From the NCBI GenBank assembly GCA_030603365.1, contig JAUVXV010000012.1:70462-134461 (forward strand): 64,000 bases of DNA. The letters run 5' to 3'. Of the stretch, positions 1-64,000 are shown piece after piece. The notes under the pieces were generated by a model, which saw only the letters and a list, made by a program, of their open reading frames with translations, did not search any database and was not told the origin of the DNA. How positions within the stretch are numbered: position 1 is the first letter of the stretch; each line of letters begins with the position of its first letter. A program made the translations under genes and the position numbers. The stretch comes from Candidatus Heimdallarchaeota archaeon (lineage in GTDB: Archaea; Asgardarchaeota; Heimdallarchaeia; Heimdallarchaeales; Heimdallarchaeaceae).

Positions 1-1
1 T

Positions 2-112
2 TATTTTGGTACTCTAGGGAATTATTGGGATGATTGGACGGTTGGAGAATATGTCATAGATGGAAATAGCAATTCGACAGATGCTTATCCATTATCAGAA
101 CCCCCAGTTTAA
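2..112 (+). CDS. 3' end of a NosD/right-handed beta-helix surface protein (partial, runs off window)
   Basis: Frame 2 reads YFGTLGNYWDDWTVGEYVIDGNSNSTDAYPLSEPPV*, matching the GNFWSDY..Y.IDG....D.YPL.EP tail of the beta-helix protein at 49360-51162. Confidence 0.7.
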   Translation, partial: YFGTLGNYWDDWTVGEYVIDGNSNSTDAYPLSEPPV

Positions 113-180
113 TTGAATTTCAGAAGAAAAAAATTAGGATAATAGAAAAAGGTTAAATTAGAGTAATTTTCGTTTCCTTT

Positions 181-1455
181 ATGGAAGAAGAGATTAATAT
201 TGATCCATGGCGGATGGCCATAAAACAACTTGATAAAGTTGGTAAGATTCTTAATATTGATGAAAACATACTCAAACGCCTGAGATATCCTGTTAGGATT
301 ATTGAAACTAATTTTCCTGTAGTTATGGATGACGGGAGAGTTGAGATTTTTACTGGGTTCAGAGTTCATCATAATGAAAACCTTCCAAATAAGGGAGGAA
401 TTAGATACAGTCCTGATGTTACAAAAGAAGAAGTGATGGCCTTAGCTTTTTGGATGACTTTCAAATGTGCAATAGTCGGACTTCCCTATTCAGGTGCTAA
501 AGGTGGAGTCATCTGTAATCCTCGAGAACTATCAGTAAAAGAATTAGAAAAGATTACACGAAGATACACTCATCAGATGATTAATGTTTTTAATCCTAGA
601 AGTGACATTCCTGCTCCTGATATTAATACTTCAGCTAGAGAAATGGCTTGGATCTATGATACTTATAGTATGTGGGGAGGACATTCAGCTCTTGGTGTTG
701 TTACTGGTAAACCTGTTGAATTAGGTGGTTCTCTGGGTAGAGCTTCAGCAACTGGACGAGGAGTTTTCTTTATTACTCGTCAAGCATTGCAAAAATTAGG
801 AATTCCGATGGAAGGAGTAACAATAGCTGTTCAAGGTTTTGGAAATGTAGGTTCATGGTTTGCAAGAATTATCGCAGAACATGGAGCTAAAGTTGTTGCA
901 GTTTCTGATTGGAAAGGTGGAATTTACAACGAGAATGGATTTGATGTTGAGGATCTATACAAGTATGTTTTTGAAAATCCTGAGAATGAAAACAAGTCTG
1001 TTACGGGATATACAAAAATCACAAAGGAAATAACTAATGAAGAATTATTTGGACTAGAAGTTGATATTCTTGCTCCTTGTGCAATTGAAAGTGTAATTAC
1101 TAAATATAACGCTGAGAATGTTAAAGCAAAGATCATTGCTGAAGGTGCAAATGGTCCCACTACTCCTGGTGCTGATGAGATTCTTATGAAAAATAACGTA
1201 CTAGTTTTACCTGACATTCTCGCAAATGCAGGTGGAGTAACTGTTAGTTACTTTGAATGGGTTCAAGGTAATGATGCTCTTTTCTGGACAGAAGAAGAGG
1301 TCAACTCTAAACTAGAAGAGATCATGACTCGAGCTTTCGATAGTGTCTTTGAATATGCAGATGAATGTTGTACTCAAGATATGAGAACAGCTGCTTATGC
1401 TATTGCTTTGGAAAGATTAGTTAAGCAATACGAATTAAGAGGAATTTATCCTTAG
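181..1455 (+). CDS. gdhA: Glutamate dehydrogenase (Glu/Leu/Phe/Val dehydrogenase)
   Basis: KGGIRY, GAKGG, DIPAPD, GKP...GGS.GR..ATG.G, QGFGNVG, EGANGP, PD..ANAGGV..SYFEW motifs. Confidence 0.97.
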   Translation: MEEEINIDPWRMAIKQLDKVGKILNIDENILKRLRYPVRIIETNFPVVMDDGRVEIFTGFRVHHNENLPNKGGIRYSPDVTKEEVMALAFWMTFKCAIVGLPYSGAKGGVICNPRELSVKELEKITRRYTHQMINVFNPRSDIPAPDINTSAREMAWIYDTYSMWGGHSALGVVTGKPVELGGSLGRASATGRGVFFITRQALQKLGIPMEGVTIAVQGFGNVGSWFARIIAEHGAKVVAVSDWKGGIYNENGFDVEDLYKYVFENPENENKSVTGYTKITKEITNEELFGLEVDILAPCAIESVITKYNAENVKAKIIAEGANGPTTPGADEILMKNNVLVLPDILANAGGVTVSYFEWVQGNDALFWTEEEVNSKLEEIMTRAFDSVFEYADECCTQDMRTAAYAIALERLVKQYELRGIYP

Positions 1456-1477
1456 ACAATTTACAAATTAAAAATAG

Positions 1478-1500
1478 AAGCAAGTTTTACTTGCTTTTTT
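1478..1500. terminator. Hairpin plus T-tract between convergent gdhA and ZIP genes
   Basis: AAGCAAGT-ttt-ACTTGCTT 8-bp stem followed by T run. Confidence 0.55.
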
Positions 1501-1515
1501 CATCTTATTTTTTCC

Positions 1516-2349
1516 TCACGTTACTGGACTCGTAAATAGTGTTTCTAATAATGGTTCAATGAAGTTATCAAGGAACATCATTATTACAAAACCTGCAATT
1601 ACACCATAGGTTACAAGTCTTGCATATTCTTTTCCATGCGTTTCTGGAATAATCTCATCTACTACAACGAAAATCATAGCTCCTGCTGCAAATGCCATTC
1701 CAAAACCAAGGAAGAATTGTGTAGTTGATACAGCAGCAACACCAATAACTGCACCAAGTGGTTCTACAAGACCTGTTAGTGATGCAATCATGAAAGCTTT
1801 CTTTTTTGAATAACCTTCTCGGAGCAGAGGCATTGCAACAGCTGTTCCCTCTGGAATATTTTGAAGACCTATAGCAATAGCTACAACGGTACCTCCAGAA
1901 ACATCTCCATTCCCATAACTTACTCCAACCGCGAGTCCTTCGGGAAAGTTATGTATTGTAATTGCTATAATAAACAACCAAGTAGCTGCTAGTCTTTTGC
2001 TAACTTTTCCTTCTGGTCCTGCAATAAAGTGTTCATGGGGTGCCCACTTATCAATAATATCTATAAAAACCACACCTACTATTACTCCTAATGAAACTAT
2101 CCATATATTATCTAAAATGAAAGGTTTTTCTCCTATTTCTATAGGATCAAGATTTAGAGCTGGGACAAGTAAACTGAAGGCAGAAGCTGCAAGCATTACT
2201 CCAGCTGCAAAACCTAACAGAAGGTCCAATGTTTTATTACTTATATCTTTCTTAAAAAATACAGGAAGTGCACCTATAGCTGTGGATAATCCAGCCCCTA
2301 AAGAAGCTCCTGTTCCTATTAGTATTATTTGCCAGAGTTCAAATGCCAT
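1516..2349 (-). CDS. ZIP family (GufA/ZupT-like) metal transporter
   Basis: GFAAGVMLAAS, AITIHNFPEGLAVG, AIGLQNIPEG, AAGAMIFVV..EIIPE; start placed at MAFELWQ. Confidence 0.93.
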   Translation of the reverse strand: MAFELWQIILIGTGASLGAGLSTAIGALPVFFKKDISNKTLDLLLGFAAGVMLAASAFSLLVPALNLDPIEIGEKPFILDNIWIVSLGVIVGVVFIDIIDKWAPHEHFIAGPEGKVSKRLAATWLFIIAITIHNFPEGLAVGVSYGNGDVSGGTVVAIAIGLQNIPEGTAVAMPLLREGYSKKKAFMIASLTGLVEPLGAVIGVAAVSTTQFFLGFGMAFAAGAMIFVVVDEIIPETHGKEYARLVTYGVIAGFVIMMFLDNFIEPLLETLFTSPVT

Positions 2350-2508
2350 GGTAATATCTCTTGATTCAATAAATTTACTCAATTTAATAATCTTATGTAG
2401 AAACAAAATCACTAGAGTGTGCCTTTATACACATGAAACTTTTATATCCTTAGGTTTTCATTTGATTAATTTTATAAGTGTTTTATGGTTACTAGTTAGT
2501 TGAGAGGC

Positions 2509-3429
2509 ATGTTGAATATAAAAGAACCCACTTCTGAGCAAATGGAGGATTTGTTTGTCTATGATCCATTTGTAGAAAAACGTACTTCAGTACGTATTAG
2601 AAGAGCTGGTTCTTGGTATAACATTAGTCTTATCGATATCAACGATAATCCACTTTATGATTACACTTTAATCTGTGTACATGGGTGGGGTTCATCCTGT
2701 TTAAATTACAGGTTCTTAATGAAATTTCTAAGTCCCTATTTTAGGGTAATTGCATATGATTTGAAAGGTCACGGTGAATCTGATAAGGATGAAGACAACT
2801 ATGATTTGGGGATGTTTACGGAGGAATTAGCTCAAGTGATTGATCATATCCAACCAGAAAATCTCGTTCTTGTTGGACATTCGATGGGAACCGCAATAAT
2901 AATGAATTATCTATCATTAAATAGAAAAAGAGTAAAAACAGCTGTTATGTTATCAGGTGCAATAAATTTCAGAGAACCTTTTCCGAAGATTATTCCTTGG
3001 TTAATATTTCGAATGGATGAAAAAATAAAAAGATTATTAGTTTCTTTTGCAATGTCTATGTCGAGTTCGAAAAGTGTTCCAACAGAGTTGAAAGACATTA
3101 TTAAGGAGCAAGTTGATAGAATACCTTACCATGTCATGAGAAAATCTTTACTAAATACCGTTTATACTTGGAAGAGAGCAGAAAATCTACGGAAAATTAA
3201 AACACCAGTACTGTTTATGGTTGGTGAAAAAGACATACTAACAAAAATCAAACATTCAATTGAGCTAAGTGCTCTATTACCGAATTCAAGATTGGTAATC
3301 TTACCTGAAACGAAGCATGATATACTAATAGATAAAGGTGTAGAAGTTTCTAATCTAATCAGAGAATTCGTTGAATTTCAAATAGATTTAGAAAATATAA
3401 AAGGAATGGAATATTCACCATTCCATTGA
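2509..3429 (+). CDS. Alpha/beta hydrolase
   Basis: VHGWG, DLKGHG.S, GHSMG nucleophile elbow, GEKD, late His. Confidence 0.9.
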   Translation: MLNIKEPTSEQMEDLFVYDPFVEKRTSVRIRRAGSWYNISLIDINDNPLYDYTLICVHGWGSSCLNYRFLMKFLSPYFRVIAYDLKGHGESDKDEDNYDLGMFTEELAQVIDHIQPENLVLVGHSMGTAIIMNYLSLNRKRVKTAVMLSGAINFREPFPKIIPWLIFRMDEKIKRLLVSFAMSMSSSKSVPTELKDIIKEQVDRIPYHVMRKSLLNTVYTWKRAENLRKIKTPVLFMVGEKDILTKIKHSIELSALLPNSRLVILPETKHDILIDKGVEVSNLIREFVEFQIDLENIKGMEYSPFH

Positions 3430-5049
3430 AAACGGTTCTTTTCCTCTAATCATTTGCACTATATCATGTATTACTCCTACAAAAAGTAAACCACCTGTAA
3501 CTAAGTATATGAAACCAAATTTCTTCTTCTTGATGTAGAATCTGTGCATTCCTAGAAATCCCAAAAAAATACAGAGTATTAATGCTGATGTTCTATAAAC
3601 TTCCTCGCTCTTATAGTTTATCCACTCTGTTTTATTCATTATTAAGTCTACATTCAATCTTTGAGAAACATCTCTTTTTGAACCTATTTTTGAGAATCTT
3701 ATAATTAGCCATTCAAATGAAAATTTGAAATTAACTTTACTCCATAATTTGATTAACAGATGATATGCGAATAAAATATAGAAACATAACAGAAGAACAA
3801 AACCTTCTTGTCCATAAGGTAATTTATCAGTCACAAGATTCACATCAATTAGTATAATACTAATCAACCATCTAGGAAATAAAGAAAATATCTGCAATGT
3901 ATAAACTGATAAAGCTACTAAACCCCATAATCTCATAAGACGAACTATCCTTCTATTAGCAAATTTCTGTGGATTCCCCCTGTATTCTACCTTATAAAGT
4001 AGCAAGAAAATAACTCCTATCCACACTCCCAGTACTATAAGAAAATAAGTTATGAAAGGTCTTGAATAGCTAAAATCAAATTCAAATCCCATAGCTATCA
4101 AAATAGCTCCTATAGCGATAAAAACAAATGAAGCTATCCCTCCATAGAATAGAAATCGTTTAGGGGGTTTGTCTTTTGCTAATGCTGTACCTATCAAAGC
4201 ACCTGCAAAGGATGCAGCTAGAAATGGGAATAGAGGTTCCAAATCCCCTGCTAATAGAGTAAAGAAACTTGATTTGAACGTTCCTACTTTATATTGATCA
4301 AATGAATTAGGCCATCTAAATTCAGTATAGAAATCTCTACGCGTAGACATTTCAGAGAAGAAATTTAAATCATAATAACCTCCCCAATGCATCCCATCTA
4401 CCCAATTCCAGATAAAAGGACTTGCAATAATCACAACTACTGTCAAGATTGCGTAAATGATTATGTTTCTCTTAAGTTTCTTAAAACCATTTTTTCGAAT
4501 TAGAAGGAAGTGAACAAGTGCATTAATAATCATACACCATCCTATGGTGTGTAAAGTTTCCATCATGAAGAATGATCTACCAACGAAAATATTAATGAAT
4601 CTTGAATATGCCCAATTTCCAGATCTTAAAGCTGAACCAAAATAGCCATAATAACCAATCAAACCATCTGTTAAGGCTGCAGCAACAAGAACACCAACTC
4701 CAGTAAGTAATTGTTTTACTAAGATTTGAACAGGATTATTTCCTTTTGATGCACTTTTTGACATGGCTAGAGCATTAACAATTGCAGAGATGATTAGAAA
4801 ATAACCTGCCCAACCTGTAAAAAATGCTAGAAGCAATACACTAAGGATTATTAAGATATTTTTTTGCAAGAGCTGATCAAGATTTGTAGCCCAGCTTATA
4901 TTGTACATATGCTAAATTGAATGGAAGAAAACCATCATAAAAATTGCTAGACCTCTTTGAAAATCTAAACTAACAATTCTTCTCATTACACTTGCACCAG
5001 AAAGTTCAGCTCCTTCAATAGATTTCTTTGTATTTGTTACTGTAGACAT
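3415..5049 (-). pseudogene. DUF1624/HGSNAT-like membrane acyltransferase with C-terminal TM2 domain, interrupted by an in-frame TAG at 4912-4914
   Basis: Frame continues upstream of the listed ORF: MSTVTN...RRIVSLDFQRGLAIFMMVFFHSI*HMYNISW; R..SLD..RG.AI..M...H is the family N-terminal motif; C-terminal LGFLGMHRFY...TGG is TM2-like. Confidence 0.7.
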
Positions 5050-5169
5050 TTTTACACCTTTTACTAATTAATAAAGAAGATTTAGACCAAATGAAATATA
5101 AATATTTTGGACAAAAGTCTCAAAATATATTCGAATATCTTTAAATACAGCTCATCTATGATTTTGCAC

Positions 5170-6618
5170 ATGCCTACGGACCCTTATGATTTAGTAGAAA
5201 AAGCAATTGATGAAGGTCAGAAATTAGAAGCTGACTATATTGAAGCAAGACTCGTATCCACAAATGCTAATACTAGTATTCTAAAGAACGGTGTTCCAGA
5301 ATTAGGGGGGATAATTCGCAGCAAAGGAATAGGTATAAGAGTTCTAAAAGATGGTGGAGTGGGTTTTGCTAGCTTTAACGAAATGACAAAAGATGAAATG
5401 AATATAGCAGTTGCTTTTGCCACAAAAATGGCTGAAGCTTCAGGTAAGAGAAGAGAGAAGAAGATTTTGTTTAGCGAAGAAGATATTCATGAAGCTAAAT
5501 TCCAAGCTATTGGTAAGAGTGGCAAAAGACCTTTGGAAGTAAACCCAGAAGAAAAAATCAATAGGCTAATGGATATAGATAAGCTTCTTGCCGAACTTAA
5601 AACAGATGCCATTATTCCTTTCAGATTTTTCCAGATGAATGATCAAACCATTGAAAAATATATCCTTACAAATGAAGGAGCTAAAATAGAAAGTGAAATA
5701 GATTTAATTCAACTCTTTGGGATTATAGTTGCAGTAAACCCCACTACTGGTTCAAAAGAACAATTGATGGTACAGAAAGGTAAAGCTGGAGGGTTTGAAT
5801 CTCTTGATTATTGGAATATTGAGGATTATTTAGTTAAGGAAGCAACTACTCTAGGTAAGATTGTTACCGAATCAAAAGAAGCACCTACTGGAACTATTGA
5901 TTATGTTGTTGGACCAAATGTTATAGGAATTATGTGTCATGAGAACACAGGTCATCCTTCTGAAGCAGATAGAATTCTTGGGAGAGAAGGAGCTCAAGCT
6001 GGAGAAAGCTACTTGAATGAAGAAATGATTGGAGAGAAAATCGGATCTGAACATGTTACCATAATTGATGACCCAACACTAGAAGGATCTTATGGGTATT
6101 ATCTCTATGATGATGAAGGAGTAAAAGCGAGTCCAAGATATTTACATAGAAAAGGAGTTTTTGATGAGATGTTGCATAATCGTGAAAGTGCAGCATTTAT
6201 GGGTACTAATAGTACTGCAGCTGCAAGAGCGATTGGGTTTAATAGAGAACCTATACCAAGAATGGCTAATACTTACCTAGAACCTGGAAATTTCGAATTT
6301 GATGAATTAATTGAAGATGTTAAGCTAGGTGTTTTGATGCACAATTTTACAGAATGGAATATTGATGATAGACGTTATCAGTCTAAATATGTTGGTCTAG
6401 AAGCATATTTGATTGAAAATGGTGAAGTGAAACATCTTGTTAGACGTCCTGTTGTTGAGACGACAACACCCAAACTTTGGGGTAGTGTAGATGCTGTTGC
6501 GAAAAAGGATTTATTGGAATTTGATGCTGCAACATGCGGTAAAGGCGATCCGATGCAAGGGGCACCTGTTTACCATGGAGGATCGTTTATGCGAATTCGT
6601 AATGTGGAGGTAAGGTGA
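5170..6618 (+). CDS. tldD: TldD metalloprotease subunit
   Basis: GIGIRV, HE..GH..EADR, Y.YDDEG, PRMANTY, CGKG; start placed at MPTDP. Confidence 0.93.
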   Translation: MPTDPYDLVEKAIDEGQKLEADYIEARLVSTNANTSILKNGVPELGGIIRSKGIGIRVLKDGGVGFASFNEMTKDEMNIAVAFATKMAEASGKRREKKILFSEEDIHEAKFQAIGKSGKRPLEVNPEEKINRLMDIDKLLAELKTDAIIPFRFFQMNDQTIEKYILTNEGAKIESEIDLIQLFGIIVAVNPTTGSKEQLMVQKGKAGGFESLDYWNIEDYLVKEATTLGKIVTESKEAPTGTIDYVVGPNVIGIMCHENTGHPSEADRILGREGAQAGESYLNEEMIGEKIGSEHVTIIDDPTLEGSYGYYLYDDEGVKASPRYLHRKGVFDEMLHNRESAAFMGTNSTAAARAIGFNREPIPRMANTYLEPGNFEFDELIEDVKLGVLMHNFTEWNIDDRRYQSKYVGLEAYLIENGEVKHLVRRPVVETTTPKLWGSVDAVAKKDLLEFDAATCGKGDPMQGAPVYHGGSFMRIRNVEVR

Positions 6619-6622
6619 TAGA

Positions 6623-7975
6623 ATGCCAGAAAAAGTTAATATTAAAAAAATTGTTCAAGCAACAGTTGACAAACTTGTAACCTTGGGGTTTGATGACCAC
6701 TCAATACTTGCAGAAAGAAGTAACACTTCTCAAATTCGTTTTGCAGATAATCAGATTACGATTGTTAAAAATTGGGCTTCATTAGAGCTAGCAGTTTTTG
6801 CTGTTAAAGATAATAAAACTGTTGTTATTCAACTTGAAAATCTGTCTGATGATATTATAAATTCATCACTTGAATCATTGAAGATTCTGGCTAATTCTTT
6901 ACCCCCTAATCAGAATTATTTAGGGATATCAGATGGACCTTTCAGTTATCCAACTATTGACAATATGTTCGATTCTGAATTCTTAGATTTCCATGATAAA
7001 GCCCTTGATAATGTTCAAGCTGCAATTAATGCAGCTGAAGCTGAAGGAGCAAAAAGATCTGCTGGAGTACTATTATGGGAAGCTAAAGAAAATAAACTAG
7101 TTTCATCCAAAGGAGCAGTTGCTTCTGAAAATACTTCTCGATTTGAATTTAGTATTCGTTCATTTGTTGATGCTAAAAGTTCAGGAGCAAGTGTTGAAGT
7201 TGGAAGATTATCTTCCAAAGTTGATTTTGAAAGAGCAGGAATGGAAGCAGGAAAAATAGCTAAGATGTCTATCGGAGGACAAAACGGTAAACCAGGCAAG
7301 TATAATGTTGTTCTTTCTCCTAAAGTTGCAGCTGATATTGTAGCAGCTTCACCAGGAGCAGCAAATCCATTTATGGTCGAAATAGGTTTATCATGGCTTA
7401 AAGATAAAATAGGTGAAAATATCGCTCCTGAATTTGTGACTGTTTATGATGATGCGTTATTACCGAATGGTTTGGGTTCTAGATCATTTGACGAGGAGGG
7501 GCATCCTACAGGTAGAAACATAATAGTTGAAAATGGTATTCTCAAAGGTTTTATTCATAACACCTCGACTGCTCGTAAAGCAGGAACTACAAGTACAGGA
7601 AACGCTGGATTAGTTATGCCTCAAAATAGTAACATCTACTTTGAGCCTGGAGAACATTCCTTTGAGGAAATTCTGGAGATATCAAAAGACAAACCTACAC
7701 TGTATATAACAAATAATTGGTATACCCGATTTACTAGCTATGCAGATGGCATATTTTCAACTATCCCTAGAGATGGAATGTTTCTAATAGAAAATGGACA
7801 GATTTCTAAACCTGTTAGAGAATTACGAATTAGTGATAATATGAATACCATTTTTAAGAACATCAAAGCTTTAGGGAAAGATATTAAACAAATAAAAAGC
7901 TGGGAAGTTGCTACACCAACATATATTCCTCATGTTCTACTTGAGGATATTAATATATCATCAGCAACATCCTAA
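6623..7975 (+). CDS. pmbA: PmbA/TldE subunit
   Basis: Directly follows tldD; IRFA.N, FDEEG.P, ENG.L, STGNAG, IENG.I..PV; no HExxH. Confidence 0.9.
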   Translation: MPEKVNIKKIVQATVDKLVTLGFDDHSILAERSNTSQIRFADNQITIVKNWASLELAVFAVKDNKTVVIQLENLSDDIINSSLESLKILANSLPPNQNYLGISDGPFSYPTIDNMFDSEFLDFHDKALDNVQAAINAAEAEGAKRSAGVLLWEAKENKLVSSKGAVASENTSRFEFSIRSFVDAKSSGASVEVGRLSSKVDFERAGMEAGKIAKMSIGGQNGKPGKYNVVLSPKVAADIVAASPGAANPFMVEIGLSWLKDKIGENIAPEFVTVYDDALLPNGLGSRSFDEEGHPTGRNIIVENGILKGFIHNTSTARKAGTTSTGNAGLVMPQNSNIYFEPGEHSFEEILEISKDKPTLYITNNWYTRFTSYADGIFSTIPRDGMFLIENGQISKPVRELRISDNMNTIFKNIKALGKDIKQIKSWEVATPTYIPHVLLEDINISSATS

Positions 7976-7995
7976 TTCTTTTTATTTTTTCTCTT

Positions 7996-8697
7996 TTACG
8001 AAATCCACCAAGGACCTTCATTTGAAAGGAATAGTATAGGTTGACCTGTTGCTAAGCACAGTATTTGTCTTTCGAAAGTTGTCCCTGATCCTGCTAGAGG
8101 TGCATAAATATCTCCAATTCTAACATATTGAGTAATAAGAATAGAGGTAGAGTTTTGACTGTAAACGTAGTCAAATATTTCTGGTATTCCCCAATCATCT
8201 GGATGGTAATAATTTGATACTGTTGAATTGGCATAATAATTCATAGTTGTAAAGTTATAATAGAAGAAATAGTATGGATAGAAATTTTCTAGATCAAATA
8301 ATGATAAGAATTCACTTTGGTTTACAGATGGGAAAACTGAACCTATGTAAGTAAAATTATGATGTCGCCATTCATTATCTTTGAAATCTTGAGGATCTAA
8401 AATTTCTAAGAACTCAAGTTCTCTTTCAATCAGATAACTTACATTTTGCACCATATTTTTTGAATCATTCGATAGCATATCAAAATAGAAATCTTGACCA
8501 GTAATATTCTCAATTGAATAAAGTAATGGGAGATACATATCATCTGGAGTATTTCTAATAATAAGACTTGTAAAACGTGTAGGATCTATTTCATACTCAT
8601 TTTCTTCAGGAGTATAAGGATAGTAAACTAATAATAATGTTAAAGTTAAAGCAATTGCGCAAGTAGCTGCTATTGAGATAATTAACTTATTTTTCAT
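7996..8697 (-). CDS. Hypothetical exported protein
   Basis: 233-aa ORF with N-terminal hydrophobic segment and many NxS/T sequons. Confidence 0.65.
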   Translation of the reverse strand: MKNKLIISIAATCAIALTLTLLLVYYPYTPEENEYEIDPTRFTSLIIRNTPDDMYLPLLYSIENITGQDFYFDMLSNDSKNMVQNVSYLIERELEFLEILDPQDFKDNEWRHHNFTYIGSVFPSVNQSEFLSLFDLENFYPYYFFYYNFTTMNYYANSTVSNYYHPDDWGIPEIFDYVYSQNSTSILITQYVRIGDIYAPLAGSGTTFERQILCLATGQPILFLSNEGPWWIS

Positions 8698-8754
8698 TAA
8701 ATAGATTAGGGGGATAAAAATAATAAGACTATTTGTGTTGATTAAAACACAATC

Positions 8755-9459
8755 TTATTTCTTTCTAAGCCTTCTAGATAGGACAACAATTGTTCCAAGT
8801 GCCAATGATATAAACAGAAAATTAATTGAGTTCAGGGTTTTGGTTGATGAATCTGTTGTTGGAGTTGTTGTTGGAGTTGGAGTTGTAAGAGGAATTTCGA
8901 TATAATAATCTATAAAATTCAGTTCAATCATACTATCTGTTAAATCATTATCATAGAAATGCTCATAATATCGTTTTGTTAAACCATCTAACGGATCGAT
9001 TTCCAGTTCTACGAATAAAGTATAGATATTATCTGTAATTGTGAAGTTAACATAAAATCGTCCAAGTGGTCCATCTGTGACATTGAATAAAGTTGTTTCT
9101 GCTTCGAATACTTCACGAATAGTGGTATTTACAACACCTTCTATCTCGTATAGATGCCAAAATATAGGAAAACCTTCACCAGTGTATTTATTTCCATCTA
9201 CTTTTACGCTTGCATAAACATGTCCTAGATCTTCTTCAGATAATGGTCCAGGATACAAATCATCTTTTAAAGTGACAGTAAAATTAACACCTTCTGGAAT
9301 ATCCTCATAATATTCTTGGCTTATGGTTACATTCCATACAAAAGTTGCATTTTCTACCATTTTAGATGAATAATAAAGACCGTCAGTTTGTGCATTGGAA
9401 TTTGATTGAGGAACTATAAAGACAAGAAAAATAAGAATTAAGAATAGTTTTTTTCTCAT
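8755..9459 (-). CDS. Surface protein with signal peptide, Thr/Pro linker and C-terminal TM anchor; paralogue of 18557-19213
   Basis: MRKKLFLILIFLVF signal; TTPTPTTTPTT; hydrophobic tail ending RRLRKK. Confidence 0.8.
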   Translation of the reverse strand: MRKKLFLILIFLVFIVPQSNSNAQTDGLYYSSKMVENATFVWNVTISQEYYEDIPEGVNFTVTLKDDLYPGPLSEEDLGHVYASVKVDGNKYTGEGFPIFWHLYEIEGVVNTTIREVFEAETTLFNVTDGPLGRFYVNFTITDNIYTLFVELEIDPLDGLTKRYYEHFYDNDLTDSMIELNFIDYYIEIPLTTPTPTTTPTTDSSTKTLNSINFLFISLALGTIVVLSRRLRKK

Positions 9460-9646
9460 ATTTATCACTTATTACTTCAATTGTGAATTATTATTTCTTT
9501 CTCATTTAAGTCTTACTCTTTTTTTGGATATACTAAATCCTACAAATTTAAACAAATTTTAATTCGTAATCTTTCAATATTGTAGAGCTCACATAGCATA
9601 TATTCCAATTAACAAAATTCTTAAACAACCTTTTTTTGTAAAGCTT

Positions 9647-11431
9647 ATGACAAAGGAAATAATCTCATGGGATTTATCAGAACTCTATGAAAACGTAGAT
9701 GGATCCAGAATCAAAGAGGATATGCAAAAAGTCGAAAAACTAGCAGAAAAGTTTAGAAAAAATATCAAGGGTAAGTTAAACGAAATAAATTTAACTCCAT
9801 TAAAATTAAAAGAATATTTTAAACTCTATGAGGAAATTGCAGAAGCTAGATTTTACCTTAGACTGTATTCTTCTTTAATGTATTCTACAACTTCTCAAGA
9901 TGATGATGTTAAAAATCTTCACTCAAAAATACAAGAATTTGTTTCAAATATTTCTGAAAAAACACTCTTTTTTGAGTTAGAGTTAAATGAGATAGAAGAG
10001 AACAAATTTGAAGATTTACTTAATTCAGCTGAATTAAGCAATTATAAACATGAGATGGAATATACTCGTAGAAAGAAACCTCACCAACTATCTGAAAAGG
10101 AAGAGCAAATCATTCTAATGAAAGATATAACTGGTCAAGAGGGATTTATTAAGCTCTATAATGAAATTGAAAGTGGTTTTGTACATGAATTCGAAGTTGA
10201 TGACGAAACCAAATCTCTTACCACTTCAGAGTTGTTTTCATACATGTATAACCAAGATAAGGATATTAGAAAACGAGCATTGAGAACCTTAGTTACCAGA
10301 TATCAAGAGAATGAGCTTGCTTTTACACACATTTACAATAATGTGATGAAAGATTGGGGATTGGAGAATAAAAGAAGAAACTACACAAATCCAATTTCTA
10401 GAAGGAATCTTGAGAATGAAGTCAGTGACACAGCAGTAGAAACACTTGGAAATGTAACATCTGAAAGTAACCAGTTAGTCGAGAAATATTATAATCTTAA
10501 AAAGAAAATCCTTGGTCTCTCTGAATTAAGAATGTCTGATATCTATGCACCAGTTGGTGAAGTATCCAAAGAATACACTTATCCCGAAGCTATTGAATTA
10601 GTCAAAAAGGCTAATGAAGAATTTGATCCAAGTTTCGCTTCAATTGTTGATGAAATGTATAAGAGAAACCATATAGATGTTACTCCTAGAAAAGGAAAAC
10701 AAGGTGGTGCTTTCTGTAGCTATGGTAAGCAAAAGAAATATCCATATGTATTTGTCAATTTCACCGGAAATATTGATTCAGTTCTAACTTTAGCTCATGA
10801 ATTAGGACATGCAACACATCACTACAATATTCAACAGAATCAAACCATGATCAATATTGGTTCATCCTTACCAGTTGCTGAAATAGCCTCAGTTTTCAAT
10901 GAAATGGTAGCTTTTGATTACCTTATGAAACAGGATCTTTCCAAAGAAGAAAAGATTATCCTTCTAGCCAATCATATAGAGGGCAATTTTGGAACATCTC
11001 ATAGACAAAATGCTTTCTATCATTTCGAAAGGAGAATTCATGAATTAATGAAAAACAAACTTCCTACAGCTGATGATTACAAGGATATCTATATTGAAGA
11101 AATGGAAAAAATGTTTGGAAACTCAGTTTCTCACATCAAGGAAGATTATGCAAGTTACTGGAGTGTGGTAAGTCATTTCATTCAAGTTCCTTTCTATGTT
11201 TATGCATATAATATGTCTAATCTCTTGGTCATAGCACTCTATCAGATGTATCTAGAAGAGAAAGATGAATTTGTTCCTAAGTTCATAGAATTACTATCAG
11301 TAGGTACTTCAAAAACACCAGCTGAAATGCTTGCTAAAATGGGCATTGATCTAGATGATCCAACATTCTGGCAGAAAGGAATCAGTTATCTATCATTTAA
11401 AATTGATGAACTAAAGGAATTAATTGGTTGA
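9647..11431 (+). CDS. pepF: Oligoendopeptidase F (M3B)
   Basis: WDLSELY, GK.GGAFC, TLAHELGHA.H, AEIAS.FNE, HF....FYVYAY. Confidence 0.93.
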   Translation: MTKEIISWDLSELYENVDGSRIKEDMQKVEKLAEKFRKNIKGKLNEINLTPLKLKEYFKLYEEIAEARFYLRLYSSLMYSTTSQDDDVKNLHSKIQEFVSNISEKTLFFELELNEIEENKFEDLLNSAELSNYKHEMEYTRRKKPHQLSEKEEQIILMKDITGQEGFIKLYNEIESGFVHEFEVDDETKSLTTSELFSYMYNQDKDIRKRALRTLVTRYQENELAFTHIYNNVMKDWGLENKRRNYTNPISRRNLENEVSDTAVETLGNVTSESNQLVEKYYNLKKKILGLSELRMSDIYAPVGEVSKEYTYPEAIELVKKANEEFDPSFASIVDEMYKRNHIDVTPRKGKQGGAFCSYGKQKKYPYVFVNFTGNIDSVLTLAHELGHATHHYNIQQNQTMINIGSSLPVAEIASVFNEMVAFDYLMKQDLSKEEKIILLANHIEGNFGTSHRQNAFYHFERRIHELMKNKLPTADDYKDIYIEEMEKMFGNSVSHIKEDYASYWSVVSHFIQVPFYVYAYNMSNLLVIALYQMYLEEKDEFVPKFIELLSVGTSKTPAEMLAKMGIDLDDPTFWQKGISYLSFKIDELKELIG

Positions 11432-11482
11432 AATTCAAAAAAAGAGCAAAAATTTGATAAAAGAAGAGAATAAATCTAAAAT

Positions 11483-12136
11483 ATGAAACTTACAGATTTT
11501 CTTACTCTTACTTATCTTTCTGATGGTGCATTAGGACCAGCTGAACATCTAAGAAGATTAATTGTTCAAGGTTTAGATGCAGTTGCAATTACCGACCATG
11601 TCGATTCAAGTACAATAGATCATGTTCTTAATACACTAGATAAGATACGATATGATTTCGAAGAGCATATTACTTTTCTTCCAGGTGTAGAAATAACTCA
11701 TGTGCTTCCTTCCCAAATCCCTGAATTAGCTAGAAAAGCAAAACAAAGAAATTTCCTTGTAGTAATTCATGGTGAAACCATTGTAGAACCTGTCATTCCA
11801 GGAACAAATGAAGCAGCTGTAAAATGTTCAGAAGTGGATATTCTTGCACATCCTAGTATTCTAACTTTTAAAGAAGCTAAATGGGCAAAAGATAATGAAG
11901 TTTTTCTAGAGATAACAACAAGAGGTGGGCACTCATTGGGAAATGGTTTAGTAGCAGAATTAGCTATGAAAACTGGAGCTAAGATGATACTTAATACTGA
12001 TTCTCATTCACCAAGAGATTTTATCAGTCATGAATTGAGAGAGAAAACAGCTCTTGGATCAGGGATACCAAGGAGTATGTTTGAAGAGATGTTTGTAAAG
12101 AATCCAGAAGAAATAATAAAGCGTATAATGAAATAA
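11483..12136 (+). CDS. PHP-domain (histidinol-phosphatase-like) protein with degenerate HxH motif
   Basis: SDG, AITDH, GVEITHV, HGETIVEPV, ILAHP, NTDSH; DFHTHT is replaced by DFLTLT. Confidence 0.88.
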   Translation: MKLTDFLTLTYLSDGALGPAEHLRRLIVQGLDAVAITDHVDSSTIDHVLNTLDKIRYDFEEHITFLPGVEITHVLPSQIPELARKAKQRNFLVVIHGETIVEPVIPGTNEAAVKCSEVDILAHPSILTFKEAKWAKDNEVFLEITTRGGHSLGNGLVAELAMKTGAKMILNTDSHSPRDFISHELREKTALGSGIPRSMFEEMFVKNPEEIIKRIMK

Positions 12137-12146
12137 AGTGAAAGCA

Positions 12147-12677
12147 ATGTCTGAAGTATTCAAATTAGGAGAAAAATCGATAGTTGCAATGCATGAAAAG
12201 AGAACAACAGGATTTAAGCTCTTTAATAAAATATTAAATGTAGTATTCATTTCTCTCTATAGTATTTATCTACTACCCCTTTTCGGTGTAGGTAGAAAGA
12301 TGGTGTTAGTTCATACAATCGGTAGAAAAACAGGGAAGAAGAGAACTACTCCAACATTGATATTTACCTTCTATACAAGTAAATTAACATTATATGTAGC
12401 AAGAGGAAGAAAAGCTCATTGGCTGAAAAATATTCTAGCTACCGATAGTGGGATGATTAATATCCAGAAGGGGTTTAGAAAGATGAAAGTTTTAGCATCT
12501 TTGGTAGAAGATAAAGAAGAGAAATTCAAACATTTGAAATATTACTTTGAAGAACTTCCTGAGGCTAAAGGAATATTTGGATATGATAAAGGAAAGCATG
12601 GAGATGTTTTCAGTACAGAGGAATTTATAAGAATTTTAAACATCATAGAATTCGTTCAACTAGAACCTGTAGAATAG
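12147..12677 (+). CDS. Deazaflavin (F420)-dependent nitroreductase family protein
   Basis: H.IGRKTGK.R.TP and HWLKNI motifs. Confidence 0.75.
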   Translation: MSEVFKLGEKSIVAMHEKRTTGFKLFNKILNVVFISLYSIYLLPLFGVGRKMVLVHTIGRKTGKKRTTPTLIFTFYTSKLTLYVARGRKAHWLKNILATDSGMINIQKGFRKMKVLASLVEDKEEKFKHLKYYFEELPEAKGIFGYDKGKHGDVFSTEEFIRILNIIEFVQLEPVE

Positions 12678-13504
12678 AGTTTCTTTTCTTCAAACTTCTT
12701 AGCTTCTTCAAGACACATTTTCAGTATTTCAAAACCAGTAGAGATAATTCTTCTTAGTGTTTGCGAATTTGAGAAATCTTCCATGAATGCGATCCAACCC
12801 TCATAGTAAAAATCTTTATAGCTTTCAGCTATCAGATGATACTCACATTTTACTAATTCTACAGCGATGGAAGTTCTATTCAATTCCCATAAATCAAGAG
12901 GTTCATCAGATGATTGACTAATCAATCTTACAGGAGAGGGTGAAACTCTCCAAGTTATTCTTCTTATCATTGTCCATAAATCCAATCCTGTTCTGTCAAT
13001 CATGGACATTGGTTGAGAGGGGAGAAATTCTTCCAGTTTAAGCAAATTATTCAAGTCATATTGTTTTATTGCATCATTAGAAGGATTATTCTCAAATTCA
13101 GGATTTCCTATTAATGGATATATTCCAGTTTTTTTTGGGAAAACAAAATCAACCTGATCTACAATATCATTAATTTTTATGATTTGAGTTCTGGGTAGAT
13201 GAAAATAGTTAGGGTTTTGTTCAATGAATCTATTTTCATACATCTCTGATATATTCACAGATTCGTGAAATGAATTATCATCATCGAGAAAATTTGAATG
13301 TTTGTGGACTTTAAGGTGTATATCTACATCACTAAGAACAGGAACATAGTCAATAAAACTAGTCCATTCTTTAGTTGCAGAACCTTTAGCATACGCATAT
13401 TCTAAAGATTTCGAGTAATACTCTTCAAATATGTCTTTCCATATATTTAAGCAAGAATCAACTTCTTTTCTTGCTTGTTTCATATATGCAGAATATTCAC
13501 TCAT
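12656..13504 (-). CDS. Pol-beta-like nucleotidyltransferase-domain protein
   Basis: AYAKGS...DYVPVLSDVDIH (GS...DxD). Confidence 0.55.
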   Translation of the reverse strand: MSEYSAYMKQARKEVDSCLNIWKDIFEEYYSKSLEYAYAKGSATKEWTSFIDYVPVLSDVDIHLKVHKHSNFLDDDNSFHESVNISEMYENRFIEQNPNYFHLPRTQIIKINDIVDQVDFVFPKKTGIYPLIGNPEFENNPSNDAIKQYDLNNLLKLEEFLPSQPMSMIDRTGLDLWTMIRRITWRVSPSPVRLISQSSDEPLDLWELNRTSIAVELVKCEYHLIAESYKDFYYEGWIAFMEDFSNSQTLRRIISTGFEILKMCLEEAKKFEEKKLYSTGSS

Positions 13505-13641
13505 ATTTTTAGAGCTGATAAATATAATTTAAACTTTATTTCTGCTAGGTATTTCTTCTATCTCTTCAGATTTTGAGAAAAAAGCAGCTTTTTAAATGTT
13601 TAAATACTAATCTCCTCAATTTACTATTGGAAGAGAATCAT

Positions 13642-14955
13642 ATGAGTTTTGAGAGAGATAAAGGTGATGAACTTTTCTCACAATTTAAATTCCTTGAAGC
13701 CTTTCGATGGTATCTCAAAGCTCGAGAAATTTTTTACATAAAAGGGAAAGAAGAGGAACTAAGAGCAATTGAAGTGAAGATAGCTAGATGTTTTGCTCTA
13801 TTAGGTCAAAGAGAAGAAGCAGTAGATATCCTAATAGAACTTGCTGAACAAACAAAAGAACGATTTCTAGTTGATGAATATTATTTAGTTGTACTTGAGT
13901 TAATTGCAACCTATTTTGCTTATGGTTATTATGAAGAAGGAAGAGAATTATTAGAGCAACTTGAAGAAGATCAAATTAATGTTTCAAATCCTCAAGTTTT
14001 CTTTAGATATTGGCAAACTAGGGCACAGATATTAATTGTAAATCACCGTTTAGTAGATGCAAGAGAAACTGTTCATTTCCTAATGGATAAAGCAAAAGAA
14101 ATCGGGAATGAACCTTACTTTTATGAATTACAAGTCTTAGAAGCTCAAATTGATGCAGAAGAAGGAGAAGTCCTTAAAGCATATTCAAGTGTAGATGAAG
14201 CTTACAAGTACTTTGAAAAAACTCCTTTTGAGAGATCAGCATTTGAGAAGAAAATCATCTTGTCTCAGTTTGTTGAAGAACCTGAAGTGACAATCAAATT
14301 GATTGATGAATATCTTGAAAGATATCAACCTGATGATTTCCATCCACTAATGTTCAATGCACAAAGAATTGAACTAGAATTGAGATCAGAAAGAATAACT
14401 CCTGAAGAAGCCGTAGAAAAGGGAGAAAGATTGCTCTTTTCAGCTGAAAGTATTGAACAACTAGAGTTATCAGCAAAAGTAAGAAGACTCATGGCTGGAT
14501 TATACCAAGCAATAGGTAAACCAAATGAATCGTTCAAATCCTTTGAAAAAGCGAAGAACTACTTTAAGAAACAAAAACTAGAATACGAAGAAGCAGTAAC
14601 AATTTTTATTTATCTACCTGCTTTATTACAGTTCCACTCAGCGAAATTATTGGGACTAACTGGGTATTTAGGAGGACCACGAATAAAAAATTCTGCAGCG
14701 ATTGAACAAATGGATTTAGCCCTTGAAATAGAGAGAATTCAAGAAATATTTGAAGAATATGAAGATTATGTCCGAGCGAAAATGGCTCAATTCTTCTTAC
14801 TTTCATATAAGATATCAATGATTGGTATGAATAAGGAATTTAAGAATTCTATAACAGAAATAAATGATATCTATCAATGGATGTTGGACAAAGGAGAGCT
14901 CCATTATTCGGAAATGATTGGACAATTTTTAGAACTAATTAATCAATTTAAATAG
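13642..14955 (+). CDS. TPR-like alpha-solenoid protein
   Basis: Repeated helical pairs (EA...Y.KA..IF; A..Y...G...E....FEKA...F). Confidence 0.7.
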   Translation: MSFERDKGDELFSQFKFLEAFRWYLKAREIFYIKGKEEELRAIEVKIARCFALLGQREEAVDILIELAEQTKERFLVDEYYLVVLELIATYFAYGYYEEGRELLEQLEEDQINVSNPQVFFRYWQTRAQILIVNHRLVDARETVHFLMDKAKEIGNEPYFYELQVLEAQIDAEEGEVLKAYSSVDEAYKYFEKTPFERSAFEKKIILSQFVEEPEVTIKLIDEYLERYQPDDFHPLMFNAQRIELELRSERITPEEAVEKGERLLFSAESIEQLELSAKVRRLMAGLYQAIGKPNESFKSFEKAKNYFKKQKLEYEEAVTIFIYLPALLQFHSAKLLGLTGYLGGPRIKNSAAIEQMDLALEIERIQEIFEEYEDYVRAKMAQFFLLSYKISMIGMNKEFKNSITEINDIYQWMLDKGELHYSEMIGQFLELINQFK

Positions 14956-14966
14956 AGTGAGATAAT

Positions 14967-15773
14967 ATGAAGCGTTATAATCCAAATGAGAGAATACAAC
15001 TTTATCATCCCGCTCACGAATTCCTTAATCTACTCAGTAAAGAAATAGAAAGTGAAATAGAATTAGGTGTGTTCGAAGATATCATCATCGATTCTCCTAC
15101 CTCGAAGAATCAAAAATCAATTAACAAAAAATTACCAGATCCAGCTGAAAGGCTACTAATCCTAGCATTAACCGCGAAGGAGATGGCTGACAAAAACAAA
15201 ACTGATGAAAGAAATATTCTTTTTACTCTATCACGAATTCCACAATTTGTATTTCCTAATTTCAGTAAAGTAAATATTAAACTATACTCACAAGCTGAGC
15301 TAGAGGAAGTTCTGGATTTTGTTAAGATGTTTAACATGTATCTTCCTCAACATTCACCAAGATATGATACAAAAACAATGATTTCATTGAAAATAGAATA
15401 TTATGTGAATTCTTATCTTTATTTCGCGAAATCAATGATCGAAAAACGCTTTCCTTACGCCACAGATTACTATGATTTTTTGAATTTTTTAATAAATGAG
15501 TTCTTTACGATTTTAAAACCACAGAGCGCAGAAAATGAGAAAGAAGTTCAAAGTATTGCATTGATACTAAAGAATTTCCTAAACTATACTACCATAGTTT
15601 ATTTTCTTGAAAACTTTCCAGAGCAGATGAAGAAAGTAATTTTTATACTAAATAATATTAATGGATTGAAATTAGACCATAATGAGAGGGAATTACTTAG
15701 AGATCTTTTGAAAGATTCAATACTAATTAACAAAAAAGACAGAGAAATATTTCTGGACAAAATTAACTTTTGA
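14967..15773 (+). CDS. Hypothetical helical protein, probably co-transcribed with the TPR gene
   Basis: 268-aa ORF starting 11 nt after the previous stop. Confidence 0.7.
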   Translation: MKRYNPNERIQLYHPAHEFLNLLSKEIESEIELGVFEDIIIDSPTSKNQKSINKKLPDPAERLLILALTAKEMADKNKTDERNILFTLSRIPQFVFPNFSKVNIKLYSQAELEEVLDFVKMFNMYLPQHSPRYDTKTMISLKIEYYVNSYLYFAKSMIEKRFPYATDYYDFLNFLINEFFTILKPQSAENEKEVQSIALILKNFLNYTTIVYFLENFPEQMKKVIFILNNINGLKLDHNERELLRDLLKDSILINKKDREIFLDKINF

Positions 15774-15777
15774 TATT

Positions 15778-17007
15778 TTAAAATAATAAAAAGAAAATTA
15801 GAACCAATATTGTGGTAGTAATTAAGTCTGCGCTAGAACTTAACAAGGGATTAACCAAGTTATCGGGATCTAATCCAAGCCTGAAAGTTACGAATGAAGC
15901 AGATAAAGCGATGAAACTTACTATCAGAAATGATAAGAGGTTTGTTAAGATTAATAGGCCTAAAATAGTCCAATAAATTGGGAAGTTTATGTTTTGCGGA
16001 AACAAAGCAACTCCCAAGATGCTCATTAATGTGACTATAATCATAGCAGCTGTTATAATTCCAAAGAAATTTATTGAAAATTCCTTAGTTTTTAATGATT
16101 TAAAAGAAGGTTTTATTGTTCCCAAATGGAGTTTTGTTGTTGTAGTATTTGCCAGAATGGAATTCTGACTACCAACTGTACTTATTAATGCAGGATAAAA
16201 AACAAGGAGTATAGGAACAGCTGATAAGTCAGCGATAAATATGGCTAAAACTGATCCTGTTCCTGCTGCAATGAGGTTCGTTATAGTTAGAACAGGGATA
16301 GATTGCTTTATTCCTTTCATGAAATAACTTTTTTTTCTGAATTTAATGAAAGAAATAAAAAGGAAAACTAAAACTAATACTATTATAGGTATTCCGAGGT
16401 AAAAATGGAGATGAGAAAAAGATTCCCAAGGTCTGTACAACAAACAGATTGAGAAGAATATTATTGTTATAAGAATATCATTCAAGGATGAAGTTATTGG
16501 ATAAGCATAAACATCAGGATCACCATTCTTTTTGAAGATAACAAATGTAAGTGCAAAAGTTATAAACATTGAAATAGTTGCTGTTAAAATGAAAGTTGTA
16601 AACGTTATTGAGAAAATCTGCAATACCTCAACTGGTTGTGTTACTAATTTTAGAAATATTCCAATAACAGAAGTTACACTTCCTATTAGTATTGCATCAT
16701 ATATTGATATGAACAATATCATGATAATTAAATGTAAGAAACTCTCAGAATTTTTTTTCCATACAGGTTTTATTGTACCTAAATGTAAAGCTGTTCCCAA
16801 TTTTCCAGTAAGAATCCCATTTATGTCTCCTCTTACAGTAAGGAGAAGGGGGTAAATAAGAAAAACCCAAGGGATCGATTCCTCTAAAGATCTGAGTAAG
16901 GTTGCTGCACTACCCGCTGCTAATCCACCTAGGTCAAAAATCATTCCCCCTAATACTGCTAACGTAAAGCCAGCAAAAACGGAGAAAGGAGAACGATTCT
17001 TTATCAT
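15778..17007 (-). CDS. MgtE/SLC41-type magnesium transporter (duplicated membrane domain)
   Basis: Two repeats of P.L....G......L.T.LHLG and DPD....P....D. Confidence 0.85.
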   Translation of the reverse strand: MIKNRSPFSVFAGFTLAVLGGMIFDLGGLAAGSAATLLRSLEESIPWVFLIYPLLLTVRGDINGILTGKLGTALHLGTIKPVWKKNSESFLHLIIMILFISIYDAILIGSVTSVIGIFLKLVTQPVEVLQIFSITFTTFILTATISMFITFALTFVIFKKNGDPDVYAYPITSSLNDILITIIFFSICLLYRPWESFSHLHFYLGIPIIVLVLVFLFISFIKFRKKSYFMKGIKQSIPVLTITNLIAAGTGSVLAIFIADLSAVPILLVFYPALISTVGSQNSILANTTTTKLHLGTIKPSFKSLKTKEFSINFFGIITAAMIIVTLMSILGVALFPQNINFPIYWTILGLLILTNLLSFLIVSFIALSASFVTFRLGLDPDNLVNPLLSSSADLITTTILVLIFFLLF

Positions 17008-17082
17008 AATTGAGTTAAAGGGAAAAAATATTAATAAAGATAATTGTTACTTGCTAAAAGAGAAAAAAGAATCATTAACAGC

Positions 17083-17445
17083 TCAAAGTTGTTTTATTCC
17101 TAATTTCTCAATTAGTTCTATTCTTCTTTTTGCTAATGCAAAGAATGTTTCAGATATTTCAATTGTTTTTCCAAGCTTTGGATCTATTTCTAACAATTTC
17201 TTATAATACTTTGAAAAAGGAGTGTCTCCACTTGCAAAATCATTAGCTATCTTCTTTGCTCCTTCGTAATCTTGTTGCAAAAGCAAATATGAAAAACTCA
17301 GATTAGGATTCACTTCAATATCTTCTTTTGGTATTAAATCTAAATTTAGAAGTAATATCCAAGAGAGGGTATCAAATATTTCTGGGTTAACTTGATCACA
17401 AATCTTCTTCAAATCAACATATCTTTCTTCTCTAACTGTACTCAT
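17083..17445 (-). CDS. Hypothetical protein
   Basis: About 120-aa ORF filling the gap, host-like codon usage. Confidence 0.6.
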   Translation of the reverse strand: MSTVREERYVDLKKICDQVNPEIFDTLSWILLLNLDLIPKEDIEVNPNLSFSYLLLQQDYEGAKKIANDFASGDTPFSKYYKKLLEIDPKLGKTIEISETFFALAKRRIELIEKLGIKQL

Positions 17446-17528
17446 GATAATCACAATGTTATTAACAACAATTCTGTGAAGTATTTATATTTTTTTACTT
17501 CTAATCCGTATAATGTTCTAGAAAATAC

Positions 17529-18470
17529 TCATTTTATTGCCAATACTAGGATAATTTCTCTCAGGAAAATTAATTCTACGTTTTCTTCGTCAAAAGTTTC
17601 TGAAACTAATGCTTTCAATTCTTCAGGATCAAATTGTTTTAGTTCACCAATAGCTTTACGTGGAGTAAAAATCTGAAATCCATAAGTCAAATGACGCAAA
17701 GCTTCAAAGAGATAACTTTCGAAATTCAAAATCTCATAGAAAGCAACCTTTGCTCCTGGTTTTAAAATTCTATGAACCTCTTTTATAAAAGCTCTAGAGT
17801 CTTTTTTGTTTAGAAAACCTAGACTTAAAATTGAGTTTATTCTGTCTAAATAGTCCATTTTTAAAGGAATATTATCAGGACTAGCTCTGAGTTTTTGGTA
17901 ATAAGGCACTTGAGTTTCTTTTGAGTATGGTAAGAGTATGTTAAAACGATTTTGTGTATCTACTTCTGAAGCTGAAACACATTCATTACACAATTCTGGA
18001 ACAAGAAATTCAGGATTATTAGGGCTAATTACCCCATAATTCATTTCCTTCAAACAACCCATTGTTCGAACGCACATTTCATTCAAAATACCGATTAATT
18101 GACTCAACATACCCTCAAAAATCGAACTTACTCCCCAAAAGAGAGCCCGTTGTAATTCACTTTTACCTGGTTCTGTAATTTCTAGAAATGTCTTGTAACC
18201 TTGACCTGGTATCGACTTGGTTTGAATTAAATCTGATTTTTCTAGTTTATCAAAAATTGCATAAAAGGAACTTTCAGGTTTTCTTTCTATACTTTCATGT
18301 TTAGTACGAAGAACGCTAATCATTTCACCTTTATAAACAGGTTCAGAAGATCTATTTAGAATTTTGAGAATCTCTAATTCTATCCAATTAACAGAGAAAA
18401 CTGTTAAGAGATTTTTATCATTTTTAGATATTTCGTCTTGCAATATATCTTCTTTCTTTGTTTTAGACAT
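17529..18470 (-). CDS. PadR-like winged-HTH regulator fused to a methyltransferase-like domain
   Basis: ILKIL...Y..E...Y....KLEK..LI...ITE.G..EL; C-terminal IPL...D.I.S...KEVHRILKPG. Confidence 0.7.
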   Translation of the reverse strand: MSKTKKEDILQDEISKNDKNLLTVFSVNWIELEILKILNRSSEPVYKGEMISVLRTKHESIERKPESSFYAIFDKLEKSDLIQTKSIPGQGYKTFLEITEPGKSELQRALFWGVSSIFEGMLSQLIGILNEMCVRTMGCLKEMNYGVISPNNPEFLVPELCNECVSASEVDTQNRFNILLPYSKETQVPYYQKLRASPDNIPLKMDYLDRINSILSLGFLNKKDSRAFIKEVHRILKPGAKVAFYEILNFESYLFEALRHLTYGFQIFTPRKAIGELKQFDPEELKALVSETFDEENVELIFLREIILVLAIK

Positions 18471-18556
18471 GATAGCACCATTATCAGAATTCTAGATGTT
18501 GAATATAAGACTTACCCTAAGAAAGTATTCCAAAAATAAAGGAAAAAAAATGAAGT

Positions 18557-19213
18557 CTAATTCTTCATTCGTTTTTTGCGAATTATAACAAGAGCACCAA
18601 TTGTAAATACACCAGCAAAAGCCCACCATACCTGTGCAGGACTTTCAGTTGTATATCCCAAGTAAGAAAGTTCAATTGTACTGTCTTGTGTATCATTGTC
18701 ATAGAAATGTTCATAATATCTTTTGGTTAAACCATCTAGTGGATCAATTTCCATTTCTACGAATAAGGTATAGATATCATCTGTTATTGTGAAGTTAACA
18801 TAGAAAAGACCTACAGGTCCATCTGTGACATTGAATAGAGTTGTTTCTGCTTCGAATTCTTCACGAATAGTGGTATTTACAACACCTTCTACCTTATACA
18901 GATGCCAGAATAATGGAAATCCTTCACCTGTGTATTTATTTCCATCAACTTTTACGCTTGCATAAACTTTTTCTAGATCTTCTTCAGATAATGGTCCTGG
19001 ATAGAGGTCATCTTTTAATGTTACTGAAAAATTAACATTTATTGGAATATCTTCATAATATTCAACTGATTGTGTAACATTCCATGTAAAAGTGCCATCC
19101 TTTACCATTAAATCAGAATAATAAAGACCGTCAAATTCTTGAGCTGTTGCGAAACTTGTCGCAAAAGCTGAAATCATTATTATAACTAAACTTAGTTTTA
19201 AGGTTTTATTCAA
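18557..19213 (-). CDS. Surface protein with C-terminal TM anchor; paralogue of 8755-9459
   Basis: Near-identical core (DGLYYS...LKDDLYPGPLSEEDL...EIDPLDGLTKRYYEHFYDND); TTG start after AGGTGA. Confidence 0.8.
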   Translation of the reverse strand: MNKTLKLSLVIIMISAFATSFATAQEFDGLYYSDLMVKDGTFTWNVTQSVEYYEDIPINVNFSVTLKDDLYPGPLSEEDLEKVYASVKVDGNKYTGEGFPLFWHLYKVEGVVNTTIREEFEAETTLFNVTDGPVGLFYVNFTITDDIYTLFVEMEIDPLDGLTKRYYEHFYDNDTQDSTIELSYLGYTTESPAQVWWAFAGVFTIGALVIIRKKRMKN

Positions 19214-19402
19214 ATTATTTTCACCTAGTTTCATTACAGCTATGTTAAGAACTGCATAGGTTTTTTTAAACTTTACCATTTACATATTATTCAAAAACAG
19301 TAATTTATATGAAGATTAGAAATGTGGAAACTAATATATGTCTTCATTGCGCTAAAAAAAATTTGTGAAAAATTGCCTAGATTAGGTAACAAAACGATTT
19401 AT

Positions 19403-21061
19403 CTACAGTTTACCTTCTAATCTAGTAACTATTTCTGTCTTTTCGAGTTCTTTAGCTATCTCAAGTGCCTTGCTTAGATATTCTTTAGCTTTATCAGCTT
19501 GAGTAAAGAGAAAAATATTACCTATTTTTTCATAAACTCTCATCAAGCTTACATAATTTTCTAATTCTTGGAAAATAGAAATAACTGCCTGGTAATCTGC
19601 AAATGCTTTTTCTTGATTTTTCAAACTTTTTACATCTGCCACAATTTCTTTCAATAGTCCTTCATAATAAGGATTATTTCTTTTAGAAGCTATTTCTATG
19701 CCCTTTTTTGCGTACGAAGATGAAAGTTTGGGATTTCTATCTCTCATTCCAAAAGCTAACTGATAGTGTTGGTACATCATTAAATCATATTGGAGAGTTG
19801 GATCTTCATCTTGATCTTTAAGTGCTAAAATCAATCTTTCAACCTTCTTATCTAATTTTTCTGCTCTCTTCATATTGCCAGTTTGTAGGGCAAGTAGTTG
19901 AGAACCTAAATAATTATAAAAAGAATTATTTTCCTTATCTTCCTTAGAATAAAGATCACCAATTTCCTCATACAATTTCGAATATTCAAGCAGATCTGTA
20001 TCGTTAAGTTTTGAAATTTTATTCTCATCAAAAATATGTTCAGTGGTATTAATTTCGCTCATTTCGGATGAAATTAATTTGAGTTGTTTTTTCTCAATTC
20101 TTCTAGTGATATCAACAATTCCTGTACTAGCATAAATCTCAAAAACTTTTTTCGTACCAACTGTATCTTCGATTGGTTCTGGAATTGGTATGTTAAGGGA
20201 GTAAGATAAAGCATGACCTTTCTTAATTAGTTCTCTGACATATTCTAAAGCTGCTAAAATATCCTCAAATTCATCAATATTCTGAATAGCTTGAAGATTA
20301 TTCTTTGCATCCATTAGATTAGTAAATGCACCACTAAAATCTCTCTGTACAATATTAACCAAACCCATCCGATATTTTATGATACCAACTGCTTTTTTAT
20401 CTGATATATCTTCAAAGAACCCGATATTTTCTTCATAAAGTGAATAAGCTTGTTCTTTCTCTGTTTCAAAGAAACAATGTGCAAGATCTATAGAATTTTC
20501 TGCATAATAGTCTTTTTCACCCAATTCATTTGCTAGATCTCTAGCTTGATTAAAAACTACCGCAGCATCTTTCAAATCAAAATTTTTCAAATTTCTGCCA
20601 AAAGCAGAGAGACTCAATAAATGAAGCTTCTTATCCTCCGATCGTCTAGCTTCACTTACAGCAAGAAGATAATATTCTGTTGCTTCTTGATGTTTCTGTT
20701 CAGATGTCAAAAGTGTCGCGATTAGTGAAGATATTTTTGCTGTAAGGTAGTGAGCATCAAGTCTTTTTCCCTCATTGATGAGATTAGATGCTTTCTCAAT
20801 AACACTACGAATTTCCCCTTCTTTTACTTCTTCCAATAATTGATTGTATTTCTTTTCAAGTTCTTCTGTTTCATCTACAACTTTGTCTTCATATGTAATA
20901 ATCATATCTGACTGTGATAACCCTACTTGTTCATTCTCAGGAATATCTTCTAAACCCTCAATATCACTTATTTCTTCCATTTCTAGTGCGAATTCTTCCA
21001 TCGAATCAAGATCTTCAAGTTCTTCCTCCTCTAGATCTTCAATACTTCTTTCTTCATCCAT
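19403..21061 (-). CDS. TPR protein with acidic disordered N-terminus
   Basis: E/D-rich first ~60 aa; repeats such as A.EYY..A...A, EKIGNIF....DKAKEYL.KALEIA. Confidence 0.75.
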   Translation of the reverse strand: MDEERSIEDLEEEELEDLDSMEEFALEMEEISDIEGLEDIPENEQVGLSQSDMIITYEDKVVDETEELEKKYNQLLEEVKEGEIRSVIEKASNLINEGKRLDAHYLTAKISSLIATLLTSEQKHQEATEYYLLAVSEARRSEDKKLHLLSLSAFGRNLKNFDLKDAAVVFNQARDLANELGEKDYYAENSIDLAHCFFETEKEQAYSLYEENIGFFEDISDKKAVGIIKYRMGLVNIVQRDFSGAFTNLMDAKNNLQAIQNIDEFEDILAALEYVRELIKKGHALSYSLNIPIPEPIEDTVGTKKVFEIYASTGIVDITRRIEKKQLKLISSEMSEINTTEHIFDENKISKLNDTDLLEYSKLYEEIGDLYSKEDKENNSFYNYLGSQLLALQTGNMKRAEKLDKKVERLILALKDQDEDPTLQYDLMMYQHYQLAFGMRDRNPKLSSSYAKKGIEIASKRNNPYYEGLLKEIVADVKSLKNQEKAFADYQAVISIFQELENYVSLMRVYEKIGNIFLFTQADKAKEYLSKALEIAKELEKTEIVTRLEGKL

Positions 21062-21146
21062 TGTATTCACAATAGCTTTTGTTATAGTAATAACTTGAGA
21101 AGGAATCATTCTTATACTTATCCCTTTTTCTTCAAGAAAAAAACAA

Positions 21147-23144
21147 TTAGGTTTTCTTGCTTTTTCTATAATAATATAATAGAGGTAAGAATATAATTGA
21201 GGTTATGATGCTAAATGTAGATAAAGGAATGGTACTTGTTGGTATTGTCGGAGTAGGAGTTTCTGTTATAGTAGGAGTGGGAGTGGGAAATTCATAGTAA
21301 CCAGCTGCAGCTAACCATTCAAGAGATTTGGTTTGATTGTATTCATATTGAAAACCGTCATAATAATAGTATGAAGTAAAAGGATAAACAACACTATGAC
21401 AGTTAAAATACTCCCCACCATGCTCTTCTTGATTCATTTTTTCTCTATCAATTGCATGTATAATTGCTTTACGAACCGCTAATCCTCTTGTATACTCTTC
21501 TTTCCCTTCTTCAGTAAGATAAATGAAATTATTAGAACCTCCGATAAATGATCGTTTTAGATTGAATCCCATGAAGGAGAAACTTGCAGTAATAAATGAT
21601 TGAACATCGAATCTAGGGTCTTCTTGAAGGAGTTTTCTTTCTGTAGGAAATATAGTCAACCCTGTCCAATCCAATATTCCAGCTTTAAATTCTGATAATT
21701 CTAATGAAGCGTCAGGAATGGCATGAACATTTATTGTGCTTATATTCAGATATTGAATAGATCCATCTTTTGCACCAATATTCATCCAATAAGGACTGTT
21801 TGTCAAAACTGTTTTTGAATCATGTATAAAATAATCTAGCAGATATTTTCCACAACCAAACGCAGATATGCTAAAAGACTTCCATGTATCAGTAGCAACT
21901 ATTTCTGGATAAAGTCCAATGCATCTGACTCCTCCAGCAGTATATGTTATTGTTGAATCTGTTGAATTAAGGAAAAACTCCGGTAGAATCTCAAAAGACA
22001 TCCTATGCCAAAAATCACTATAAATTTCTTCTTCTGGAGTGGAATAGTCTTCGTCCACATGAATATGAAATGCAAGTTCATTTAGAGGGTCGATATAGAT
22101 GTCTGATATCCAATTATGATAAATTGTACTATTGCTTACAATTGGATTATTCCAAGCTAAAAATGTAAAAACTGCATCTTTTGCGGTTACTTGCTGATTG
22201 GTTCCATTACTATATTCTCCTTTTAATCCAACCATTAATTCTCCATCAGTGATTGTTTCCAAAGGAGGGGAAATTGCTGTTCGTACAGTAACATTGTAAG
22301 AGGGGTTCCAAAACAGATTATCTCGCAAAAAGAATTTGTAATGGGTAGCATTAATCATCTCCCAATCATGTACTAAACCTGAACTTGAAGGTACTAAATA
22401 AGGACTAAATTGTAAAATGGGTTCAGCCATCAAACTCCAGATGAAAGCACTGGAAGTATCATCATGAATTAGAGGATTTAAATCCCTCCAATTTGCGTCT
22501 GCCATGTTAAATTCATCTAAAGAAACTTGTCCTTCATGATAACCATCATAGTACATATATGGTAAGGAATCTACAATACCCCAACTCACATTATATTCTT
22601 CTGTATTTGCCCAAGTTCCTACATAGCTTTTAGGAGCATACAAAGGCATGAGAGGGATGATTTTATCCATCATAAGCTCTTGCCATTCATAATAGATTGG
22701 TCTTCTCTCTGAAGGCTCTATTAATGTCACACCAAGATTCTGTAAATATTCGCTTTCATTATAATAGGGAAGGTTATAATCTAATTGAAATATATTAAGT
22801 GAACCATCTGCAGTATAAACAGATCTCATATCTGGTGAAGAACCTCCACCTGATAAACCAACCACAACCAAATCAAAATCATGAGTAAGTAATAAAGTTC
22901 CAACAAAAACTGACCACTCTTCAACTTTAACTGTAACCTGTATACCAATTTTACTTAAATCATGGGAGATATGGAAACCATAATCTGGTCTAACTCCTCC
23001 ACCACTAGTTTTGAAAGTTAGATAAGCTATTGGCACAGAGAAATCTGCATTAATGAAAGGTGTTCCAATGTTTGTAGAACTAACAAATAATCCGAAAGAG
23101 AATAGAATCAAAAAAATAGTTTTTCTCTTATTCTTCTTACTCAT
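21147..23144 (-). CDS. Family-5 (OppA/DppA-like) solute-binding protein, circularly permuted, C-terminally anchored (copy 1)
   Basis: LNP...D, F.LRD...W, VTAKDAVFT, G.G.Y, VRKAI..AIDR, EWL.AAG; Thr/Pro linker and TM tail. Confidence 0.88.
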   Translation of the reverse strand: MSKKNKRKTIFLILFSFGLFVSSTNIGTPFINADFSVPIAYLTFKTSGGGVRPDYGFHISHDLSKIGIQVTVKVEEWSVFVGTLLLTHDFDLVVVGLSGGGSSPDMRSVYTADGSLNIFQLDYNLPYYNESEYLQNLGVTLIEPSERRPIYYEWQELMMDKIIPLMPLYAPKSYVGTWANTEEYNVSWGIVDSLPYMYYDGYHEGQVSLDEFNMADANWRDLNPLIHDDTSSAFIWSLMAEPILQFSPYLVPSSSGLVHDWEMINATHYKFFLRDNLFWNPSYNVTVRTAISPPLETITDGELMVGLKGEYSNGTNQQVTAKDAVFTFLAWNNPIVSNSTIYHNWISDIYIDPLNELAFHIHVDEDYSTPEEEIYSDFWHRMSFEILPEFFLNSTDSTITYTAGGVRCIGLYPEIVATDTWKSFSISAFGCGKYLLDYFIHDSKTVLTNSPYWMNIGAKDGSIQYLNISTINVHAIPDASLELSEFKAGILDWTGLTIFPTERKLLQEDPRFDVQSFITASFSFMGFNLKRSFIGGSNNFIYLTEEGKEEYTRGLAVRKAIIHAIDREKMNQEEHGGEYFNCHSVVYPFTSYYYYDGFQYEYNQTKSLEWLAAAGYYEFPTPTPTITETPTPTIPTSTIPLSTFSIITSIIFLPLLYYYRKSKKT

Positions 23145-23198
23145 ATTTATCAAATATACAATAATCTCACTTATTAAATACATTTGTTCAAGACATTA

Positions 23199-23570
23199 TC
23201 AAGACTTTTTTATGACATTTCTCAAAGAATTAATCCATGTATCCAAATCATTTACAAGCCAAGCAAGTGAATCTGATTGTCTCTCGATATTTGTGAATTC
23301 CACCTTAAGTAATTTTCTTGATTTTGTTTTTCCTAAATGACCTTTAGTAGTTTTAGCTTCATAGATTAAATTTAAAGGAATATGAAAATCTTTTCTAGGT
23401 AGATACATTCCAAAATAAAGCTCCTCTTCAGTAAGTATCAATAAACCATTTCCTCTAACCTGACCTATATCTAAAGATTCTTGCCTAAAAGAATTAGCAG
23501 AACTAGGTCCTAGAATAAGTGAAGAGTTGTCAAATTTATTAATTATTTGTTGTTTTCTTTTCTTGAACAT
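23199..23570 (-). CDS. Small PH/GRAM-like domain protein
   Basis: RGNG.LILT...LYF...IPL..I and C-terminal W....L..W...L helix. Confidence 0.6.
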   Translation of the reverse strand: MFKKRKQQIINKFDNSSLILGPSSANSFRQESLDIGQVRGNGLLILTEEELYFGMYLPRKDFHIPLNLIYEAKTTKGHLGKTKSRKLLKVEFTNIERQSDSLAWLVNDLDTWINSLRNVIKKS

Positions 23571-23581
23571 AGTTTCAACCT

Positions 23582-24442
23582 TTATTTTTTCTTCAGATAT
23601 TCCAAAATTGTATCTAGCATAGGTTTAGAGTGAGTATTTTTGTTTGTCTTCAAATCGATATATTCAGAATTCTTTATCATCTGGGTAATTTCTTGAGTAA
23701 TTTCTGTATTATGTAATCTGTCAACACTCTCATCAACAATGAGAACTCGATTGTCAATTCCTTTATATACATCCCAGAAATCTCTCTGAGCAAAATATTT
23801 TGAAGCTCTTTTCCATTTTATTGGATCTGATTCTCTTATCGAACGAGCATACTTAGCACCGTGTTCTTCATCTTCAGCTTTAAAATTCTTGACCCACCAA
23901 ATGCCAATAATTTTTACTATCGAACTTAGCCATAGAGGGACAATTACAATTAGGATTCTTATTGAACGAGGGATGGGTACTTTTTCAATTGGACCAATAA
24001 ACACACTAAGGTAAGGATCAATCATACCGTTCTTGAGCATATAAGCTACTAACATGGCACTGAAAGAGGAAGTAAGCATTACTACTTTTTCTTGTTTCAA
24101 ATCTAAAAATTCAAAAATTTCTTTTATGTCTAAAGCGAATCTCTCAATATCGAACTCAGCAGTTTTAGTGATTTTACTAGATCCCTTTTCTCTCGTTTCA
24201 ATGTACAAAATATTGAAATGCTTTTGGGCATCTAAAAGGAAATTGTCCCATCCCAATACTAAAGAAACCCATCCAGCTACTAAAACAAGTGTAAAAGGGT
24301 CTTTTTTAACAGCTTTAGTTAAGCTTTGAAGTATTCTTATTTCAGAACCATCAGAAACTTGTACATAAGAAATTTCTGCTGTTTTTTCATACTCAGCAAG
24401 AGAAATAAGATCGAATTTTGCATCTGCCTTTTTTTTACTCAT
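23582..24442 (-). CDS. Alpha/beta hydrolase (atypical elbow)
   Basis: LVAGW, ETREK.SS, F..DI, TSSFSA elbow, D.LH. Confidence 0.75.
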   Translation of the reverse strand: MSKKKADAKFDLISLAEYEKTAEISYVQVSDGSEIRILQSLTKAVKKDPFTLVLVAGWVSLVLGWDNFLLDAQKHFNILYIETREKGSSKITKTAEFDIERFALDIKEIFEFLDLKQEKVVMLTSSFSAMLVAYMLKNGMIDPYLSVFIGPIEKVPIPRSIRILIVIVPLWLSSIVKIIGIWWVKNFKAEDEEHGAKYARSIRESDPIKWKRASKYFAQRDFWDVYKGIDNRVLIVDESVDRLHNTEITQEITQMIKNSEYIDLKTNKNTHSKPMLDTILEYLKKK

Positions 24443-24525
24443 ATTTATAGTTTGATTTTCTTAAATTTAAATATTACACAATAATCTAGGTAAAAATTTA
24501 AAAGAAAGAAAAAAAATGTTAAATC

Positions 24526-25335
24526 ATGATTTTTGATGCAATTATTCTTGCAGGAAAAAGTGAAAAAGATAACGAGTTGATTCAAAAAGAAAAGGTATTT
24601 TCAAAACCTTTTTTAAAATTAGGAGACAAAATGTTTCTTGAACACCAAGTTGAAGTTCTTCGGCAAATAGATGGAATGAGAAATATCTACATTAGTGGAA
24701 TGTCAGAAAAAGAATGGAAAACCAAATTACCTGCACCAGTTATTTTTGATGAATTTGAAGCAGATATTATCGAAAAATTAAGACATTTTAGACGTGATAT
24801 TTTCACACCTGATACTGAACCTGATTATGTAATTATAGTATCCAGTGATATTCCATTAATCACCAAAGAAGCCATCGAAAGATTTTTGGAAAAATGTAAA
24901 CAATCAACTGATGGTGAGTTAAAAGCTTTATATTACATGAGCCTTATTGATGAAAAAGTGATGACCAGTAAGTTTCCAGAATCAAATAGAACTTACTTAA
25001 AACTTAGGGATGTAAAATGGTGTGCTGGAGATATGATGGTAGCCAAACCTTCCATTATTGATTCTCATGGAGATGTTCTAGATCAACTTGTTAACAATAG
25101 GAAATCAGTATTCAAGTCATTGTTTGTTCTAAGTCCCATGACTGTAATAAAAATTGCTATTGGCAGATTAACGATGGATGGTTTTAATGATGCTATTAAC
25201 AAATACCTATTCAAGAGACCAGACTCGTGTATAGGAGTACTTGCTGATGATCCAGAACTTGGAATGGATGTTGATAAACCATTTCAACTAGATATTGTAA
25301 GGGAGTATTATGAAAAAATAAGTAGAAATGATTAA
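24526..25335 (+). CDS. MobA-like NTP-transferase (nucleotidyltransferase family)
   Basis: DAIILAG, KPFL, SSDIPLI, RTY.KLRD, ELGMDVDKP. Confidence 0.8.
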   Translation: MIFDAIILAGKSEKDNELIQKEKVFSKPFLKLGDKMFLEHQVEVLRQIDGMRNIYISGMSEKEWKTKLPAPVIFDEFEADIIEKLRHFRRDIFTPDTEPDYVIIVSSDIPLITKEAIERFLEKCKQSTDGELKALYYMSLIDEKVMTSKFPESNRTYLKLRDVKWCAGDMMVAKPSIIDSHGDVLDQLVNNRKSVFKSLFVLSPMTVIKIAIGRLTMDGFNDAINKYLFKRPDSCIGVLADDPELGMDVDKPFQLDIVREYYEKISRND

Positions 25336-25337
25336 AC

Positions 25338-26198
25338 TTACATAATAGGAAAAACAGCAGCCATAACTGCTCCAATCCCCACAGAAACAATAATTGCAGA
25401 ACTAATTTGCCAATGGAAAGTTTCATTGATTTCTAAGGTATTCTTAATTTTTCTTTCTAGCTTTTCTGCAAGCTCTGGAGCACCCGAATGAAGAATAATT
25501 AGATTGTAATCAACTTCGATTGAAGTTTTCTTTCTTATTTCTGATACCATATTTCTTATTGCCCCTTCATATCCTAATCCACCGCCAAATCCCAGAACGC
25601 CTTCATCTAGTTTTACTTTGTATATTGGTTTTATCTTGAATAATGTTGTTGCTAAAGAGATTGGTAATGTTCTTTTTATTTTTCCTGATTTAAACAAATT
25701 CTCAAAGTCATTAGAAAAACCAATTGTATAGATTAAGTTTTTAATAGTATCAAATTGTTTGAAAATTTCATCTATTGTTTTATTTTCTTCAAGCATTTGA
25801 TTGGCTGTAAATATGAAAGGAGCTTGGCTTGGTCCAGCTAATTGAGTTGGATAATAATGGATTTTTAATTTATCGGAAACTCTTTTAGAAGCAATTCTTA
25901 CTGAATTAACTTGATTAGAGATTTTAGGTGTCATAAATGGATAGAGAATTTCCTTATGTCCTTCTTCTATGATCTCTTCAAAAAGTTCAAGAGCTTGATG
26001 AGGAGAGGCAAAACTAGTTGTTGGAAAAGGTTCAAGAGATGGGAATATTTCCATAAATTTGTTAATATCCACTTCAGACAATTCTTTTTTCATTTCTCCA
26101 TTAACTGCAACATTTATCTCTAGAACTGATGTCTTGTTCTTTTGTAAGTATTCTAAGGGAATCTGAGAGGTTGAATCTACCATCAATTTCATTTTCAT
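25338..26198 (-). CDS. DegV/FakB fatty-acid-binding protein (copy 1)
   Basis: DSTS.IP, PTTS..SP, ISNQ.NS, L.KSGKI, IKPI, VG.GA. Confidence 0.88.
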   Translation of the reverse strand: MKMKLMVDSTSQIPLEYLQKNKTSVLEINVAVNGEMKKELSEVDINKFMEIFPSLEPFPTTSFASPHQALELFEEIIEEGHKEILYPFMTPKISNQVNSVRIASKRVSDKLKIHYYPTQLAGPSQAPFIFTANQMLEENKTIDEIFKQFDTIKNLIYTIGFSNDFENLFKSGKIKRTLPISLATTLFKIKPIYKVKLDEGVLGFGGGLGYEGAIRNMVSEIRKKTSIEVDYNLIILHSGAPELAEKLERKIKNTLEINETFHWQISSAIIVSVGIGAVMAAVFPIM

Positions 26199-26358
26199 AG
26201 CAATTTCTGAAAGAATAAATCATTTAAAAAAATATCTAATTGAATACGAATATATCTAATTAATTATATGAAAATGGAAACATTCTTTTACAAAAACACA
26301 AGTACAATTATGAAATTATAAAAGTGAAAAGAAAAAAGAGAAAAAAAGTAATTTCAAG

Positions 26359-27231
26359 TTATTTGATTGAATCTAATGTAGGATAAAGTGTAACCATTGC
26401 AGTGCCATAACCAAGTGTATTTCCAACACATGGTGACATTTGCCAGTATTTCACACTTTCAATTTTCCTGATTTTCTTAAGGCTTTCCTCAAGTTTCTTT
26501 CCTAGTTTTTCATTTTTGACATGAGATATTATCATATTATAGGTTATATTGGCATCTGTTTTCTCTTCTGCAGCTTGAGTGATTTTCTTAATCGATCCAC
26601 CAAAACCTGCACCAGCACCACCACTAGAAAAACCTTTATCTTGTTCACTTGCATAGATAGGCTTCAAACTCATCAATGAAGAAATCATGGACATTTTTAC
26701 AGTCTTCTTAATTCTTCCTGTTCTGAACAAAATATCAAAACTGGTAGAAATACCATTAGAAAAAATGAGCGGTTTCATTTTATCAAGAGTTTTTGTTATA
26801 GTTGCAATAGATTCACCCTTCTCAAGTAATTCTTGAGCATAAAGTATGAAAGGAGCCTGACTTGTAGCAGAATATTCGGTTGGATAATAATGAACTTTGA
26901 GTTTATCTTTTACTTTTTTGTATCCAACTTGTACAGGTGATATCTGATTTGACATTGTAGGGGTCAAATAAAGATAAAGTGCCTCCTTGTAACCTTCATC
27001 AATAATTTGTTCGAATACTTCTAGAGCATCTTGAGGGTTAGCAACAGAAGTTTTGGGTACGGGATTCATTTTCGCCATTTTAGAAACAAAATCTTCATAG
27101 TCAACTTCTGATAACTCTTTAAAGTGTTCACCATCCAGTTCTATAGTGGGTTCAAAGAAAATAATATTCTTTTCTTTAGCGTATTCAATTGGAATCTGAG
27201 ATGTTGAATCGGTAATTATTTTTACTTTCAT
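26359..27231 (-). CDS. DegV/FakB fatty-acid-binding protein (copy 2)
   Basis: ITDSTS, PKTS..NP, L.RTGRI, LKPI, LG.GT. Confidence 0.9.
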   Translation of the reverse strand: MKVKIITDSTSQIPIEYAKEKNIIFFEPTIELDGEHFKELSEVDYEDFVSKMAKMNPVPKTSVANPQDALEVFEQIIDEGYKEALYLYLTPTMSNQISPVQVGYKKVKDKLKVHYYPTEYSATSQAPFILYAQELLEKGESIATITKTLDKMKPLIFSNGISTSFDILFRTGRIKKTVKMSMISSLMSLKPIYASEQDKGFSSGGAGAGFGGSIKKITQAAEEKTDANITYNMIISHVKNEKLGKKLEESLKKIRKIESVKYWQMSPCVGNTLGYGTAMVTLYPTLDSIK

Positions 27232-27560
27232 AGATACCGATTTCCAACAACTTTAGAGATATTTAAAGTTTATCTAATTTTATAAAAAAACATAACAGTA
27301 ATTTCAAAAGATTGGATTTACTTGCAAGAAATATTTCTCTTACTCCTGAATTTATTATCTTCTTTTCCTTCCTTAATATTTACTCTGCGAATACAACTTT
27401 CGAAAAGATTAACTGACATTATTGGAGAGAATTTTTACTATCAATCTAAATGCTAATGTTAAATAACAATATTTGTAAAGATTTTTACGATCTTTAATCA
27501 TTCAAAAACAATGTATGACTACTTAATATAGTTTAAATATAATAAAGAAAAAAAAACTTG

Positions 27561-28427
27561 ATGAAAATTAAAATCACGACAGATGTAACTACTAGTATCC
27601 CAAAGGAAATTGCTGATAAAAATGACATAGAATTTGTTGAATTTTATTTAAATATAAATGGAAAACCAACAAAAGAATTATCAGAGATAAACAGAGAGAA
27701 GTTCATGAATGAAGCTAAATTCATGACTCCTTATCCTACTTCCAATTTTCCTAGCCCACAAAATTATCTTGAAGCATTTCAGAAAGTTGAGGATAATGGA
27801 TATGATGAGATTCTCCATATAGGTCTTAGTTTGAATATCTCTGGAGCATTAAATTCAGCTAGAGTTGCTGCTAAGAGAATTAAGAAAACTAAGATTACTG
27901 TTTATGATAGTGGTATAATGGGACCCAGTCAAGGTACGATGGTTCTAATGGCTAGAAAGCTATTAAAGAAAGGTAAAAGTGTTGAAGAAGTAATTAAATA
28001 TTTAGAATCTGAGAAACTAAAAATTTATGGTGCAGGATGTTCGGAAAATTTTGATATCCTTTTCAAAACAGGAAGAGTAAAGAAAGGTGCAGGCATCACT
28101 GTTATGTCTTCACTTATGAGACTTAAACCTTTGTTTGAACTGAATTTTGAAAAAGGTGTAACAGGAATAGGAGGAGGAATGGGTTTTAGAGGGGCTATTA
28201 AAAAAATAGTTGCCAATATAATTGAAAAAACTGATGATAAAATAACATATGATCTTTTTATGACTGATGCTGGAGCACCTAAATTACTTAAGCGATTAGA
28301 AGAAGAGATTGTTAAAGTAAGAAAGATTAAAAATATTCATTACTGGCCTATGGTTTCTATGATGATTCATACTTGTGGAAAAGGTTCAATAATAGGAACT
28401 TTAAGTCCAACACTAGATGAGATTTAG
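27561..28427 (+). CDS. DegV/FakB fatty-acid-binding protein (copy 3)
   Basis: ITTD.T, PTS..PSP, LS..ISGA.NSA, VYDS, L.KTGRV, LKP, HTCG.G. Confidence 0.9.
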   Translation: MKIKITTDVTTSIPKEIADKNDIEFVEFYLNINGKPTKELSEINREKFMNEAKFMTPYPTSNFPSPQNYLEAFQKVEDNGYDEILHIGLSLNISGALNSARVAAKRIKKTKITVYDSGIMGPSQGTMVLMARKLLKKGKSVEEVIKYLESEKLKIYGAGCSENFDILFKTGRVKKGAGITVMSSLMRLKPLFELNFEKGVTGIGGGMGFRGAIKKIVANIIEKTDDKITYDLFMTDAGAPKLLKRLEEEIVKVRKIKNIHYWPMVSMMIHTCGKGSIIGTLSPTLDEI

Positions 28428-28771
28428 ATCTGTTTAGAATATATCTGGTATATTTGTTTGAAAAAAAGTAAAAGAGTACATTGTAACTAGCTCCATCAAA
28501 CCTCTTTAAGCTCTAGCTTAATTCCAATGAAAGTTACAAGAGTAAGTACAAGTAAAGTAGAACATGTTAGGTAAGCAAGTTAATACCAGATATATTTACC
28601 TAGAGGAAGTATGAATTGAACAGTAAGTACAAATATGTTAAGATATAGATTCTTCTGATTCCATGGAAACAAACTTCCATTGCTGGATATTGCTTCTTCT
28701 TTTTATTCAAGAATAAAAAGCAATTTCAAACGATTGGAGTTACTAAAAAGAAAAGAATAAGGAGAGTCTGA

Positions 28772-29332
28772 TTAGTACCAAACTCTTTTAAAACCCATTT
28801 TGTAACCTATGAAACTGAATAATATATGGAAGAAGAATGTTATACTAGCAAGAATAACAAAGTAGTACCAAAGGTATTCTCCAAAAGGTAGCATGGCTGG
28901 TGCAGCAACTGCAAATCCAGTTAGTATATATCCCATTTGATCCCATGGGAATAGACCACTTCCAGGTTTGATATTGATTCTTCTTTTAATGAATGAACCC
29001 AGCAAATCTGCAATATGATTTCCTATTGAGAAAAGTAATCCAATATATATAGGATAGTTACAAGGGAAAACATTTCCATAGAACCATCCAAGACCAAAAG
29101 GATCAGCAAAGAAAATTGATATAAGCACTCCACTCACTGTACCTCCTATTAGACCAAAGATGATACCTTTCCAGGTTTTATTATCTCCAAAGATTCTTCT
29201 CCCTTTCCAGATTTTTCCACCATCAACAGGTTTACCTCCACCCCATAGATTAGCAAAGGTACTTGTTTGATACATAGGTTGGGCAAAAATAATAGCAATA
29301 AGTATATGCCAGCCGTAAGCAAATTCTGCCAT
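28772..29332 (-). CDS. carS: CDP-archaeol synthase (CarS/DUF46) homologue
   Basis: GGG.PVDGG...GRRIFGD.KTW.G and DL.GSFIKRR...DQ motifs. Confidence 0.88.
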   Translation of the reverse strand: MAEFAYGWHILIAIIFAQPMYQTSTFANLWGGGKPVDGGKIWKGRRIFGDNKTWKGIIFGLIGGTVSGVLISIFFADPFGLGWFYGNVFPCNYPIYIGLLFSIGNHIADLLGSFIKRRINIKPGSGLFPWDQMGYILTGFAVAAPAMLPFGEYLWYYFVILASITFFFHILFSFIGYKMGFKRVWY

Positions 29333-29388
29333 GAGGTATGTGTTAAGAAGTATAATAAAAAGTTTGCGAGTAAATGAAGTAAAAAAAC

Positions 29389-29438
29389 ACACAGCCTAAT
29401 TAATGTGTATTTTACAATACAAGTTAATAAATATGTAT
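29389..29438. promoter_or_regulatory. Two tandem palindromic boxes A(C/T)ACA-N12-TGTAT upstream of satD (candidate operator)
   Basis: ACACA-gcctaattaatg-TGTAT (29389-29410) and ATACA-agttaataaata-TGTAT (29417-29438). Confidence 0.5.
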
Positions 29439-29465
29439 TTATATTTATATTAATATTCTTTCACG

Positions 29466-30083
29466 ATGTATTCCAAAGCAGTAGTAATCAGGGGAGACAT
29501 GATAAAATCTAGAGAAGCTCTAGAGAAAGCAGAATATTGGAAGAAATTGGATCAAGTTATTTCCAAAATCAACAGAAAATTCAAGAAACAGCTTTTATCC
29601 AAATTTGAAATCTTCAAAGGTGATGAAATAACGGGAATGTGTGAAAATCTCAAAATCGCATATATTATTGTATCACAAATTTTTGAGTATTTGCATCCCT
29701 TAAAAATAAGAATGGTACTATCTAAAGGGGATATTGATCAGAAAAGACAAACTGAGAACCTAAATGAACAAGCTGGCGAAGTATTTTGGAATGCATCAGC
29801 AGCAATGAATGAACTGAAAAGATCTAAAAGATACATTAGATTCACAACTAAGAATGACCTAAATGATTCAATTTTGACTAATTTAGCAGACATTGTGACT
29901 GAATTGAAATATGATTGGACTGAAAAAGAAAAGGAAATCATAACATTTTATGAAGAATTTGAAAATCAGAACAGAGTAGCCAAAAAGATGCGTATCTCTC
30001 AGCAATCAGTTTCAGATGGATTAAGAAGAGCCAGGTACAAACAAATAAGAGATGCTGAAGAAGCATTGATAGAATTTATATGA
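29466..30083 (+). CDS. SatD family protein (cyclase-like N-domain plus C-terminal HTH)
   Basis: GDM..SR, F.I.KGDEI, G..F..A..A, WT..E, Q..VA..M.ISQQSVS..L.RA. Confidence 0.85.
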   Translation: MYSKAVVIRGDMIKSREALEKAEYWKKLDQVISKINRKFKKQLLSKFEIFKGDEITGMCENLKIAYIIVSQIFEYLHPLKIRMVLSKGDIDQKRQTENLNEQAGEVFWNASAAMNELKRSKRYIRFTTKNDLNDSILTNLADIVTELKYDWTEKEKEIITFYEEFENQNRVAKKMRISQQSVSDGLRRARYKQIRDAEEALIEFI

Positions 30084-30535
30084 TATATAACGATTTAGTA
30101 GTATATTGCTTTACTATACTGGATAGATTTATTGATTTTAGCAGGTGGATTACTTATTACATGTTAGCAACCCATTTTACAGTTGAATTAACGACAGGAT
30201 ACATTGATAGAACTGGATTGAAAGATAAGAAGAAAGTAGAAGAGAAAACTGAAGAACAACTCATTCTAGAGAGAAAACGAAGAAAGGCAGGTTTAATTGT
30301 TAGTCGTTGCGAGAACATTCTTATTCTAACTTTTATGCACCTCAATGAAGTAACAGCACTTGTAATCATTATTGGTATAAAAGGACTTGTTAGAAGAGAA
30401 GACATAGAGAAGAAACCGGGATATTATCTAGTAGGTACAATTCTTAACCTGACAATTTCAATACTATTAGGATTATTGATAAAAGTACTAATCATGAAAT
30501 ACGGAAACTTACCTCTCCACCTAAGTAAAGCATAA
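30080..30535 (+). CDS. Small membrane protein translationally coupled to satD (DUF3307/SatE-like)
   Basis: ATGA overlap; AG..V...E..L, K.L.R, YYLVGT..N motifs. Confidence 0.7.
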   Translation: MIYNDLVVYCFTILDRFIDFSRWITYYMLATHFTVELTTGYIDRTGLKDKKKVEEKTEEQLILERKRRKAGLIVSRCENILILTFMHLNEVTALVIIIGIKGLVRREDIEKKPGYYLVGTILNLTISILLGLLIKVLIMKYGNLPLHLSKA

Positions 30536-30551
30536 CCAGCTTAAGTTTATT

Positions 30552-32816
30552 TCATTTCTTACTTCTTTTTCTAAATTTTTTGAGACTTATAGATACAACT
30601 GTAATAACTGCAGACATGATAATAATGGAATAAGAATCTATAGTTATAAACGAGTTTGTATCTATATTTGGTATGAAATCAATTATGAAACTTCTAGTTG
30701 GGGTTCTCTTAGACTCATTATAGATGTTCGTATACTCAACATAGTATTCTATTTTAGTTCCATTTGTGAATTCTGAACCGATATTAAGAGAATAAATACT
30801 TTCAGATTCCTTAATCATGCTAGATGAGTTGAACCCCTCATCATTCTGTTCATAAAATAAAACTACTGGATCAATACCTAAATCTCCAGAACAATTGAAT
30901 TGTATAGTTATATCTTTGTCACTCGCTTCAGCATTTAGAATATTGAAAGAATATTCAGGTAACCCATAACTATCTCTTAACCATTCTTCAGCTAATTCAG
31001 GATTGTAATCATACTTGATGATATCATTATAGTAATAATATGAAGTATAAGGATAAAGAACACTATGAGCAACTAAGTATTCTCCATCATGTAGTATTTG
31101 GTTCATTTCATCTCTATTAATTGCGTAGCAGATTGCTTTACGAATTCCAACGGCACGTGTATAATCTTCTTTTCCCTCTGTTTCCATGAAGATAAAATTA
31201 TCTACCCCACCAATAAATGGTCTTCTCAAATTGAATGCCATAAATGTAAGACTGTTTGATAGTTTCTGATAAACTGTGAATCTGGGATCAGTTTCCATAT
31301 TTTTCCTTTCAGCTGGGAATGCAGTTATACGTGTCCAATCAAGTTTCCCTGCCTTGAATTCCATAAGTTCTGCAGAAGTATCAGGAATAACTCTAACATT
31401 AATTGTTTCAACAAAAGGAACCAAACCGGCTTGACCATCAAATGCACCAACTCCAAACCAGTATGGGCTTTGCTTTAGAACTGTTATTGAGTTTTGAATG
31501 TAGTAATCTAACATATACTTACCACAACCAAATGCAGAAGTACTGAATGCTAACCATTGATCAGTATTGATGATTTGCGAATACAATCCTTTGCACTCTA
31601 TTCCACTCTCAGTATATGTGATTTCAAGTAAGGTAGAATTGAGGAAAAACTCTGGTAGAATACTACTAGTCATTCTACTCCAGAAGTCAACATAATAATC
31701 TGGTTCTGCTGTTTCTGGAATTCCATCAATATGTATATGAAACGCTAAAGGATCAAATGGATCAACGTAACAATCTGAAATCCATTCATGCCCTATTGTT
31801 TCTTCACTCACAGCTTGATTACCCCAACAAAGAAATGTAAAAACAGCATCTTTAGCAGTAACTTGTTGATTAGTGCCATTACTGTAATTTCCTTTAAGCC
31901 CAACCATCAATTGATTGATATCTGATGAATTCAAAGGAGAAGATCCTGAAGTTCTTCCTGTGACATTAAAAGATGGGTTCCAATACACTTCATCTCTCAT
32001 ATAGAATTTGAAATGGAAGTCATCAATTTTTTCCCAATTATCTATTAAACCATTCTTTACAGGAGCAAGATCTGGACTGAATTGTAGGATTGGTTCAGCC
32101 ATTAAACTCCAGATGAATGAACTAGAAGTATCGTCAGTAAAAAGAGGATTGAGTTCTCTCCAGTTTGCATCAGCTAGGTTGAACTCATTTAATGATACTT
32201 GACCTTCATGATAGCCATCATATGACATATATGGTAAACAGTTAACAATACCCCATCTGGCATCATAACCAAGCGTATTTGCCCAAGTTACAGAATAAGA
32301 ATTAGGTGAGTACAAAGGTAACATGGGTACGATTTTATCCATCATAAGTTGTTGCCAATCATAATAAAGCTGTTGTCTAACTTCAAGATCAGTAATAGTT
32401 ACACCAAGATCTTGCATTTGCTCACTTTGGTTACCATATGGTAAGTCTGGACCTAATCTAAAAATATTCAAAGTTCCATCTTCTGTATAGAGCTCTCTCA
32501 TATCTGGAGATGCTCCACCTCCAGAAATACCAACAATTCCTAAATCCCAATCATTTAAACTCCAGGGATCCCACGGCCAGGACCACTCTTGCACTTTGAC
32601 TTCTACATCTATGCCAATCTCTCTCAGATACATTGCTATGTATAACCCATAATCTGGTCTAACACCACCACCATAAGTTTCCAAAACAAGATTGGCAATT
32701 GGTTGATTTATTTCAGAGAATATAATAGAAGGAGTTATGGAAATTGCACTTAAACTTGTTATAAAAACTAAAGTTATTATTAATCTCATCTTATTTCTTG
32801 AAACTGTTTTTCCCAT
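30552..32816 (-). CDS. Family-5 solute-binding protein, circularly permuted, extra Ig-like domain and C-terminal TM (copy 2)
   Basis: Same motif set and order as copy 1. Confidence 0.88.
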   Translation of the reverse strand: MGKTVSRNKMRLIITLVFITSLSAISITPSIIFSEINQPIANLVLETYGGGVRPDYGLYIAMYLREIGIDVEVKVQEWSWPWDPWSLNDWDLGIVGISGGGASPDMRELYTEDGTLNIFRLGPDLPYGNQSEQMQDLGVTITDLEVRQQLYYDWQQLMMDKIVPMLPLYSPNSYSVTWANTLGYDARWGIVNCLPYMSYDGYHEGQVSLNEFNLADANWRELNPLFTDDTSSSFIWSLMAEPILQFSPDLAPVKNGLIDNWEKIDDFHFKFYMRDEVYWNPSFNVTGRTSGSSPLNSSDINQLMVGLKGNYSNGTNQQVTAKDAVFTFLCWGNQAVSEETIGHEWISDCYVDPFDPLAFHIHIDGIPETAEPDYYVDFWSRMTSSILPEFFLNSTLLEITYTESGIECKGLYSQIINTDQWLAFSTSAFGCGKYMLDYYIQNSITVLKQSPYWFGVGAFDGQAGLVPFVETINVRVIPDTSAELMEFKAGKLDWTRITAFPAERKNMETDPRFTVYQKLSNSLTFMAFNLRRPFIGGVDNFIFMETEGKEDYTRAVGIRKAICYAINRDEMNQILHDGEYLVAHSVLYPYTSYYYYNDIIKYDYNPELAEEWLRDSYGLPEYSFNILNAEASDKDITIQFNCSGDLGIDPVVLFYEQNDEGFNSSSMIKESESIYSLNIGSEFTNGTKIEYYVEYTNIYNESKRTPTRSFIIDFIPNIDTNSFITIDSYSIIIMSAVITVVSISLKKFRKRSKK

Positions 32817-32946
32817 ATCATATTTCACCTATAATTTTCTCTTGTATCTCAATTATCACTTTACAAATAATAATAGTAAAAATAATTATTAACACTAGCT
32901 TAAGATTGTTTCATGACTGTTTTTTGACATTCTTAGGATTGTTAAG

Positions 32947-35175
32947 CTAAGTTGCCAATTTTCTTTTTTTTGCAATTAAATACGGTATTAAAAGAATTAA
33001 ACCAAATAGGGAGAAAGATATAGTTACTGATGGTAAAGTTGTATATTCCGTTCCTACTATAAAGAAATAATCAATTGAAATAAACTGCCCTACTTTTGCT
33101 GTTGCAATTTTAAGATAAAACGTCACATTATCAGTGATGTTGAAAGATGAGCCAAAGTTGTATACAAACACATTGTCATTTTCTTCGTTCATACTGTGCT
33201 CTTGCCAGTTATTACTATTAATTTTGTAGCGAACAACTGTGCTGACTACATCAGCTGAATCCCCATAATCAATAGTCAGGGTTATGTTATCATGAAAGTT
33301 ATTCTTATTTTCAATATCAACAGTAAAATCAGGAATACCTCCAAGAACTGCGCCTAACCACTCTTTTGATTTATCAAGATTGAAATCATATTTGATAATA
33401 TCATTGTAATAATAATATGCAGTATAAGGAAAGAGGACACTATGAGCAATTAGATATTCACCGTTATGTAGTATCTGATTCATTTCATCTCTATCGATTG
33501 CATAACATATGGCTTTACGAATAGCAACACCAACAGTATAATTCTCTTTACCTGGTTCGTTCAACCATTCAAAATTGCCAGTACCACCTATCAGAGGTCT
33601 TCGAATATCGAAAGCTAAAACTCTCAAACTATTTGAGATGAAGGTTTGAATATCATATGTAGGATCACCCCAAGGATCCGATAATGAACTCACTTGGTCT
33701 GCACTACACCAATCTAGTTTACCTTCTACAAATTCGTTGAATTGATCTATTTCATTAGATATAATTAGAATATTTATAGTTTCAATATCTAAGTCTTGAG
33801 TTGTACCATCAATACCTCCAATACCTAGCCAGTTAGGATTTTTTCTTAGAACAGTGATAGAATCTTTAATAGAATAATCTAGCATATACTTTCCACATCC
33901 AAATGCAGAATAAGAATAATTGCTCCACTGTGGAGTCTCAACAATTTCTGGATAAAGTCCTCTACATTCAGCGCCTCCATCTGTATAAGTGATATCTGAT
34001 CTTGAGGAATTTAAAAAGAATTCAGGTAGAAAACCAACATTCATTTTAGACCAAAAATCAACATAGTGTTCATTTTGTGGCGTATCTGGGAGACCATCTA
34101 TGTGAAGGTGGAAAACTAGAGGATCAACTGGATCAACATATAAATCTGATATCCAGTCATAGGAGTGAGATTCCTCATTTAGAAGGTTGCTCGCCCAGTA
34201 GGAAAGCGTAAAAACTGCGTCTTTCGCAGTTACTTGTTGATTTGTACCATCACTAGTCTCATTATTCTTAAGTCCCTTCATAAGCTGTTCAGCAGGTACA
34301 GCGCTTAATGGGATAGATCCTTCATCTCTTTCTGTTGTATTGTAAGATGGGTTCCAATAAACATTGTCTCTCAAATAGAATTTATAATGAAAATCTTCCA
34401 CTTCTTCCCAATCAAAAACTATACCAGTTATTAGTGGAACTAGATCGGGACTAAACTGTAAAACAGGTTCAGATACAAGATCCCAAATTAATTCTTCAGA
34501 TTCATCATTAATTCGAGATGGAAGAAGATCCCCCCAATTATTCCCATGCATATTGAATTCAGTAAGAGATGTTTGACCTTCGTGATAACCTTCATATTCC
34601 ATGTAAGGTAAGGAACCTGCAATTCCCCATCTTCCTTCATAGCCTAAGGTATTACCCCATGTTGCTACATACTTTCTCTGTGCATACAGTGGTAACATTG
34701 GAACTATTTTATCCATCATCAATTCTTGCCAATCATAATAGTGCTGTTGTCTTTGATTCAAATCTGTAATGTTAATTCCTTCTTGCTGCATCTGCTCACT
34801 AAGAGCACCATAAGGAATATCAGGAGCAAGAAGGAAAATATTCTTTGAACCTCCATCAGTGTAATACTCCCTCATATCAGGGGAATCACCGTCATCCTCA
34901 AAATCAACAATCCGCATATCAAAACTAGGCAAACTGGGTATACCTGGAAATACAGACCATTCTTCTGTTTTAACTTCAATATTCATTCCAATATCTCCAA
35001 GATATTGAGCAATGTAAAACCCATAATCAGGCATAACTCCCCCTCCTTCTACCATTAGAACGAAATTGGCAAAAATAGATTTGGATAAATCAATCTCACT
35101 ATTTACATAATTCATAGGAGTACTCAAGAAGGCTATTATCAATAGCGTGCATAGGATTTTTCGTCTGCAAACCAA
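32947..35175 (-). CDS. Family-5 solute-binding protein, circularly permuted, extra Ig-like domain and C-terminal TM (copy 3, most diverged)
   Basis: Same motif order; VTAKDAVFT, IRKAICYAIDR. Confidence 0.87.
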   Translation of the reverse strand: MVCRRKILCTLLIIAFLSTPMNYVNSEIDLSKSIFANFVLMVEGGGVMPDYGFYIAQYLGDIGMNIEVKTEEWSVFPGIPSLPSFDMRIVDFEDDGDSPDMREYYTDGGSKNIFLLAPDIPYGALSEQMQQEGINITDLNQRQQHYYDWQELMMDKIVPMLPLYAQRKYVATWGNTLGYEGRWGIAGSLPYMEYEGYHEGQTSLTEFNMHGNNWGDLLPSRINDESEELIWDLVSEPVLQFSPDLVPLITGIVFDWEEVEDFHYKFYLRDNVYWNPSYNTTERDEGSIPLSAVPAEQLMKGLKNNETSDGTNQQVTAKDAVFTLSYWASNLLNEESHSYDWISDLYVDPVDPLVFHLHIDGLPDTPQNEHYVDFWSKMNVGFLPEFFLNSSRSDITYTDGGAECRGLYPEIVETPQWSNYSYSAFGCGKYMLDYSIKDSITVLRKNPNWLGIGGIDGTTQDLDIETINILIISNEIDQFNEFVEGKLDWCSADQVSSLSDPWGDPTYDIQTFISNSLRVLAFDIRRPLIGGTGNFEWLNEPGKENYTVGVAIRKAICYAIDRDEMNQILHNGEYLIAHSVLFPYTAYYYYNDIIKYDFNLDKSKEWLGAVLGGIPDFTVDIENKNNFHDNITLTIDYGDSADVVSTVVRYKINSNNWQEHSMNEENDNVFVYNFGSSFNITDNVTFYLKIATAKVGQFISIDYFFIVGTEYTTLPSVTISFSLFGLILLIPYLIAKKRKLAT

Positions 35176-35245
35176 TTTAATCCCAACGATAGATTGCTAT
35201 ATTGTATGTATACACATTAATAACTATTTCTCGTATGAGGGTCTT

Positions 35246-36667
35246 TCACTTAAGTTTTCTCTTTTTTCTGAGGATTACTCTGACAGCAATTAAAGCAATA
35301 ATAGATGTAAATGTAACAAAAATCTCCCATTCTACTCTTGCAAAAAATTCAGTGATATATTCTGAAGGTGTAATTTGGTAGAAGTAATTGTTTGGTACAA
35401 CTGTAATTACTGGAGTTATAGGATTGCCATACGCATCAACATTCCAAATCATAATCTGAAATCCATTATTACCATCATTAACAAGCCAACTAAACCAAAG
35501 AGAAGTATCTATAGCTTCTTCACATCTAAAACTAAATACTGCTGGACCATGATCGTAAGAATCATTTTTAGCAATTGTTAAAATGTGTCTTTCTTCTAAT
35601 AAAATGAAATTGTCTAATGTAACTACTCCATAATTGAAGAATGCATCTTGTTGAGCACAACTGTCTTGATTGATTCTCATTCTATAAACAACGGATCTAT
35701 TTCTAGATAAGAAATCTGTATATGGGTTCTCAAAACCTATTACTGCATCATCAATAACATTGCCTGATAAATCAATTTGTTTACAGATTAGTATATCGAT
35801 ATCAGGTCCGACTGATTTATGAGAATAATATGAAACATACAAATCACCTTCAGTTAGTATCAGGAATGGATCAAGTAGCATTTTTTCTTCATCTGAATCA
35901 ATGAGTTTGTGAGTGATAAGACTAATTGAAGAAGTATCATACTGTAATCTAAAGAAATAGATATAGTCATAAGAATCTAGTGAAACGAAGAAAACGTTCA
36001 AATCTTCATCCAATTCAAATGATACTGGCCTGTTCATATCTAGTGGTTCAAAATTGTAATAGTCGAGAATATTACCATTGTTATCTAACAACAGATAGTA
36101 GTATTCGCAACACAACAGATGAATATTATTCTGTAGATCAAATTTAATTTCTACTACAGCATCAATAAATGGACTTGTACCCCAACCAGACATAGTATAG
36201 TTGAAAATTTCTGTATTATCAATTATTGTTTCTAAATTTGAGTTCATTTTTCTATAATAGATGAAACCTTCTTGGGGGTTATCATAATTCATAACATACC
36301 AGAAAAGATGTAGGTTGTCTTGAGAATCTACTACAAGATTAGAATCATAGAATGCAATAGTTTCTTCAGTGACATCAGACCTATTGATTGCTACAAATTT
36401 ATCGACCACTAAGGAACCATTCGGTAATACTTCCTGAATGTAAATTATATCATCACTCCCATAATTATCAGAATATATATTCTCTTGCCAAAGCACGAAA
36501 ACTTGATTTTGGCTAGTACAAGCAATGAAAGGATTGCTTAGATCAGCTGTTGCACCAGTAACAGCTATTGTTGTACCTGTGTCACTTAAAACAAGATAAG
36601 TATTCAAATTATATGTCAAAGCACAACTAAAAACAAGAATTACGAATAAGGGAACTATCTTTTTCAT
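35246..36667 (-). CDS. Exported beta-rich (propeller-like) protein with C-terminal TM anchor
   Basis: Signal peptide; repeats VDSQDNLHLFW / FDLQNNIHL / LDEDLNVFF; tail ending RKKRKLK. Confidence 0.7.
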   Translation of the reverse strand: MKKIVPLFVILVFSCALTYNLNTYLVLSDTGTTIAVTGATADLSNPFIACTSQNQVFVLWQENIYSDNYGSDDIIYIQEVLPNGSLVVDKFVAINRSDVTEETIAFYDSNLVVDSQDNLHLFWYVMNYDNPQEGFIYYRKMNSNLETIIDNTEIFNYTMSGWGTSPFIDAVVEIKFDLQNNIHLLCCEYYYLLLDNNGNILDYYNFEPLDMNRPVSFELDEDLNVFFVSLDSYDYIYFFRLQYDTSSISLITHKLIDSDEEKMLLDPFLILTEGDLYVSYYSHKSVGPDIDILICKQIDLSGNVIDDAVIGFENPYTDFLSRNRSVVYRMRINQDSCAQQDAFFNYGVVTLDNFILLEERHILTIAKNDSYDHGPAVFSFRCEEAIDTSLWFSWLVNDGNNGFQIMIWNVDAYGNPITPVITVVPNNYFYQITPSEYITEFFARVEWEIFVTFTSIIALIAVRVILRKKRKLK

Positions 36668-36668
36668 T

Positions 36669-37304
36669 TTATTGTCCTCTTTTCTTCTTATATAAAGAAA
36701 ATATACACATATTTATAGCTAAAAATAAATATAACTCTTCAAGTACCAGAGTTGTGGTAAATGGAGTGCTAAATTCTATTTCGAGACCTTGAAAAAAGAC
36801 CCCTGTTGAATTGTAAGTGAGAGTTGCATTATAACTGATTACATCGAAAGTGGTTGTGTATGCATCTAATTCAGACCAGACAGTTATTTCTCCGAAAGGG
36901 GGAAGAGTATTATTGTAATCCGATATCCAGAAACTATGTCCAGCTGAGAGATTTGTATAGCCTGAAGAGATTACATGACCTGTAATCACACAAAGTCCTG
37001 GAGCTCCTTCATATTCACCATAGAATCCCTCTAGATCAACAATCATATGTGGATCTAACAAATTAGAATGTGGAGTAGTAACAGTCTTATTTTCACCTGG
37101 GTTCCATATTTCTACCAAAAAACCTATTCCGAAAGCTGTATAATTTTCCCAGAAGTAATAAGAAGGTGGCCAAGTCACGTCTGTTATTCTAATGTGAATA
37201 GTATCATTATCGTTTGCTTTTAGTAAAGAAGGAGAGAAAATAAGTAAAGATACGAAAAATAAAGCCAATGATATCTTCTTTATCTCTTTTGCATACAGAA
37301 ACAT
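36669..37304 (-). CDS. Exported protein with C-terminal TM anchor
   Basis: Signal peptide, beta-rich core, hydrophobic tail ending KKKRGQ. Confidence 0.7.
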   Translation of the reverse strand: MFLYAKEIKKISLALFFVSLLIFSPSLLKANDNDTIHIRITDVTWPPSYYFWENYTAFGIGFLVEIWNPGENKTVTTPHSNLLDPHMIVDLEGFYGEYEGAPGLCVITGHVISSGYTNLSAGHSFWISDYNNTLPPFGEITVWSELDAYTTTFDVISYNATLTYNSTGVFFQGLEIEFSTPFTTTLVLEELYLFLAINMCIFSLYKKKRGQ

Positions 37305-37667
37305 AACAGTTTACTATATGTGCTAAAGCATTTATGTATTTTTTCCCAACAGAGATGGAACTTTTCTCTGTATAAATTGAAGTAAGTCAATAACATGTTA
37401 AAATGAGCAGAAACCTATTTTTTTGGGTTTTCCATTCTAATCCACTAAGAAAGCAGATTCTTTGTGAAATAGAACACATAGTAAAAAAAATCGCAGATTT
37501 CGAATATATGAAAATCTTAGATATACAAAATTAAATTAAAAAAATTATTATTAAATATCAATTTAGTTTTAAATAAATATATTTTACTTTAAATAACAAT
37601 TATATTGATGTTCTTATAAATAGAAAGATTATTAAATAGTCAAAGGCATTATTTATTTGTAAAAATA

Positions 37668-37774
37668 ATCCACTTATGTGGATGCAAAGCTGTTAGAATC
37701 TTAAATTTCGTTTGACAGTCACTGTGAAAATCGCTGTCTACTTGCGTCACATCAAGGGAAAAATGACCTTTGAT
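37668..37774 (+). ncRNA. Candidate structured leader RNA upstream of Zn-finger gene
   Basis: Five hand-found helices including a three-way junction; GC-richer than flanks. Confidence 0.35.
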
Positions 37775-37831
37775 TAATTTAGATTACATATCACAATTAT
37801 ATCTAATTTAAGTTAAAAAGTTAAAAAAGGA

Positions 37832-38083
37832 TTGAATCTAAAAGGAGGTGTATCAATTCTGAAATGCAACCATGAATGCTCTGATTGTGGAGAAACCTGG
37901 GTATGCTCCGTTAATTATTACTCAAATTACCATTCTTTAACAACAGAAGTTAATCACGGATATTACTGTAATTCGTACTGCCCAAGTTGTAAAGAAGAAG
38001 AACGGAGTACTCTTGATGCTCTCTTCAATAAGACTGATCAATATGGGTATACTCGCTCAGTTAGTAAACAAATAGTCAGATAG
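37832..38083 (+). CDS. Small Cys/His-rich Zn-finger protein
   Basis: CNHECSDC...C...HGYYCNSYCPSC; strong SD AAGGAGGTG at 37842-37850 suggests the real start is ATT 37856 or CTG 37859. Confidence 0.65.
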   Translation: MNLKGGVSILKCNHECSDCGETWVCSVNYYSNYHSLTTEVNHGYYCNSYCPSCKEEERSTLDALFNKTDQYGYTRSVSKQIVR

Positions 38084-38131
38084 CAGATTTATTTGATACT
38101 ATTCAAAGTGTAAGATTTTCGAAAACAGGAA

Positions 38132-39154
38132 TTAAAGTGTACAAAATCCTATGGTCTTGGGTTTTCCATTTAAATCTACAAGAAAAGCAGGTTCTTCATG
38201 AAAGAACACAATTTCCTTTTCTAATTTAAGTTTGATAAGATAAATATCTTTATCTTTTTCCTTAGCTGGAGTGTATGCAAGAATCCTTGCAGGAACAGCC
38301 TGTAATCCGATTATTAAGTGTCTCATTTTTCCTTCTTCTGGTAACTTAGAATAAGGAGCAATTTCTAATCTCACCTCAATTTCCGAAGTAATTGTCCAAC
38401 TGACATTAGTGGATAGAATAAAACCTCTTTCTACGTCCTTTGGTAACAACCCTCTAAGTGCTAGACCTACTCGTTGTCCATTTTCTCCAGAATTATAATT
38501 CACATCGTTTATTTGAATAGAGCGTAGAACACAATTTCGTTTTGATGGAAAAGCATGTAGAGTTTCTCCTCTAGTTATTGTACCAGATCTTACTCTCCCA
38601 AGTATAACTGTACCAACACCAGTAACTGGAAAAACATGGTCAACATCTACTCTAGAATGATCTCCTGAAGCCCAGTGCTGTTCCATTCTACTATCATATT
38701 TTTGTAATATCAAATCCTTAAGCTGAGAGAGACTTTCTACTTTTGAAAGATCGATATCCAAAATAGGATATTCTCCAATGATCATATTCTTGAAAAGTTT
38801 ACGGAAATTTCCCGATACTTCTTCAACGTTAATCTAATCACCCTGATGAACAACTGCAACAATGCTATTTCTAAATTTAAGAGCATCCAGAAGAATACCA
38901 AATTCTCCAGTATGTACATCTATACCAGAGGAAGAAATAAGAATTATAGGCACATCTGTCATCAAGATTGTTTAAAAAAGAACAAGAGGTTTATCGGGGT
39001 ATCTTAGTGGATCAACCACTTCTAAACAAAACTCTTTGTCATAACTATATAAACAGATATCGGAACTTGTAGCTTTCTTACCTAATTGTTTAGCTAATTT
39101 TTCTCTTAGGTCTGGATCACTACCTAGAAGATAAGTGCATATAGTTTTAGTCAT
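38132..39154 (-). pseudogene. Archaeal SelB-like elongation factor (aSelBL/MM1309 family) with two in-frame stops (TAA 38972-38974, TAG 38834-38836)
   Basis: One frame, 340 codons: LGKKATSSDI..Y.DKE, YP, GIDVHTGE..I.LD.L, VDHVFPVTGVGTV.LG, RSIQ..D, RVGLAL, RGF. Confidence 0.85.
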
Positions 39155-39228
39155 TCCAAGCTGAATGAAAATAATCAGTATAAAAAAATAATTCTATTAG
39201 AGATTAAGATAATAGTTTAGGTTCTATC

Positions 39229-40662
39229 TCATTTTGTAGATTTGTTCTTATTTCTAATCGGAGTGAATTCCTTGACTTCCTTTAAAGAAAGGAACATGAA
39301 ACTTAATAGAAATCTCATAACTGCCACAAACGCAAGAGCTATTGTTAGTGCAAGTCCAAATGTATCCAGCATAACATTTTGCCCAACTAACGTATGTGTA
39401 AAAAGATTGTTAGAGAATACGGTTGATATGTTTGATGTTAAAATAAATGATACACCTGTTTTATTAAAGAGCATTTCTGCTACATCAACAAAATATCCCC
39501 CAAAAAGTGTCCCAATGAAGTAACAAACACCTGTTACCATACTTAGAAATCCAATATATAATCCACTGTCTCTTTTTGGAGTAATATCTAGGATGTAAGC
39601 GTTTACTCCAGCGAAGCTAAAACTGAAGAGGCTAGCTATTATTAAATGGATTATGTAAAGATGCCATATTTGTGTAGCAAAAATATAGGCTAAAGGAAAT
39701 AGGAATAAACCAAAACGATTCAGAAAAATCATCTTAGTTCGACCATATTTATCTGTTACCCTAGACCCAATTAGAACGAAAATAAGTGAAGTAACTGCAA
39801 AAATAACCTCTAATATGGCTATTTCCATAGCTTCAGCATTTAAAACATTCACTTGTTTCAAGCTAAATAATGGCCAAGAAAAGGTCCAAAAGATACCTGC
39901 AATAGCATAGAGAATTGTAAATTTCATGAAAGGTTTGTTTTTGATAATTTCCTTGAATCCTTCTTTCAATGATTTAGATATTTTAGCAGCTTCTACACCT
40001 TCTCTCAATAGTGGTTCCTTTACTTTTCTAAAAGGTAAAACAGCAATTATAGATATGCAAACACCAATTAATACAGGGATGTAAATATATTTCTGATAAT
40101 TAATATTCGGTCCAAAAATATAAGTTAGAATGACACCTGTAGTAAGAGTAGCGAGCATACTACCAAACGAACCAAACCAGGTAACTCTTCCAGTAAGTTT
40201 ACCTCTTACTTCAGCCGGAAAGAGCTCATTCTGCAGAGATATCCAAGCAGGATTACCAAAACTACTTAGAATGTTGACAATTGCAGCAATAAGAATAATG
40301 AATGCAGGAGCTTGAACAAAATAAAGAAAGGCATAGGGAATAATCCAAGTAATTGTAGAAATTACGATGAATGGAATTCGTCTCTTCATCATATCAGAAA
40401 GACGACCGAAGATAGGATCAAGAAACTGTCTAAGTAAATTAGAAATTGCTTGAATCCAAGCTACAATTCCAGCTGATGCGCCCATTTTTATAGCAATAAA
40501 CGAAACAAAAGGACTTACTAATCCATTTGATGTGCTTACAGCTAAAGAACGAGAATAGATCGCGATTGCTTCTTCTTTCTTAATATGCGGAATGTCAGCA
40601 GATTTAGTTTCATCTACGTGAATGATTTCAGATGGAAGAGAATCTATTCTAGAATCAGTCAT
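39229..40662 (-). CDS. MFS transporter
   Basis: G.LSD...RR and RVTDKYGR motif A copies; about 12 TM segments. Confidence 0.9.
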   Translation of the reverse strand: MTDSRIDSLPSEIIHVDETKSADIPHIKKEEAIAIYSRSLAVSTSNGLVSPFVSFIAIKMGASAGIVAWIQAISNLLRQFLDPIFGRLSDMMKRRIPFIVISTITWIIPYAFLYFVQAPAFIILIAAIVNILSSFGNPAWISLQNELFPAEVRGKLTGRVTWFGSFGSMLATLTTGVILTYIFGPNINYQKYIYIPVLIGVCISIIAVLPFRKVKEPLLREGVEAAKISKSLKEGFKEIIKNKPFMKFTILYAIAGIFWTFSWPLFSLKQVNVLNAEAMEIAILEVIFAVTSLIFVLIGSRVTDKYGRTKMIFLNRFGLFLFPLAYIFATQIWHLYIIHLIIASLFSFSFAGVNAYILDITPKRDSGLYIGFLSMVTGVCYFIGTLFGGYFVDVAEMLFNKTGVSFILTSNISTVFSNNLFTHTLVGQNVMLDTFGLALTIALAFVAVMRFLLSFMFLSLKEVKEFTPIRNKNKSTK

Positions 40663-40788
40663 GAATAAGAAAAACATAAGGAAATGCTCTAAAACTTTGT
40701 GATAGAATTTTGGTAATTCGCAAGAAGTTCAGAAAACAATAATAAGAGAGAAAAAAAGAGTTTTAGATCTTTTCTCTGTCCTTGAATC

Positions 40789-43077
40789 TTAATTTCTTTT
40801 CTTTCTTTTGTATATAGATAGGATAACAAGCATTGCAATGGAATAAAGGATAAATATAGTTGAGCTATGGCTTACTACAGTTGTTGGATTTGTGGTAGTT
40901 GTTGGAATTGTTGGTGTAGAAGTAACAATCAACTCAGTCGTATTAGAAATAAATTCAGAGGTATCTGTCAAATGGACTTCATCATATTTGTTCGTCATTT
41001 CTATAAAGAATGAAATTGTCACATTTTCTTGGAAAGTTTTACTGATGCCACAGGTAAAAACATCTTCAGCTTCTTCGAGCATAGATACTGTTTCTTGGGA
41101 TCCTCCATTAATAGTGTATTTCAGAACGCAATCAGTAATTCCTGGTCCGGATGTACAATCAATTGTAACTAAAATGTCTTCGGAAGTAAGATATTGATTC
41201 TCAATTTCTATAGAGTAAAAAGGTAAACCAAGTGCCGCTCTTAGCCATTCTTCTGCTAAAACTGGATTGTAATTGTACTTGATAATATCATTATAGTAGT
41301 AGTATGCTGTGAATGGATAAAGAACACTGTGAGCAAGAAAATATTCTCCATCATGAAGTTGTTGATTTATCTCATCCCGGTCGATAGCGTAACATATAGC
41401 CTTTCTGATTCCTACCGCTCTTGTATATTGAGTTTTTCCTGGTTCTGGTATATATTCAGCATTATAACCTCCACCGATAAAAGGACGTCGTAGGTTGAAA
41501 AACATAAAAGATAAACTTGCTGTGATAAAAGTCTGTACATTAAATCTTGGATCTGCTTGCATAATTTTTCTTTCAGCTGGGAATGCGGTTAGACCGGTCC
41601 AATCCAATTTTCCTGCCTTGAATTCTGCTAATTCAGCAGAGGAATCAGGAATAATACGAACGTTGATTGATTGGATATTTAAATCTTGGACAGCACCATC
41701 AATTGCGCCTACACCAAACCAATGAGGACTTTTTTGTAGAACTGTTACGGAGTTTTTGATGTAGTAATCTAACATATACTTACCACAGCCAAATGCGGAT
41801 GTACTGAATGTAGCCCACTCAGGTGTGTTTAGCATTAGTGGATATAGACCAACACACTCAATTCCACCATCTGTGTATGTTACAGTTGGATCTGTTGAGT
41901 TCAAGAAGAATTCTGGCAAAATGTCCCATGGGAGTCTTGCCCAAAAGTCTGCGTATTGTTCGACTTCAGGGGTATCTGGATTTCCATCTATAAGAACATG
42001 GAATTGCAACGGATTTACTGGATCAACATAACATTCAGAGATCCAATAATGAAAAGTTGTACTTTCACTGATTGTTGGGTTTGACCAAAGCAGATAGGTA
42101 AAAACTGCATCTTTAGCAGTAACTTGTTGGTTAGTACCATCGCTGTATTCTCCATATTTCAAACCTAGCATCAATTCACCTGTTGGAATGCTGCTTAGTG
42201 GGTCAGAACTTGCTGCTCTTCCAGTAACGTTGTAGGATGGGTTCCAATAGACATCGTCTCTCATGGTGAATTTGTAATGGAATTCATCAATTTGTTTCCA
42301 ATCTTCAACTAGACCAGTTTTTAGAGGTGCAAGATCTGGACTATATTGCACAATGGGTTCAGCCATAAGACCCCAGATGAATGAACTTGATGTATCATCT
42401 GTGAACAATGGGTTGAGTTCTCTCCAATTTGCATCTGCAAGATTGAATTCAATTAATGATTCTTGCCCTTCATGATAACCATCATATTCCATGTAAGGTA
42501 AGGAATCAGTTATTCCCCATCTACTATCATACCCCTCTGTATTTGCCCATGTTGCTACATAGGATCTTGGTGAGAAGAAAGGTAGTATTGGAACTATTTT
42601 GTCCATCATTAACTGCTGCCAATCGTAATAGAGCTGCTGTCTTTCTTCAAGGTCAGTTATTGTAACACCAACTTCTTGCATTTGTTCACTTTGGTCATTA
42701 TAGGGAATTTCAGGGCCTAATTGAAATATATTCAAAGAACCATCCTCTGTGTAAATATCCCTCATATCTGGACTTGCACCTCCACCAGATAATCCAATGA
42801 ACCCCAAATCAAAATCATGAGTAACTAATATAGTATTTATAAAAACTGGCCATTCTTCAACTTTGACCTGAACATCTATTCCTATATCATTTAGATAACT
42901 AGCAATGTATAAACCATAATCTGGTCTTACACCTCCGCCACTAGTTTTGAATACTAAATGTGCTAGTTGTTGATTTATTTCAGAATTTACATTAATAACA
43001 TTTGATGAAGATGAGCTTAATATAAATATGATTTGAAATATTGTTAGAATTACTATCTTTTTCTCTCTTTTACTCAT
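40789..43077 (-). CDS. Family-5 solute-binding protein, circularly permuted, extra Ig-like domain, Thr linker and C-terminal TM (copy 4)
   Basis: Same motif set and order as copies 1-3. Confidence 0.88.
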   Translation of the reverse strand: MSKREKKIVILTIFQIIFILSSSSSNVINVNSEINQQLAHLVFKTSGGGVRPDYGLYIASYLNDIGIDVQVKVEEWPVFINTILVTHDFDLGFIGLSGGGASPDMRDIYTEDGSLNIFQLGPEIPYNDQSEQMQEVGVTITDLEERQQLYYDWQQLMMDKIVPILPFFSPRSYVATWANTEGYDSRWGITDSLPYMEYDGYHEGQESLIEFNLADANWRELNPLFTDDTSSSFIWGLMAEPIVQYSPDLAPLKTGLVEDWKQIDEFHYKFTMRDDVYWNPSYNVTGRAASSDPLSSIPTGELMLGLKYGEYSDGTNQQVTAKDAVFTYLLWSNPTISESTTFHYWISECYVDPVNPLQFHVLIDGNPDTPEVEQYADFWARLPWDILPEFFLNSTDPTVTYTDGGIECVGLYPLMLNTPEWATFSTSAFGCGKYMLDYYIKNSVTVLQKSPHWFGVGAIDGAVQDLNIQSINVRIIPDSSAELAEFKAGKLDWTGLTAFPAERKIMQADPRFNVQTFITASLSFMFFNLRRPFIGGGYNAEYIPEPGKTQYTRAVGIRKAICYAIDRDEINQQLHDGEYFLAHSVLYPFTAYYYYNDIIKYNYNPVLAEEWLRAALGLPFYSIEIENQYLTSEDILVTIDCTSGPGITDCVLKYTINGGSQETVSMLEEAEDVFTCGISKTFQENVTISFFIEMTNKYDEVHLTDTSEFISNTTELIVTSTPTIPTTTTNPTTVVSHSSTIFILYSIAMLVILSIYKRKKRN

Positions 43078-43141
43078 GATTTTTAAAGCAAACATGTGTA
43101 ATGATTAATTTTACAAATTTTAAATCTTTCTCCTTTAATTT

Positions 43142-45355
43142 TCAAGTCACCGATTCTACCCAAATTGGTCCAATGTATGTATGTCTACCATTATCACAAA
43201 CAATTCTAATCAAATAAAAATCAACACCATATGTTTGTAGTTCATCAGGATTTTCTAAAGGATTATCACTGTACTCATTAATGAAGTAATCATCACCAAT
43301 CTGAATACAACTTTCTCTTCCATAAGATGCACCTGTAATTGGTTCAGTATCTAGAAAATTTATTCTAGCGAGAGGGCTATTGATGAAGAAAGTGTTGATA
43401 AGTTGACCATTCTTTATTATTTCAACAGCTGCCTTCCAATTAGGAACCCATTCATCAGTTATCGATGCAGCTGTAAGATAGCTACTAGCAGGTGCACCAT
43501 CTTGAGCGATGAAGATGTCTATATCTCTGAAGACATTTGGGTCAGCTACTTGAACTGTTGAATTCCCTCCCACCCCTATACCATTAATAGTAAAGTTTAC
43601 TATAGGTCTACCAAAGTCTGAATTAGCATAAATGAATCTATCTTCTAGTTGAGAGAAGATGGAGGACCTAGTTAACTCAGGAGCATAAACAGCTGTTATC
43701 CCTCCTGGATAAGGTTTGTCAAATCGAGTCAACCAATAGGTCATTGGTCGTTGATGACCTATGAATGCATCAGTATGAGCAATGGTATGACCAGGATGAC
43801 CATCATGTGAATCACTTGAAGCGTACAAGGACAATTTTAGTCCCATTTTTAAGGCATCAATAATCGAACTGCCGTTGATATAACTATCAGCTGCTCCATA
43901 CATTCCTCTATAATTCAGCTCATGATGTGGATCAAAAAGACTATCTCCATGTGTTGAAGTTACTTCAGCTATTTTCACATAATCAGGATTATAATATGAC
44001 CAGTCTTGTAAGAATCTTTCTTCTACGCAATGGTGAGGTAAAGCTAAAGTTCTAGAACCTGTATTTAGATTGAAATTATCTAGAACATTCCAAAGTTCGT
44101 ATGGTGATTTGAATTTTCTTGAGCTTATCAACGGATCTTGAGGTAATTGTGAGCCATCAAAGATACAAGTGTAATGACCTGTTTTATGATTAGTGAATTC
44201 CATCCCTAAGAAAGTAACAAACTCTCCAGGTTGATTTGCTTCATTGGTTTTCTTGATATAGTCCTCAAGCCAATGATCAGCCATCTGAATTATCTCTCCA
44301 TGCTCAGTGAGTGCAAAGAAATCTAAACTGGCTATATTTTGTGCATAGAAGAGAGAATGATCAGGAGTACCACTACCATCAGAATATATTGAGTGAGAGT
44401 GAATATCTCCCCAATAAATATTCAAACCAAAATCTTGAACGATTATTGGATTACTATAGAAAGTTTCTCCAGTAAAAGAATCTGAAACTAAAATATAATG
44501 TATACCAGGAGTATTTATTCTAATCTGAAAACGATGAAGTCCATTATCTTTCCCATTGTCTAACATATAAGCAATATCAGAAGGCATTGATCTTCCCGTA
44601 AAAGTATAAGGTTCAGGTAACAAAGAAGTAACAGAAGAAAGTTGATCTAAAGTTGTTAAATCATAAGATTCTAATTCGAAATTTACGGTTCCCTCATAGG
44701 TAGCACTATCGCGTTCATATTTATCCCAAGCTTGGACAGTAACAGTAAAAGTTGTATCTGTAGCTACTGTTGATGGTGCATGAACCCACAAGAGTGTTGC
44801 TTTGTTATTGAACATAACTCCAAAATTAATATTTACTCCCATCCAGAGAATTATTGGTGCTAATATTAATGAACTAACAAAAACTAATTTTCCAAATTTT
44901 GAGAGATTGATTTGTTTCAATCTGGTTAATCCAATTTTCTTCTTAAAGGATTCATAAGATTCATAACGATTAAGAAATTTGTTTGCAGGTATAGAAATAA
45001 AATAGACAAATTGGATAATTAAGGTTAATATTACAGCTAGGAATAAAGGATAGATCCCAGTTAGTTCAACCAGACCTCTGAGCGTACCAAAAGCAACTAA
45101 AGAGGAAGTTAAAGATAAAACAAACCCATTCCATCGCCATCTATTTTTGAAAGAAACAAAATAAACTAATCCAATAATCAAAGCAATAAAACTGAAGAAA
45201 TATGCAAAACAAGAGATAATTCCTAAACAGTAAATCACAATTCTAATAGATTTCAGAGTTACTGTTCCAATCTTTTGTTTACTAAATTTCATACACATCA
45301 AAGCAATTAATAAGTTCAGAAGTTTCTTAAAAAAGTTCCTTCTGATAGCGACCAT
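43142..45355 (-). CDS. Membrane-anchored PHP-fold metallohydrolase (DUF3604/CehA-McbA-like); start uncertain
   Basis: YWGDIHSHS..SDG, LDF.ALTEH, G.E, PHH, SSDSHDGHPG; N-terminal TM helices. Confidence 0.8.
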   Translation of the reverse strand: MVAIRRNFFKKLLNLLIALMCMKFSKQKIGTVTLKSIRIVIYCLGIISCFAYFFSFIALIIGLVYFVSFKNRWRWNGFVLSLTSSLVAFGTLRGLVELTGIYPLFLAVILTLIIQFVYFISIPANKFLNRYESYESFKKKIGLTRLKQINLSKFGKLVFVSSLILAPIILWMGVNINFGVMFNNKATLLWVHAPSTVATDTTFTVTVQAWDKYERDSATYEGTVNFELESYDLTTLDQLSSVTSLLPEPYTFTGRSMPSDIAYMLDNGKDNGLHRFQIRINTPGIHYILVSDSFTGETFYSNPIIVQDFGLNIYWGDIHSHSIYSDGSGTPDHSLFYAQNIASLDFFALTEHGEIIQMADHWLEDYIKKTNEANQPGEFVTFLGMEFTNHKTGHYTCIFDGSQLPQDPLISSRKFKSPYELWNVLDNFNLNTGSRTLALPHHCVEERFLQDWSYYNPDYVKIAEVTSTHGDSLFDPHHELNYRGMYGAADSYINGSSIIDALKMGLKLSLYASSDSHDGHPGHTIAHTDAFIGHQRPMTYWLTRFDKPYPGGITAVYAPELTRSSIFSQLEDRFIYANSDFGRPIVNFTINGIGVGGNSTVQVADPNVFRDIDIFIAQDGAPASSYLTAASITDEWVPNWKAAVEIIKNGQLINTFFINSPLARINFLDTEPITGASYGRESCIQIGDDYFINEYSDNPLENPDELQTYGVDFYLIRIVCDNGRHTYIGPIWVESVT

Positions 45356-45384
45356 AGAGAAAAAAGAAAGAAAAGGGCATCAAA

Positions 45385-46359
45385 TTAATCAATTACATCC
45401 CATTTTCTGCATCGACTACCCCAACGAGCTATCAAAATATCATTTCTACGTATCTCAACAATTTCACAAATATTTGAACATCCATCACATTCAAATCCAG
45501 AAGTATTGAAGTCCATTTCTGAGATATCCCAGCTTTTAAAATTCGATTGTTTGGGATGTTTAGCAAAATCTTCTTGAGCAAGGATAGCTGAACCTATAGC
45601 ACCCATTACATCATAATGTTCTGGTACGATAACCTCCTTCTGTAAGAAACTTTCAAAAGCTTCTCGCATACCAATATTAGCAGCTACTCCTCCTTGGAAC
45701 ATAATGGGGGATCTAATTTCTTTACCTTTTCCAACATTGCTCATATAATTCCTAGCTAATGCCTCACAAAGACCTTTGATTATATCATGAGTTGGATGCC
45801 CTAATTGTTGTTTATGAATCATATCACTTTCAGCAAATACCGTACATCTTCCAGCAATAGAAACAGCATTATCAGATTGTAAAGCTAGTTCGCCAAAATT
45901 TTCAATAGGTATGTCTAATCTGTTTGCTTGCATATCTAGAAAAGAGCCCGTACCAGCGGCACATACCGTGTTCATGGCAAAGTCTACAACGATACAATTC
46001 CGTATGATAATGATTTTGCTATCTTGTCCACCGATTTCAATTACAGTTTGAACATCGGGATCATAATGTAAGGATGCTAAAGCATGAGCGGTTATTTCGT
46101 TCTTAACAATATCAGCACCTATTAGAACACCTGTAAGTTTCCTAGCACTCCCAGTTGCCCCTGCTCCTGTAACATCAAGGTCTTCTCCAAGCTTCTCTCG
46201 TAAAATTTTAATTCCATTTTGAACTGAATCCACAGGTTTACCTTCAGTTCGAATATAAACTGATTCAATCAGCTCTTTTGAGTCATCAATTAATGCTAAA
46301 TTGGTACTTATAGATCCAACATCAACACCAAGAAAATATTTTTCTTCACTAACAGTCAT
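45385..46359 (-). CDS. Acyl-CoA dehydratase activase (BadF/BcrA ASKHA ATPase, 4Fe-4S) with C-terminal 4-Cys extension
   Basis: GVDVGS.ST, NEITAH, EIGGQDSK, MN..CAAGTGSFL, RCTVFAES, GGVA.N, GA.G.A; C-terminal CDGCSNIC...GSRC. Confidence 0.92.
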   Translation of the reverse strand: MTVSEEKYFLGVDVGSISTNLALIDDSKELIESVYIRTEGKPVDSVQNGIKILREKLGEDLDVTGAGATGSARKLTGVLIGADIVKNEITAHALASLHYDPDVQTVIEIGGQDSKIIIIRNCIVVDFAMNTVCAAGTGSFLDMQANRLDIPIENFGELALQSDNAVSIAGRCTVFAESDMIHKQQLGHPTHDIIKGLCEALARNYMSNVGKGKEIRSPIMFQGGVAANIGMREAFESFLQKEVIVPEHYDVMGAIGSAILAQEDFAKHPKQSNFKSWDISEMDFNTSGFECDGCSNICEIVEIRRNDILIARWGSRCRKWDVID

Positions 46360-46377
46360 TTTTCTATCTCCATAAAT

Positions 46378-47469
46378 TTAAATTCCAGTTCCTTTGTTCC
46401 TTTTACGTTCTAATAAATCAACAAAAGCTTCCAACCTAGTTTGAATGCCTGCCTCTCCTGTATGCTCATCAAGAACCAACGATAGAACAGGCATATCATG
46501 TTCTCTACTCACTTGAGGTAAAATGCTTCTAGAAATTATCTCAGGCATGCAAGTAAAGGGATACAAATGAATAACTCCATCCCAACCTTGTTCTTTAAAC
46601 TCAACAACGCTACCAAGTGATTCTCGAGTTTTTCCTCCAAGAGGATATCTTACATATGGTTTTGCATGTTTTATGCAAGATTTATAATGCCATTTCTTGA
46701 AGGGATTCATTCTTTGACCTAAATCTATCCATCTTGTGAAAGTAATCGGTGTAAAAGCTACTACGCCTATATCATTCAATCTTCTCATAATATCTAGATT
46801 GATAGCCGGTTCCACAACAGCATATAATTCTCCAACTATTCCAACCTTCAATGGATTAAGTTCCTTATCAATTTCTACTTGATCATCAAATGTTTTTTGG
46901 ATGATTTCTGGAAGCATTCTGACATTTTTCATTCCATCAGTTTCAACAACAGTTCTGTAGAGTTTGTGAGCAACATTGTAAGCAGTTCCTTTTTCTATTT
47001 CAACAGCTCCATAGCTATAGAGGAGTTTATCGATGAGGTCGATGTATCGATTCTTAATCCAGCCCACCCTAAATGCTTGGAATGCTTGAATAGCATTGAC
47101 ATTACAAGCTAGTTTTTTAAAACTTCTAAAGAAATCTACCTTATCAAACCAGTCCAGATTAATTAGATCAAATTCATATCCCAAATCTTCAAGAATTATT
47201 TTGTAAAGTGGAGAGTAATATCCCAATCTACAATAATCCACAAAAACTGTTGCAACTATCTCATAAGCTCCTTGTTCTAATACTTCTATAATTGAGCCAA
47301 GTAGCATTTTAAAAGGTGTACATACAAATTCAGAAGAAACTTGGGAACCTAACTGTTTTGTCCTGTAGGTTGGTTCATTTGGTACAATAACATCATCTCT
47401 TTTCATCCCTCTTGCAATAGATTCAAATACATAGGTAAAGGTTCCAACGTACGGAAAGGATAATGGCAC
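46378..47469 (-). CDS. 2-hydroxyacyl-CoA dehydratase-fold reductase subunit (COG3581/PlsR-like)
   Basis: C.PFK..LG, CR.GYY, VGELY, PFTCMPE, DEHTGEAG..TRLEAFVD; GTG start after AAGGAGG. Confidence 0.82.
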   Translation of the reverse strand: MPLSFPYVGTFTYVFESIARGMKRDDVIVPNEPTYRTKQLGSQVSSEFVCTPFKMLLGSIIEVLEQGAYEIVATVFVDYCRLGYYSPLYKIILEDLGYEFDLINLDWFDKVDFFRSFKKLACNVNAIQAFQAFRVGWIKNRYIDLIDKLLYSYGAVEIEKGTAYNVAHKLYRTVVETDGMKNVRMLPEIIQKTFDDQVEIDKELNPLKVGIVGELYAVVEPAINLDIMRRLNDIGVVAFTPITFTRWIDLGQRMNPFKKWHYKSCIKHAKPYVRYPLGGKTRESLGSVVEFKEQGWDGVIHLYPFTCMPEIISRSILPQVSREHDMPVLSLVLDEHTGEAGIQTRLEAFVDLLERKRNKGTGI

Positions 47470-47482
47470 TTTTTTCTCCTCC

Positions 47483-48523
47483 TTAGATATGAACCTGAGC
47501 TGTAAGAAATACTGTTTGTTTCTCAATACTTCGTCTTAGCATATCCACAAATGCTTCAATTCTAGTTCTCATACCTGCTTCTCCTGTTAATTCATCAAAA
47601 ACAAGCTGTAGTAGAGGAATAGTTGTATCTCTTTTCGAAAATCTGGAGGCTATTTCTCCTGCAATAGAATCTGGACCACAGCTAAAGATCATCAAATGAA
47701 TAATTCCATCAACTGTTTTACTTTCAAGAAAGTGCATGATAGTTCCCAGAATTTCGCGCTCATAATCGAAGTAAATATCATACTCAAGCCTAGCCATTTG
47801 TTTCTCAATTAATATCCTAGGCATTTGCTCTGAAGTAATTATATCTACACCATATTCTTGCAATAATGAACGAATATCTAATGATGAAAACGGATCATTC
47901 AGAACATATGAATGACCAACTAATGCAATCTTTAAAGCCTTATATTTTTCATTGTAAATTGGAAAATCATTTAGAATTGTTTCACTGTTTTCCCATCGAT
48001 TCAAAGTTTCTTCATCTATTATCAAAGATCTTTCATGTATCTTCTGAGCTCTAAAAGCTCTTGTAATTGCTCTGATTCTTGTTATTGGATTCTTTGTAAA
48101 TATTTTACCTAGTCTAAATGCTTTAATCACAAGTCCAATCCGTGTACTTCTATCCATCCCACGATTGTAATGTGGCATAAGAATATCTGGTAACTCAGGT
48201 AACATGGATTGCAAAACTTCAGCCAAACCTATAAATTTCGGACAACCAACATATTTCTTTCTGCGTCCACCATATCGAGGAATAAACAAAAAATCTACTT
48301 GATCCTTTAAAGCAATTGCGTGACCAAAGTATAACTTAGTAGAATAACAATCTTCATCAGGAGCTAATTTCACAGCATCATCTTTGATCTTCTTAGTTGT
48401 TTTTGGAGAGACTATAACTTCAGCGCCTAACTCTTTGAAGAAGGTTATCCATAAATCTGAATACTTATAGTACAGTAAAGCTCTTGGAATTCCCACCCTA
48501 ATCTTTGTTTCCAACTTGGACAT
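47483..48523 (-). CDS. DUF2229 (COG3580) CoA-enzyme activase-related/reductase subunit
   Basis: VGIPRALLYY, VSP.T, C...K...GH, CPKF.GL, GHSY...D, FSCGPDS, DE.TGEAG..TR.EAF. Confidence 0.85.
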   Translation of the reverse strand: MSKLETKIRVGIPRALLYYKYSDLWITFFKELGAEVIVSPKTTKKIKDDAVKLAPDEDCYSTKLYFGHAIALKDQVDFLFIPRYGGRRKKYVGCPKFIGLAEVLQSMLPELPDILMPHYNRGMDRSTRIGLVIKAFRLGKIFTKNPITRIRAITRAFRAQKIHERSLIIDEETLNRWENSETILNDFPIYNEKYKALKIALVGHSYVLNDPFSSLDIRSLLQEYGVDIITSEQMPRILIEKQMARLEYDIYFDYEREILGTIMHFLESKTVDGIIHLMIFSCGPDSIAGEIASRFSKRDTTIPLLQLVFDELTGEAGMRTRIEAFVDMLRRSIEKQTVFLTAQVHI

Positions 48524-48662
48524 AACTATCACAACTTACTGAAATAATTGTATCAAAGACTAGCTAGCTAGTAGAGGTTTATAAACATTTTGTGAAATAA
48601 TTCACTACTAAATTTCAGAAACAACTGTTTAAATCAAAAAAAGAAAAAAAGGAAAGAATGTG

Positions 48663-49157
48663 TTAGTTCCATATTGATATTTGTACAGAAGTTGCCCCAC
48701 CAAGAACTCCTAACGAAGTTCCTTTGATTAATTTACCTTCAAAAATACCTAAACCATGACACTTGAGAGTTCCAATGATCATGAAATCTACGATTTTGAA
48801 ATGTAGTCTTCCTGTAAAACCAGCAGTTTCGCCATTATAAGTTCCAGTAAATTCGAAAATTCCTCCACCTAAACCTTCGAAAGTTGTTAAGTCAAATATA
48901 ACTAAGTTTCCATTGTAGTAAACATCACCCACAAAGTTAGAATCACTTGAAGTGACATAACCATAGTGAGGAGTCATTCTTGTGTGATAGATCCCTTCTT
49001 CAGAAAACCATTCTCGTTCAGCCTCTCCAAAATTTGTCCAGATAAATTCAAAGTTTATCACAACTCTATCTGGTTTTGCTTGGACCATAAGACCTAAGGA
49101 AAATGAGCAAAGTAGAATCAATGTACCTAACATTAATGTTTTTTTTCCAATTTTCAT
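48663..49157 (-). CDS. Hypothetical exported beta-barrel-like protein
   Basis: Signal peptide ending VQA-KP; Gly-rich beta strands. Confidence 0.65.
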   Translation of the reverse strand: MKIGKKTLMLGTLILLCSFSLGLMVQAKPDRVVINFEFIWTNFGEAEREWFSEEGIYHTRMTPHYGYVTSSDSNFVGDVYYNGNLVIFDLTTFEGLGGGIFEFTGTYNGETAGFTGRLHFKIVDFMIIGTLKCHGLGIFEGKLIKGTSLGVLGGATSVQISIWN

Positions 49158-49359
49158 TTTTCCACCATTTAGTGATTCTAATGCAATCAATAAATTGCAA
49201 TAGAGTTAATTATTCTTTACTTAATTTATAAAGATTACTAGAAAAAATACTTGAACAATTATGCAACGATGTGTAAATACATAAAATCTAGATTAATGTT
49301 TGCAAAATAATGAAGATAAATTACAAAGACGCCATCTGGAAGCATTTTAGAAGATAAAT

Positions 49360-51162
49360 TCATTTTTTGGAAGCATTGGAATAGGTTAGAGGGATTATTG
49401 CCAAACAGAACAAGAGTAATATGAATAGTAGGTTAACTAGATTTGGGAATTCAGAGATAATAGGGGGAATCACGGGTTCATTTAGAGGGTAAAGATCATA
49501 CACTCCAGCAGAACCATCTATCAGATAAGGACCTACTCCTGAATAATCAGACCAAAAATTACCTTCTGATGTAGCTTCATCATACCAAATTGAATTTGTT
49601 CCATTATCACAAGCTTGTGATGTCCCACCTAGATTATTGTCTACAAATGCATTATGATGAATAATGTTATTTTCACCATAAATGATTAAACCATAACCAA
49701 CATTTTCTTGAAACAGGTTATAGCTATGAATACTATCATCTCCTGAAAAACTAATTCCAACATTGTTACCCTTACAGATATTTTCTTTTACTATTGAAGA
49801 AGTTGATCCCAGATACATTCCTACATCATTATTCATACATGTATTATTCTTTACTAGATTATCCTGAGTGGCATCAATTAAGATACCATAATAGAGATTG
49901 TTGTTACAAGTATTATTTGCGACGACTGAGTTACTGTAATCCAAATGATTGAATCCAAAACTATTACTATTACAAATATTATTTATCACTGTCAAATTAG
50001 AACATGATTTAGCAAAAGTCTTGAGAACAAAACCTACCCTGTTTCTATAGCAGACATTATCTGATAATGTGGAATTATCTGAATCAATAAGTTGAACTCC
50101 AAAGTGATAATTATCACACAAAGTGTTATCCTGGATTCTTGAACCGATTGAGTTTTCAGCTTCAACACCGATGCCATTAAAATTGCATGTGTTATTTTTT
50201 ATAATAGAATTAAGAGTATGGAATAAGTGGATACCCAGACCATTGAAATCAAGCAGGTTATTGATTGCTATGATATTCGAACAATTCAGTAAAGAAAGTC
50301 CTCTGGTAGTATTAAATAGTTGCTGATTGCTTATGCTAACATCATTGCAGTTAACCAGTATTAATTGTCCATAGATTGGTTCATCTATAGTAACTGAATC
50401 AAGGTTTGTAAAATACCCTAGACTTTTCCCATTAACTATGTTATCTTCAATAGTTAGTGTTAAGATAGAAGGAAGCATATCTACATAAAGAGACAAACCA
50501 CCAGTTGTAAAATTATTATTTGTAATTACAGAATAATCGGAACCAACTACGTCGATATAATCATTAATACAAGTATTGTTAGAAACTATAGATAAGGGAG
50601 AATCAACTATATCAACACCACCTCTGTAGTTTTTACATGTGTTATTAATTATTAAAGAAGAAATTGAGCCTGAAAGAACTATTCCATTATTATCATTGTT
50701 TATACATGTATTGTTGACTATAGTAGCATTTGGGGTACCAATAACAAGTATACCATACCTTCCATTATTAGAACAAATATTATTTGAAATTACCAGAGTA
50801 CCATCAGCTATATAATAAATCCGAATACCATCACCTTTTGCATTCACATAACAATTTTGAATTACTAAGTACTTTGTTGTACCTGTAACATATATCCCTT
50901 CATCACTGGTTGTTGTAATGTTGTATCCTTCAATGATATAAGGATCCTCATCTGTTCCTGTTCCTGGAAAGGCTTCTAGATCAGAATCAGAAGAAATGGA
51001 AATTGGAGCATGAGGGGTAAAAGAAAAACTAGTCTGAATATCAAACGAGTTTGTAGTAGTTTCAGCAGTGGTTATTGGTTGGTTGTTGATTCCTGAAAGA
51101 ACAATTACAATACCTAATAACCCTCCAATAAGGATTCTTAAGTTGTAGGATCTTCTCTTCAT
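49360..51162 (-). CDS. NosD/right-handed parallel beta-helix surface protein
   Basis: Many I.NN.C..N..GI repeats; GNFWSDY; ISEF plus TM tail. Confidence 0.88.
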   Translation of the reverse strand: MKRRSYNLRILIGGLLGIVIVLSGINNQPITTAETTTNSFDIQTSFSFTPHAPISISSDSDLEAFPGTGTDEDPYIIEGYNITTTSDEGIYVTGTTKYLVIQNCYVNAKGDGIRIYYIADGTLVISNNICSNNGRYGILVIGTPNATIVNNTCINNDNNGIVLSGSISSLIINNTCKNYRGGVDIVDSPLSIVSNNTCINDYIDVVGSDYSVITNNNFTTGGLSLYVDMLPSILTLTIEDNIVNGKSLGYFTNLDSVTIDEPIYGQLILVNCNDVSISNQQLFNTTRGLSLLNCSNIIAINNLLDFNGLGIHLFHTLNSIIKNNTCNFNGIGVEAENSIGSRIQDNTLCDNYHFGVQLIDSDNSTLSDNVCYRNRVGFVLKTFAKSCSNLTVINNICNSNSFGFNHLDYSNSVVANNTCNNNLYYGILIDATQDNLVKNNTCMNNDVGMYLGSTSSIVKENICKGNNVGISFSGDDSIHSYNLFQENVGYGLIIYGENNIIHHNAFVDNNLGGTSQACDNGTNSIWYDEATSEGNFWSDYSGVGPYLIDGSAGVYDLYPLNEPVIPPIISEFPNLVNLLFILLLFCLAIIPLTYSNASKK

Positions 51163-51348
51163 TTGCTTCCCTTTCCTTGAACTTTAAAAATTAGATTTTT
51201 TTGTATTTATATTTTTCCCCTCTCTTCTTTGAAATTAAATTCTTAGACGTTTAAAGATAGAGTTATCCTTTCAGCTTTCATCTTTTTGAAAAATGAATAA
51301 TCTCATCAAAAAAAGAAAAAAAAGATAAGAAGAAGTCCTTTAAAGAAC

Positions 51349-53835
51349 TTATTCTTTTAATTTTTGCTTCTTATTTGGAACATATAATGCTGTTACAAGT
51401 ATTGTGATGAACAATAGTCCTAAGCTGCTAGTTATAAGTTGAATTGAAGATTCATCTGTTATTAGATCATAGTCATAATCCACATTAATAGTGAAAATAT
51501 GATTACTTCTATCGCTCAAACCAGTTAATTCTACTTTCCAGCGCAGATCACCACCAGTATGGATGAATACATGTAATACATTTGGAGTAACTGCTTCCCA
51601 GTTAAGACCACCATCTGCAGAAAGATAATAGTCATCTGAACAAGAAACATGATCAAATATGTCTGTTGTAAGTGTTGCTTCTTTAACCACAATATCTGCA
51701 GTAGAGCTGATATTAGTTGATTGAGCAAATACTGTACCTGGTATATAAGTATCCCCGGCACTTTCAAAGTGTCGAAGAATAACTAAAGAACTCATGTTTG
51801 CTACATATGTATAGTCACCATAGGTTGAAATTTGTAAAGCTCCTGTAGCAGCTGTATATCGTGTTGCTGGGCTATTATTCAAATCAATTGCATTAATAAG
51901 ATAAACTCCATCAGAACCTGCAGCATTTAGAAGATAGGGACCGAAATTCCAGATTCCATTAGACCTAACATAAGTTGAATCTACTACGATATCTTTGAGA
52001 AATTGTACATTATAAGGATCTGTGATATCATATACAACCAACCAATTTCTATCTGCACCAAACGCTAAATCACCATCTACTTTGATATCATAGAAATAGC
52101 CTGTTGAAGGATAAGAATCAGTTATTTGTTGATTTGTTAAATCTAACGACTGGTGAATATAGAAGCTAGGAGCTATACCACCATTATCTTCCACTGTATA
52201 GACATGAGGACCTTGTACCCAAATCGAGGTTACATTTGTACCATAGTGTGGCTCATCAAGTTCATTTATCCAACTTAAAAGGTTAGGATGCGTTACATTA
52301 ATTACACCATATCCTCCCATCTGCCAAGAAAGGTAGACCAAATCACCTTGTACAAACACATCCAGTAATTGATTTCCAGCAATATATCCTTCTAGCAAGA
52401 TATTTTCAGGATCTTGAATATTATAGATGTAATAACCATCATTTGTTATTAGATGTGCAAAAGTTCCTTCAACATCAAGTTTACGGAAACTACCAACTGC
52501 AAGAGGTTTATGATCTAGAAGAATCGGATTATTAGGATCACTAACATCTAGTGTATAGAATCCATCTGATCCCCCTGCAACATATGCTATATCTCCAACT
52601 ACTCTTACATCCCAAGCTTGAAGTCCATTCCAAGCATTTCCGTAATAAGATTCAGAGAAATCAGTAATTCCATCACCTGCACAAATTCGAAAAGTGTGAA
52701 TTCCTTCGTCAGAAGCTACAACTAGAATGCCACCGTATAAGTCAACATCCCAAACATAAGGCATATTGTATTTTGTAACATAAGATATTTCATAGTGACT
52801 AGCTACATCCAAAACACACACTCCACCTGGACCATCTGCGACAAATAAAGTATTTCCTTGAAGTACCAATCTGATAGCAGAGCCATCAGTATCATACATT
52901 GCTCTGAGTTCAGGAAGTTCAGGATTACTAATATCTACTAAAGCAACTCCAGCTTCTCCACATGAAACATAAGCATAGTGTCCATCAAGAATAACATCTG
53001 TTGCATTTCCTGGGAGGCTCAAATAACCTATCTCTACATGAGAATATTTGCTTGAAACATTCAAGATATAAAGTCCATCAGTACTAGCAGCAATAAAAGC
53101 TAAATGTCCTTCTACTTCTAAACCTAGCGCTTTATTGGAGATCCAGCTTGCTGGTATTTCTACCAAATTGTCAGGATCTTCAGCATTAATCACTCTAAAT
53201 GATCTATCACTAACAGAATTATAGACTGTGTAATAGACCAGGTATCCTTCAGGGTCAATATCAGTAACTGCTCCATCTCGGGCAATACCACCAAGATATA
53301 CCCCACTTACTGCATCTAAAGCATAGGGATTGCTAATATTGTAAGGATTAAATGCAATACTTGCAAAATCTGTTCCTGAATATCCTACATCACCATCAAC
53401 TACAAATGTCAGAGTTCTAGATATAGAGTTTCTTTGACTCATGAGAAGAATATTGCTAGGATCATTTATATCATAACAGCCTATAGCATCGACTGAACTA
53501 ACAGCATCAAATTGACCAACATACACTCTTCTGCCTTGAACATCAACAGATCTTGCAGTAAATGTAGTATTATAGTAATCAAGTAATTCCCAAGAGAAAT
53601 CTCGTGTATTAGTCATAGTACCGGTTCCCCAACCCCAAGCTGTTGTACTAGGATCTTTATAGGCATCAGTTGTAAAATCTTCAAAATAAGAATCTGAGCC
53701 AGAGCAATCTATTTCATTCACAGAACTATCATCATCAATTAGTCCATGTACATTTGTGGATGAAGTGCTACTGGAAGCTATAAAAAGTACTAGTAGAACG
53801 CTTGTTATCAACATTTCTTTTTTTATAAATTTCAT
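51349..53835 (-). CDS. LVIVD-repeat surface protein
   Basis: Repeats V.G.YAYVA....G..I.DVS.P..P; signal peptide and C-terminal TM. Confidence 0.88.
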   Translation of the reverse strand: MKFIKKEMLITSVLLVLFIASSSTSSTNVHGLIDDDSSVNEIDCSGSDSYFEDFTTDAYKDPSTTAWGWGTGTMTNTRDFSWELLDYYNTTFTARSVDVQGRRVYVGQFDAVSSVDAIGCYDINDPSNILLMSQRNSISRTLTFVVDGDVGYSGTDFASIAFNPYNISNPYALDAVSGVYLGGIARDGAVTDIDPEGYLVYYTVYNSVSDRSFRVINAEDPDNLVEIPASWISNKALGLEVEGHLAFIAASTDGLYILNVSSKYSHVEIGYLSLPGNATDVILDGHYAYVSCGEAGVALVDISNPELPELRAMYDTDGSAIRLVLQGNTLFVADGPGGVCVLDVASHYEISYVTKYNMPYVWDVDLYGGILVVASDEGIHTFRICAGDGITDFSESYYGNAWNGLQAWDVRVVGDIAYVAGGSDGFYTLDVSDPNNPILLDHKPLAVGSFRKLDVEGTFAHLITNDGYYIYNIQDPENILLEGYIAGNQLLDVFVQGDLVYLSWQMGGYGVINVTHPNLLSWINELDEPHYGTNVTSIWVQGPHVYTVEDNGGIAPSFYIHQSLDLTNQQITDSYPSTGYFYDIKVDGDLAFGADRNWLVVYDITDPYNVQFLKDIVVDSTYVRSNGIWNFGPYLLNAAGSDGVYLINAIDLNNSPATRYTAATGALQISTYGDYTYVANMSSLVILRHFESAGDTYIPGTVFAQSTNISSTADIVVKEATLTTDIFDHVSCSDDYYLSADGGLNWEAVTPNVLHVFIHTGGDLRWKVELTGLSDRSNHIFTINVDYDYDLITDESSIQLITSSLGLLFITILVTALYVPNKKQKLKE

Positions 53836-54001
53836 TAATTTTCCTCGTAGAACGAATAATGTTCTAACTCATAATTATACGTATTGCAAATAAAAGGTTT
53901 TTTCATGTAATGCAGAACTACATTGTTCTGCTTGTAAGAGAACTATTCGGTAAATTTCGTATACATCTATGACCATTTACTTTCAAGAATAATGAAATAT
54001 A

Positions 54002-54223
54002 TTAATATCTATGAGATATTTCAATTCTCTCAGCACCTACTAGTAAAAGAAAGAAACTTGATAAACCAGCAAATATTATAAAGAAAATGAAAAGATCGTT
54101 ATTATGTAAGTAGTAACCAATAATTGTTAGAACAACACTAACTAAAATTAGCGAGGTTGTTATAAGTGTTAAACGTAGAATCTTTTTCTTCTCCTTTTCA
54201 TAGGTTTCATTTAAGTTAGACAT
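54002..54223 (-). CDS. Small two-TM membrane protein
   Basis: MSNLNETYEKEKKK followed by two hydrophobic helices. Confidence 0.5.
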   Translation of the reverse strand: MSNLNETYEKEKKKILRLTLITTSLILVSVVLTIIGYYLHNNDLFIFFIIFAGLSSFFLLLVGAERIEISHRY

Positions 54224-54839
54224 GAATATTCGAAAACAACAACAACTAGTTATTAATAACATTATCTACAAATAAATCTAAATAACAATAAGATTGCAAT
54301 TATTATTAGAAATACAGTTTAATAACTATAAAAGATTTAATGATATATATGACAGAAACTAAATTATTATAGGATTACTTAAGTAAGTATAGTTTTAAGA
54401 TTCTATGTATAAAGAAACAAATCAGTAAAGAAGTACTATGTGATGCTATTTAGATGCCTGCACTCCTTCTACCGGCAAATTTCAGTCTTATCTTTGTTCT
54501 GAGGAGAGAGAATATCAGGTATGCCTGTAAAAATTAAATACATAAAATCTTTGTAATCTATTTTTGATTGAATATACAACTCAAGGGTTTAAAAGAGAAA
54601 AAAATTGTAAAAGATAACGTTGATATTTCTTCAGAAATAAATCATGAAAAGCTAAAATTAGTATAAATATACACTTATACAAATCAAAAACCAGCTATAA
54701 TTACTGAGCAATACTTATAATTATTAAATAAAATATATAATTATTACAACATTGTTATTTTTATTTAAGGTTTTTTATAAATAATTTTAAAAGTGTTCAT
54801 TCAATAATATTGTCAGTTGATATTCAGGTGTTGTGAAAA

Positions 54840-54986
54840 GTGAACGAAGTAGAAAAATGTTGCATTTGTGGTTTTTTTACAAATCGCAAATTAGTCCATA
54901 CAGAAGAGGGGGAATGTTATTGCGTTGCTCACTATGTATATAAAATAGTAAACAACAAATTCGAAGAAGAGGATCAAAGGAGATAA
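54840..54986 (+). CDS. Unannotated 48-aa Zn-finger microprotein (half-LIM-like CxxC-x17-CxxH)
   Basis: GTG start 9 nt after AGGTG; MNEVEKCCICGFFTNRKLVHTEEGECYCVAHYVYKIVNNKFEEEDQRR*; ends 4 nt before the next gene. Confidence 0.6.
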   Translation: MNEVEKCCICGFFTNRKLVHTEEGECYCVAHYVYKIVNNKFEEEDQRR

Positions 54987-54990
54987 AAGC

Positions 54991-55506
54991 ATGAGTAAAT
55001 TCCAGTTTATGATAAATGGAGAACGCAGTCAATCATTTAATTTCCTTCTATCAGCGTTAGAGTATATGGCTAGTTATATCAAAACAGAACTAGATGAACA
55101 TGAAGAAAATCACAATCAATATGAACTTATATATGAAAATGACAACCAAACTAATTCGCTAGTAAGATTTCTAGAAAAAAAGGATTCTGTCAAAATCAAG
55201 GATTTTCACCCATTTTTGCAAAGAATTATGGAAAGAGGAATTTTCGATAAAGAAGGGTACTTACACGAAATCAACCACAGTTTGTTAATCTTAGATCAGT
55301 TAGAAAATAAGAAATATACTTCTATTAAAGGAAACGATAATTTCTTGGATTTGATAAAGTTTGTTGATATTACAGAGTTTAATCTAGTCTATTGCCAAAA
55401 TTGTAGAACAGTTCAACAATGTACAATAGAAGGATGTGATGATGCTATCTTTGTAACCTGTGATAACTGTAATCAAGTAATATTTGAAGCTTTTAGAAAA
55501 AAATAA
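54991..55506 (+). CDS. Hypothetical protein with C-terminal zinc ribbon
   Basis: CQNC...CDNC; SD AAGGAG. Confidence 0.7.
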   Translation: MSKFQFMINGERSQSFNFLLSALEYMASYIKTELDEHEENHNQYELIYENDNQTNSLVRFLEKKDSVKIKDFHPFLQRIMERGIFDKEGYLHEINHSLLILDQLENKKYTSIKGNDNFLDLIKFVDITEFNLVYCQNCRTVQQCTIEGCDDAIFVTCDNCNQVIFEAFRKK

Positions 55507-55589
55507 TTAGAAGCAACTTCAACACAGTTTAACCTCGCATATGACTAAAATGAAAAGTTATATTGTTCAATTACTCCTCCAGAAATTAC

Positions 55590-56545
55590 TTATTTAGTTA
55601 CTGGTTCATCTTCGGAGGCATTCTTCTTTTTGAAGAATCGAGCAATACTTTTTTTCTTAGTTACGCCCATTCCAAAAATAAATCTTAATACATTAAATTC
55701 TCTAATTAGAAGGAGTAGAGGAATTAATACAACAAAAGAAATTAGGAATATTAGCAAAAACTCACTTATAACAAGATATTCTAATTGTACGATGTAAAAA
55801 CCAACAACACTTACTACAACAAAGTGTATAATGTAAAATGGTAAAACTAATTCATTCAGAGTCTTCACAGCTTTACTTTTCTTGTTCAGATACTTGTTCG
55901 CTAAGTTTAGAATTACAATCAACCAACTCCAAGAAAAAATAACTCTAGATAAAGTAAACATAACTTCAACTGTTGAATAATCACTATTTATCCAAATAGA
56001 ATCAAAGTAGAAAATATTCATACAAATGAGTGCTGCTGAGAGCAATCCAAGAATTATAGCAAAGATGAAGTTTTTCTTCAATGCTTTTCTAAATTGCTTA
56101 TCATATGCAAACAAATAACCAAAAAGTAGGAAGAATATATACGTGAAAAAGTCCCATCCACCAAGTCGTGGTATAAAACTCAGAAAAAGACTATGTATAG
56201 CTTCCATAATGAAAATCGGTATAACTAGGAGGTAAATAGTACCAGGTTTTGTGAAGAAAGAAGCAATTTTAGAAAAACCTGATCTGAATTTCTCTTTTCT
56301 CAAATACACAAAAAGAGGTAATATCACTGAAGTAAAAATGAATAAGACAACTAAAAACCAAAGATGATGTCCAAAAACAGAGAAATTTCCATCAAATCCA
56401 TAAATTCCATTGAAGTAGGTAGGATAAAATGCAAAGAAGGACGTATGGAATGAAACAGAAAAACAAGCAATATTGCTATAATCCTTAACCAATCTATGTC
56501 ATATCTTCTTTCAAAAGTTCGATTTTCAGCCATAGTTTCAGACAT
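55590..56545 (-). pseudogene. Acyltransferase-3/OpgC-like gene broken by an internal deletion and frameshift near 56440
   Basis: N-terminus RRYDIDWLR...V..FHS.RP in one frame; G.HLWFL..LF and PFYI.H in another. Confidence 0.8.
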
Positions 56546-56819
56546 GAAATGACACTTGTGATGGAAAAAACATCAGAATATAAGTATTGTGTAGAAAAAT
56601 CTGCAATAGTCTTGCATCATGTTACATCTAGGTATTCTTGATTTTTTACATAAAAACATACTAAATTATATTTTGATTGATGAACTGTACAAAAAAGCAT
56701 AATGTAAATTTATCTTTATTATTAGGTTTGTATTTCTCTCCGACAATCAACCATTCAGCTGTTCAAAAGGTTATTAAATTATAAGTAAAATTAAAATAGT
56801 CCTATATTGTTCTCAATCT

Positions 56820-57776
56820 ATGACTGAAACGGCTATACAGATTCAAAACCTTACCAAAATTTATAGCACAAATAATCTAAAGGCTATAGATTCTTTAGAT
56901 TTAGCAATCTATAAAGGAGAGATATTTGGATTACTTGGCCCGAACGGTGCTGGGAAAACATCTCTTATACGCATGCTAGTAGGACTATTGAAATCTTCTT
57001 CAGGTCAGATTTTATTCGACGGAGATGAGCTGAATATAAATTCCTCAAGATTGAAACACCATATTGGTTATGTACCTCAAGAAGCTGCATTTTGGAAAAA
57101 TCTAACAGTATACGAAAATCTCAATGTAATTGGAACAACCTATAATATTCCAAGCAAAGAACTGAAAGAAAGAATCAATCATTTGCTAGAAGGCTTATAC
57201 TTAATTGATCAAAAGAAGAAGCTAGCATCTAAACTTTCGGGGGGTATGCAAAGAAGATTGAATTTAGCTATGGGGATGATTCATAATCCTCAAATCTTGT
57301 TTTTAGACGAAGTATTTGTTGGTTTAGATCCTCAAACACGAAATTATCTCTATGATTACTTGAGAGATTTTGCTTCTAAGGAAAATAAGACGATCATTAT
57401 TACGAGCCATCTCATGGAAATAGTTGACGCACTATCAGATAGAGTGGGAATACTTGATCTAGGTAAGATGCTAGCGGTTGACACTCCTGAGAACCTTAAG
57501 AACACCCATGGAAAAGGAGATATTCTAGAATTGGAAATCGATAAAGAATTTGATGAAGATTTACTCAACAAAATAGAGAAGTCAGTCAAAGATGTGTCTG
57601 TTGAGAAGAAAGACCAAGACATCTTCATTAAGACCTTAAATGCAATAGCGAAGATTCCCGAGATTCTTAATATTATTGAGGGAGAAGGATTAACAGTAAG
57701 TGATGTAAAACTAACTAAACAATCGCTTGAAACTGTTTTCATCAGTCTTACAGGAAAGGAATTAAGGGGTGATTAG
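56820..57776 (+). CDS. ABC-2 exporter ATP-binding protein
   Basis: GPNGAGKT, GYVPQ, LSGGMQRR, LFLDE, TSH. Confidence 0.95.
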   Translation: MTETAIQIQNLTKIYSTNNLKAIDSLDLAIYKGEIFGLLGPNGAGKTSLIRMLVGLLKSSSGQILFDGDELNINSSRLKHHIGYVPQEAAFWKNLTVYENLNVIGTTYNIPSKELKERINHLLEGLYLIDQKKKLASKLSGGMQRRLNLAMGMIHNPQILFLDEVFVGLDPQTRNYLYDYLRDFASKENKTIIITSHLMEIVDALSDRVGILDLGKMLAVDTPENLKNTHGKGDILELEIDKEFDEDLLNKIEKSVKDVSVEKKDQDIFIKTLNAIAKIPEILNIIEGEGLTVSDVKLTKQSLETVFISLTGKELRGD

Positions 57777-57777
57777 A

Positions 57778-59049
57778 ATGAAAGATAAAGATAATTTTAA
57801 AAACAAATTGGCTTCTTTAACAAAAAATATTGGATATGAATTTAGAACAACTTTCACAATCAGTATAAAATATCTAAAAGAAATATTCCGATCAAAGCTT
57901 TTCCTAATAATTGCTATAATGTTACCTGCTGTGCTAATGATTTTTATGGGAGTAATCTTTGGAGGTCCAATATCTGCAGTCCAATCGTACAACATTCTAG
58001 TCATCAATGAGGATATTGGGTATACAAACGATACTACTACCTATCAATTTGGAGAATCTCTCATTAATACTTTAGGAAATGTTACTTATCCTCTCGAAGA
58101 GGGAGAGGTTCCAATGAATATTTTCTATATATTTGAAACTGACGTATATAACCAGTCAACTGAAGATTTTCTAATCTACGAAGAACATGGTTTACATCTA
58201 ACATTGATTATTCCTGAAAATTTTAGCGAAGTGGTTTTCAATTTTGACAATGATGTAAGAGTTACAGTAGTTGGTGATCCTTTAACAGGAGTCTATCAAA
58301 ACTCAGTTTCGACTTTCACAACTATATACAATGAATTCGTAGATGCAGTCAGATTTAGTTTGGGGGATGATACAGGTCAGAGTGTGATTGAAGAACATCA
58401 TATCGGTATAGTTGGAAATACCACAGTTTTTGACCTAATGGTTCCAGGTTTCGTTATAATTGGTATTGTAATGAACATTGTATTTGTGTCTACTATCTTA
58501 ACAGAAGAGTATGAACTAAAAACATTAGAAAAACTGCAGCTCACTCCAATGAGAACAATTCATTTGATTGGAGGATTATCCCTTACACAGCTTTTCGTTG
58601 CTCTTGTTCAGATTATTGTTTTATTTGCACTATCTCTAGCATTTGGATATAATGCAATAGGTTCGTATGTTTTAGCAGGAGTGATAGTTTGGATAATGTC
58701 TCTGTCTATGTCAGCAATAGGAATGATGATCGCTGCATTTTCTAAGAAAGGGACGATTGCTAGTTCTATATCAAGTGTAGTTGCTATACCGTTATACATG
58801 ATTACATTCTTTCCAGTATGGGGAATAGAAACAATCCCAATGTTTCAAATAAATGGAAATGTATTCGGGGTGTTTGATATACTTCCAACAAATCTAGCAA
58901 CTAGAATGGTTAATCAGGTTATGATTTATGGTCAAACACTTTCTGACTTGACTTTTGAATTTGTATCGCTCATAATAGTAACAGTAATTTACTTGGCAAT
59001 TGGATTAGTTCTAGTATCAATATTCAAACTTAGACCAAAGAAAGAATAA
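57778..59049 (+). CDS. ABC-2 exporter permease
   Basis: TM1, extracellular loop, five further TMs; E.E.KTL..L..TP. Confidence 0.9.
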   Translation: MKDKDNFKNKLASLTKNIGYEFRTTFTISIKYLKEIFRSKLFLIIAIMLPAVLMIFMGVIFGGPISAVQSYNILVINEDIGYTNDTTTYQFGESLINTLGNVTYPLEEGEVPMNIFYIFETDVYNQSTEDFLIYEEHGLHLTLIIPENFSEVVFNFDNDVRVTVVGDPLTGVYQNSVSTFTTIYNEFVDAVRFSLGDDTGQSVIEEHHIGIVGNTTVFDLMVPGFVIIGIVMNIVFVSTILTEEYELKTLEKLQLTPMRTIHLIGGLSLTQLFVALVQIIVLFALSLAFGYNAIGSYVLAGVIVWIMSLSMSAIGMMIAAFSKKGTIASSISSVVAIPLYMITFFPVWGIETIPMFQINGNVFGVFDILPTNLATRMVNQVMIYGQTLSDLTFEFVSLIIVTVIYLAIGLVLVSIFKLRPKKE

Positions 59050-59146
59050 TCCTTTCTTTTTTCTCTATTTTTAAGACATTGAAATTCTGGATTACATTTT
59101 AATATCGTTATTGACACTAAGATATTAGGAAAAAAAGTGATATTAT

Positions 59147-60151
59147 ATGAAAGCGATTGTATATGAAAAATACGGACCACCTGAAGTTCTGGATGTAAAA
59201 GAAGTTGAAAAACCAACTCCGAAAGACAATGAATTGCTGATAAAAGTACATGCAGTACATGTAAATTTTGGGGATATTATTGCTAGAAATATGGGAAACG
59301 TCTCCCCTCGCAAGTTCCACATGCCTTTCTTATTCTGGTTGATTGCAAAATCATTTTTTGGTTTTAGAAAACCTAAAGTAAAAATCCTAGGAAATGAGTT
59401 TGCAGGGAAAATTGAATCAGTAGGCAAAGATGTTGAACAATTTAATGCAGGAGACGAAGTTTTTGGATATGTTGGTATGAATATGGGCGCATATGCTGAG
59501 TATCTATGTGTTCCTGAAAAAGGCACAGTAGCACTGAAACCTACCAATATGAGTTATGAAGAAGCTTCTACCGTTTCTGGTAATTCTATGACTGCTCGGA
59601 ATATTATGAGTAAAGTAGACATTCAGAGTGGACAAAAAGTACTCATCAATGGAGCTTCTGGAGGGATAGGAAGTATTGCATTACAGATTGCCAAAAACTC
59701 CGGAGCAGAAGTTACAGGAGTATGTGGTACACCAAGATTGGAAATGGTAAAAGCTCTTGGAGCGGACAAAGTGATTGATTACACTAAAGAGGATTTTACA
59801 CAAAGCGGAGAAACATATGATCTTATTTTCGATGTACTAGGTAAGAGTTCATTTTCACGTAGTAAAAAAGTGCTAAATAAAAAAGGAATTTATCTTTTAG
59901 CCAACTTTAAGTCTAAACAGCTGCTGCAAATGTTGAGGACTAAGATAATAGGTAGGAAGAAAGTAAAATGTGCTTTATCAATTGAAGAAGATATAGATGC
60001 TATCAAAGAGCTAGTTGAAGCGGGGAAGATTAAATCGTTCATAGATAGAAGTTTTCCTATGGAACAAGCTGCTGAGGCTCATGACTATGTAGAAAAAGGG
60101 CTTAAGAAAGGATATGTTGTAATAACTTTTAACAATGAAGGCAAAAACTAA
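59147..60151 (+). CDS. NAD(P)-dependent MDR alcohol dehydrogenase/quinone reductase-like (copy 1)
   Basis: [31 protein letters not shown]. Confidence 0.92.
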   Translation: MKAIVYEKYGPPEVLDVKEVEKPTPKDNELLIKVHAVHVNFGDIIARNMGNVSPRKFHMPFLFWLIAKSFFGFRKPKVKILGNEFAGKIESVGKDVEQFNAGDEVFGYVGMNMGAYAEYLCVPEKGTVALKPTNMSYEEASTVSGNSMTARNIMSKVDIQSGQKVLINGASGGIGSIALQIAKNSGAEVTGVCGTPRLEMVKALGADKVIDYTKEDFTQSGETYDLIFDVLGKSSFSRSKKVLNKKGIYLLANFKSKQLLQMLRTKIIGRKKVKCALSIEEDIDAIKELVEAGKIKSFIDRSFPMEQAAEAHDYVEKGLKKGYVVITFNNEGKN

Positions 60152-60195
60152 CAATCCTGAGTAATACTTAAATCATCTACATTGAATGTTTTCTC

Positions 60196-61113
60196 ATGAA
60201 AGCGATTGTATATGAAAAATATGGTCCTCCTGAAGTTCTTCAACTCAAGGAGGTAGAAAAACCTATCCCTAAAGATAATGAAGTGTTGATAAAAGTACAT
60301 GCTTCAACAGTACATGCAGGTGACGTGAGAATGAGAAGTTTTACAGTTCCTCCTGCGGAATGGCTCATGGCACGATTATTTCTAGGTATTAGAAAACCAA
60401 AGAGAAGTATACTAGGGATGGAGCTAGCTGGGGAAATTGAGGCAGTAGGCAAGGATGTAAAGCTATTCAGTGAAGGTGACCCGGTTTTTGGATCTACTGG
60501 GATGAATTTTGGTGCTTATGCCGAGTACACATGTCTGCCTGAAAAAGCGGTACTGGCAATAAAACCGGCCAATATGACCTATGAGGAAGTTGCCCCTATT
60601 CCCAATGGGGGAATAACAGCATTACATTTTCTTAGAAAGGCAAACACCCAGAGCGGACAAAAAGTGCTTATCTATGGCGCTTCTGGAAGTGTAGGTACTT
60701 ATGCGGTACAGCTTGCCAAGTACTATGGGGCAGAAGTTACTGGGGTATGCAGTACTGCTAATCTGGAATTGGTCCAATCTCTGGGCGCCGATAAAGTAAT
60801 TGATTATACTCAAGAGGATTTTACTCAAAGTGGAGAGCTTTACGATATCGTCTTTGATACCGTTTTGAAATTATCGAAATCAAATTGCAAGAAAGCTCTA
60901 TCTCCGGACGGGAAATTCTTAACAACAAGGGGAATACATAAGCAACATGTTGAGGATTTAGACTTCCTCATAGAACTTATGGCGGCAGGAAAGTTTAAAG
61001 CGGTCATAGACAGAAGCTATCCGTTGGAACAGACTGCCAAGGCTCACAGATATGTCGAAAAAGGACACAAAAAGGGAAATGTAGTAATAACTGTGGAACA
61101 TAATAGCAAATGA
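60196..61113 (+). CDS. MDR dehydrogenase (copy 2)
   Basis: Same motifs; [17 protein letters not shown]. Confidence 0.92.
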
Positions 61114-61246
61114 CAACCCGTACCGTAGAAACATCGCCACTTATTTAAGCAAGAATCGCAGGGTTGCGGGCGCGCTACAAGTGATAAAAATAAGTAGTAG
61201 AAAAGTAACACTGTTTATTTTGATTCATAATGGAGGTGATTGAATT

Positions 61247-61624
61247 ATGGAAGATGTGAAGATAAAGCTTTCAGCGTTATGGGTAGCGCACATGTTAAGT
61301 ACTACTTATGCGGATGTGCTGCGATTATATGACCCGGGAGAAGTTGGAGGTATGCAAATCACTCATGAATTTATGTTGGTATCTGCAATAACTATGGTGA
61401 TTCCGATTTTTATGGTTTTCCTGTCCCTGACATTGAAATATAGAGCGAATCGCTGGGCAAACATGAGCGTAGGCATATTCTGGGTTGGTTATGATCTCTT
61501 GTTTTTGATCTCAAGTATGGCAAGTCCCGCTTTTGAGATATTTTTGGGAATTGTATACCTTATGTTTGCTGCACTGATTGTTTGGCATGCATGGAAGTGG
61601 CCTAAACAGGAAAGTCAGCCCTAA
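61247..61624 (+). CDS. DUF6326-like four-TM membrane protein
   Basis: KLS.LW...M....Y.D, IP..M..LS..L....NRW.N, AWKWP; SD GGAGGTGA. Confidence 0.75.
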   Translation: MEDVKIKLSALWVAHMLSTTYADVLRLYDPGEVGGMQITHEFMLVSAITMVIPIFMVFLSLTLKYRANRWANMSVGIFWVGYDLLFLISSMASPAFEIFLGIVYLMFAALIVWHAWKWPKQESQP

Positions 61625-61892
61625 TATCATACTTTCATTGTTCGACTGCAATCCTCTTTTCTCTTTTTTCTTTTTCACCAGAAAACAGTAGCATTAGATA
61701 TTCTCTTAAACAAACAATCAAAAACTAGTTAGATGCAGACATGCCCTGTGTGGTTGCTAAACTAGAACTGTCTTCCATGGAGTCTTATAAGCTGCGAAGT
61801 ACATTGTAAAGAGTGGAAGTCACACCTTAGATAGGGCTAGTTCGGGAGATATCTTCATCGCGCGCGATCAAAGCAATCTTGGAGGAATATTT

Positions 61893-62870
61893 ATGAAAGC
61901 AATTGTATGCACAAAATACGGGTCTCCGGAAGTTCTTCAGCTCAAAGAGGTAGAAAAACCTGCTGCCAAGGATAATGAAGTACTGATAAAAGTTCATGCG
62001 GCATCCTTAAACGCAGCTGACTTTGAATACCTGAGAGGTGTGTTCTTTGTCCGTCTAGCGGCGCCTATTAAACCAACATTCAAGATATTCGGATCTGACA
62101 TAGCCGGGCGGGTTGAAGCGGTTGGCAGAAAGGTAAAGCAGTTTCAGCCAGGTGATGAGGTGTTCGGGGACCTATCCCTGTGTGGTTTTGGTGCTTTTGC
62201 TGAGTATGTATGTGCCAGTGAAAATGCATTAGCGCTGAAATCGGCCAGTATGACATTCGAGGAAGCAGCGGCCCTACCTCAAGCGGCCGTCCTCGCCCTG
62301 CAGGGTCTTCGCGATAAAAGACCGATTCAGCCAGGACAAAAGGTTTTGATCAATGGTGCGGGTGGTGGTGTGGGTACGTTTGCGGTGCAGATTGCCAAAT
62401 CATTCGGGGCTGAAGTGACAGGCGTGGACAGAGCGATGAAATTGGACATGCTGCGCTCGATTGGTGCAGACCAGGTCATTGATTACACTCAAGAAGATTT
62501 CACTAAAAATGGGCAGCATTATGACCGGATTCTTGATGTTGCGGCACATCACCCGATTTTCGATTGCAAGCGTGCATTAAGTCCCAAGGGAATTTATCTC
62601 ATGGTCGGAGGTTCCACAGCTGCAATTTTCCAAGGTTTTTTACTAGCACCATTGATTTCAATGACCGGGAGTAAGAAAATGGGTATCCTGATGCATAAAC
62701 CAAACAAGGATTTGGCTTTTATAAAAGAACTTTTTGAAGCCGGCAAGGTCGTACCTGTCATAGATAGACGTTACCCGTTAAGTGAGGCGGCTGAAGCTTT
62801 CCAATATCTTGAAGAAGGACACGCCAAAGGAAAATTAGTCATAACTGTGAAACATAATAACAAAACCTAA
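61893..62870 (+). CDS. MDR dehydrogenase (copy 3, high GC)
   Basis: INGAGGGVG, GAD.VIDYT, GHAKGKLV; SD GGAGG. Confidence 0.92.
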   Translation: MKAIVCTKYGSPEVLQLKEVEKPAAKDNEVLIKVHAASLNAADFEYLRGVFFVRLAAPIKPTFKIFGSDIAGRVEAVGRKVKQFQPGDEVFGDLSLCGFGAFAEYVCASENALALKSASMTFEEAAALPQAAVLALQGLRDKRPIQPGQKVLINGAGGGVGTFAVQIAKSFGAEVTGVDRAMKLDMLRSIGADQVIDYTQEDFTKNGQHYDRILDVAAHHPIFDCKRALSPKGIYLMVGGSTAAIFQGFLLAPLISMTGSKKMGILMHKPNKDLAFIKELFEAGKVVPVIDRRYPLSEAAEAFQYLEEGHAKGKLVITVKHNNKT

Positions 62871-63090
62871 CAAGCTAACTCTACTGACCTGCCCCGTTAA
62901 TAACACCACTTGTTAAGTTAGAATTATGGGAATAATGGTCTGTTGTGGCTGAGTGATTGTTGGCTGTAATAAGGTCGGAATGCTGTATTCGGGAATTTCA
63001 ACATCCTCTTTTGCATTGAGAAAAAAAGTTCGAACAACGTCCTGCCAGGTGCACCCAGAATTTTTCCTGCCTTTACCTTCATTTGTCCCT

Positions 63091-63127
63091 TCCTCTCACC
63101 TTAATCCTCTCCCCTTGGGGGAGAGGA
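63091..63127. repeat. BoxC/REP-like bacterial palindrome
   Basis: CCTCTCACCTTAA-TCCTCTCCCC-ttg-GGGGAGAGGA, 10-bp stem. Confidence 0.5.
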
Positions 63128-63220
63128 AAAATGGAACATTTCTCTTTTTTTTTCGTCTAATGTAATAAAGATTAAGGCGAAAATTACCACTAAATATTAG
63201 TTTTAGTTAGGGAGGTGAAG

Positions 63221-63760
63221 ATGAAGAGAAAGTGGCTGATAGTATTGATGGGAGGATTAGTGCTGGTAGGCATAGTAGCTTCCGGGGCATTGGCCAGTCA
63301 AAGAGTAGATGTTAAGTTCAATGGGAAGAGAGTCAGGGCCCATATTCATCCGGAAAAAGACAAACGTGAGATAAAGGTTATGCTTCGCAAAGAGAGCAAG
63401 GTGGAAGCAGCCGGGGTGTTGTCCGATTTGGATTTAACTACAGAGCAGCAAGAAGGACTAGACAAACTACAAGTTGCTTTTCAAAAGGATATTCTTGAAC
63501 TACGCTTGCAATTGGAGGAAAAGCAGCTTGAGCTCAAGAGACTACTCTTGAAAGATTCCCCTGTTCAGGAAGAAATCGAGGTTCTGGTGGATGAAATGGG
63601 AACTGTCTGGGCTGAGATTCAGAAAAAGAGTATTAGTTTTAAAATGAACCTGGAAGACATATTGACCGAGGAGCAATTAGTTAAATTACGCAGAAGAGAA
63701 GGCACAAGGTTCAGGGCAGAGATAATGAGAAAAAATAGAGTCTTTTGTCGTTTCCGGTAA
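63221..63760 (+). CDS. Spy/CpxP-like periplasmic chaperone/heavy-metal sensor
   Basis: Signal peptide ending ALA; two LTxEQ motifs with coiled coil between. Confidence 0.8.
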   Translation: MKRKWLIVLMGGLVLVGIVASGALASQRVDVKFNGKRVRAHIHPEKDKREIKVMLRKESKVEAAGVLSDLDLTTEQQEGLDKLQVAFQKDILELRLQLEEKQLELKRLLLKDSPVQEEIEVLVDEMGTVWAEIQKKSISFKMNLEDILTEEQLVKLRRREGTRFRAEIMRKNRVFCRFR

Positions 63761-63780
63761 AACGAAAATTTAGTTAATAG

Positions 63781-63833
63781 GGAAGAGGAATCATTAAGAT
63801 TGAGTATTCTCAGAGGAAGAAGATTCCTCTTCC
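63781..63833. terminator. 12-bp perfect inverted repeat after the Spy/CpxP gene
   Basis: GGAAGAGGAATC (63781-63792) / GATTCCTCTTCC (63822-63833). Confidence 0.5.
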
Positions 63834-63848
63834 TTTATCCTATAGAAG

Positions 63849-63857
63849 TGATATAAT
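63849..63857 (+). promoter_or_regulatory. Bacterial extended -10 promoter element
   Basis: TGATATAAT matches TGnTATAAT, about 60 nt before the final ORF. Confidence 0.45.
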
Positions 63858-63918
63858 GGAAACAGCAAGTTCATTCTGTAGTGGGTTAGAGTTGAAATCT
63901 TTGGAAACTATTGGGGAT

Positions 63919-64000
63919 ATGTGTATTAATAGACCTGAAGTAATGCATTCGGATGAAGAATTAGTGGAAAGGTTTGTAGGTGGAGAGACTGATAGTTTTC
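63919..64000 (+). CDS. N-terminus of a probable ECF sigma-70 factor (partial)
   Basis: MCINRPEVMHSDEELVERFVGGETDSF; SDEELV....G...F is a typical ECF sigma start; only 27 codons visible. Confidence 0.55.
   Translation, partial: MCINRPEVMHSDEELVERFVGGETDSF

Follow-up and report, generated by a model that had tools for sequence, protein, structure and literature searches.

Four genes in the 64,000-nucleotide stretch of Candidatus Heimdallarchaeota DNA analyzed here (the window) encode family-5 (PF00496) solute-binding proteins whose chain is circularly permuted, a rearrangement that is common to a large Asgard protein family and apparently undescribed. The permuted order, which an earlier note on this DNA had proposed, is borne out by comparison with Pfam, NCBIfam, and PDB sequences, by 14 canonical proteins, and by two AlphaFold models. 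The end coordinate given in that note, 43077, falls at the seventh codon (Met) of the fourth open reading frame, which extends to 43095 (Table 1).

In all four proteins, residues ∼43 to 192 correspond to the C-terminal third of a canonical family-5 protein and residues ∼225 to 627 to canonical positions 1 to ∼345. The PF00496 profile scored 93 to 125 bits (gathering cutoff, 32.4 bits), with the split matches in reversed order that the earlier note had anticipated: profile positions ∼3 to 280 begin only at residue ∼255 to 320 (in P0004, positions 29 to 276 match residues 317 to 621), and positions 291 to 354 fall on N-terminal residues ∼47 to 110. Among PDB sequences, P0004 residues 49 to 190 align with AppA (1xoc) residues 364 to 503, residues 478 to 619 with 1xoc residues 218 to 340, and residues 219 to 285 with 5u4o residues 51 to 115, and the N-terminal segment matches positions 416 to 543 of the 556 in the NCBIfam Opp4A profile. 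We compared a family profile built from 41 members with 14 canonical family-5 proteins. Positions 215 to 617 of this profile matched canonical residues ∼8 to 370 and positions 33 to 182 matched canonical residues ∼371 to 525, with domain E values down to 1e-21 and a gap of only ∼14 residues at the cut. A colinear full-length alignment, in which the C-terminal third comes last, would argue against permutation, but the order was reversed throughout, and because this was so in every comparison we file the four proteins as a permuted variant of PF00496 and not as ordinary members. The cut falls after the KAK..LL.EAG-type helix, and the original termini are united by a conserved 32-residue linker (WGI..SLPYM.Y.GYHEGQ.SL.EFN....NW) found in all four copies and in the family consensus, both as previously described.

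The full-chain AlphaFold2 model of P0004 (pLDDT 88, pTM 0.81) points to the bilobed three-domain DppA/OppA fold. In VIA-align, residues 215 to 623 of the model superimpose on residues 1 to 340 of DppA (1dpe) with a Z score of 21 (321 residues, rmsd 3.2), and residues ∼204 to 624 match DppA, AppA, NikZ, MoaA, and others with Z scores of 20 to 22. The N-terminal piece, modeled in isolation (residues 40 to 169), was matched separately and weakly, aligning with DppA 339 to 471, AppA 349 to 482, and ∼40 further family-5 C-terminal thirds at Z scores of 5.7 to 7.4. The predicted chain would thus open in lobe II, ∼345 residues into the canonical order, with the old termini in lobe I bridged by the linker; because of the permutation, both ends of the domain, N- and C-terminal, would lie side by side on lobe II, from which, and not from lobe I, the tether would leave.

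Signal-like N-terminal segments with basic and hydrophobic residues, as well as membrane tethers, were found in all four proteins by sequence inspection and in the P0004 model, which places a helix at residues 9 to 31 followed by a disordered stretch at 29 to 39; the putative signal peptide of P0004 is probably cleaved. Each protein ends in a transmembrane (TM) helix with a basic tail, preceded in the P0004 model by a low-pLDDT stalk. An additional β-sandwich of ∼90 residues, with nine predicted strands in P0004 (pLDDT 82 to 91) and no Pfam match to that copy's domain, is present in P0002 to P0004, while P0001, which has a Thr/Pro stalk only, and most ∼650-residue homologues lack it. The relocated tether, with an Ig-like domain or Thr stalk before the anchor, had been correctly described. 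The Loki-CTERM model NF033507 scored P0004 below its cutoff (10.2 versus 19.9 bits) and did not match the other three proteins.

Table 1. Coordinates of the permuted binding protein genes, their segments, and two neighboring transporter loci in the window
Feature	Position	Strand	Description
P0001	21147..23183	-	678 aa; permuted family-5 binding protein with Thr/Pro stalk and TM anchor; PF00496, 102 bits (profile 29-279 = residues 324-630)
P0001 old C-terminal piece	22584-23033	-	
P0001 linker	22488-22583	-	
P0001 old N-terminal piece	21288-22487	-	
P0001 stalk and TM	21150-21287	-	
P0002	30552..32828	-	758 aa; permuted family-5 binding protein with extra β-rich domain and TM anchor; PF00496, 112 bits; tandem pair with P0003
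P0002 old C-terminal piece	32256-32702	-	
P0002 linker	32160-32255	-	
P0002 old N-terminal piece	30951-32159	-	
P0002 tail	30555-30950	-	
P0003	32947..35175	-	742 aa; permuted family-5 binding protein; PF00496, 93 bits
P0003 old C-terminal piece	34630-35076	-	
P0003 linker	34534-34629	-	
P0003 old N-terminal piece	33331-34533	-	
P0003 tail	32950-33330	-	
P0004	40789..43095	-	768 aa; permuted family-5 binding protein; copy modeled; PF00496, 125 bits
P0004 residues 1-37	42985..43095	-	Signal-peptide-like N terminus; KREKK, then hydrophobic run (sequence)
P0004 residues 43-192	42520..42969	-	Canonical C-terminal third; AppA, Opp4A, 14-protein, and fragment-model matches
P0004 residues 193-224	42424..42519	-	Linker WGITDSLPYMEYDGYHEGQESLIEFNLADANW joining old C and N termini; conserved in four copies
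P0004 residues 225-627	41215..42423	-	Canonical N-terminal two thirds; VIA-align to DppA, PF00496; final helix ...AEEWLRAALG
P0004 residues 628-716	40948..41214	-	Extra β-sandwich (Ig-like) domain between binding domain and stalk; full-chain model
P0004 residues 717-768	40792..40947	-	Thr/Pro-rich stalk, TM helix 745-767, basic tail KRKKRN; sequence and model
MFS gene	39229-40677		112 bp downstream of P0004
ABC-2 exporter genes	56820-59049		Sole ABC genes in the window

The window holds a small part of the family, which the earlier note had taken to number four. The genome encodes 21 intact colinear permuted copies on eight contigs, commonly in tandem arrays, together with one canonical OppA that adjoins its own OppBCDF. 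A phmmer search with this OppA recovered none of the permuted copies, and profiles were therefore needed to find them. In public data we found at least 275 family representatives (clusters at 50% identity) at an E value of ≤1e-30, the best 150 of which all follow the order of the permuted profile. Tandem binding-protein genes might in principle be fused into such an order by misassembly or gene calling, and the arrays lend this some plausibility, but it is already contradicted and hardly credible: the same order recurs in the single-contig genomes G004, G015, and G016 and in clusters from many samples, every copy carries its own signal sequence and anchor, and the full-chain model is confident. 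All named members are Asgard and fall into six GTDB families in genome searches that covered Asgard archaea. Two "Bathyarchaeia"-labeled loci (L042 and L098) do not count as evidence of a spread beyond Asgard: the match coordinates in the L042 genome are those of G090, which was grouped in the window's class, and L098 bears the isolate name of L042.

We found no Opp permease or ATPase gene within the window, as the earlier note had stated for the surroundings of each copy, no ABC importer gene beside any of the 21 permuted copies in the genome, and no Opp gene adjoining permuted copies in ∼27 Heimdallarchaeaceae-type loci. The window copies sit among other genes for surface proteins (DUF3604, a NosD-like β-helix protein, and an LVIVD propeller). 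The NosD-like association, seen near permuted copies at 5 of the ∼27 loci, was dismissed, since with ∼75 such paralogues in the genome some should fall near permuted copies by chance. The window contains no tRNA and no match to an Rfam family.

Elsewhere in the genome, two OppBCDF operons (G000:C3:109468-115120 and G000:C14:148357-154327) lack a family-5 (PF00496) gene. The C14 OppB carries LVIVD repeats (a propeller), and upstream in the C3 operon lies an unannotated 485-aa gene, which could encode an unrecognized binding protein. Permuted homologues, all colinear with the permuted profile, adjoin relatives of these operons in three other Asgard families. In G054 (family f4, of the same order as the window's genome), one strand encodes a permuted binding protein, a 248-aa protein, OppB and OppC (closest to the C3 system), and two more permuted binding proteins. 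In G004 (family f9, of another class), a permuted gene is divergent from an OppBCDF closest to the C14 system, and in genus g17 (family f7), 4 kb separate a permuted gene from OppDF/OppBC genes that are orthologues of C14. The earlier claim that the family has no transporter partners thus stands for the window and Heimdallarchaeaceae-type genomes but not for these lineages.

This adjacency, together with the two receptor-less operons, favors one of the functions that the earlier note had offered, and we hypothesize, with a probability of roughly 65%, that the window genes are orphan receptors from an expanded permuted set that serve OppBCDF cores encoded elsewhere in the genome. They would be extracytoplasmic cluster C/family-5 (Opp/Dpp/Nik) receptors with an N-terminal signal and a C-terminal stalk and TM helix, each of the 21 paralogues most likely binding its own ligand and handing it to either the C3 or the C14 translocator, and the moved tether may bring a functional gain. 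Peptides are our first guess for the ligand class. Asgard archaea in culture feed on peptides, and family-5 binding proteins are among their dominant surface glycoproteins (PMC11284389; bioRxiv 10.1101/2025.02.26.640444). In alignment with 3m8u, the GWSGD motif of HbpA/DppA-type proteins is GLSGG in the permuted proteins. We take the Asp of this motif, here Gly, to hold the peptide amino group in DppA; if so, the canonical mode of peptide binding cannot be taken for granted.

The family might instead have been repurposed as envelope components, adhesins, or sensors that deliver no ligand to an ABC translocator. The lack of an adjoining transporter gene at the 21 copies and the ∼27 related loci, the Ig-like domain added in three of the four window copies, the surface-protein neighbors, and the dominance of a family-5 binding protein among the surface glycoproteins of cultured Asgards that lack an S-layer are all consistent with such a role. 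We nevertheless regard it as unlikely, given the permuted homologues in or beside OppBC(DF) operons, the two Opp translocators otherwise left without a receptor, and N-glycosylation sequons that are not enriched (4 to 10 observed versus 5.5 to 6.4 expected). Service to another kind of transporter seems less probable still. The MFS gene next to P0004 has an orthologue adjoining a permuted copy in L023, but this neighbor was seen only in close relatives, and MFS carriers are not known to use binding proteins. In genus g17 (L019 to L021), an ABC ATPase, an FtsX permease, and a permuted binding protein follow one another on one strand, and the permuted gene shares a transcription unit with a MacB/FtsX-type pair and not with OppBC; the same locus, however, has an OppBCDF and no other binding protein, and the 21 copies in the window's genome have no FtsX gene nearby.

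The permuted proteins share with canonical family-5 proteins (Escherichia coli DppA [1dpp/1dpe], Bacillus subtilis AppA [1xoc], E. coli OppA [3tcf], and NikA/NikZ) the fold, domains, PF00496 match, secretion, and membrane tether, and in other Asgard lineages the Opp-type permease neighbors. They differ in a chain cut at about canonical residues 340 to 360, old termini joined by the linker, a predicted tether from lobe II, the β-sandwich in three of four copies, and genes far from a translocator: adjacency to Opp/Dpp permease and ATPase genes is absent from the 4 window and all 21 genome copies and present in G054, G004, and g17. Several orphan binding proteins per Opp/Dpp translocator are known from Borrelia (OppA1 to -5; PMC5736914) and Pseudomonas (DppA1 to -A5; PMC4206461), where, as here, paralogous receptors are many and translocators few, and part of the receptor genes is remote from the permease genes; those receptors keep the canonical order, whereas here 21 putative receptors would share at most 2 or 3 translocators. 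The permuted proteins make up the bulk of peptide-type receptors in Heimdallarchaeaceae (21 of 22 in the window's genome), and the automatic label "ABC transporter substrate-binding protein" conceals both their differing architecture and their distant translocators.

Natural circular permutation through duplication and trimming is seen in swaposin/saposin and in DNA methyltransferases, which like the present family keep their fold with shifted termini. The same is true of engineered permuted periplasmic binding proteins, which serve as biosensors (PMC6335823), and our literature search gave only such engineered cases, with no published natural permutation among family-5 binding proteins, in line with the earlier note's impression of novelty. 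Binding proteins of ABC importers have a textbook conserved fold and are a favored biosensor scaffold; a large, naturally reordered family shows where this fold tolerates new termini and offers ready-made permuted scaffolds.

Here, and in this the family differs from swaposin/saposin and the DNA methyltransferases, the order seems to have been switched back as well. The closest relatives of the permuted proteins are canonical-order Heimdall proteins (L112 [P0279], L111, and P0280 to P0349; one is annotated "Oligopeptide-binding protein AppA precursor" in Heimdallarchaeota LC_2), which are 30 to 45% identical per segment to permuted subfamily 2 and share its C-terminal Thr stalk, TM helix, and basic tail. 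In trees built on MAFFT alignments (hmmalign truncated many reordered canonical rows), these proteins form one clade nested inside the permuted radiation, and an AU test rejects a single permuted clade, indicating that chain order switched at least twice. The family, whose named members are all Asgard, therefore does not reflect a single clean lineage-specific event, which corrects the earlier note. Tandem double-domain proteins (P0160 and P0167) could be permutation intermediates. We tentatively entertain, at well below even odds, that chain order is switchable, one permutation having moved the tether off lobe I and onto lobe II and a later reversion in one lineage having passed through double-domain forms, so that the two orders are functional alternatives; the order would then determine the way in which a tethered receptor approaches Opp permeases that bear large extracytoplasmic parts, the LVIVD propeller for example. 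If true, this would add one family to the few documented examples of circular permutation that can be reversed. The canonical-order L112 carries the two halves of the subfamily-2 linker at its termini, one at the end (LTGIDALLLST..EW) and the other at the start (..IYALPYDFTEF).

Four paralogous minus-strand open reading frames between 21147 and 43095 of the window (G000:C4:70462-134461, in a genome of 3.65 Mb on 17 contigs) encode membrane-tethered family-5 binding proteins of the Opp/Dpp type, here P0001 to P0004. G+C content over the region of these genes is 30-36%, the proteins share 48-66% pairwise identity in their common domain, and the sources of their close homologues name them Heimdallarchaeaceae or Heimdallarchaeota. 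From N to C terminus, each consists of a signal-like N terminus, the C-terminal third of an ordinary binding protein, a linker, the N-terminal two thirds (stopping at an ...EWL.AA.G helix), a Thr/Pro stalk, a transmembrane helix and a basic tail. The earlier note had described a C-terminal membrane anchor preceded by an Ig-like domain or a Thr stalk, and this holds: stalk and transmembrane helix occur in all four, and a beta-sandwich of ~90 residues is predicted between binding domain and stalk in P0002 to P0004 (pLDDT 82-91) and is missing from P0001. The tail does not qualify as a known sorting signal, scoring 10.2 bits for Loki-CTERM, below the cutoff of 19.9.

The central claim of that note, that these are circularly permuted OppA-type proteins, was borne out, the order of segments being reversed relative to Pfam, NCBIfam, the sequences of PDB entries and canonical proteins. 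PF00496 matches P0001 to P0004 at 93-125 bits, and the anticipated split matches in reversed order were recovered in each of them, with the first ~110 residues corresponding to profile positions 291-354 and profile positions ~3-280 starting only from residue ~255-320. Within P0004, residues 63-191 correspond to positions 416-543 of the 556 in the Opp4A profile (NCBIfam), residues 49-190 and 478-619 to AppA (1xoc) 364-503 and 218-340, respectively, and residues 219-285 to 5u4o 51-115. A1, a profile built from 41 members of the family, was also run against 14 ordinary family-5 proteins from bacteria and other archaea and including G000's own OppA. In almost all of the 14, A1 positions 215-617 matched canonical residues ~8-370 and A1 positions 33-182 matched ~371-525, with domain E values down to 1e-21; canonical L092 was matched by the former segment only. 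Because the two matches lie ~14 residues apart on the canonical chain, the start and end of the permuted domain are adjacent in that chain. The canonical ends are tied by a 32-residue linker (WGI..SLPYM.Y.GYHEGQ.SL.EFN....NW), which is conserved in all four window copies, as had been proposed.

The AlphaFold2 model of the whole P0004 chain has a pLDDT of 88 and a pTM of 0.81. Its residues 215-623 superpose on residues 1-340 of DppA (1dpe; Z score of 21 over 321 residues, rmsd 3.2 Å) and likewise on about 50 further family-5 entries. The N-terminal piece, folded alone, aligns with DppA 339-471, AppA 349-482, OppA 380-504 and the C-terminal thirds of about 40 further family-5 proteins; these Z scores are weak (5.7-7.4), as expected because the fragment is not compact, and the chain ranges are consistent and abut the 215-623 alignment. 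Among the PDB matches listed, there is no permuted family-5 chain. Sequence comparison and predicted structure together indicate that the permutation is real. The four proteins are a permuted variant of the cluster C binding proteins, sharing the fold and presumed working of that family but not its colinearity. The earlier note knew of no description of this arrangement, and our literature search, in an incomplete library where absence is no proof, likewise brought up permuted binding proteins that had been engineered but none of natural origin in this family.

The family is indeed expanded. G000 encodes a single canonical OppA (on contig C2) versus 21 permuted copies, comprising 14 of the window type, one that is more distant and six of a second subfamily; in the latter seven (7 of 7), PF00496 begins at residue ~255-260. 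In a library of 1.84 billion representatives, 275 proteins reach E ≤ 1e-30 with the permuted profile, and the 150 highest-ranking of these are all colinear with it. As for taxonomic distribution, every named member is Asgard or Heimdall. Across 400 genomes of the phylum, strong matches occur in 30 of 30 further genomes from the window's family and 12 of 12 of GTDB family f7, and targeted searches recovered the permuted order in f2, f4, f5 and f9, the last belonging to another class and including a single-contig genome with this order. Two loci (L042 and L098) labeled at NCBI as "Candidatus Bathyarchaeia archaeon isolate SMAG_U14241" were considered as members outside Asgard and rejected; the match coordinates of the L042 genome are exactly those of G090, an f7 genome of the window's class, so the NCBI label looks wrong.

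The absence of transporter partners, also claimed earlier, stands for the window and for all copies in G000, where 0 of 21 have a BPD_transp_1 permease or Opp-type ATPase beside them and 0 of 21 have FtsX genes nearby, but it does not extend to some other Asgard lineages, in which permuted genes lie near Opp genes. Neighbors in the window are unrelated or other surface proteins and include a TPR protein and SatD as well as those tabulated. The three DegV genes, odd neighbors for an archaeal lipid gene in that bacterial DegV proteins bind fatty acids, adjoin the CDP-archaeol synthase gene. Beyond the DUF3604 gene, the BcrAD/BadFG-type ATPase and two DUF2229/HGD-D-like proteins form an activase-like cluster. 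NosD-like beta-helix proteins are much expanded in G000, at about 75 paralogues per 3.65 Mb. G+C content reaches 41.7% within 60001-64000, versus about 33% elsewhere, and searches for tRNAs and Rfam RNAs gave no match in that segment.

Permuted binding protein genes and neighboring features in the window
Feature	Position	Strand	Remarks
P0001	21147-23183	-	678 aa
DegV-family paralogue	25338-26198		
DegV-family paralogue	26359-27231		
DegV-family paralogue	27558-28427		
CDP-archaeol synthase (CarS)	28772-29392		
P0002	30552-32828	-	758 aa
P0003	32947-35175	-	742 aa
MFS carrier			112 bp downstream of P0004
P0004	40789-43095	-	768 aa
DUF3604 (PHP-like) membrane protein			737 aa; directly upstream of P0004
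DUF3604 gene, BcrAD/BadFG-type ATPase and two DUF2229/HGD-D-like proteins	43142-48532	-	
NosD-like right-handed beta-helix protein	49360-51162	-	Further upstream of P0004
LVIVD propeller protein	51349-53835	-	828 aa; further upstream of P0004
ABC-2 exporter	56820-59049		Sole ABC genes of the window

G000 has three Opp-type cores. The one on C2 has the canonical OppA, and those at C3:109468-115120 and C14:148357-154327 are without a PF00496 gene. Upstream of the C3 OppBCDF operon lies an unannotated 485-aa gene with no Pfam match (G000:C3:107034-108491), whose product could be an unrecognized binding protein. At C14, OppB is fused to LVIVD repeats in a protein of 870 aa; an LVIVD propeller is found both on this permease (G000:C14:151715-154327) and on a 963-aa open reading frame (G000:C1:588027-590918) that holds two BPD_transp_1 permease matches.

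Links to Opp transporters appear in three other lineages. The f4 genome G054 carries, on a single strand, a permuted gene, a 248-aa gene, OppB, OppC and two further permuted genes, its permeases being nearest to the C3 pair. The f9 genome G004 has a permuted gene divergent from a full OppBCDF set nearest to that of C14. In g17, a genus of f7, a permuted gene comes after genes for an ABC ATPase and FtsX-type permease, and OppDF and OppBC genes orthologous to those of C14 are 4 kb away, with no other binding protein in the cluster. The binding proteins in all three are colinear with the permuted profile. Mainly because of this adjacency, we read the window copies as dispersed receptors that would serve the C3 and C14 cores, which lack their own binding protein gene. 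The earlier note's interpretation of a receptor family serving a distant ABC core is supported, with corrections. A weak extra thread for the Opp link comes from L046 (genome G081), where three tandem permuted genes are directly followed by two LVIVD proteins (L046:12015-17157) 39-45% identical to the LVIVD protein of the window. Cultured Asgard archaea are peptide feeders in which family-5 binding proteins, whichever their chain order, are abundant and N-glycosylated on the surface (PMC11284389; bioRxiv 10.1101/2025.02.26.640444). At the g17 loci (L019:1571-7298, L020 and L021), the permuted gene is the last one, preceded by those for the ABC ATPase and a double-FtsX permease of 950 aa, an unusual pairing for a binding protein, and is divergent from OppF-OppD.

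Family-5 proteins of ordinary order also occur in Heimdall genomes. A search with one of them, L112, found about 55 such clusters at 83-100% coverage, with permuted subfamily 2 ranking below them at ~57% coverage. In L112, the subfamily-2 linker (LTGIDALLLSTGADRYEYWDAPSDHIIKYAIPTDLDEY) is divided between the two ends of the chain, with one half at the C terminus (LTGIDALLLST..EW) and the other at the start of the mature protein (..IYALPYDFTEF). Canonical rows were reordered in silico to the permuted order, and 73 proteins were aligned and analyzed by quick IQ-TREE searches under a single-matrix model (LG+G4), with many rows deviating in composition and canonical Asgard sampling thin; the root was placed on 17 canonical proteins outside the canonical-order Heimdall clade. 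The ingroup held all 41 permuted rows and 15 canonical-order Heimdall rows, the latter (from the set L111, L112 and P0280-P0349) forming one clade (SH-aLRT 98) nested among the permuted proteins, with permuted subfamily 2 as its sister group (100). The permuted proteins of f5 and f9 diverge outside these two, and the other ingroup branch comprises the window's subfamily and f4. A single permuted clade, a group named after the first tree was seen, was rejected by AU tests with 56 rows (p 3.5e-40) and with 73 rows (p 1.7e-4; log-likelihood difference 104).

Such a topology could reflect either at least four parallel permutations or one permutation and one return. All permuted lineages share a common cut site, which makes the latter more parsimonious, and we place slightly better than even odds on the canonical-order Heimdall clade being a reversion to the ordinary order. 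P0160 (1772 aa) and P0167 (1695 aa) contain two permuted binding domains in tandem in one polypeptide, and proteins of this type are plausible intermediates in the switch of chain order.

Follow-up and report, generated by a model that had tools for sequence, protein, structure and literature searches.

A genus-level cluster of hydrolase, DegV and CDP-archaeol synthase genes in Heimdallarchaeota and its possible role in fatty-acid and lipid handling

Six neighbouring genes of a Candidatus Heimdallarchaeota genome (GCA_030603365.1), at positions 23582-29332 of a stretch of 64,000 nucleotides (JAUVXV010000012.1:70462-134461; hereafter the window), encode an alpha/beta-hydrolase (hyd), an NTP-transferase, three DegV proteins (DegVa, DegVb and DegVc) and a duplicate of CDP-archaeol synthase (CarSw). 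Gene content, homology, folds, motifs, synteny and taxonomic distribution point, with about an even chance of being right, to a cluster that would handle fatty acids or lipids, is conserved at the genus level and would be connected with an archaeal version of the Fak-PlsY system. This makes it testable whether Heimdall-group (Asgard) archaea, relatives of eukaryotes, build lipids from fatty acids.

Profile searches with Pfam and NCBIfam confirmed all six genes (Table 1) in a genome of 3.65 Mb that is 89% complete. For the end of CarSw the public gene call agrees with the first-pass annotation, and the open reading frame runs to 29392. The orientations are mixed, as had been observed earlier, and the six-gene cluster is therefore not one operon; a single transcript is conceivable for DegVb-DegVa at most. 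The earlier statement that the window contains neither fakA nor plsY is also correct. The small conserved gene beside hyd has a copy of 64% identity, likewise adjoining hyd, at locus L062.

Table 1. Features of the cluster and of its surroundings in the window.
Feature	Coordinates	Strand	Length (aa)	Evidence
Second alpha/beta-hydrolase	2500..3429	+	309	Abhydrolase_1 105.8 bits, Hydrolase_4 89 bits
Small conserved neighbour	23199..23570	-	123	no Pfam/NCBIfam match
hyd, alpha/beta-hydrolase	23582..24442	-	286	weak NCBIfam matches, AlphaFold model
NTP-transferase, soluble, MobA-like/GT-A fold	24526..25335	+	269	PF12804, AF2 model
DegVa, clade W	25338..26198	-	286	PF02645 143.6 bits
DegVb, clade W	26359..27231	-	290	PF02645 144.3 bits
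DegVc, clade W	27558..28427	+	289	PF02645 162.7 bits
CarSw, CDP-archaeol synthase duplicate	28772..29332	-	186	PF01864 105 bits
SatD-family gene and overlapping 151-aa ORF	29466..30535	+		PF16264 69 bits

The identification of hyd as an alpha/beta-hydrolase is upheld by its fold model, its Foldseek matches and conserved Ser, Asp and His residues. Pfam gave no match, and the NCBIfam alpha/beta-hydrolase matches are weak (E 1e-6). The AlphaFold (AF2) model (pLDDT 88.8) shows an alpha/beta-hydrolase with a helical lid, matching esterases, a lipase and PhaZ (a PHB depolymerase) at TM scores of about 0.7; perhydrolases and epoxide hydrolases are also among the best structural matches. Among 30 sequences, D241 and H271 of the putative triad are invariant, and S126 is present in at least 90%. 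The protein is predicted to be esterase-, lipase- or thioesterase-like, the structural matches pointing to no single subfamily. A word-index search gave 41 homologues, whose source names, where present, are all Heimdallarchaeota or Heimdallarchaeaceae. On a reading of the AlphaFold model, hyd shows no long hydrophobic N-terminal helix, so that it may equally well release endogenous acyl chains as scavenge external ones.

At ten listed loci, hyd and a clade-W DegV are immediate neighbours, 25-234 bp apart (G000:C5, G023:C200, G020:C25, G024:C123, G018:C23, G013:C115, G009:C60, G009:C203, G003:C84 and G003:C20), and arrangements of the window type are found at G023:C24 and G016:C28. Because sister genomes place hyd beside a clade-W DegV at no fewer than ten further sites, the pairing is not due to chance, and the earlier reservation that the adjacency could be fortuitous is ruled out for this pair by its recurrence across the genus.

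The presence of three DegV proteins is well supported. All three greatly exceed the PF02645 cut-off of 27 and score 159-164 bits with TIGR00762 (cut-off 99.7), the EDD-fold domain spans each protein as a whole, and DegVc matches FakB1/DegV structures in the PDB with E values of 1e-16 to 1e-19. They stay far below the 350-bit cut-off of the FakB1 equivalog (NF038249), reaching 86, 85 and 103 bits. Three of the 14 DegV matches in the 3.65-Mb genome fall within 3.1 kb, a clustering beyond chance. Their closest paralogues are each other and one protein on contig C5 (33-41% identity). The three proteins belong to a divergent, genus-specific clade, W, which 23 of 24 genomes in the genus possess and which was found in none of the 16 genomes from three sister families. 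DegVb has orthologues of 61-78% identity in eight sister genomes and adjoins hyd at G009:C60; in L062 and L063, the gene after DegVb is an orthologue of DegVc (77-88% identity).

The carboxylate network of FakB consists of T61, S93, R170 and H264 in S. suis FakB2 (PMC10848957). By alignment, the window DegVs do not have the full Thr/Ser/Arg/His set: the Thr is kept in DegVa and DegVb and is Ser in DegVc, the Ser is kept or is Thr, DegVa has Lys where DegVb and DegVc retain the Arg, and the His is missing in DegVa and DegVb and shifted by one position in DegVc. DegVb thus reads T/T/R/T instead of the T/S/R/H of B. subtilis DegV (3fys). Considering the loss of His in DegVa and DegVb and scores far under the FakB1 cut-off, these proteins may bind another ligand or may not serve as substrates of Fak, which counts against the lead explanation.

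Parts of a fatty acid kinase, for which a search of the genome had been proposed, are present outside the window as two FakA_N-only proteins and one protein with only the middle domain (FakA_L). The former, of 227 and 214 aa, score 248 and 215 bits with TIGR03599 (FakA/YloV; model positions 1-196) and only 31 and 28 bits with DhaL; the alignment of the 227-aa protein to the crystallised S. aureus FakA_N construct (7rm7, E 5e-45) runs from end to end, and the identity of the kinase domain to S. aureus FakA_N is about 45%. Their ATP/Mg domain is accordingly the Dak2-type N-terminal domain of FakA and not DhaL, and no Dak1 was found in the genome. The middle-domain protein has 101 aa, passes the FakA-like_M (PF21645) cut-off with 51.8 bits and keeps the GDSL and HxH motifs; 11 genomes from four genera encode it as an intact ORF. 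Of C240, H282 and H284 of the middle domain, the HxH is invariant, while unlike in bacterial FakA the zinc/catalytic-site Cys is Asp or Glu, which counts against the lead explanation; a different Cys, preceding GDS, is shared by 10 of 11 sequences.

The kinase also differs from bacterial FakA in being split, in this family, into separate N (two paralogues) and middle-domain proteins, and in lacking the C-terminal FakB-docking domain throughout the class Heimdallarchaeia. In 53 Heimdallarchaeia genomes (E <= 0.001), FakA matches end by model position 336, mostly near 300, and in the present genome FakA_C (PF13684) gave weak matches to DegV paralogues only. Its FakA parts do not reach equivalog or subfamily cut-offs, and the three domains were not found in one chain. 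Among 201 sampled Asgard genomes, FakA-type genes occur only in Heimdallarchaeia. FakA_N and FakA_L supplied separately restore kinase activity in vitro (PMC9136124). One study found FakA_C necessary for activity (PMC10848957), and the failure to find it therefore weighs against the lead explanation. Co-folding of the two parts gave an ipSAE of 0.55 (best of three controls, 0.00), with at least 76% of contacts shared between runs and a partner pLDDT of at least 81. Of 80 solved complexes, 58 attain the ipSAE mark, as do 2 of 110 mismatches; passing values of 0.60 or under come from only 7 of the 80 solved complexes but from both passing mismatches. Since the alignments were purpose-built and full-length FakA is already solved (7W7H), the pass may reflect likeness only, and it lends weak support to the two parts folding together.

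As to acyltransferases, three PlsY proteins are present, of which that on contig C14 scores 161.4 bits with TIGR00023 (cut-off 137.2) and the other two fall below (116 and 103). PlsC, also sought at the suggestion of the first-pass annotation, was not found in the genome (89% complete), nor were PlsX and CdsA; for GpsA there are partial N-domain matches of 24-37 bits, none convincing. The genes found thus make up no complete path from a lyso-lipid to a CarS substrate, which tells against the lead explanation. G1PDH is present, as is a 3382-aa megasynthase with two ketosynthase domains. In five genomes of two other Heimdallarchaeia families, fakA_NL, degV and plsY are co-directional with short gaps (in L089-L091 the stored ORF coordinates overlap by 4 to 59 bp), plsY standing directly after degV. 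DegV-fold carriers, a Dak2-type ATP-binding kinase domain, a FakA middle domain with HxH, and PlsY are shared with the FakA/FakB-PlsY system of Staphylococcus, Streptococcus and Bacillus. In contrast to the bacterial route, the genomes here have 10-19 DegV paralogues (described bacterial systems have 1-4 FakBs), PlsX and PlsC were not found, and the window DegVs have no intact conserved His.

The DegVs of the fakA-degV-plsY operons are closest to a tandem pair on contig C15 rather than to clade W. This would suit an alternative, unlikely in our estimation, in which clade-W DegVs and hyd act on fatty acids or related carboxylates in breakdown, detoxification or the turnover of storage lipids instead of in membrane synthesis through Fak-PlsY. 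The lost His of DegVa and DegVb is in line with such a role, as are the clade-W scores, the lowest of the DegV family in the genome, the resemblance of the hyd model to PHB depolymerases as well as to esterases, and a 2,4-dienoyl-CoA-reductase-like protein fused to SCP2 that is encoded near another DegV. However, the binding network keeps its Thr, Ser/Thr and Arg/Lys, and with FakA_C not found in the genome, docking may follow other rules than in bacteria.

The lead explanation for the cluster of this Heimdallarchaeaceae archaeon has as its core a lineage-specific, cytoplasmic hyd and lineage-specific carriers of the DegV type. In this scheme hyd would cleave an ester or thioester, and the fatty acid so released would pass to a DegV; the split kinase, without its docking domain, would phosphorylate the bound fatty acid, and PlsY would move the acyl group onto glycerol phosphate, G1P being supplied by G1PDH. 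CarSw and the cytidylyltransferase-like enzyme would then contribute to CDP activation or to the head group of the lipid so formed. Ligand binding, each enzymatic step and the link of the DegV/hydrolase half to the CarS/NTP-transferase half are what we infer. The earlier proposal of a fatty-acid locus feeding lipid synthesis is thus borne out in part, and most of the checks suggested for it were positive. It is supported by the Fak parts, PlsY, the recurrent hyd-DegV pair and the synteny within the genus, and loses activation by the NTP-transferase and a standard CarS; the His of DegVa and DegVb and the results for PlsC, PlsX and GpsA also tell against it. Enterococcus faecalis TesE is reported to be a thioesterase whose released fatty acids are turned by Fak into the acyl-phosphate used by PlsY, PlsX being bypassed (PMC12288450). 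The likeness is an analogy of concept (a hydrolase and Fak, with a megasynthase and no PlsX found in this genome) and not one of demonstrated kinship between TesE and hyd, a predicted hydrolase. According to work cited in another report (PMC13400652), archaeal lipids alone were seen in cultured Lokiarchaeia, and this counts against the lead explanation.

The NTP-transferase had been called MobA-like, and this holds for domain and fold, though not for MobA, CofC or any other named enzyme. It scores 37.8 bits with PF12804 (NTP_transf_3; cut-off 27), and all NCBIfam equivalogs are far under their cut-offs (e.g., MobA, 22.6 against 164 bits). The best PDB match of its AF2 model (pLDDT 91.3) is 2dpw (TTHA0179, uncharacterised; TM 0.76/0.87), followed by KdsB, IspD, TarI and CMP-NeuAc synthetase, and G10, K27, D108, D248 and D250 are invariant. 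The protein resembles soluble cytidylyltransferases most closely, and with a fold akin to KdsB, IspD and TarI it is not plausible as a fatty-acid activator. The first scheme taken literally, in which a secreted or membrane lipase scavenges, DegV carries, the NTP-transferase activates and a housekeeping CarS uses the product, is very improbable. The gene families do stand side by side, but the fold is that of enzymes activating phospho-alcohols and sugar acids, not of adenylate-forming enzymes or kinases, the FakA-type kinase elsewhere in the genome is the expected activator, the hyd model, as read, has no long hydrophobic helix at the N-terminus, and the CarS of the window is a divergent duplicate.

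CarSw belongs to the CarS family, as had been stated (PF01864 cut-off, 22), and shares the length class and CTP-transferase motifs of CarS (Aeropyrum pernix 5GUF; NF003114), retaining GDxKT..G and DxxGSFxKRR in alignment with ApCarS (5guf). The copy closest to canonical CarS is, however, that on contig C9, which scores 142 bits with NF003114 (cut-off 148) against 124 bits for CarSw. In the tree, a long stem (0.72) leads to CarSw, whose sister group is the other clade of Heimdall CarS. Unlike canonical CarS, it is a second copy under the equivalog cut-off, occurs only in genera g1 and g10, and is linked to the hydrolase, NTP-transferase and DegVs; it is a fast-evolving, lineage-specific duplicate. 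The usual precursor for CarS is made by GGGPS, which forms the first ether bond of archaeal lipids, and GGGPS was not found in the lineage carrying CarSw. It is conceivable, though quite unlikely, that in Heimdallarchaeaceae the GGGPS step is replaced by PlsY-type acylation through the split kinase and the many DegVs, that the resulting mixed ester, possibly ester/ether, lipids are CDP-activated by duplicated CarS, and that the hyd/DegV pair of the window supplies the acyl chains.

The genes hyd and NTP-transferase form a divergent pair in 11 orthologous loci, and in 5-6 sister loci, with differing gene orders, CarSw stands in linkage with both. The proposed check of synteny is thus positive for these three genes within the genus, and negative beyond it in this form. 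As the synteny of CarSw is confined to one genus and its g10 orthologue stands alone, the adjacency is explicable by shared ancestry. In bacteria, a cassette consists of a protein of about 300 aa (automatically labelled 'putative quinate 5-dehydrogenase'), an NTP_transf_3 enzyme and PAP2, and includes Thermus TTHA0179; the window NTP-transferase is about 30% identical to the cassette enzyme. The same contig also carries a complete copy, 27 kb upstream (C4:66858-69238), its 300-aa partner being 43-45% identical to bacterial ones, whereas the window copy has the hydrolase, DegVs and CarS duplicate in place of PAP2 and the 300-aa partner.

From these contexts it is possible, if somewhat improbable, that two unrelated modules lie side by side: a CarSw/NTP pathway for isoprenoid lipids or head groups, derived from an unknown-CarS-NTP-PAP2-hydrolase row, and DegVs inserted later with a separate role. 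Such a co-directional row is present in the closed genome of a sister genus (G065), with no DegV detected in a 20-kb stretch. Most sister loci have the order CarSw-hyd-NTP-hyd with no DegV between and a DegV 3 kb away, the position of DegVa is unique to this genome (in L062 and L063 it is not between NTP and DegVb), and bacterial homologues show an unknown-NTP-PAP2 trio in four of four contexts, with a DegV nearby in one distinct context. On the other side, the hydrolase family paired with NTP is the same that pairs with clade-W DegVs, thereby bridging the halves, DegVb stands directly between CarSw and NTP in L021, adjoining both, and in the one bacterial trio the DegV is two genes away.

The second hydrolase of the window, which also has weaker Thioesterase and LIDHydrolase matches, is the orthologue of the hydrolase that closes the G065 row (56% identity). 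A SatD gene is found 2-4 kb from CarSw in L024 and L026 as well; it and the overlapping 151-aa ORF are syntenic neighbours of CarSw without an evident role in lipids.

All six genes that the first-pass annotation had read as a fatty-acid scavenging locus were recovered by ORF listing and family scans (see table). The source genome (G000) comprises 3.65 Mb in 17 contigs and is 89% complete, the window being C4:70462-134461, and related contigs carry the titles Candidatus Heimdallarchaeota or Heimdallarchaeaceae. Since the gene orientation is mixed, the genes do not make up one operon. We thus confirm the observation and find partial support for the interpretation. We put at about even the chance that the window holds a hydrolase/DegV pair for fatty-acid handling within a CarS/cytidylyltransferase lipid module, together with a genome-encoded minimal split Fak kinase and PlsY; all the biochemistry of the locus is such as we infer. 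Three large SBP_bac_5 solute-binding paralogues (678-758 aa) flank the cluster on both sides.

Positions of the genes of the cluster and of related features (C, contigs of the source genome unless preceded by another genome, G; L, stretches of genomes; CarSw, the CarS copy of the window)
Feature	Position	Strand	Remarks
Hydrolase (hyd)	window 23582-24442	-	286 aa
NTP-transferase (NTP)	window 24526-25335	+	NTP_transf_3, 37.8 bits
DegVa	window 25338-26198	-	DegV family (143-163 bits for the three window genes)
DegVb	window 26359-27231	-	DegV family
DegVc	window 27558-28427	+	DegV family
CarSw	window 28772-29332	-	CarS-like, 105 bits; 186 aa in the public gene call
SBP_bac_5 paralogues	window 21147-23183, 30552-32828, 32947-35175	all -	~50% identical to copies in L025
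Orthologue of the G065 row hydrolase	window 2500-3429		
Cassette without CarS	C4:66858-69238 (L073:10859-13238)		
Second CarS-like gene	C9:194864-195454		
NTP-transferase and hyd paralogues	C9:35767-40008, C9:48063-48887		four tandem NTP-transferases, one hyd
Megasynthase	C9:68178-71771		position given is that of its two ketosynthase domains
FakA middle domain	C15:338636-338938		101 aa, PF21645, 51.8 bits
Cys-rich ORF	L057:1086-1472 (C15)	-	128 aa, no family
DegVs with ER-factor-like neighbours	L041:9843-11660 (C15), L043:9191-10105 (C10)		
SCP2-fused protein	L044:2821-5268 (C14)	-	815 aa
PRAI-type TIM barrel	C16:1631-2332		
GGGPS candidate	G021:C45:1467-2243 (L118)		7.6-kb contig, 31% GC
hyd/clade-W DegV pairs	G000:C5, G023:C200, G020:C25, G024:C123, G018:C23, G013:C115, G009:C60, G009:C203, G003:C84, G003:C20		

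Despite the lack of a Pfam match, the identity of the first gene as an alpha/beta-hydrolase is borne out by its AlphaFold model (pLDDT 88.8), which has the fold with a helical lid, and by the Foldseek matches of the model. The latter comprise esterases, a lipase, a PHB depolymerase and perhydrolases (TM ~0.7) and are spread over subfamilies. A word-index search gave 41 homologues, the source names of which are all Heimdallarchaeota or Heimdallarchaeaceae; among the candidate triad residues, D241 and H271 are invariant, and S126 occurs in at least 90% of the sequences.

By coordinate comparison, genes of this hydrolase family are immediate neighbours elsewhere of clade-W DegVs, i.e., the subgroup formed by the three window DegVs and one paralogue on contig C5, with gaps of 25-234 bp and in co-directional or divergent orientation. 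In a manual comparison, a partner lies within 5 kb of about 18 of about 88 hydrolase-family genes and of 18 of the 72 clade-W DegVs, both counts being lower bounds because the assemblies are fragmented. As the genomes are close kin, the pairs should not be taken as independent events. The strongest evidence that hydrolase and DegV may work together is that the adjacency is kept by several distinct paralogous pairs.

DegV matches number 14 in the source genome and 10-19 in each sister genome of the genus, except for 3 in one 1.2-Mb genome; other families of the order have 1-5 per genome. To judge from their mutual identity (12-43%), the paralogues of the source genome are old. Clade-W members are 33-41% identical to one another, 17-26% to the other intact paralogues and 14-18% to a degenerate copy on C15; members were detected in 23 of 24 genomes from the genus and in none of 16 genomes of three sister families. 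The carboxylate network of FakB consists of T61, S93, R170 and H264 (PMC10848957). In clade W, the Thr is kept (Ser in DegVc), the second residue is Ser or Thr, and the third is Arg or Lys. The His is absent from DegVa and DegVb, with Thr there in DegVb when aligned to B. subtilis DegV, and is shifted by one position in DegVc. All three proteins score far under the FakB1 equivalog cut-off; on these alignments and scores they are DegV family members and putative FakBs only.

The model of the NTP-transferase (pLDDT 91.3) has as its top match the uncharacterised Thermus protein TTHA0179, followed by the cytidylyltransferases KdsB, IspD, TarI and CMP-NeuAc synthetase. The enzyme is thus predicted to be of the type that activates phospho-alcohols or sugar acids, and the fatty-acid activation first ascribed to it is therefore unsupported. 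The gene assigned as carS is indeed CarS-like and, like the second copy on C9, keeps the CTP-transferase motifs of A. pernix CarS, but it is a divergent duplicate: against the NF003114 equivalog (cut-off 148 bits) the C9 copy scores 142 bits and the window copy 124 bits. In a quick maximum-likelihood tree, with SH-aLRT as the sole branch support, the window clade is sister to the other Heimdall CarS clade (joint node 100%), the stems being 0.72 and 0.27, respectively. This placement and the long stem indicate a lineage-specific, fast-evolving duplicate. Acquisition from Clostridia, the source of the next tblastn matches, is ruled out by the sister placement. No separate CdsA was detected in the source genome (89% complete).

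At 11 orthologous loci within the genus, the hydrolase and NTP-transferase genes are paired divergently, and several sister loci have CarSw beside the pair. The gene order differs between them (CarS-hyd-NTP-hyd, CarS-DegVb-NTP and, in the window, hyd-NTP-DegVa-DegVb-DegVc-CarS); DegVa is missing from the closest relatives, the order of which is hyd-NTP-DegVb-DegVc. Synteny, which the first-pass annotation had proposed as a check, holds for the hydrolase/NTP-transferase pair, for the hydrolase/DegV pairs and for a nearby CarSw within the genus, but CarSw orthologues occur in genera g1 and g10, and that of g10 stands alone. The main rival reading is that the hydrolase/DegV and CarS/NTP-transferase halves are functionally separate; we regard it as rather unlikely.

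An older association of CarS with the NTP-transferase is seen in the closed genome G065 (genus g11), where a co-directional row consists of a 305-aa protein, CarS, an NTP-transferase homologue, PAP2 and an alpha/beta-hydrolase, the orthologue of which in the source genome lies in the window. Bacterial NTP-transferase homologues (~30% identity) stand in a trio with a ~300-aa protein and PAP2 in all 4 contexts examined, with a DegV two genes away in one distinct context. Comparison of the ~300-aa partner of G065 with those of bacteria gives 42-45% identity, and its ESM Atlas clusters (Bacillota, Chloroflexota and Deinococcota) are labelled 'putative quinate 5-dehydrogenase' by automatic annotation. 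The source genome has the cassette without CarS immediately upstream of the window. From the row, the trio and this cassette we infer that the window cluster resembles a duplicated CarS-NTP module into which a hydrolase/DegV pair was recruited.

The bacterial ~300-aa partner is not related to the window hydrolase (hhalign probability 0.4%). The cassette, in which the ~300-aa protein has no Pfam match, also occurs in stretches L082, L083, L084 and L093. A class-IV aminotransferase is divergent upstream of it in L082 and L084, and in the source genome is nearby, beyond an APH-like kinase gene. The cassette is common to Heimdallarchaeaceae and bacteria, its first gene being 43-45% identical, and has probably moved between domains. 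The NTP-transferase and hydrolase paralogues on C9 lie 20-33 kb upstream of a 3382-aa megasynthase ORF.

The FakA kinase that the first-pass annotation had envisaged as the partner of the DegVs is present in part. The source genome encodes two Dak2 proteins, of 227 and 214 aa, which match positions 1-196 of the FakA/YloV model with 248 and 215 bits, respectively, but DhaL with only 28-31 bits; Dak1 gave no match in this 89% complete genome. The 227-aa protein covers the whole crystal construct of the S. aureus FakA N-terminal domain (FakA_N; E 5e-45) and has conserved nucleotide and Mg motifs. The middle domain (FakA_L) is encoded by a stand-alone gene, and the FakB-docking C-terminal domain (FakA_C) was not found in the source genome. 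FakA is split in 24 of 24 and 22 of 22 genomes of family f1 in two samples, and the split is not an assembly artefact, because two closed genomes are among them. Families f2-f6 have a fused N+middle protein (fakA_NL) of 310-350 aa, and FakA gave no match in 155 genomes from other Asgard families. In a 50%-identity library, the closest representatives of FakA_N outside the genus are one 780-aa protein and then mostly 313-350-aa forms, after which full-length bacterial FakA (~550 aa) ranks. The 780-aa protein (P0278) has two FakA_N-like stretches and is the best match to the 227-aa FakA_N outside the genus in the global library.

Separate FakA_N and FakA_L proteins still restore kinase activity, and without FakA_C the Km for FakB is ten times higher (Subramanian et al., PMC9136124); Shi et al. 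hold FakA_C to be necessary and the middle domain to be a structural zinc finger (PMC10848957). In the f1 middle domain the zinc/catalytic Cys is replaced by Asp or Glu; all sequences keep the HxH, and 10 of 11 share an additional Cys. Co-folding of FakA_N and FakA_L gave an ipSAE of 0.55 (best of 3 controls, 0.00). Among solved complexes, 58 of 80 attain this mark, as do 2 of 110 mismatches; of those attaining it, the values of 0.60 or less include only 7 of the 80 solved complexes but both mismatches. The runs share at least 76% of contacts, with a partner pLDDT of at least 81. The two proteins may therefore bind each other, although the result may reflect likeness to a known structure, because custom alignments were used and full-length FakA has been solved. 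The middle-domain gene is followed on its own strand, after 4 bp, by the Cys-rich ORF, the product of which could be a partner of the middle-domain protein.

The acyl-phosphate donor of PlsY usually comes from PlsX. With regard to the acyltransferases named in the first-pass annotation, three PlsY are encoded in the source genome, whereas PlsC, as well as PlsX, gave no match in this 89% complete assembly. One PlsY is above the equivalog cut-off; it adjoins a Hydrolase_4 gene and lies about 3 kb from a DegV. GpsA (PF01210), also named there, gave partial N-terminal matches only (24-37 bits), none of them convincing. Five genomes, from families f5 and f6, have fakA_NL, degV and plsY in succession on one strand, separated by short gaps; in L089-L091 the stored ORF coordinates overlap by 4 to 59 bp. 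These operons are direct genomic evidence for a putative Fak-to-PlsY route in Heimdallarchaeia. Their DegVs are closest to a tandem pair on C15 of the source genome, not to clade W, as would also be expected if clade W served turnover or catabolism instead of membrane synthesis; this alternative appears improbable. In Asgard family f13 (G191:C6, G116:C106, G149:C51 and others), PlsY is the N-terminal part of open frames of ~400-425 aa, of which 2-4 copies often stand in tandem; FakA gave no match in those genomes.

Fatty-acid ester lipids are characteristic of bacteria and eukaryotes, and isoprenoid ether lipids of archaea. The locus bears on the way in which this 'lipid divide' was crossed by the archaeal ancestor of eukaryotes. 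Asgard plsY and plsC were already known, and Coleman et al. (2019; PMC6431249) judged a role in lipid synthesis unlikely, pointing out that they had found no PlsB or PlsX in archaea and that the homologues were patchy and from metagenome bins only. The fakA-degV-plsY operon of two families points to the missing acyl-phosphate donor route in Heimdallarchaeia, and fakA_NL would be a natural counterpart of the minimal FakA N+L enzyme active in vitro. In the family of the source genome, the route would comprise the split kinase together with 10-19 DegV carriers, paired hydrolase and DegV genes, and additional copies of CarS. Specific proteins can now be chosen for expression, and specific lipids can be sought. 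A search of the openly accessible literature found no paper linking DegV, FakB or fatty acid kinase to Asgard archaea; the sole co-mention (PMC13400652) does not draw the link.

The donor-route genes occur in a lineage in which GGGPS was not found. G1PDH is present in the source genome (451 bits; cut-off 413), and bacterial PlsY takes both G1P and G3P (PMC13400652). A family search of the source genome did not find GGGPS (PF01884), nor did local tblastn and HMM searches with six Asgard GGGPS sequences find a hidden one; the best candidate, on C16, turned out to be a PRAI-type TIM barrel. In a 201-genome sample, GGGPS is in nearly all other Asgard families; within Heimdallarchaeia it was found in 1 of 22 f1 genomes (neither closed genome), 0 of 1 in f2, 1 of 7 in f3 (weak), 0 of 2 in f4 and 0 of 3 in f6; f5 has nothing beyond weak, divergent matches. 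Nearly all genomes of the Heimdall families carrying FakA, DegV and PlsY, two closed ones included, thus gave no GGGPS (PcrB family). The canonical-looking candidate in genome G021 is either real or a binning error. The 3382-aa megasynthase makes endogenous fatty acids possible.

Other DegV paralogues, on C15 and C10, adjoin genes resembling eukaryotic ER membrane-protein biogenesis factors: TRAP-beta (26 bits), Get3/ArsA ATPase (267 bits) and CCDC47/PAT complex (37.5 bits). On C14, a 2,4-dienoyl-CoA-reductase-like protein (Oxidored_FMN and Pyr_redox_2) with a fused C-terminal SCP2 lipid-carrier domain has a DegV at a distance of ~3 kb and PlsY at 7 kb.

Follow-up and report, generated by a model that had tools for sequence, protein, structure and literature searches.

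The 64,000-nt stretch of Candidatus Heimdallarchaeota archaeon DNA analysed here (contig JAUVXV010000012.1; the window) carries a three-gene operon, which raised the question whether this archaeon encodes an anaerobic reductase able to turn acyl-ester lipids into ether lipids, as PlsA/PlsR and Ger do in bacteria, or a dehydratase of amino-acid fermentation.

Products of the RED-DEH-ACT operon

The three co-oriented genes lie on the minus strand in the order RED-DEH-ACT and are separated by gaps of 13 and 18 nt (Table 1). The original prediction of two three-cysteine subunits with a shared tail, accompanied by an activase, was borne out by sequence, profiles and alignments. The DEH start given by the ORF caller (TTG at 47526) was replaced by the GTG at 47469, since orthologues show the start to lie there, behind the AGGAGG element. 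A scan for bacterial-type promoters returned matches at chance level.

Table 1. Features of the operon, in window coordinates
Feature	Position	Strand	Basis
RED, DUF2229 Fe-S subunit, 346 aa, ATG start	47483..48523	-	Pfam, invariant Cys, tree
Basic amphipathic helix, RED residues 142-159	48047..48100	-	own-threshold scan and model
Shine-Dalgarno-like AGGAGG/GGAG between RED stop and DEH GTG	47475..47480	-	sequence
DEH, second Fe-S subunit, 363 aa, GTG start at 47469	46378..47469	-	alignment, hhalign, tree
ACT, ASKHA ATPase activase, 324 aa	45385..46359	-	profile matches, motifs, tree
Four-Cys module CxxCxNxC...GxRC, C-terminal end of ACT	45409..45489	-	sequence comparison

RED matched the Pfam profile DUF2229/PF09989 (E 2.9e-41) together with an HGD-D tail, and its C59/C94/C282 were invariant in an alignment of 23 homologues, as were C50/C80/C307 of DEH among 21 homologues. 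The motif DE.TGEAG..TR.EAF.D closes both proteins, which matched each other with an hhalign probability of 99.9, and sequence comparison marks DEH as a paralogue of RED. All three cysteine columns were fully conserved in 22 split RED, 22 split DEH, 15 Red1 and 14 Red2 rows, with the second cysteine of DEH being of the CR type found in Red2/PlsR. Both subunits match HadBC-type structures (RED, the HadBC/BzdNO/DCCP fold), and RED would hold a single [4Fe-4S] cluster in which one iron is open. The RED 142-159 stretch is helical in the predicted model, and a scan for amphipathic helices at a threshold of our own was passed by 99/112 split RED proteins versus 2/12 HgdAB-type subunits. Since none of the eight fused Red1 domains passed the same scan, this separation argues only weakly for a possible contact of RED with the membrane.

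ACT matched BcrAD_BadFG with an E value of 3.6e-49 and scored above the cut-off of TIGR00241. It contains the motifs GVDVGS and IEIGGQD and the cluster cysteines Cys133 and Cys172, and by analogy with HgdC/HadI would act as a homodimer. All scores against the NCBIfam models for class I benzoyl-CoA reductase and methanogenesis marker 15 fell far under the curated cut-offs. The tail cysteines (C291/C294/C298...C317) had been described as absent from classical HgdC activators, and this proved correct, the module being present in 112/115 full-length split activases against 0/11 HgdC/YjiL-type activators. Canonical PlsA from Listeria, Fusobacterium and Collinsella has it too, and in fused PlsA it corresponds to the linker behind the second activase domain. 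An Atlas search with the four-Cys tail returned only unnamed matches below 0.9. In some Actinomycetota, an activase with this tail adjoins a canonical HGD-D pair, which weakens the tail as a marker of PlsA-type systems when taken alone.

Relationship to PlsA/PlsR, Ger and the dehydratases

Trees came from FastTree and a brief IQ-TREE run under LG+G4, with neither bootstrap nor AU test, using Listeria as proxy for PlsA (C. perfringens, E. faecalis and T. maritima sequences were left out) and YjiM/DCCP-type, Azoarcus and clostridial pairs as outgroup rows in place of characterised HgdAB chains. As predicted for a lipid-ester reductase, the operon proteins, with all split and fused forms, were set apart from these Hgd-type rows with support of 99-100; RED grouped with PlsA Red1 (support 99) and DEH with Red2/PlsR (84). 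The RED profile matched PlsA Red1 over its full length (domain E 1e-29 to 1e-54), versus weak matches to HgdAB-type subunits that were mostly confined to the last ~70 residues. HGD-D (PF06050) scored 33 and 24 bits, in the C-terminal part only, versus 145-285 bits in canonical pairs. The operon combines a DUF2229 reductase with a BcrAD_BadFG activase, as in the PlsA/PlsR/Ger superfamily, of which it is, on sequence grounds, a split member in a subfamily that is sister to the fused enzymes; RED corresponds to the first reductase domain of PlsA/Ger and DEH to PlsR or the second reductase domain.

The predicted likeness to PlsA/PlsR and Ger accordingly stood insofar as trees and profiles pair the parts of the operon with PlsA/PlsR and not with HgdABC. 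The split systems, however, form a clade of their own, sister to all fused forms and outside the canonical fused PlsA clade (Listeria, Fusobacterium, Collinsella type), and since all tested examples that we found reside in the fused clade, membership of PlsA/Ger itself is not established. Asgard split systems form a single clade (support 99), which, together with orthologues that are 78-91% identical and syntenic across the genus, led us to reject contamination or a very recent transfer.

Compared with PlsA/PlsR of Clostridium perfringens (CPE1194/1195), the operon has the same elements, namely an activase, the four-Cys module and two three-cysteine reductase units with the same cysteine contexts, but distributes them over three genes in the order RED-DEH-ACT. 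PlsA, which is a single-gene form in Enterococcus faecalis, Lactococcus cremoris and Listeria, contains two fused, diverged activase domains, whereas the one activase of the operon would form a symmetric homodimer; identity to the Listeria orthologue is 31/23/24% for ACT/RED/DEH. Ger (Thermotoga maritima Tmari_0479; Desulfatibacillum alkenivorans SHJ90043) has the same Pfam set (PF01869, PF09989, PF06050), but joins two activase domains and DUF2229 in one chain, the BBD arrangement published as a feature of Ger in alkyl-ether producers (PMC13159169), while the single B of the operon is encoded by a separate gene. The PlsA homologues with a single activase in Bacillota (Moorella, Fervidicola and others; PMC13274423) have the same three-gene system, with ACT 60-64% identical; the Asgard copies make up a clade apart, in which there are several paralogues, and the bacterial copies are rarely near lipid genes.

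HgdABC/HadBCI, class I benzoyl-CoA reductases and DCCP:DCCP-R (PDB 1HUX, 4EHT, 3O3M, 8S02, 9GAI, 7YZM) have in common with the operon an ASKHA activase and a two-domain, three-cysteine Fe-S fold (TM-score about 0.5-0.6), but identity over the structural alignments is 10-16%, DUF2229 is lacking and the clades are separate. The activators of HgdABC/HadBCI are about 260 aa long and end without the cysteine module of the 324-aa ACT. It is therefore very improbable that the operon encodes a 2-hydroxyacyl-CoA dehydratase of the HgdABC/HadBCI/FldBCI type, in spite of the common fold and activase family and the Actinomycetota activases beside HGD-D pairs: the Actinomycetota genomes in question also hold DUF2229 genes at other loci, neither CoA-transferase nor acyl-CoA dehydrogenase genes were seen as neighbours at the examined loci, and the host has a separate HgdABC-like set on C15.

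Gene neighbourhoods and host genome

A lipid link had originally been drawn from a block of three DegV genes and CarS about 16 kb from the operon. The block is real, but in four genomes of the same genus (G018, G021, G023, G030) the orthologous operon continues into the genes found at 18.5-30.5 kb of the window with no DegV/CarS block between, and the argument from proximity therefore fails. No lipid gene directly adjoins the Heimdall copy, and the neighbours of its close orthologues shift.

The predicted co-occurrence with acyl-lipid genes was nevertheless found among Asgard relatives. On the Loki branch of the Asgard split clade, PlsC-type acyltransferases lie near 15/17 loci, two of them directly upstream of the operon in Ca. 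Lokiarchaeum ossiferum, and the P. syntrophicum copy is preceded by SCP2. In three f7 genomes the operon follows DegV-PlsY, and in G015 an operon 69-80% identical to this one follows DegV; such neighbours thus recur independently on both branches. In contrast, 80 mostly bacterial loci, at least 60 of which hold RED, DEH and ACT together, had a single PlsC-like gene and neither DegV nor PlsY within 7 kb. The commonest neighbours at Bacillota loci were spoVA genes (10-12/80 loci), and three Bacillota loci had an acyl-ACP-reductase-like gene near the operon.

The spoVA neighbours would suit an unrelated role, in which a low-potential, ATP-driven reductase or a radical enzyme acts on a non-lipid substrate and lipid neighbours are tied to some paralogues only. 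Dehydratases, benzoyl-CoA reductases and reductases of small molecules all use the HadBC fold, and the four DUF2229 systems of the genome suggest divergence. This explanation is nonetheless improbable, given that the acyl-lipid neighbours on both Asgard branches include the 69-80% identical operon and that all characterised DUF2229 enzymes we found in the literature act on glycerolipids.

The four systems comprise, beside the operon, two more split sets and a fused 1395-aa gene (C2:2940-7127) which has the BBD architecture of Ger that the operon lacks. Because of these, the operon probably represents a paralogue with an accessory or specialised role. Neither is the split system essential, since the two single-contig (complete) genomes of the host's family, f1, are without it. 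For acyl supply the genome encodes a 3371-aa FAS/PKS megasynthase, a stand-alone FakA N-domain, 3 PlsY and 13 DegV proteins. It also has G1P dehydrogenase (G1PDH) and retains a DGGGPS-like enzyme, while GGGP synthase (GGGPS) was not found in it; the lineage seems to be without the enzyme that opens the usual lipid pathway of archaea. A strict rule by which the split system replaces GGGPS was rejected, as family f4 is mostly without both and the two f1 genomes are without the split system.

A candidate role in ether-lipid synthesis

The genomes of Moorella thermoacetica and Fervidicola ferrireducens, with ACT/RED/DEH 60-62/32-35/35-38% identical to those of the operon, contain only split systems and no ElbD-like multidomain frame. 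Both organisms yield dimethylacetals, and M. thermoacetica a dialkyl glycerol ether as well (PMC13274423 Table S1), although the Moorella strain searched differs from the one whose lipids were analysed. A function of the bacterial single-activase systems in ether lipids is thus a correlation, and we found no assay of any split system in the literature.

Dimethylacetals can also derive from free aldehydes, and an operon acting reductively on lipid-type acyl esters, thioesters or acyl phosphates might yield long-chain aldehydes or alcohols, or tailor another lipid, with no glycerol ether formed. Fervidicola and Moorella do make 1-OH fatty alcohols and N-glyceroyl alkylamines (PMC13274423 Table S1). 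The acyl-ACP-reductase-like gene at three Bacillota loci fits such a product, DegV, SCP2 and acyltransferase neighbours suit any acyl-chain role, and ethers could already come from the fused paralogue. We consider it unlikely all the same. The recurring neighbours include the glycerophosphate acyltransferases PlsC and PlsY and not just acyl carriers, and no other ether-forming family was found in Moorella to account for its dialkyl ether (AgpS lay outside the search). Moreover, thioesters are reduced by NAD(P)H enzymes with no need of electrons driven by ATP, whereas oxygen esters require such electrons.

Among the alternatives originally posed, a lipid role is therefore the best reading, and we think it fairly probable that the operon encodes an ATP-driven reductase that makes vinyl or alkyl ethers from fatty-acyl glycerolipid esters. 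Two ACT chains, as in HgdC/HadI, would share one [4Fe-4S] cluster and drive single low-potential electrons onward by hydrolysing ATP, with the four-Cys tail perhaps relaying the electron or docking ACT on its partner. RED and DEH would form a HadBC-fold heterodimer with two three-cysteine clusters, probably at the membrane surface. A vinyl ether (plasmalogen) would result from two one-electron reductions with protonation and release of water, as proposed for PlsA/R (PMC8788747), and an alkyl ether from reduction beyond that; by analogy with the single-activase Bacillota, the vinyl ether is somewhat more likely. The substrate may be supplied by the megasynthase or by FakA-like/DegV proteins with PlsY, probably on glycerol-1-phosphate.

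The original prediction had regarded this as an undescribed pathway, a claim that was anticipated in print: in 2022 Ger homologs were reported from Loki- and Heimdallarchaeota and bacterial-type ether lipids were suggested for these archaea (PMC13159169), and a 2026 paper discussed PlsA homologues with a single activase (PMC13274423). Asgard lipids have barely been measured (PMC12993045), and lipid analysis of cultured P. syntrophicum, which speaks against such a role, is summarised in PMC13400652 as showing only archaeal lipids. More tentatively, and with considerable doubt, this Heimdall family might have abandoned GGGPS and form its membrane lipids by acylating glycerol-1-phosphate with fatty chains that it makes or salvages (megasynthase, FakA-like/DegV, PlsY). 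Several PlsA-like systems, this operon included, would then convert the esters to vinyl or alkyl ethers, giving fatty-chain ethers that keep the archaeal stereoisomer of glycerol and may also include an isoprenoid chain supplied by the DGGGPS-like enzyme.

If split PlsA-like systems do reduce lipid esters, a function would be assigned to a third architecture of anaerobic ether-lipid synthase, one that looks ancestral, plasmalogens in Bacillota without fused PlsA would be explained, and Asgard lineages without GGGP synthase would gain a concrete fatty-chain route to ether membranes. The question of how the archaeal ancestors of eukaryotes exchanged isoprenoid ethers for fatty-acid lipids still stands, and close relatives of eukaryotes have in this operon a putative route to membrane lipids of a non-archaeal type.

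The split operon and its relation to PlsA/PlsR

The three co-oriented genes of the original prediction were confirmed on the minus strand, with intergenic gaps of 13 and 18 nt, and encode a DUF2229 Fe-S subunit (RED), a second Fe-S subunit (DEH) and an ATPase activase (ACT). RED and DEH are paralogues of each other, and the three cysteines predicted for each proved invariant in both. Scored as a benzoyl-CoA reductase subunit or as methanogenesis marker 15, ACT fell far short of the cut-offs. Of 115 full-length activases from split (three-gene) systems, 112 share its four-Cys tail, as does canonical PlsA; as originally stated for classical HgdC activators, the tail was absent from all 11 HgdC/YjiL-type activators. 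The models predicted for RED and DEH (pLDDT 89 and 87) showed the HadBC/BzdNO/DCCP fold at 10-16% identity; none of the PDB entries matched bears the name PlsA or Ger.

Features in the window and elsewhere in the host genome (contigs C1, C2, C9, C11 and C15)
Feature	Location	Strand	Remarks
RED	47483-48523	minus	346 aa; DUF2229 and weak HGD-D tail
DEH	GTG start at 47469	minus	363 aa; AGGAGG element precedes start; start supported by orthologues
ACT	45385-46359	minus	BcrAD_BadFG ATPase; score exceeds TIGR00241 cut-off
Hydrolase, MobA-like protein, three DegV, CarS	window 23582-29392		Block missing from the interval in close relatives
Four paralogous family-5 solute-binding-type proteins	window 21147-23183, 30552-35175, 40789-43095		C-terminal anchors; no adjoining permease genes
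Three tandem NAD(P)-dependent alcohol-dehydrogenase-like paralogues	window 59147-62870
308-aa protein without Pfam family, then MobA-like protein, PAP2-type phosphatase	L010:6859-9238		Just left of the window
Second split triple	C15
RED-DEH pair	C11		Without activase
Fused (single-chain) protein	C2:2940-7127 (L005)		1395 aa; Ger's two-activase architecture
Two stand-alone FakA N-terminal (DAK2) kinase domains	C1:291953-292636; C9:146302-146946		Without FakA C-terminal domains

Split-system profiles matched the first reductase domain of PlsA (Red1) full-length and the second (Red2) across much of its length, whereas HgdAB-type subunits were matched weakly, chiefly at the C-terminal end. In the reductase tree, split RED grouped with Red1 (support 99) and split DEH with Red2/PlsR (84), both apart from Hgd-type sequences (99); split and fused activases likewise stood apart from HgdC-type (100). 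With both subunits and activase placed away from the Hgd type, an amino-acid-fermentation dehydratase, the alternative originally offered, is very improbable. In the concatenated tree, split systems formed one clade beside the fused forms (100), and the 17 Asgard split systems formed a single clade (99). The proposed PlsA/PlsR likeness stood as regards grouping with PlsA/PlsR parts, but the operon lies outside the fused clade. The four-Cys module and the Red1/Red2 counterparts are common to the operon and PlsA/PlsR; the operon differs in belonging to the sister clade of split systems. Judged by sequence, the operon would work like PlsA/PlsR, yet, taken strictly, it does not belong with them: the validated PlsA/PlsR/Ger-type enzymes that we found described are fused two-activase forms, and the trees were built from sequences that did not include T. 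maritima Ger.

A fused two-activase DUF2229 protein on a Paraclostridium plasmid (L118:3599-7477), adjoining ABC transporter genes, has neither the four-Cys module nor a complete second reductase domain. In Actinomycetota (Solincola-type; L020, L024, L037), four-Cys-tail activases adjoin canonical HGD-D pairs, with DUF2229 genes elsewhere.

DUF2229 systems in the host family

The host genome (3.65 Mb, completeness 89%, Heimdallarchaeia) holds four DUF2229 systems including the window operon, and additionally a separate HgdABC-like set. The best activase match came from a Heimdallarchaeota MAG (86%), and the operon is native, since genomes throughout the genus have orthologues, 78-91% identical, in syntenic positions. 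Within the host family, 26 of 30 genomes had the split type, as did 12/12 of family f7; none of the class's other five families had it, and it is widespread among families of the Lokiarchaeia type (161 of 400 Asgard genomes). Both complete genomes of the host family contain the fused form only and no split system. Four same-genus genomes (L349-L352) have the fused gene and G1P dehydrogenase co-oriented, with the fused gene immediately upstream, at ~80-110 nt in three and ~440 in one; this adjacency ties a Ger-like enzyme to the glycerol stereoisomer of archaeal backbones. For a housekeeping role the fused gene is therefore the stronger candidate, and the window operon looks accessory.

Gene neighbourhoods

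The proposed link to the DegV/CarS locus did not survive comparison: in G018, G021, G023 and G030 the orthologous operon continues into genes that in the window lie at 18.5-30.5 kb, and the DegV/CarS block is missing. As the host genome has 13 DegV genes, one within 16 kb means little. The co-occurrence with degV and plsC/plsY, originally suggested as a check, was instead seen in other members of the Asgard split clade. On the Loki branch, 15 of 17 loci have PlsC-type acyltransferases adjoining the split genes, frequently in the order HAD-PlsC-RED-DEH-ACT-PlsC, and the complete L. ossiferum genome has two upstream of its split operon. Three f7 genomes, counted as one event, have DegV together with a PlsY-family gene ahead of the split operon; DegV directly precedes an operon 69-80% identical to the window operon in G015, and SCP2 precedes the P. 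syntrophicum split copy. The clade has four separate associations with acyl-lipid genes, related genomes not being independent, and these are better lipid evidence than DegV/CarS proximity. Among Bacillota split loci, acyl-lipid neighbours are rare and spoVA genes the commonest. An unrelated substrate for the operon appears improbable.

In spore-forming Bacillota (L023, L027, L032, L033, L039, L041, L082 and others) the split operon is often directly downstream of sigF-spoVA on the same strand. Close to the split operon of Bacillota, the 308-aa family has an acyl-ACP-reductase-like gene as its partner; that reductase gene was not found in the host genome. MobA-like paralogues form a further cluster of four on C9, and the window's last genes toward the contig end look different in composition.

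Substrate supply and proposed reaction

The host genome encodes an FAS/PKS of 3371 aa, three PlsY-family proteins, two CarS, a G1P dehydrogenase and a DGGGPS-like UbiA protein, of which the first scored above and the second below its NCBIfam cut-off; PlsC and GGGP synthase were not found in it. A DAK2 match occurred in 31/31 genomes of the host family and GpsA in 0/31. GGGP synthase gave one convincing match among 30 host-family relatives and was present in 19 of 22 genomes of family f5; the 12 of f7 had neither it nor a G1P dehydrogenase match, and carry 4-13 PlsY-family genes each. Given the acyl-supply genes, the G1P dehydrogenase and the acceptance of G1P by bacterial PlsY (PMC13400652), acyl-G1P is a plausible substrate.

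A related acyl reduction ending in an aldehyde or alcohol is a rather unlikely function for the operon. Moorella thermoacetica and Fervidicola ferrireducens genomes, of unstated completeness, encode two split triples each, with neither a fused form nor an ElbD-like multidomain frame found. Both species yield dimethylacetals, which the authors take as plasmalogen-derived, although free aldehydes can give rise to them too; from Moorella they also list a C31 dialkyl glycerol ether (PMC13274423 Table S1), the Moorella genome examined being from a different strain than the one lipid-analysed. PMC13274423 further notes that plasmalogens go with having only one activation domain, as a correlation.

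The operon probably encodes an ATP-driven reductase converting a fatty-acyl glycerolipid ester to a vinyl ether or, on further reduction, an alkyl ether. Beyond the domain set, cysteine ligands, fold and phylogenetic position, which the analysis established, we infer the following steps. ACT, as a homodimer bridged by a cluster, would spend ATP to inject electrons, which may pass through or beside the four-Cys module into a membrane-located RED-DEH heterodimer. Two one-electron reductions, protonation and dehydration would give the vinyl ether, the route proposed for PlsA/R (PMC8788747), and further reduction the alkyl ether.

The operon had been put forward as a candidate for an undescribed pathway, which is not supported: a 2022 publication (PMC13159169) had already presented Ger homologs in Loki-/Heimdallarchaeota and hypothesised that Asgard archaea have ether lipids of bacterial type. 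A literature search, with most subscription journals outside it, found no paper testing the split three-gene system or describing the Asgard split clade. From its sequence features, the operon is a real variant of a known enzyme type with a putative function, in a lineage where that function bears on the lipid divide.
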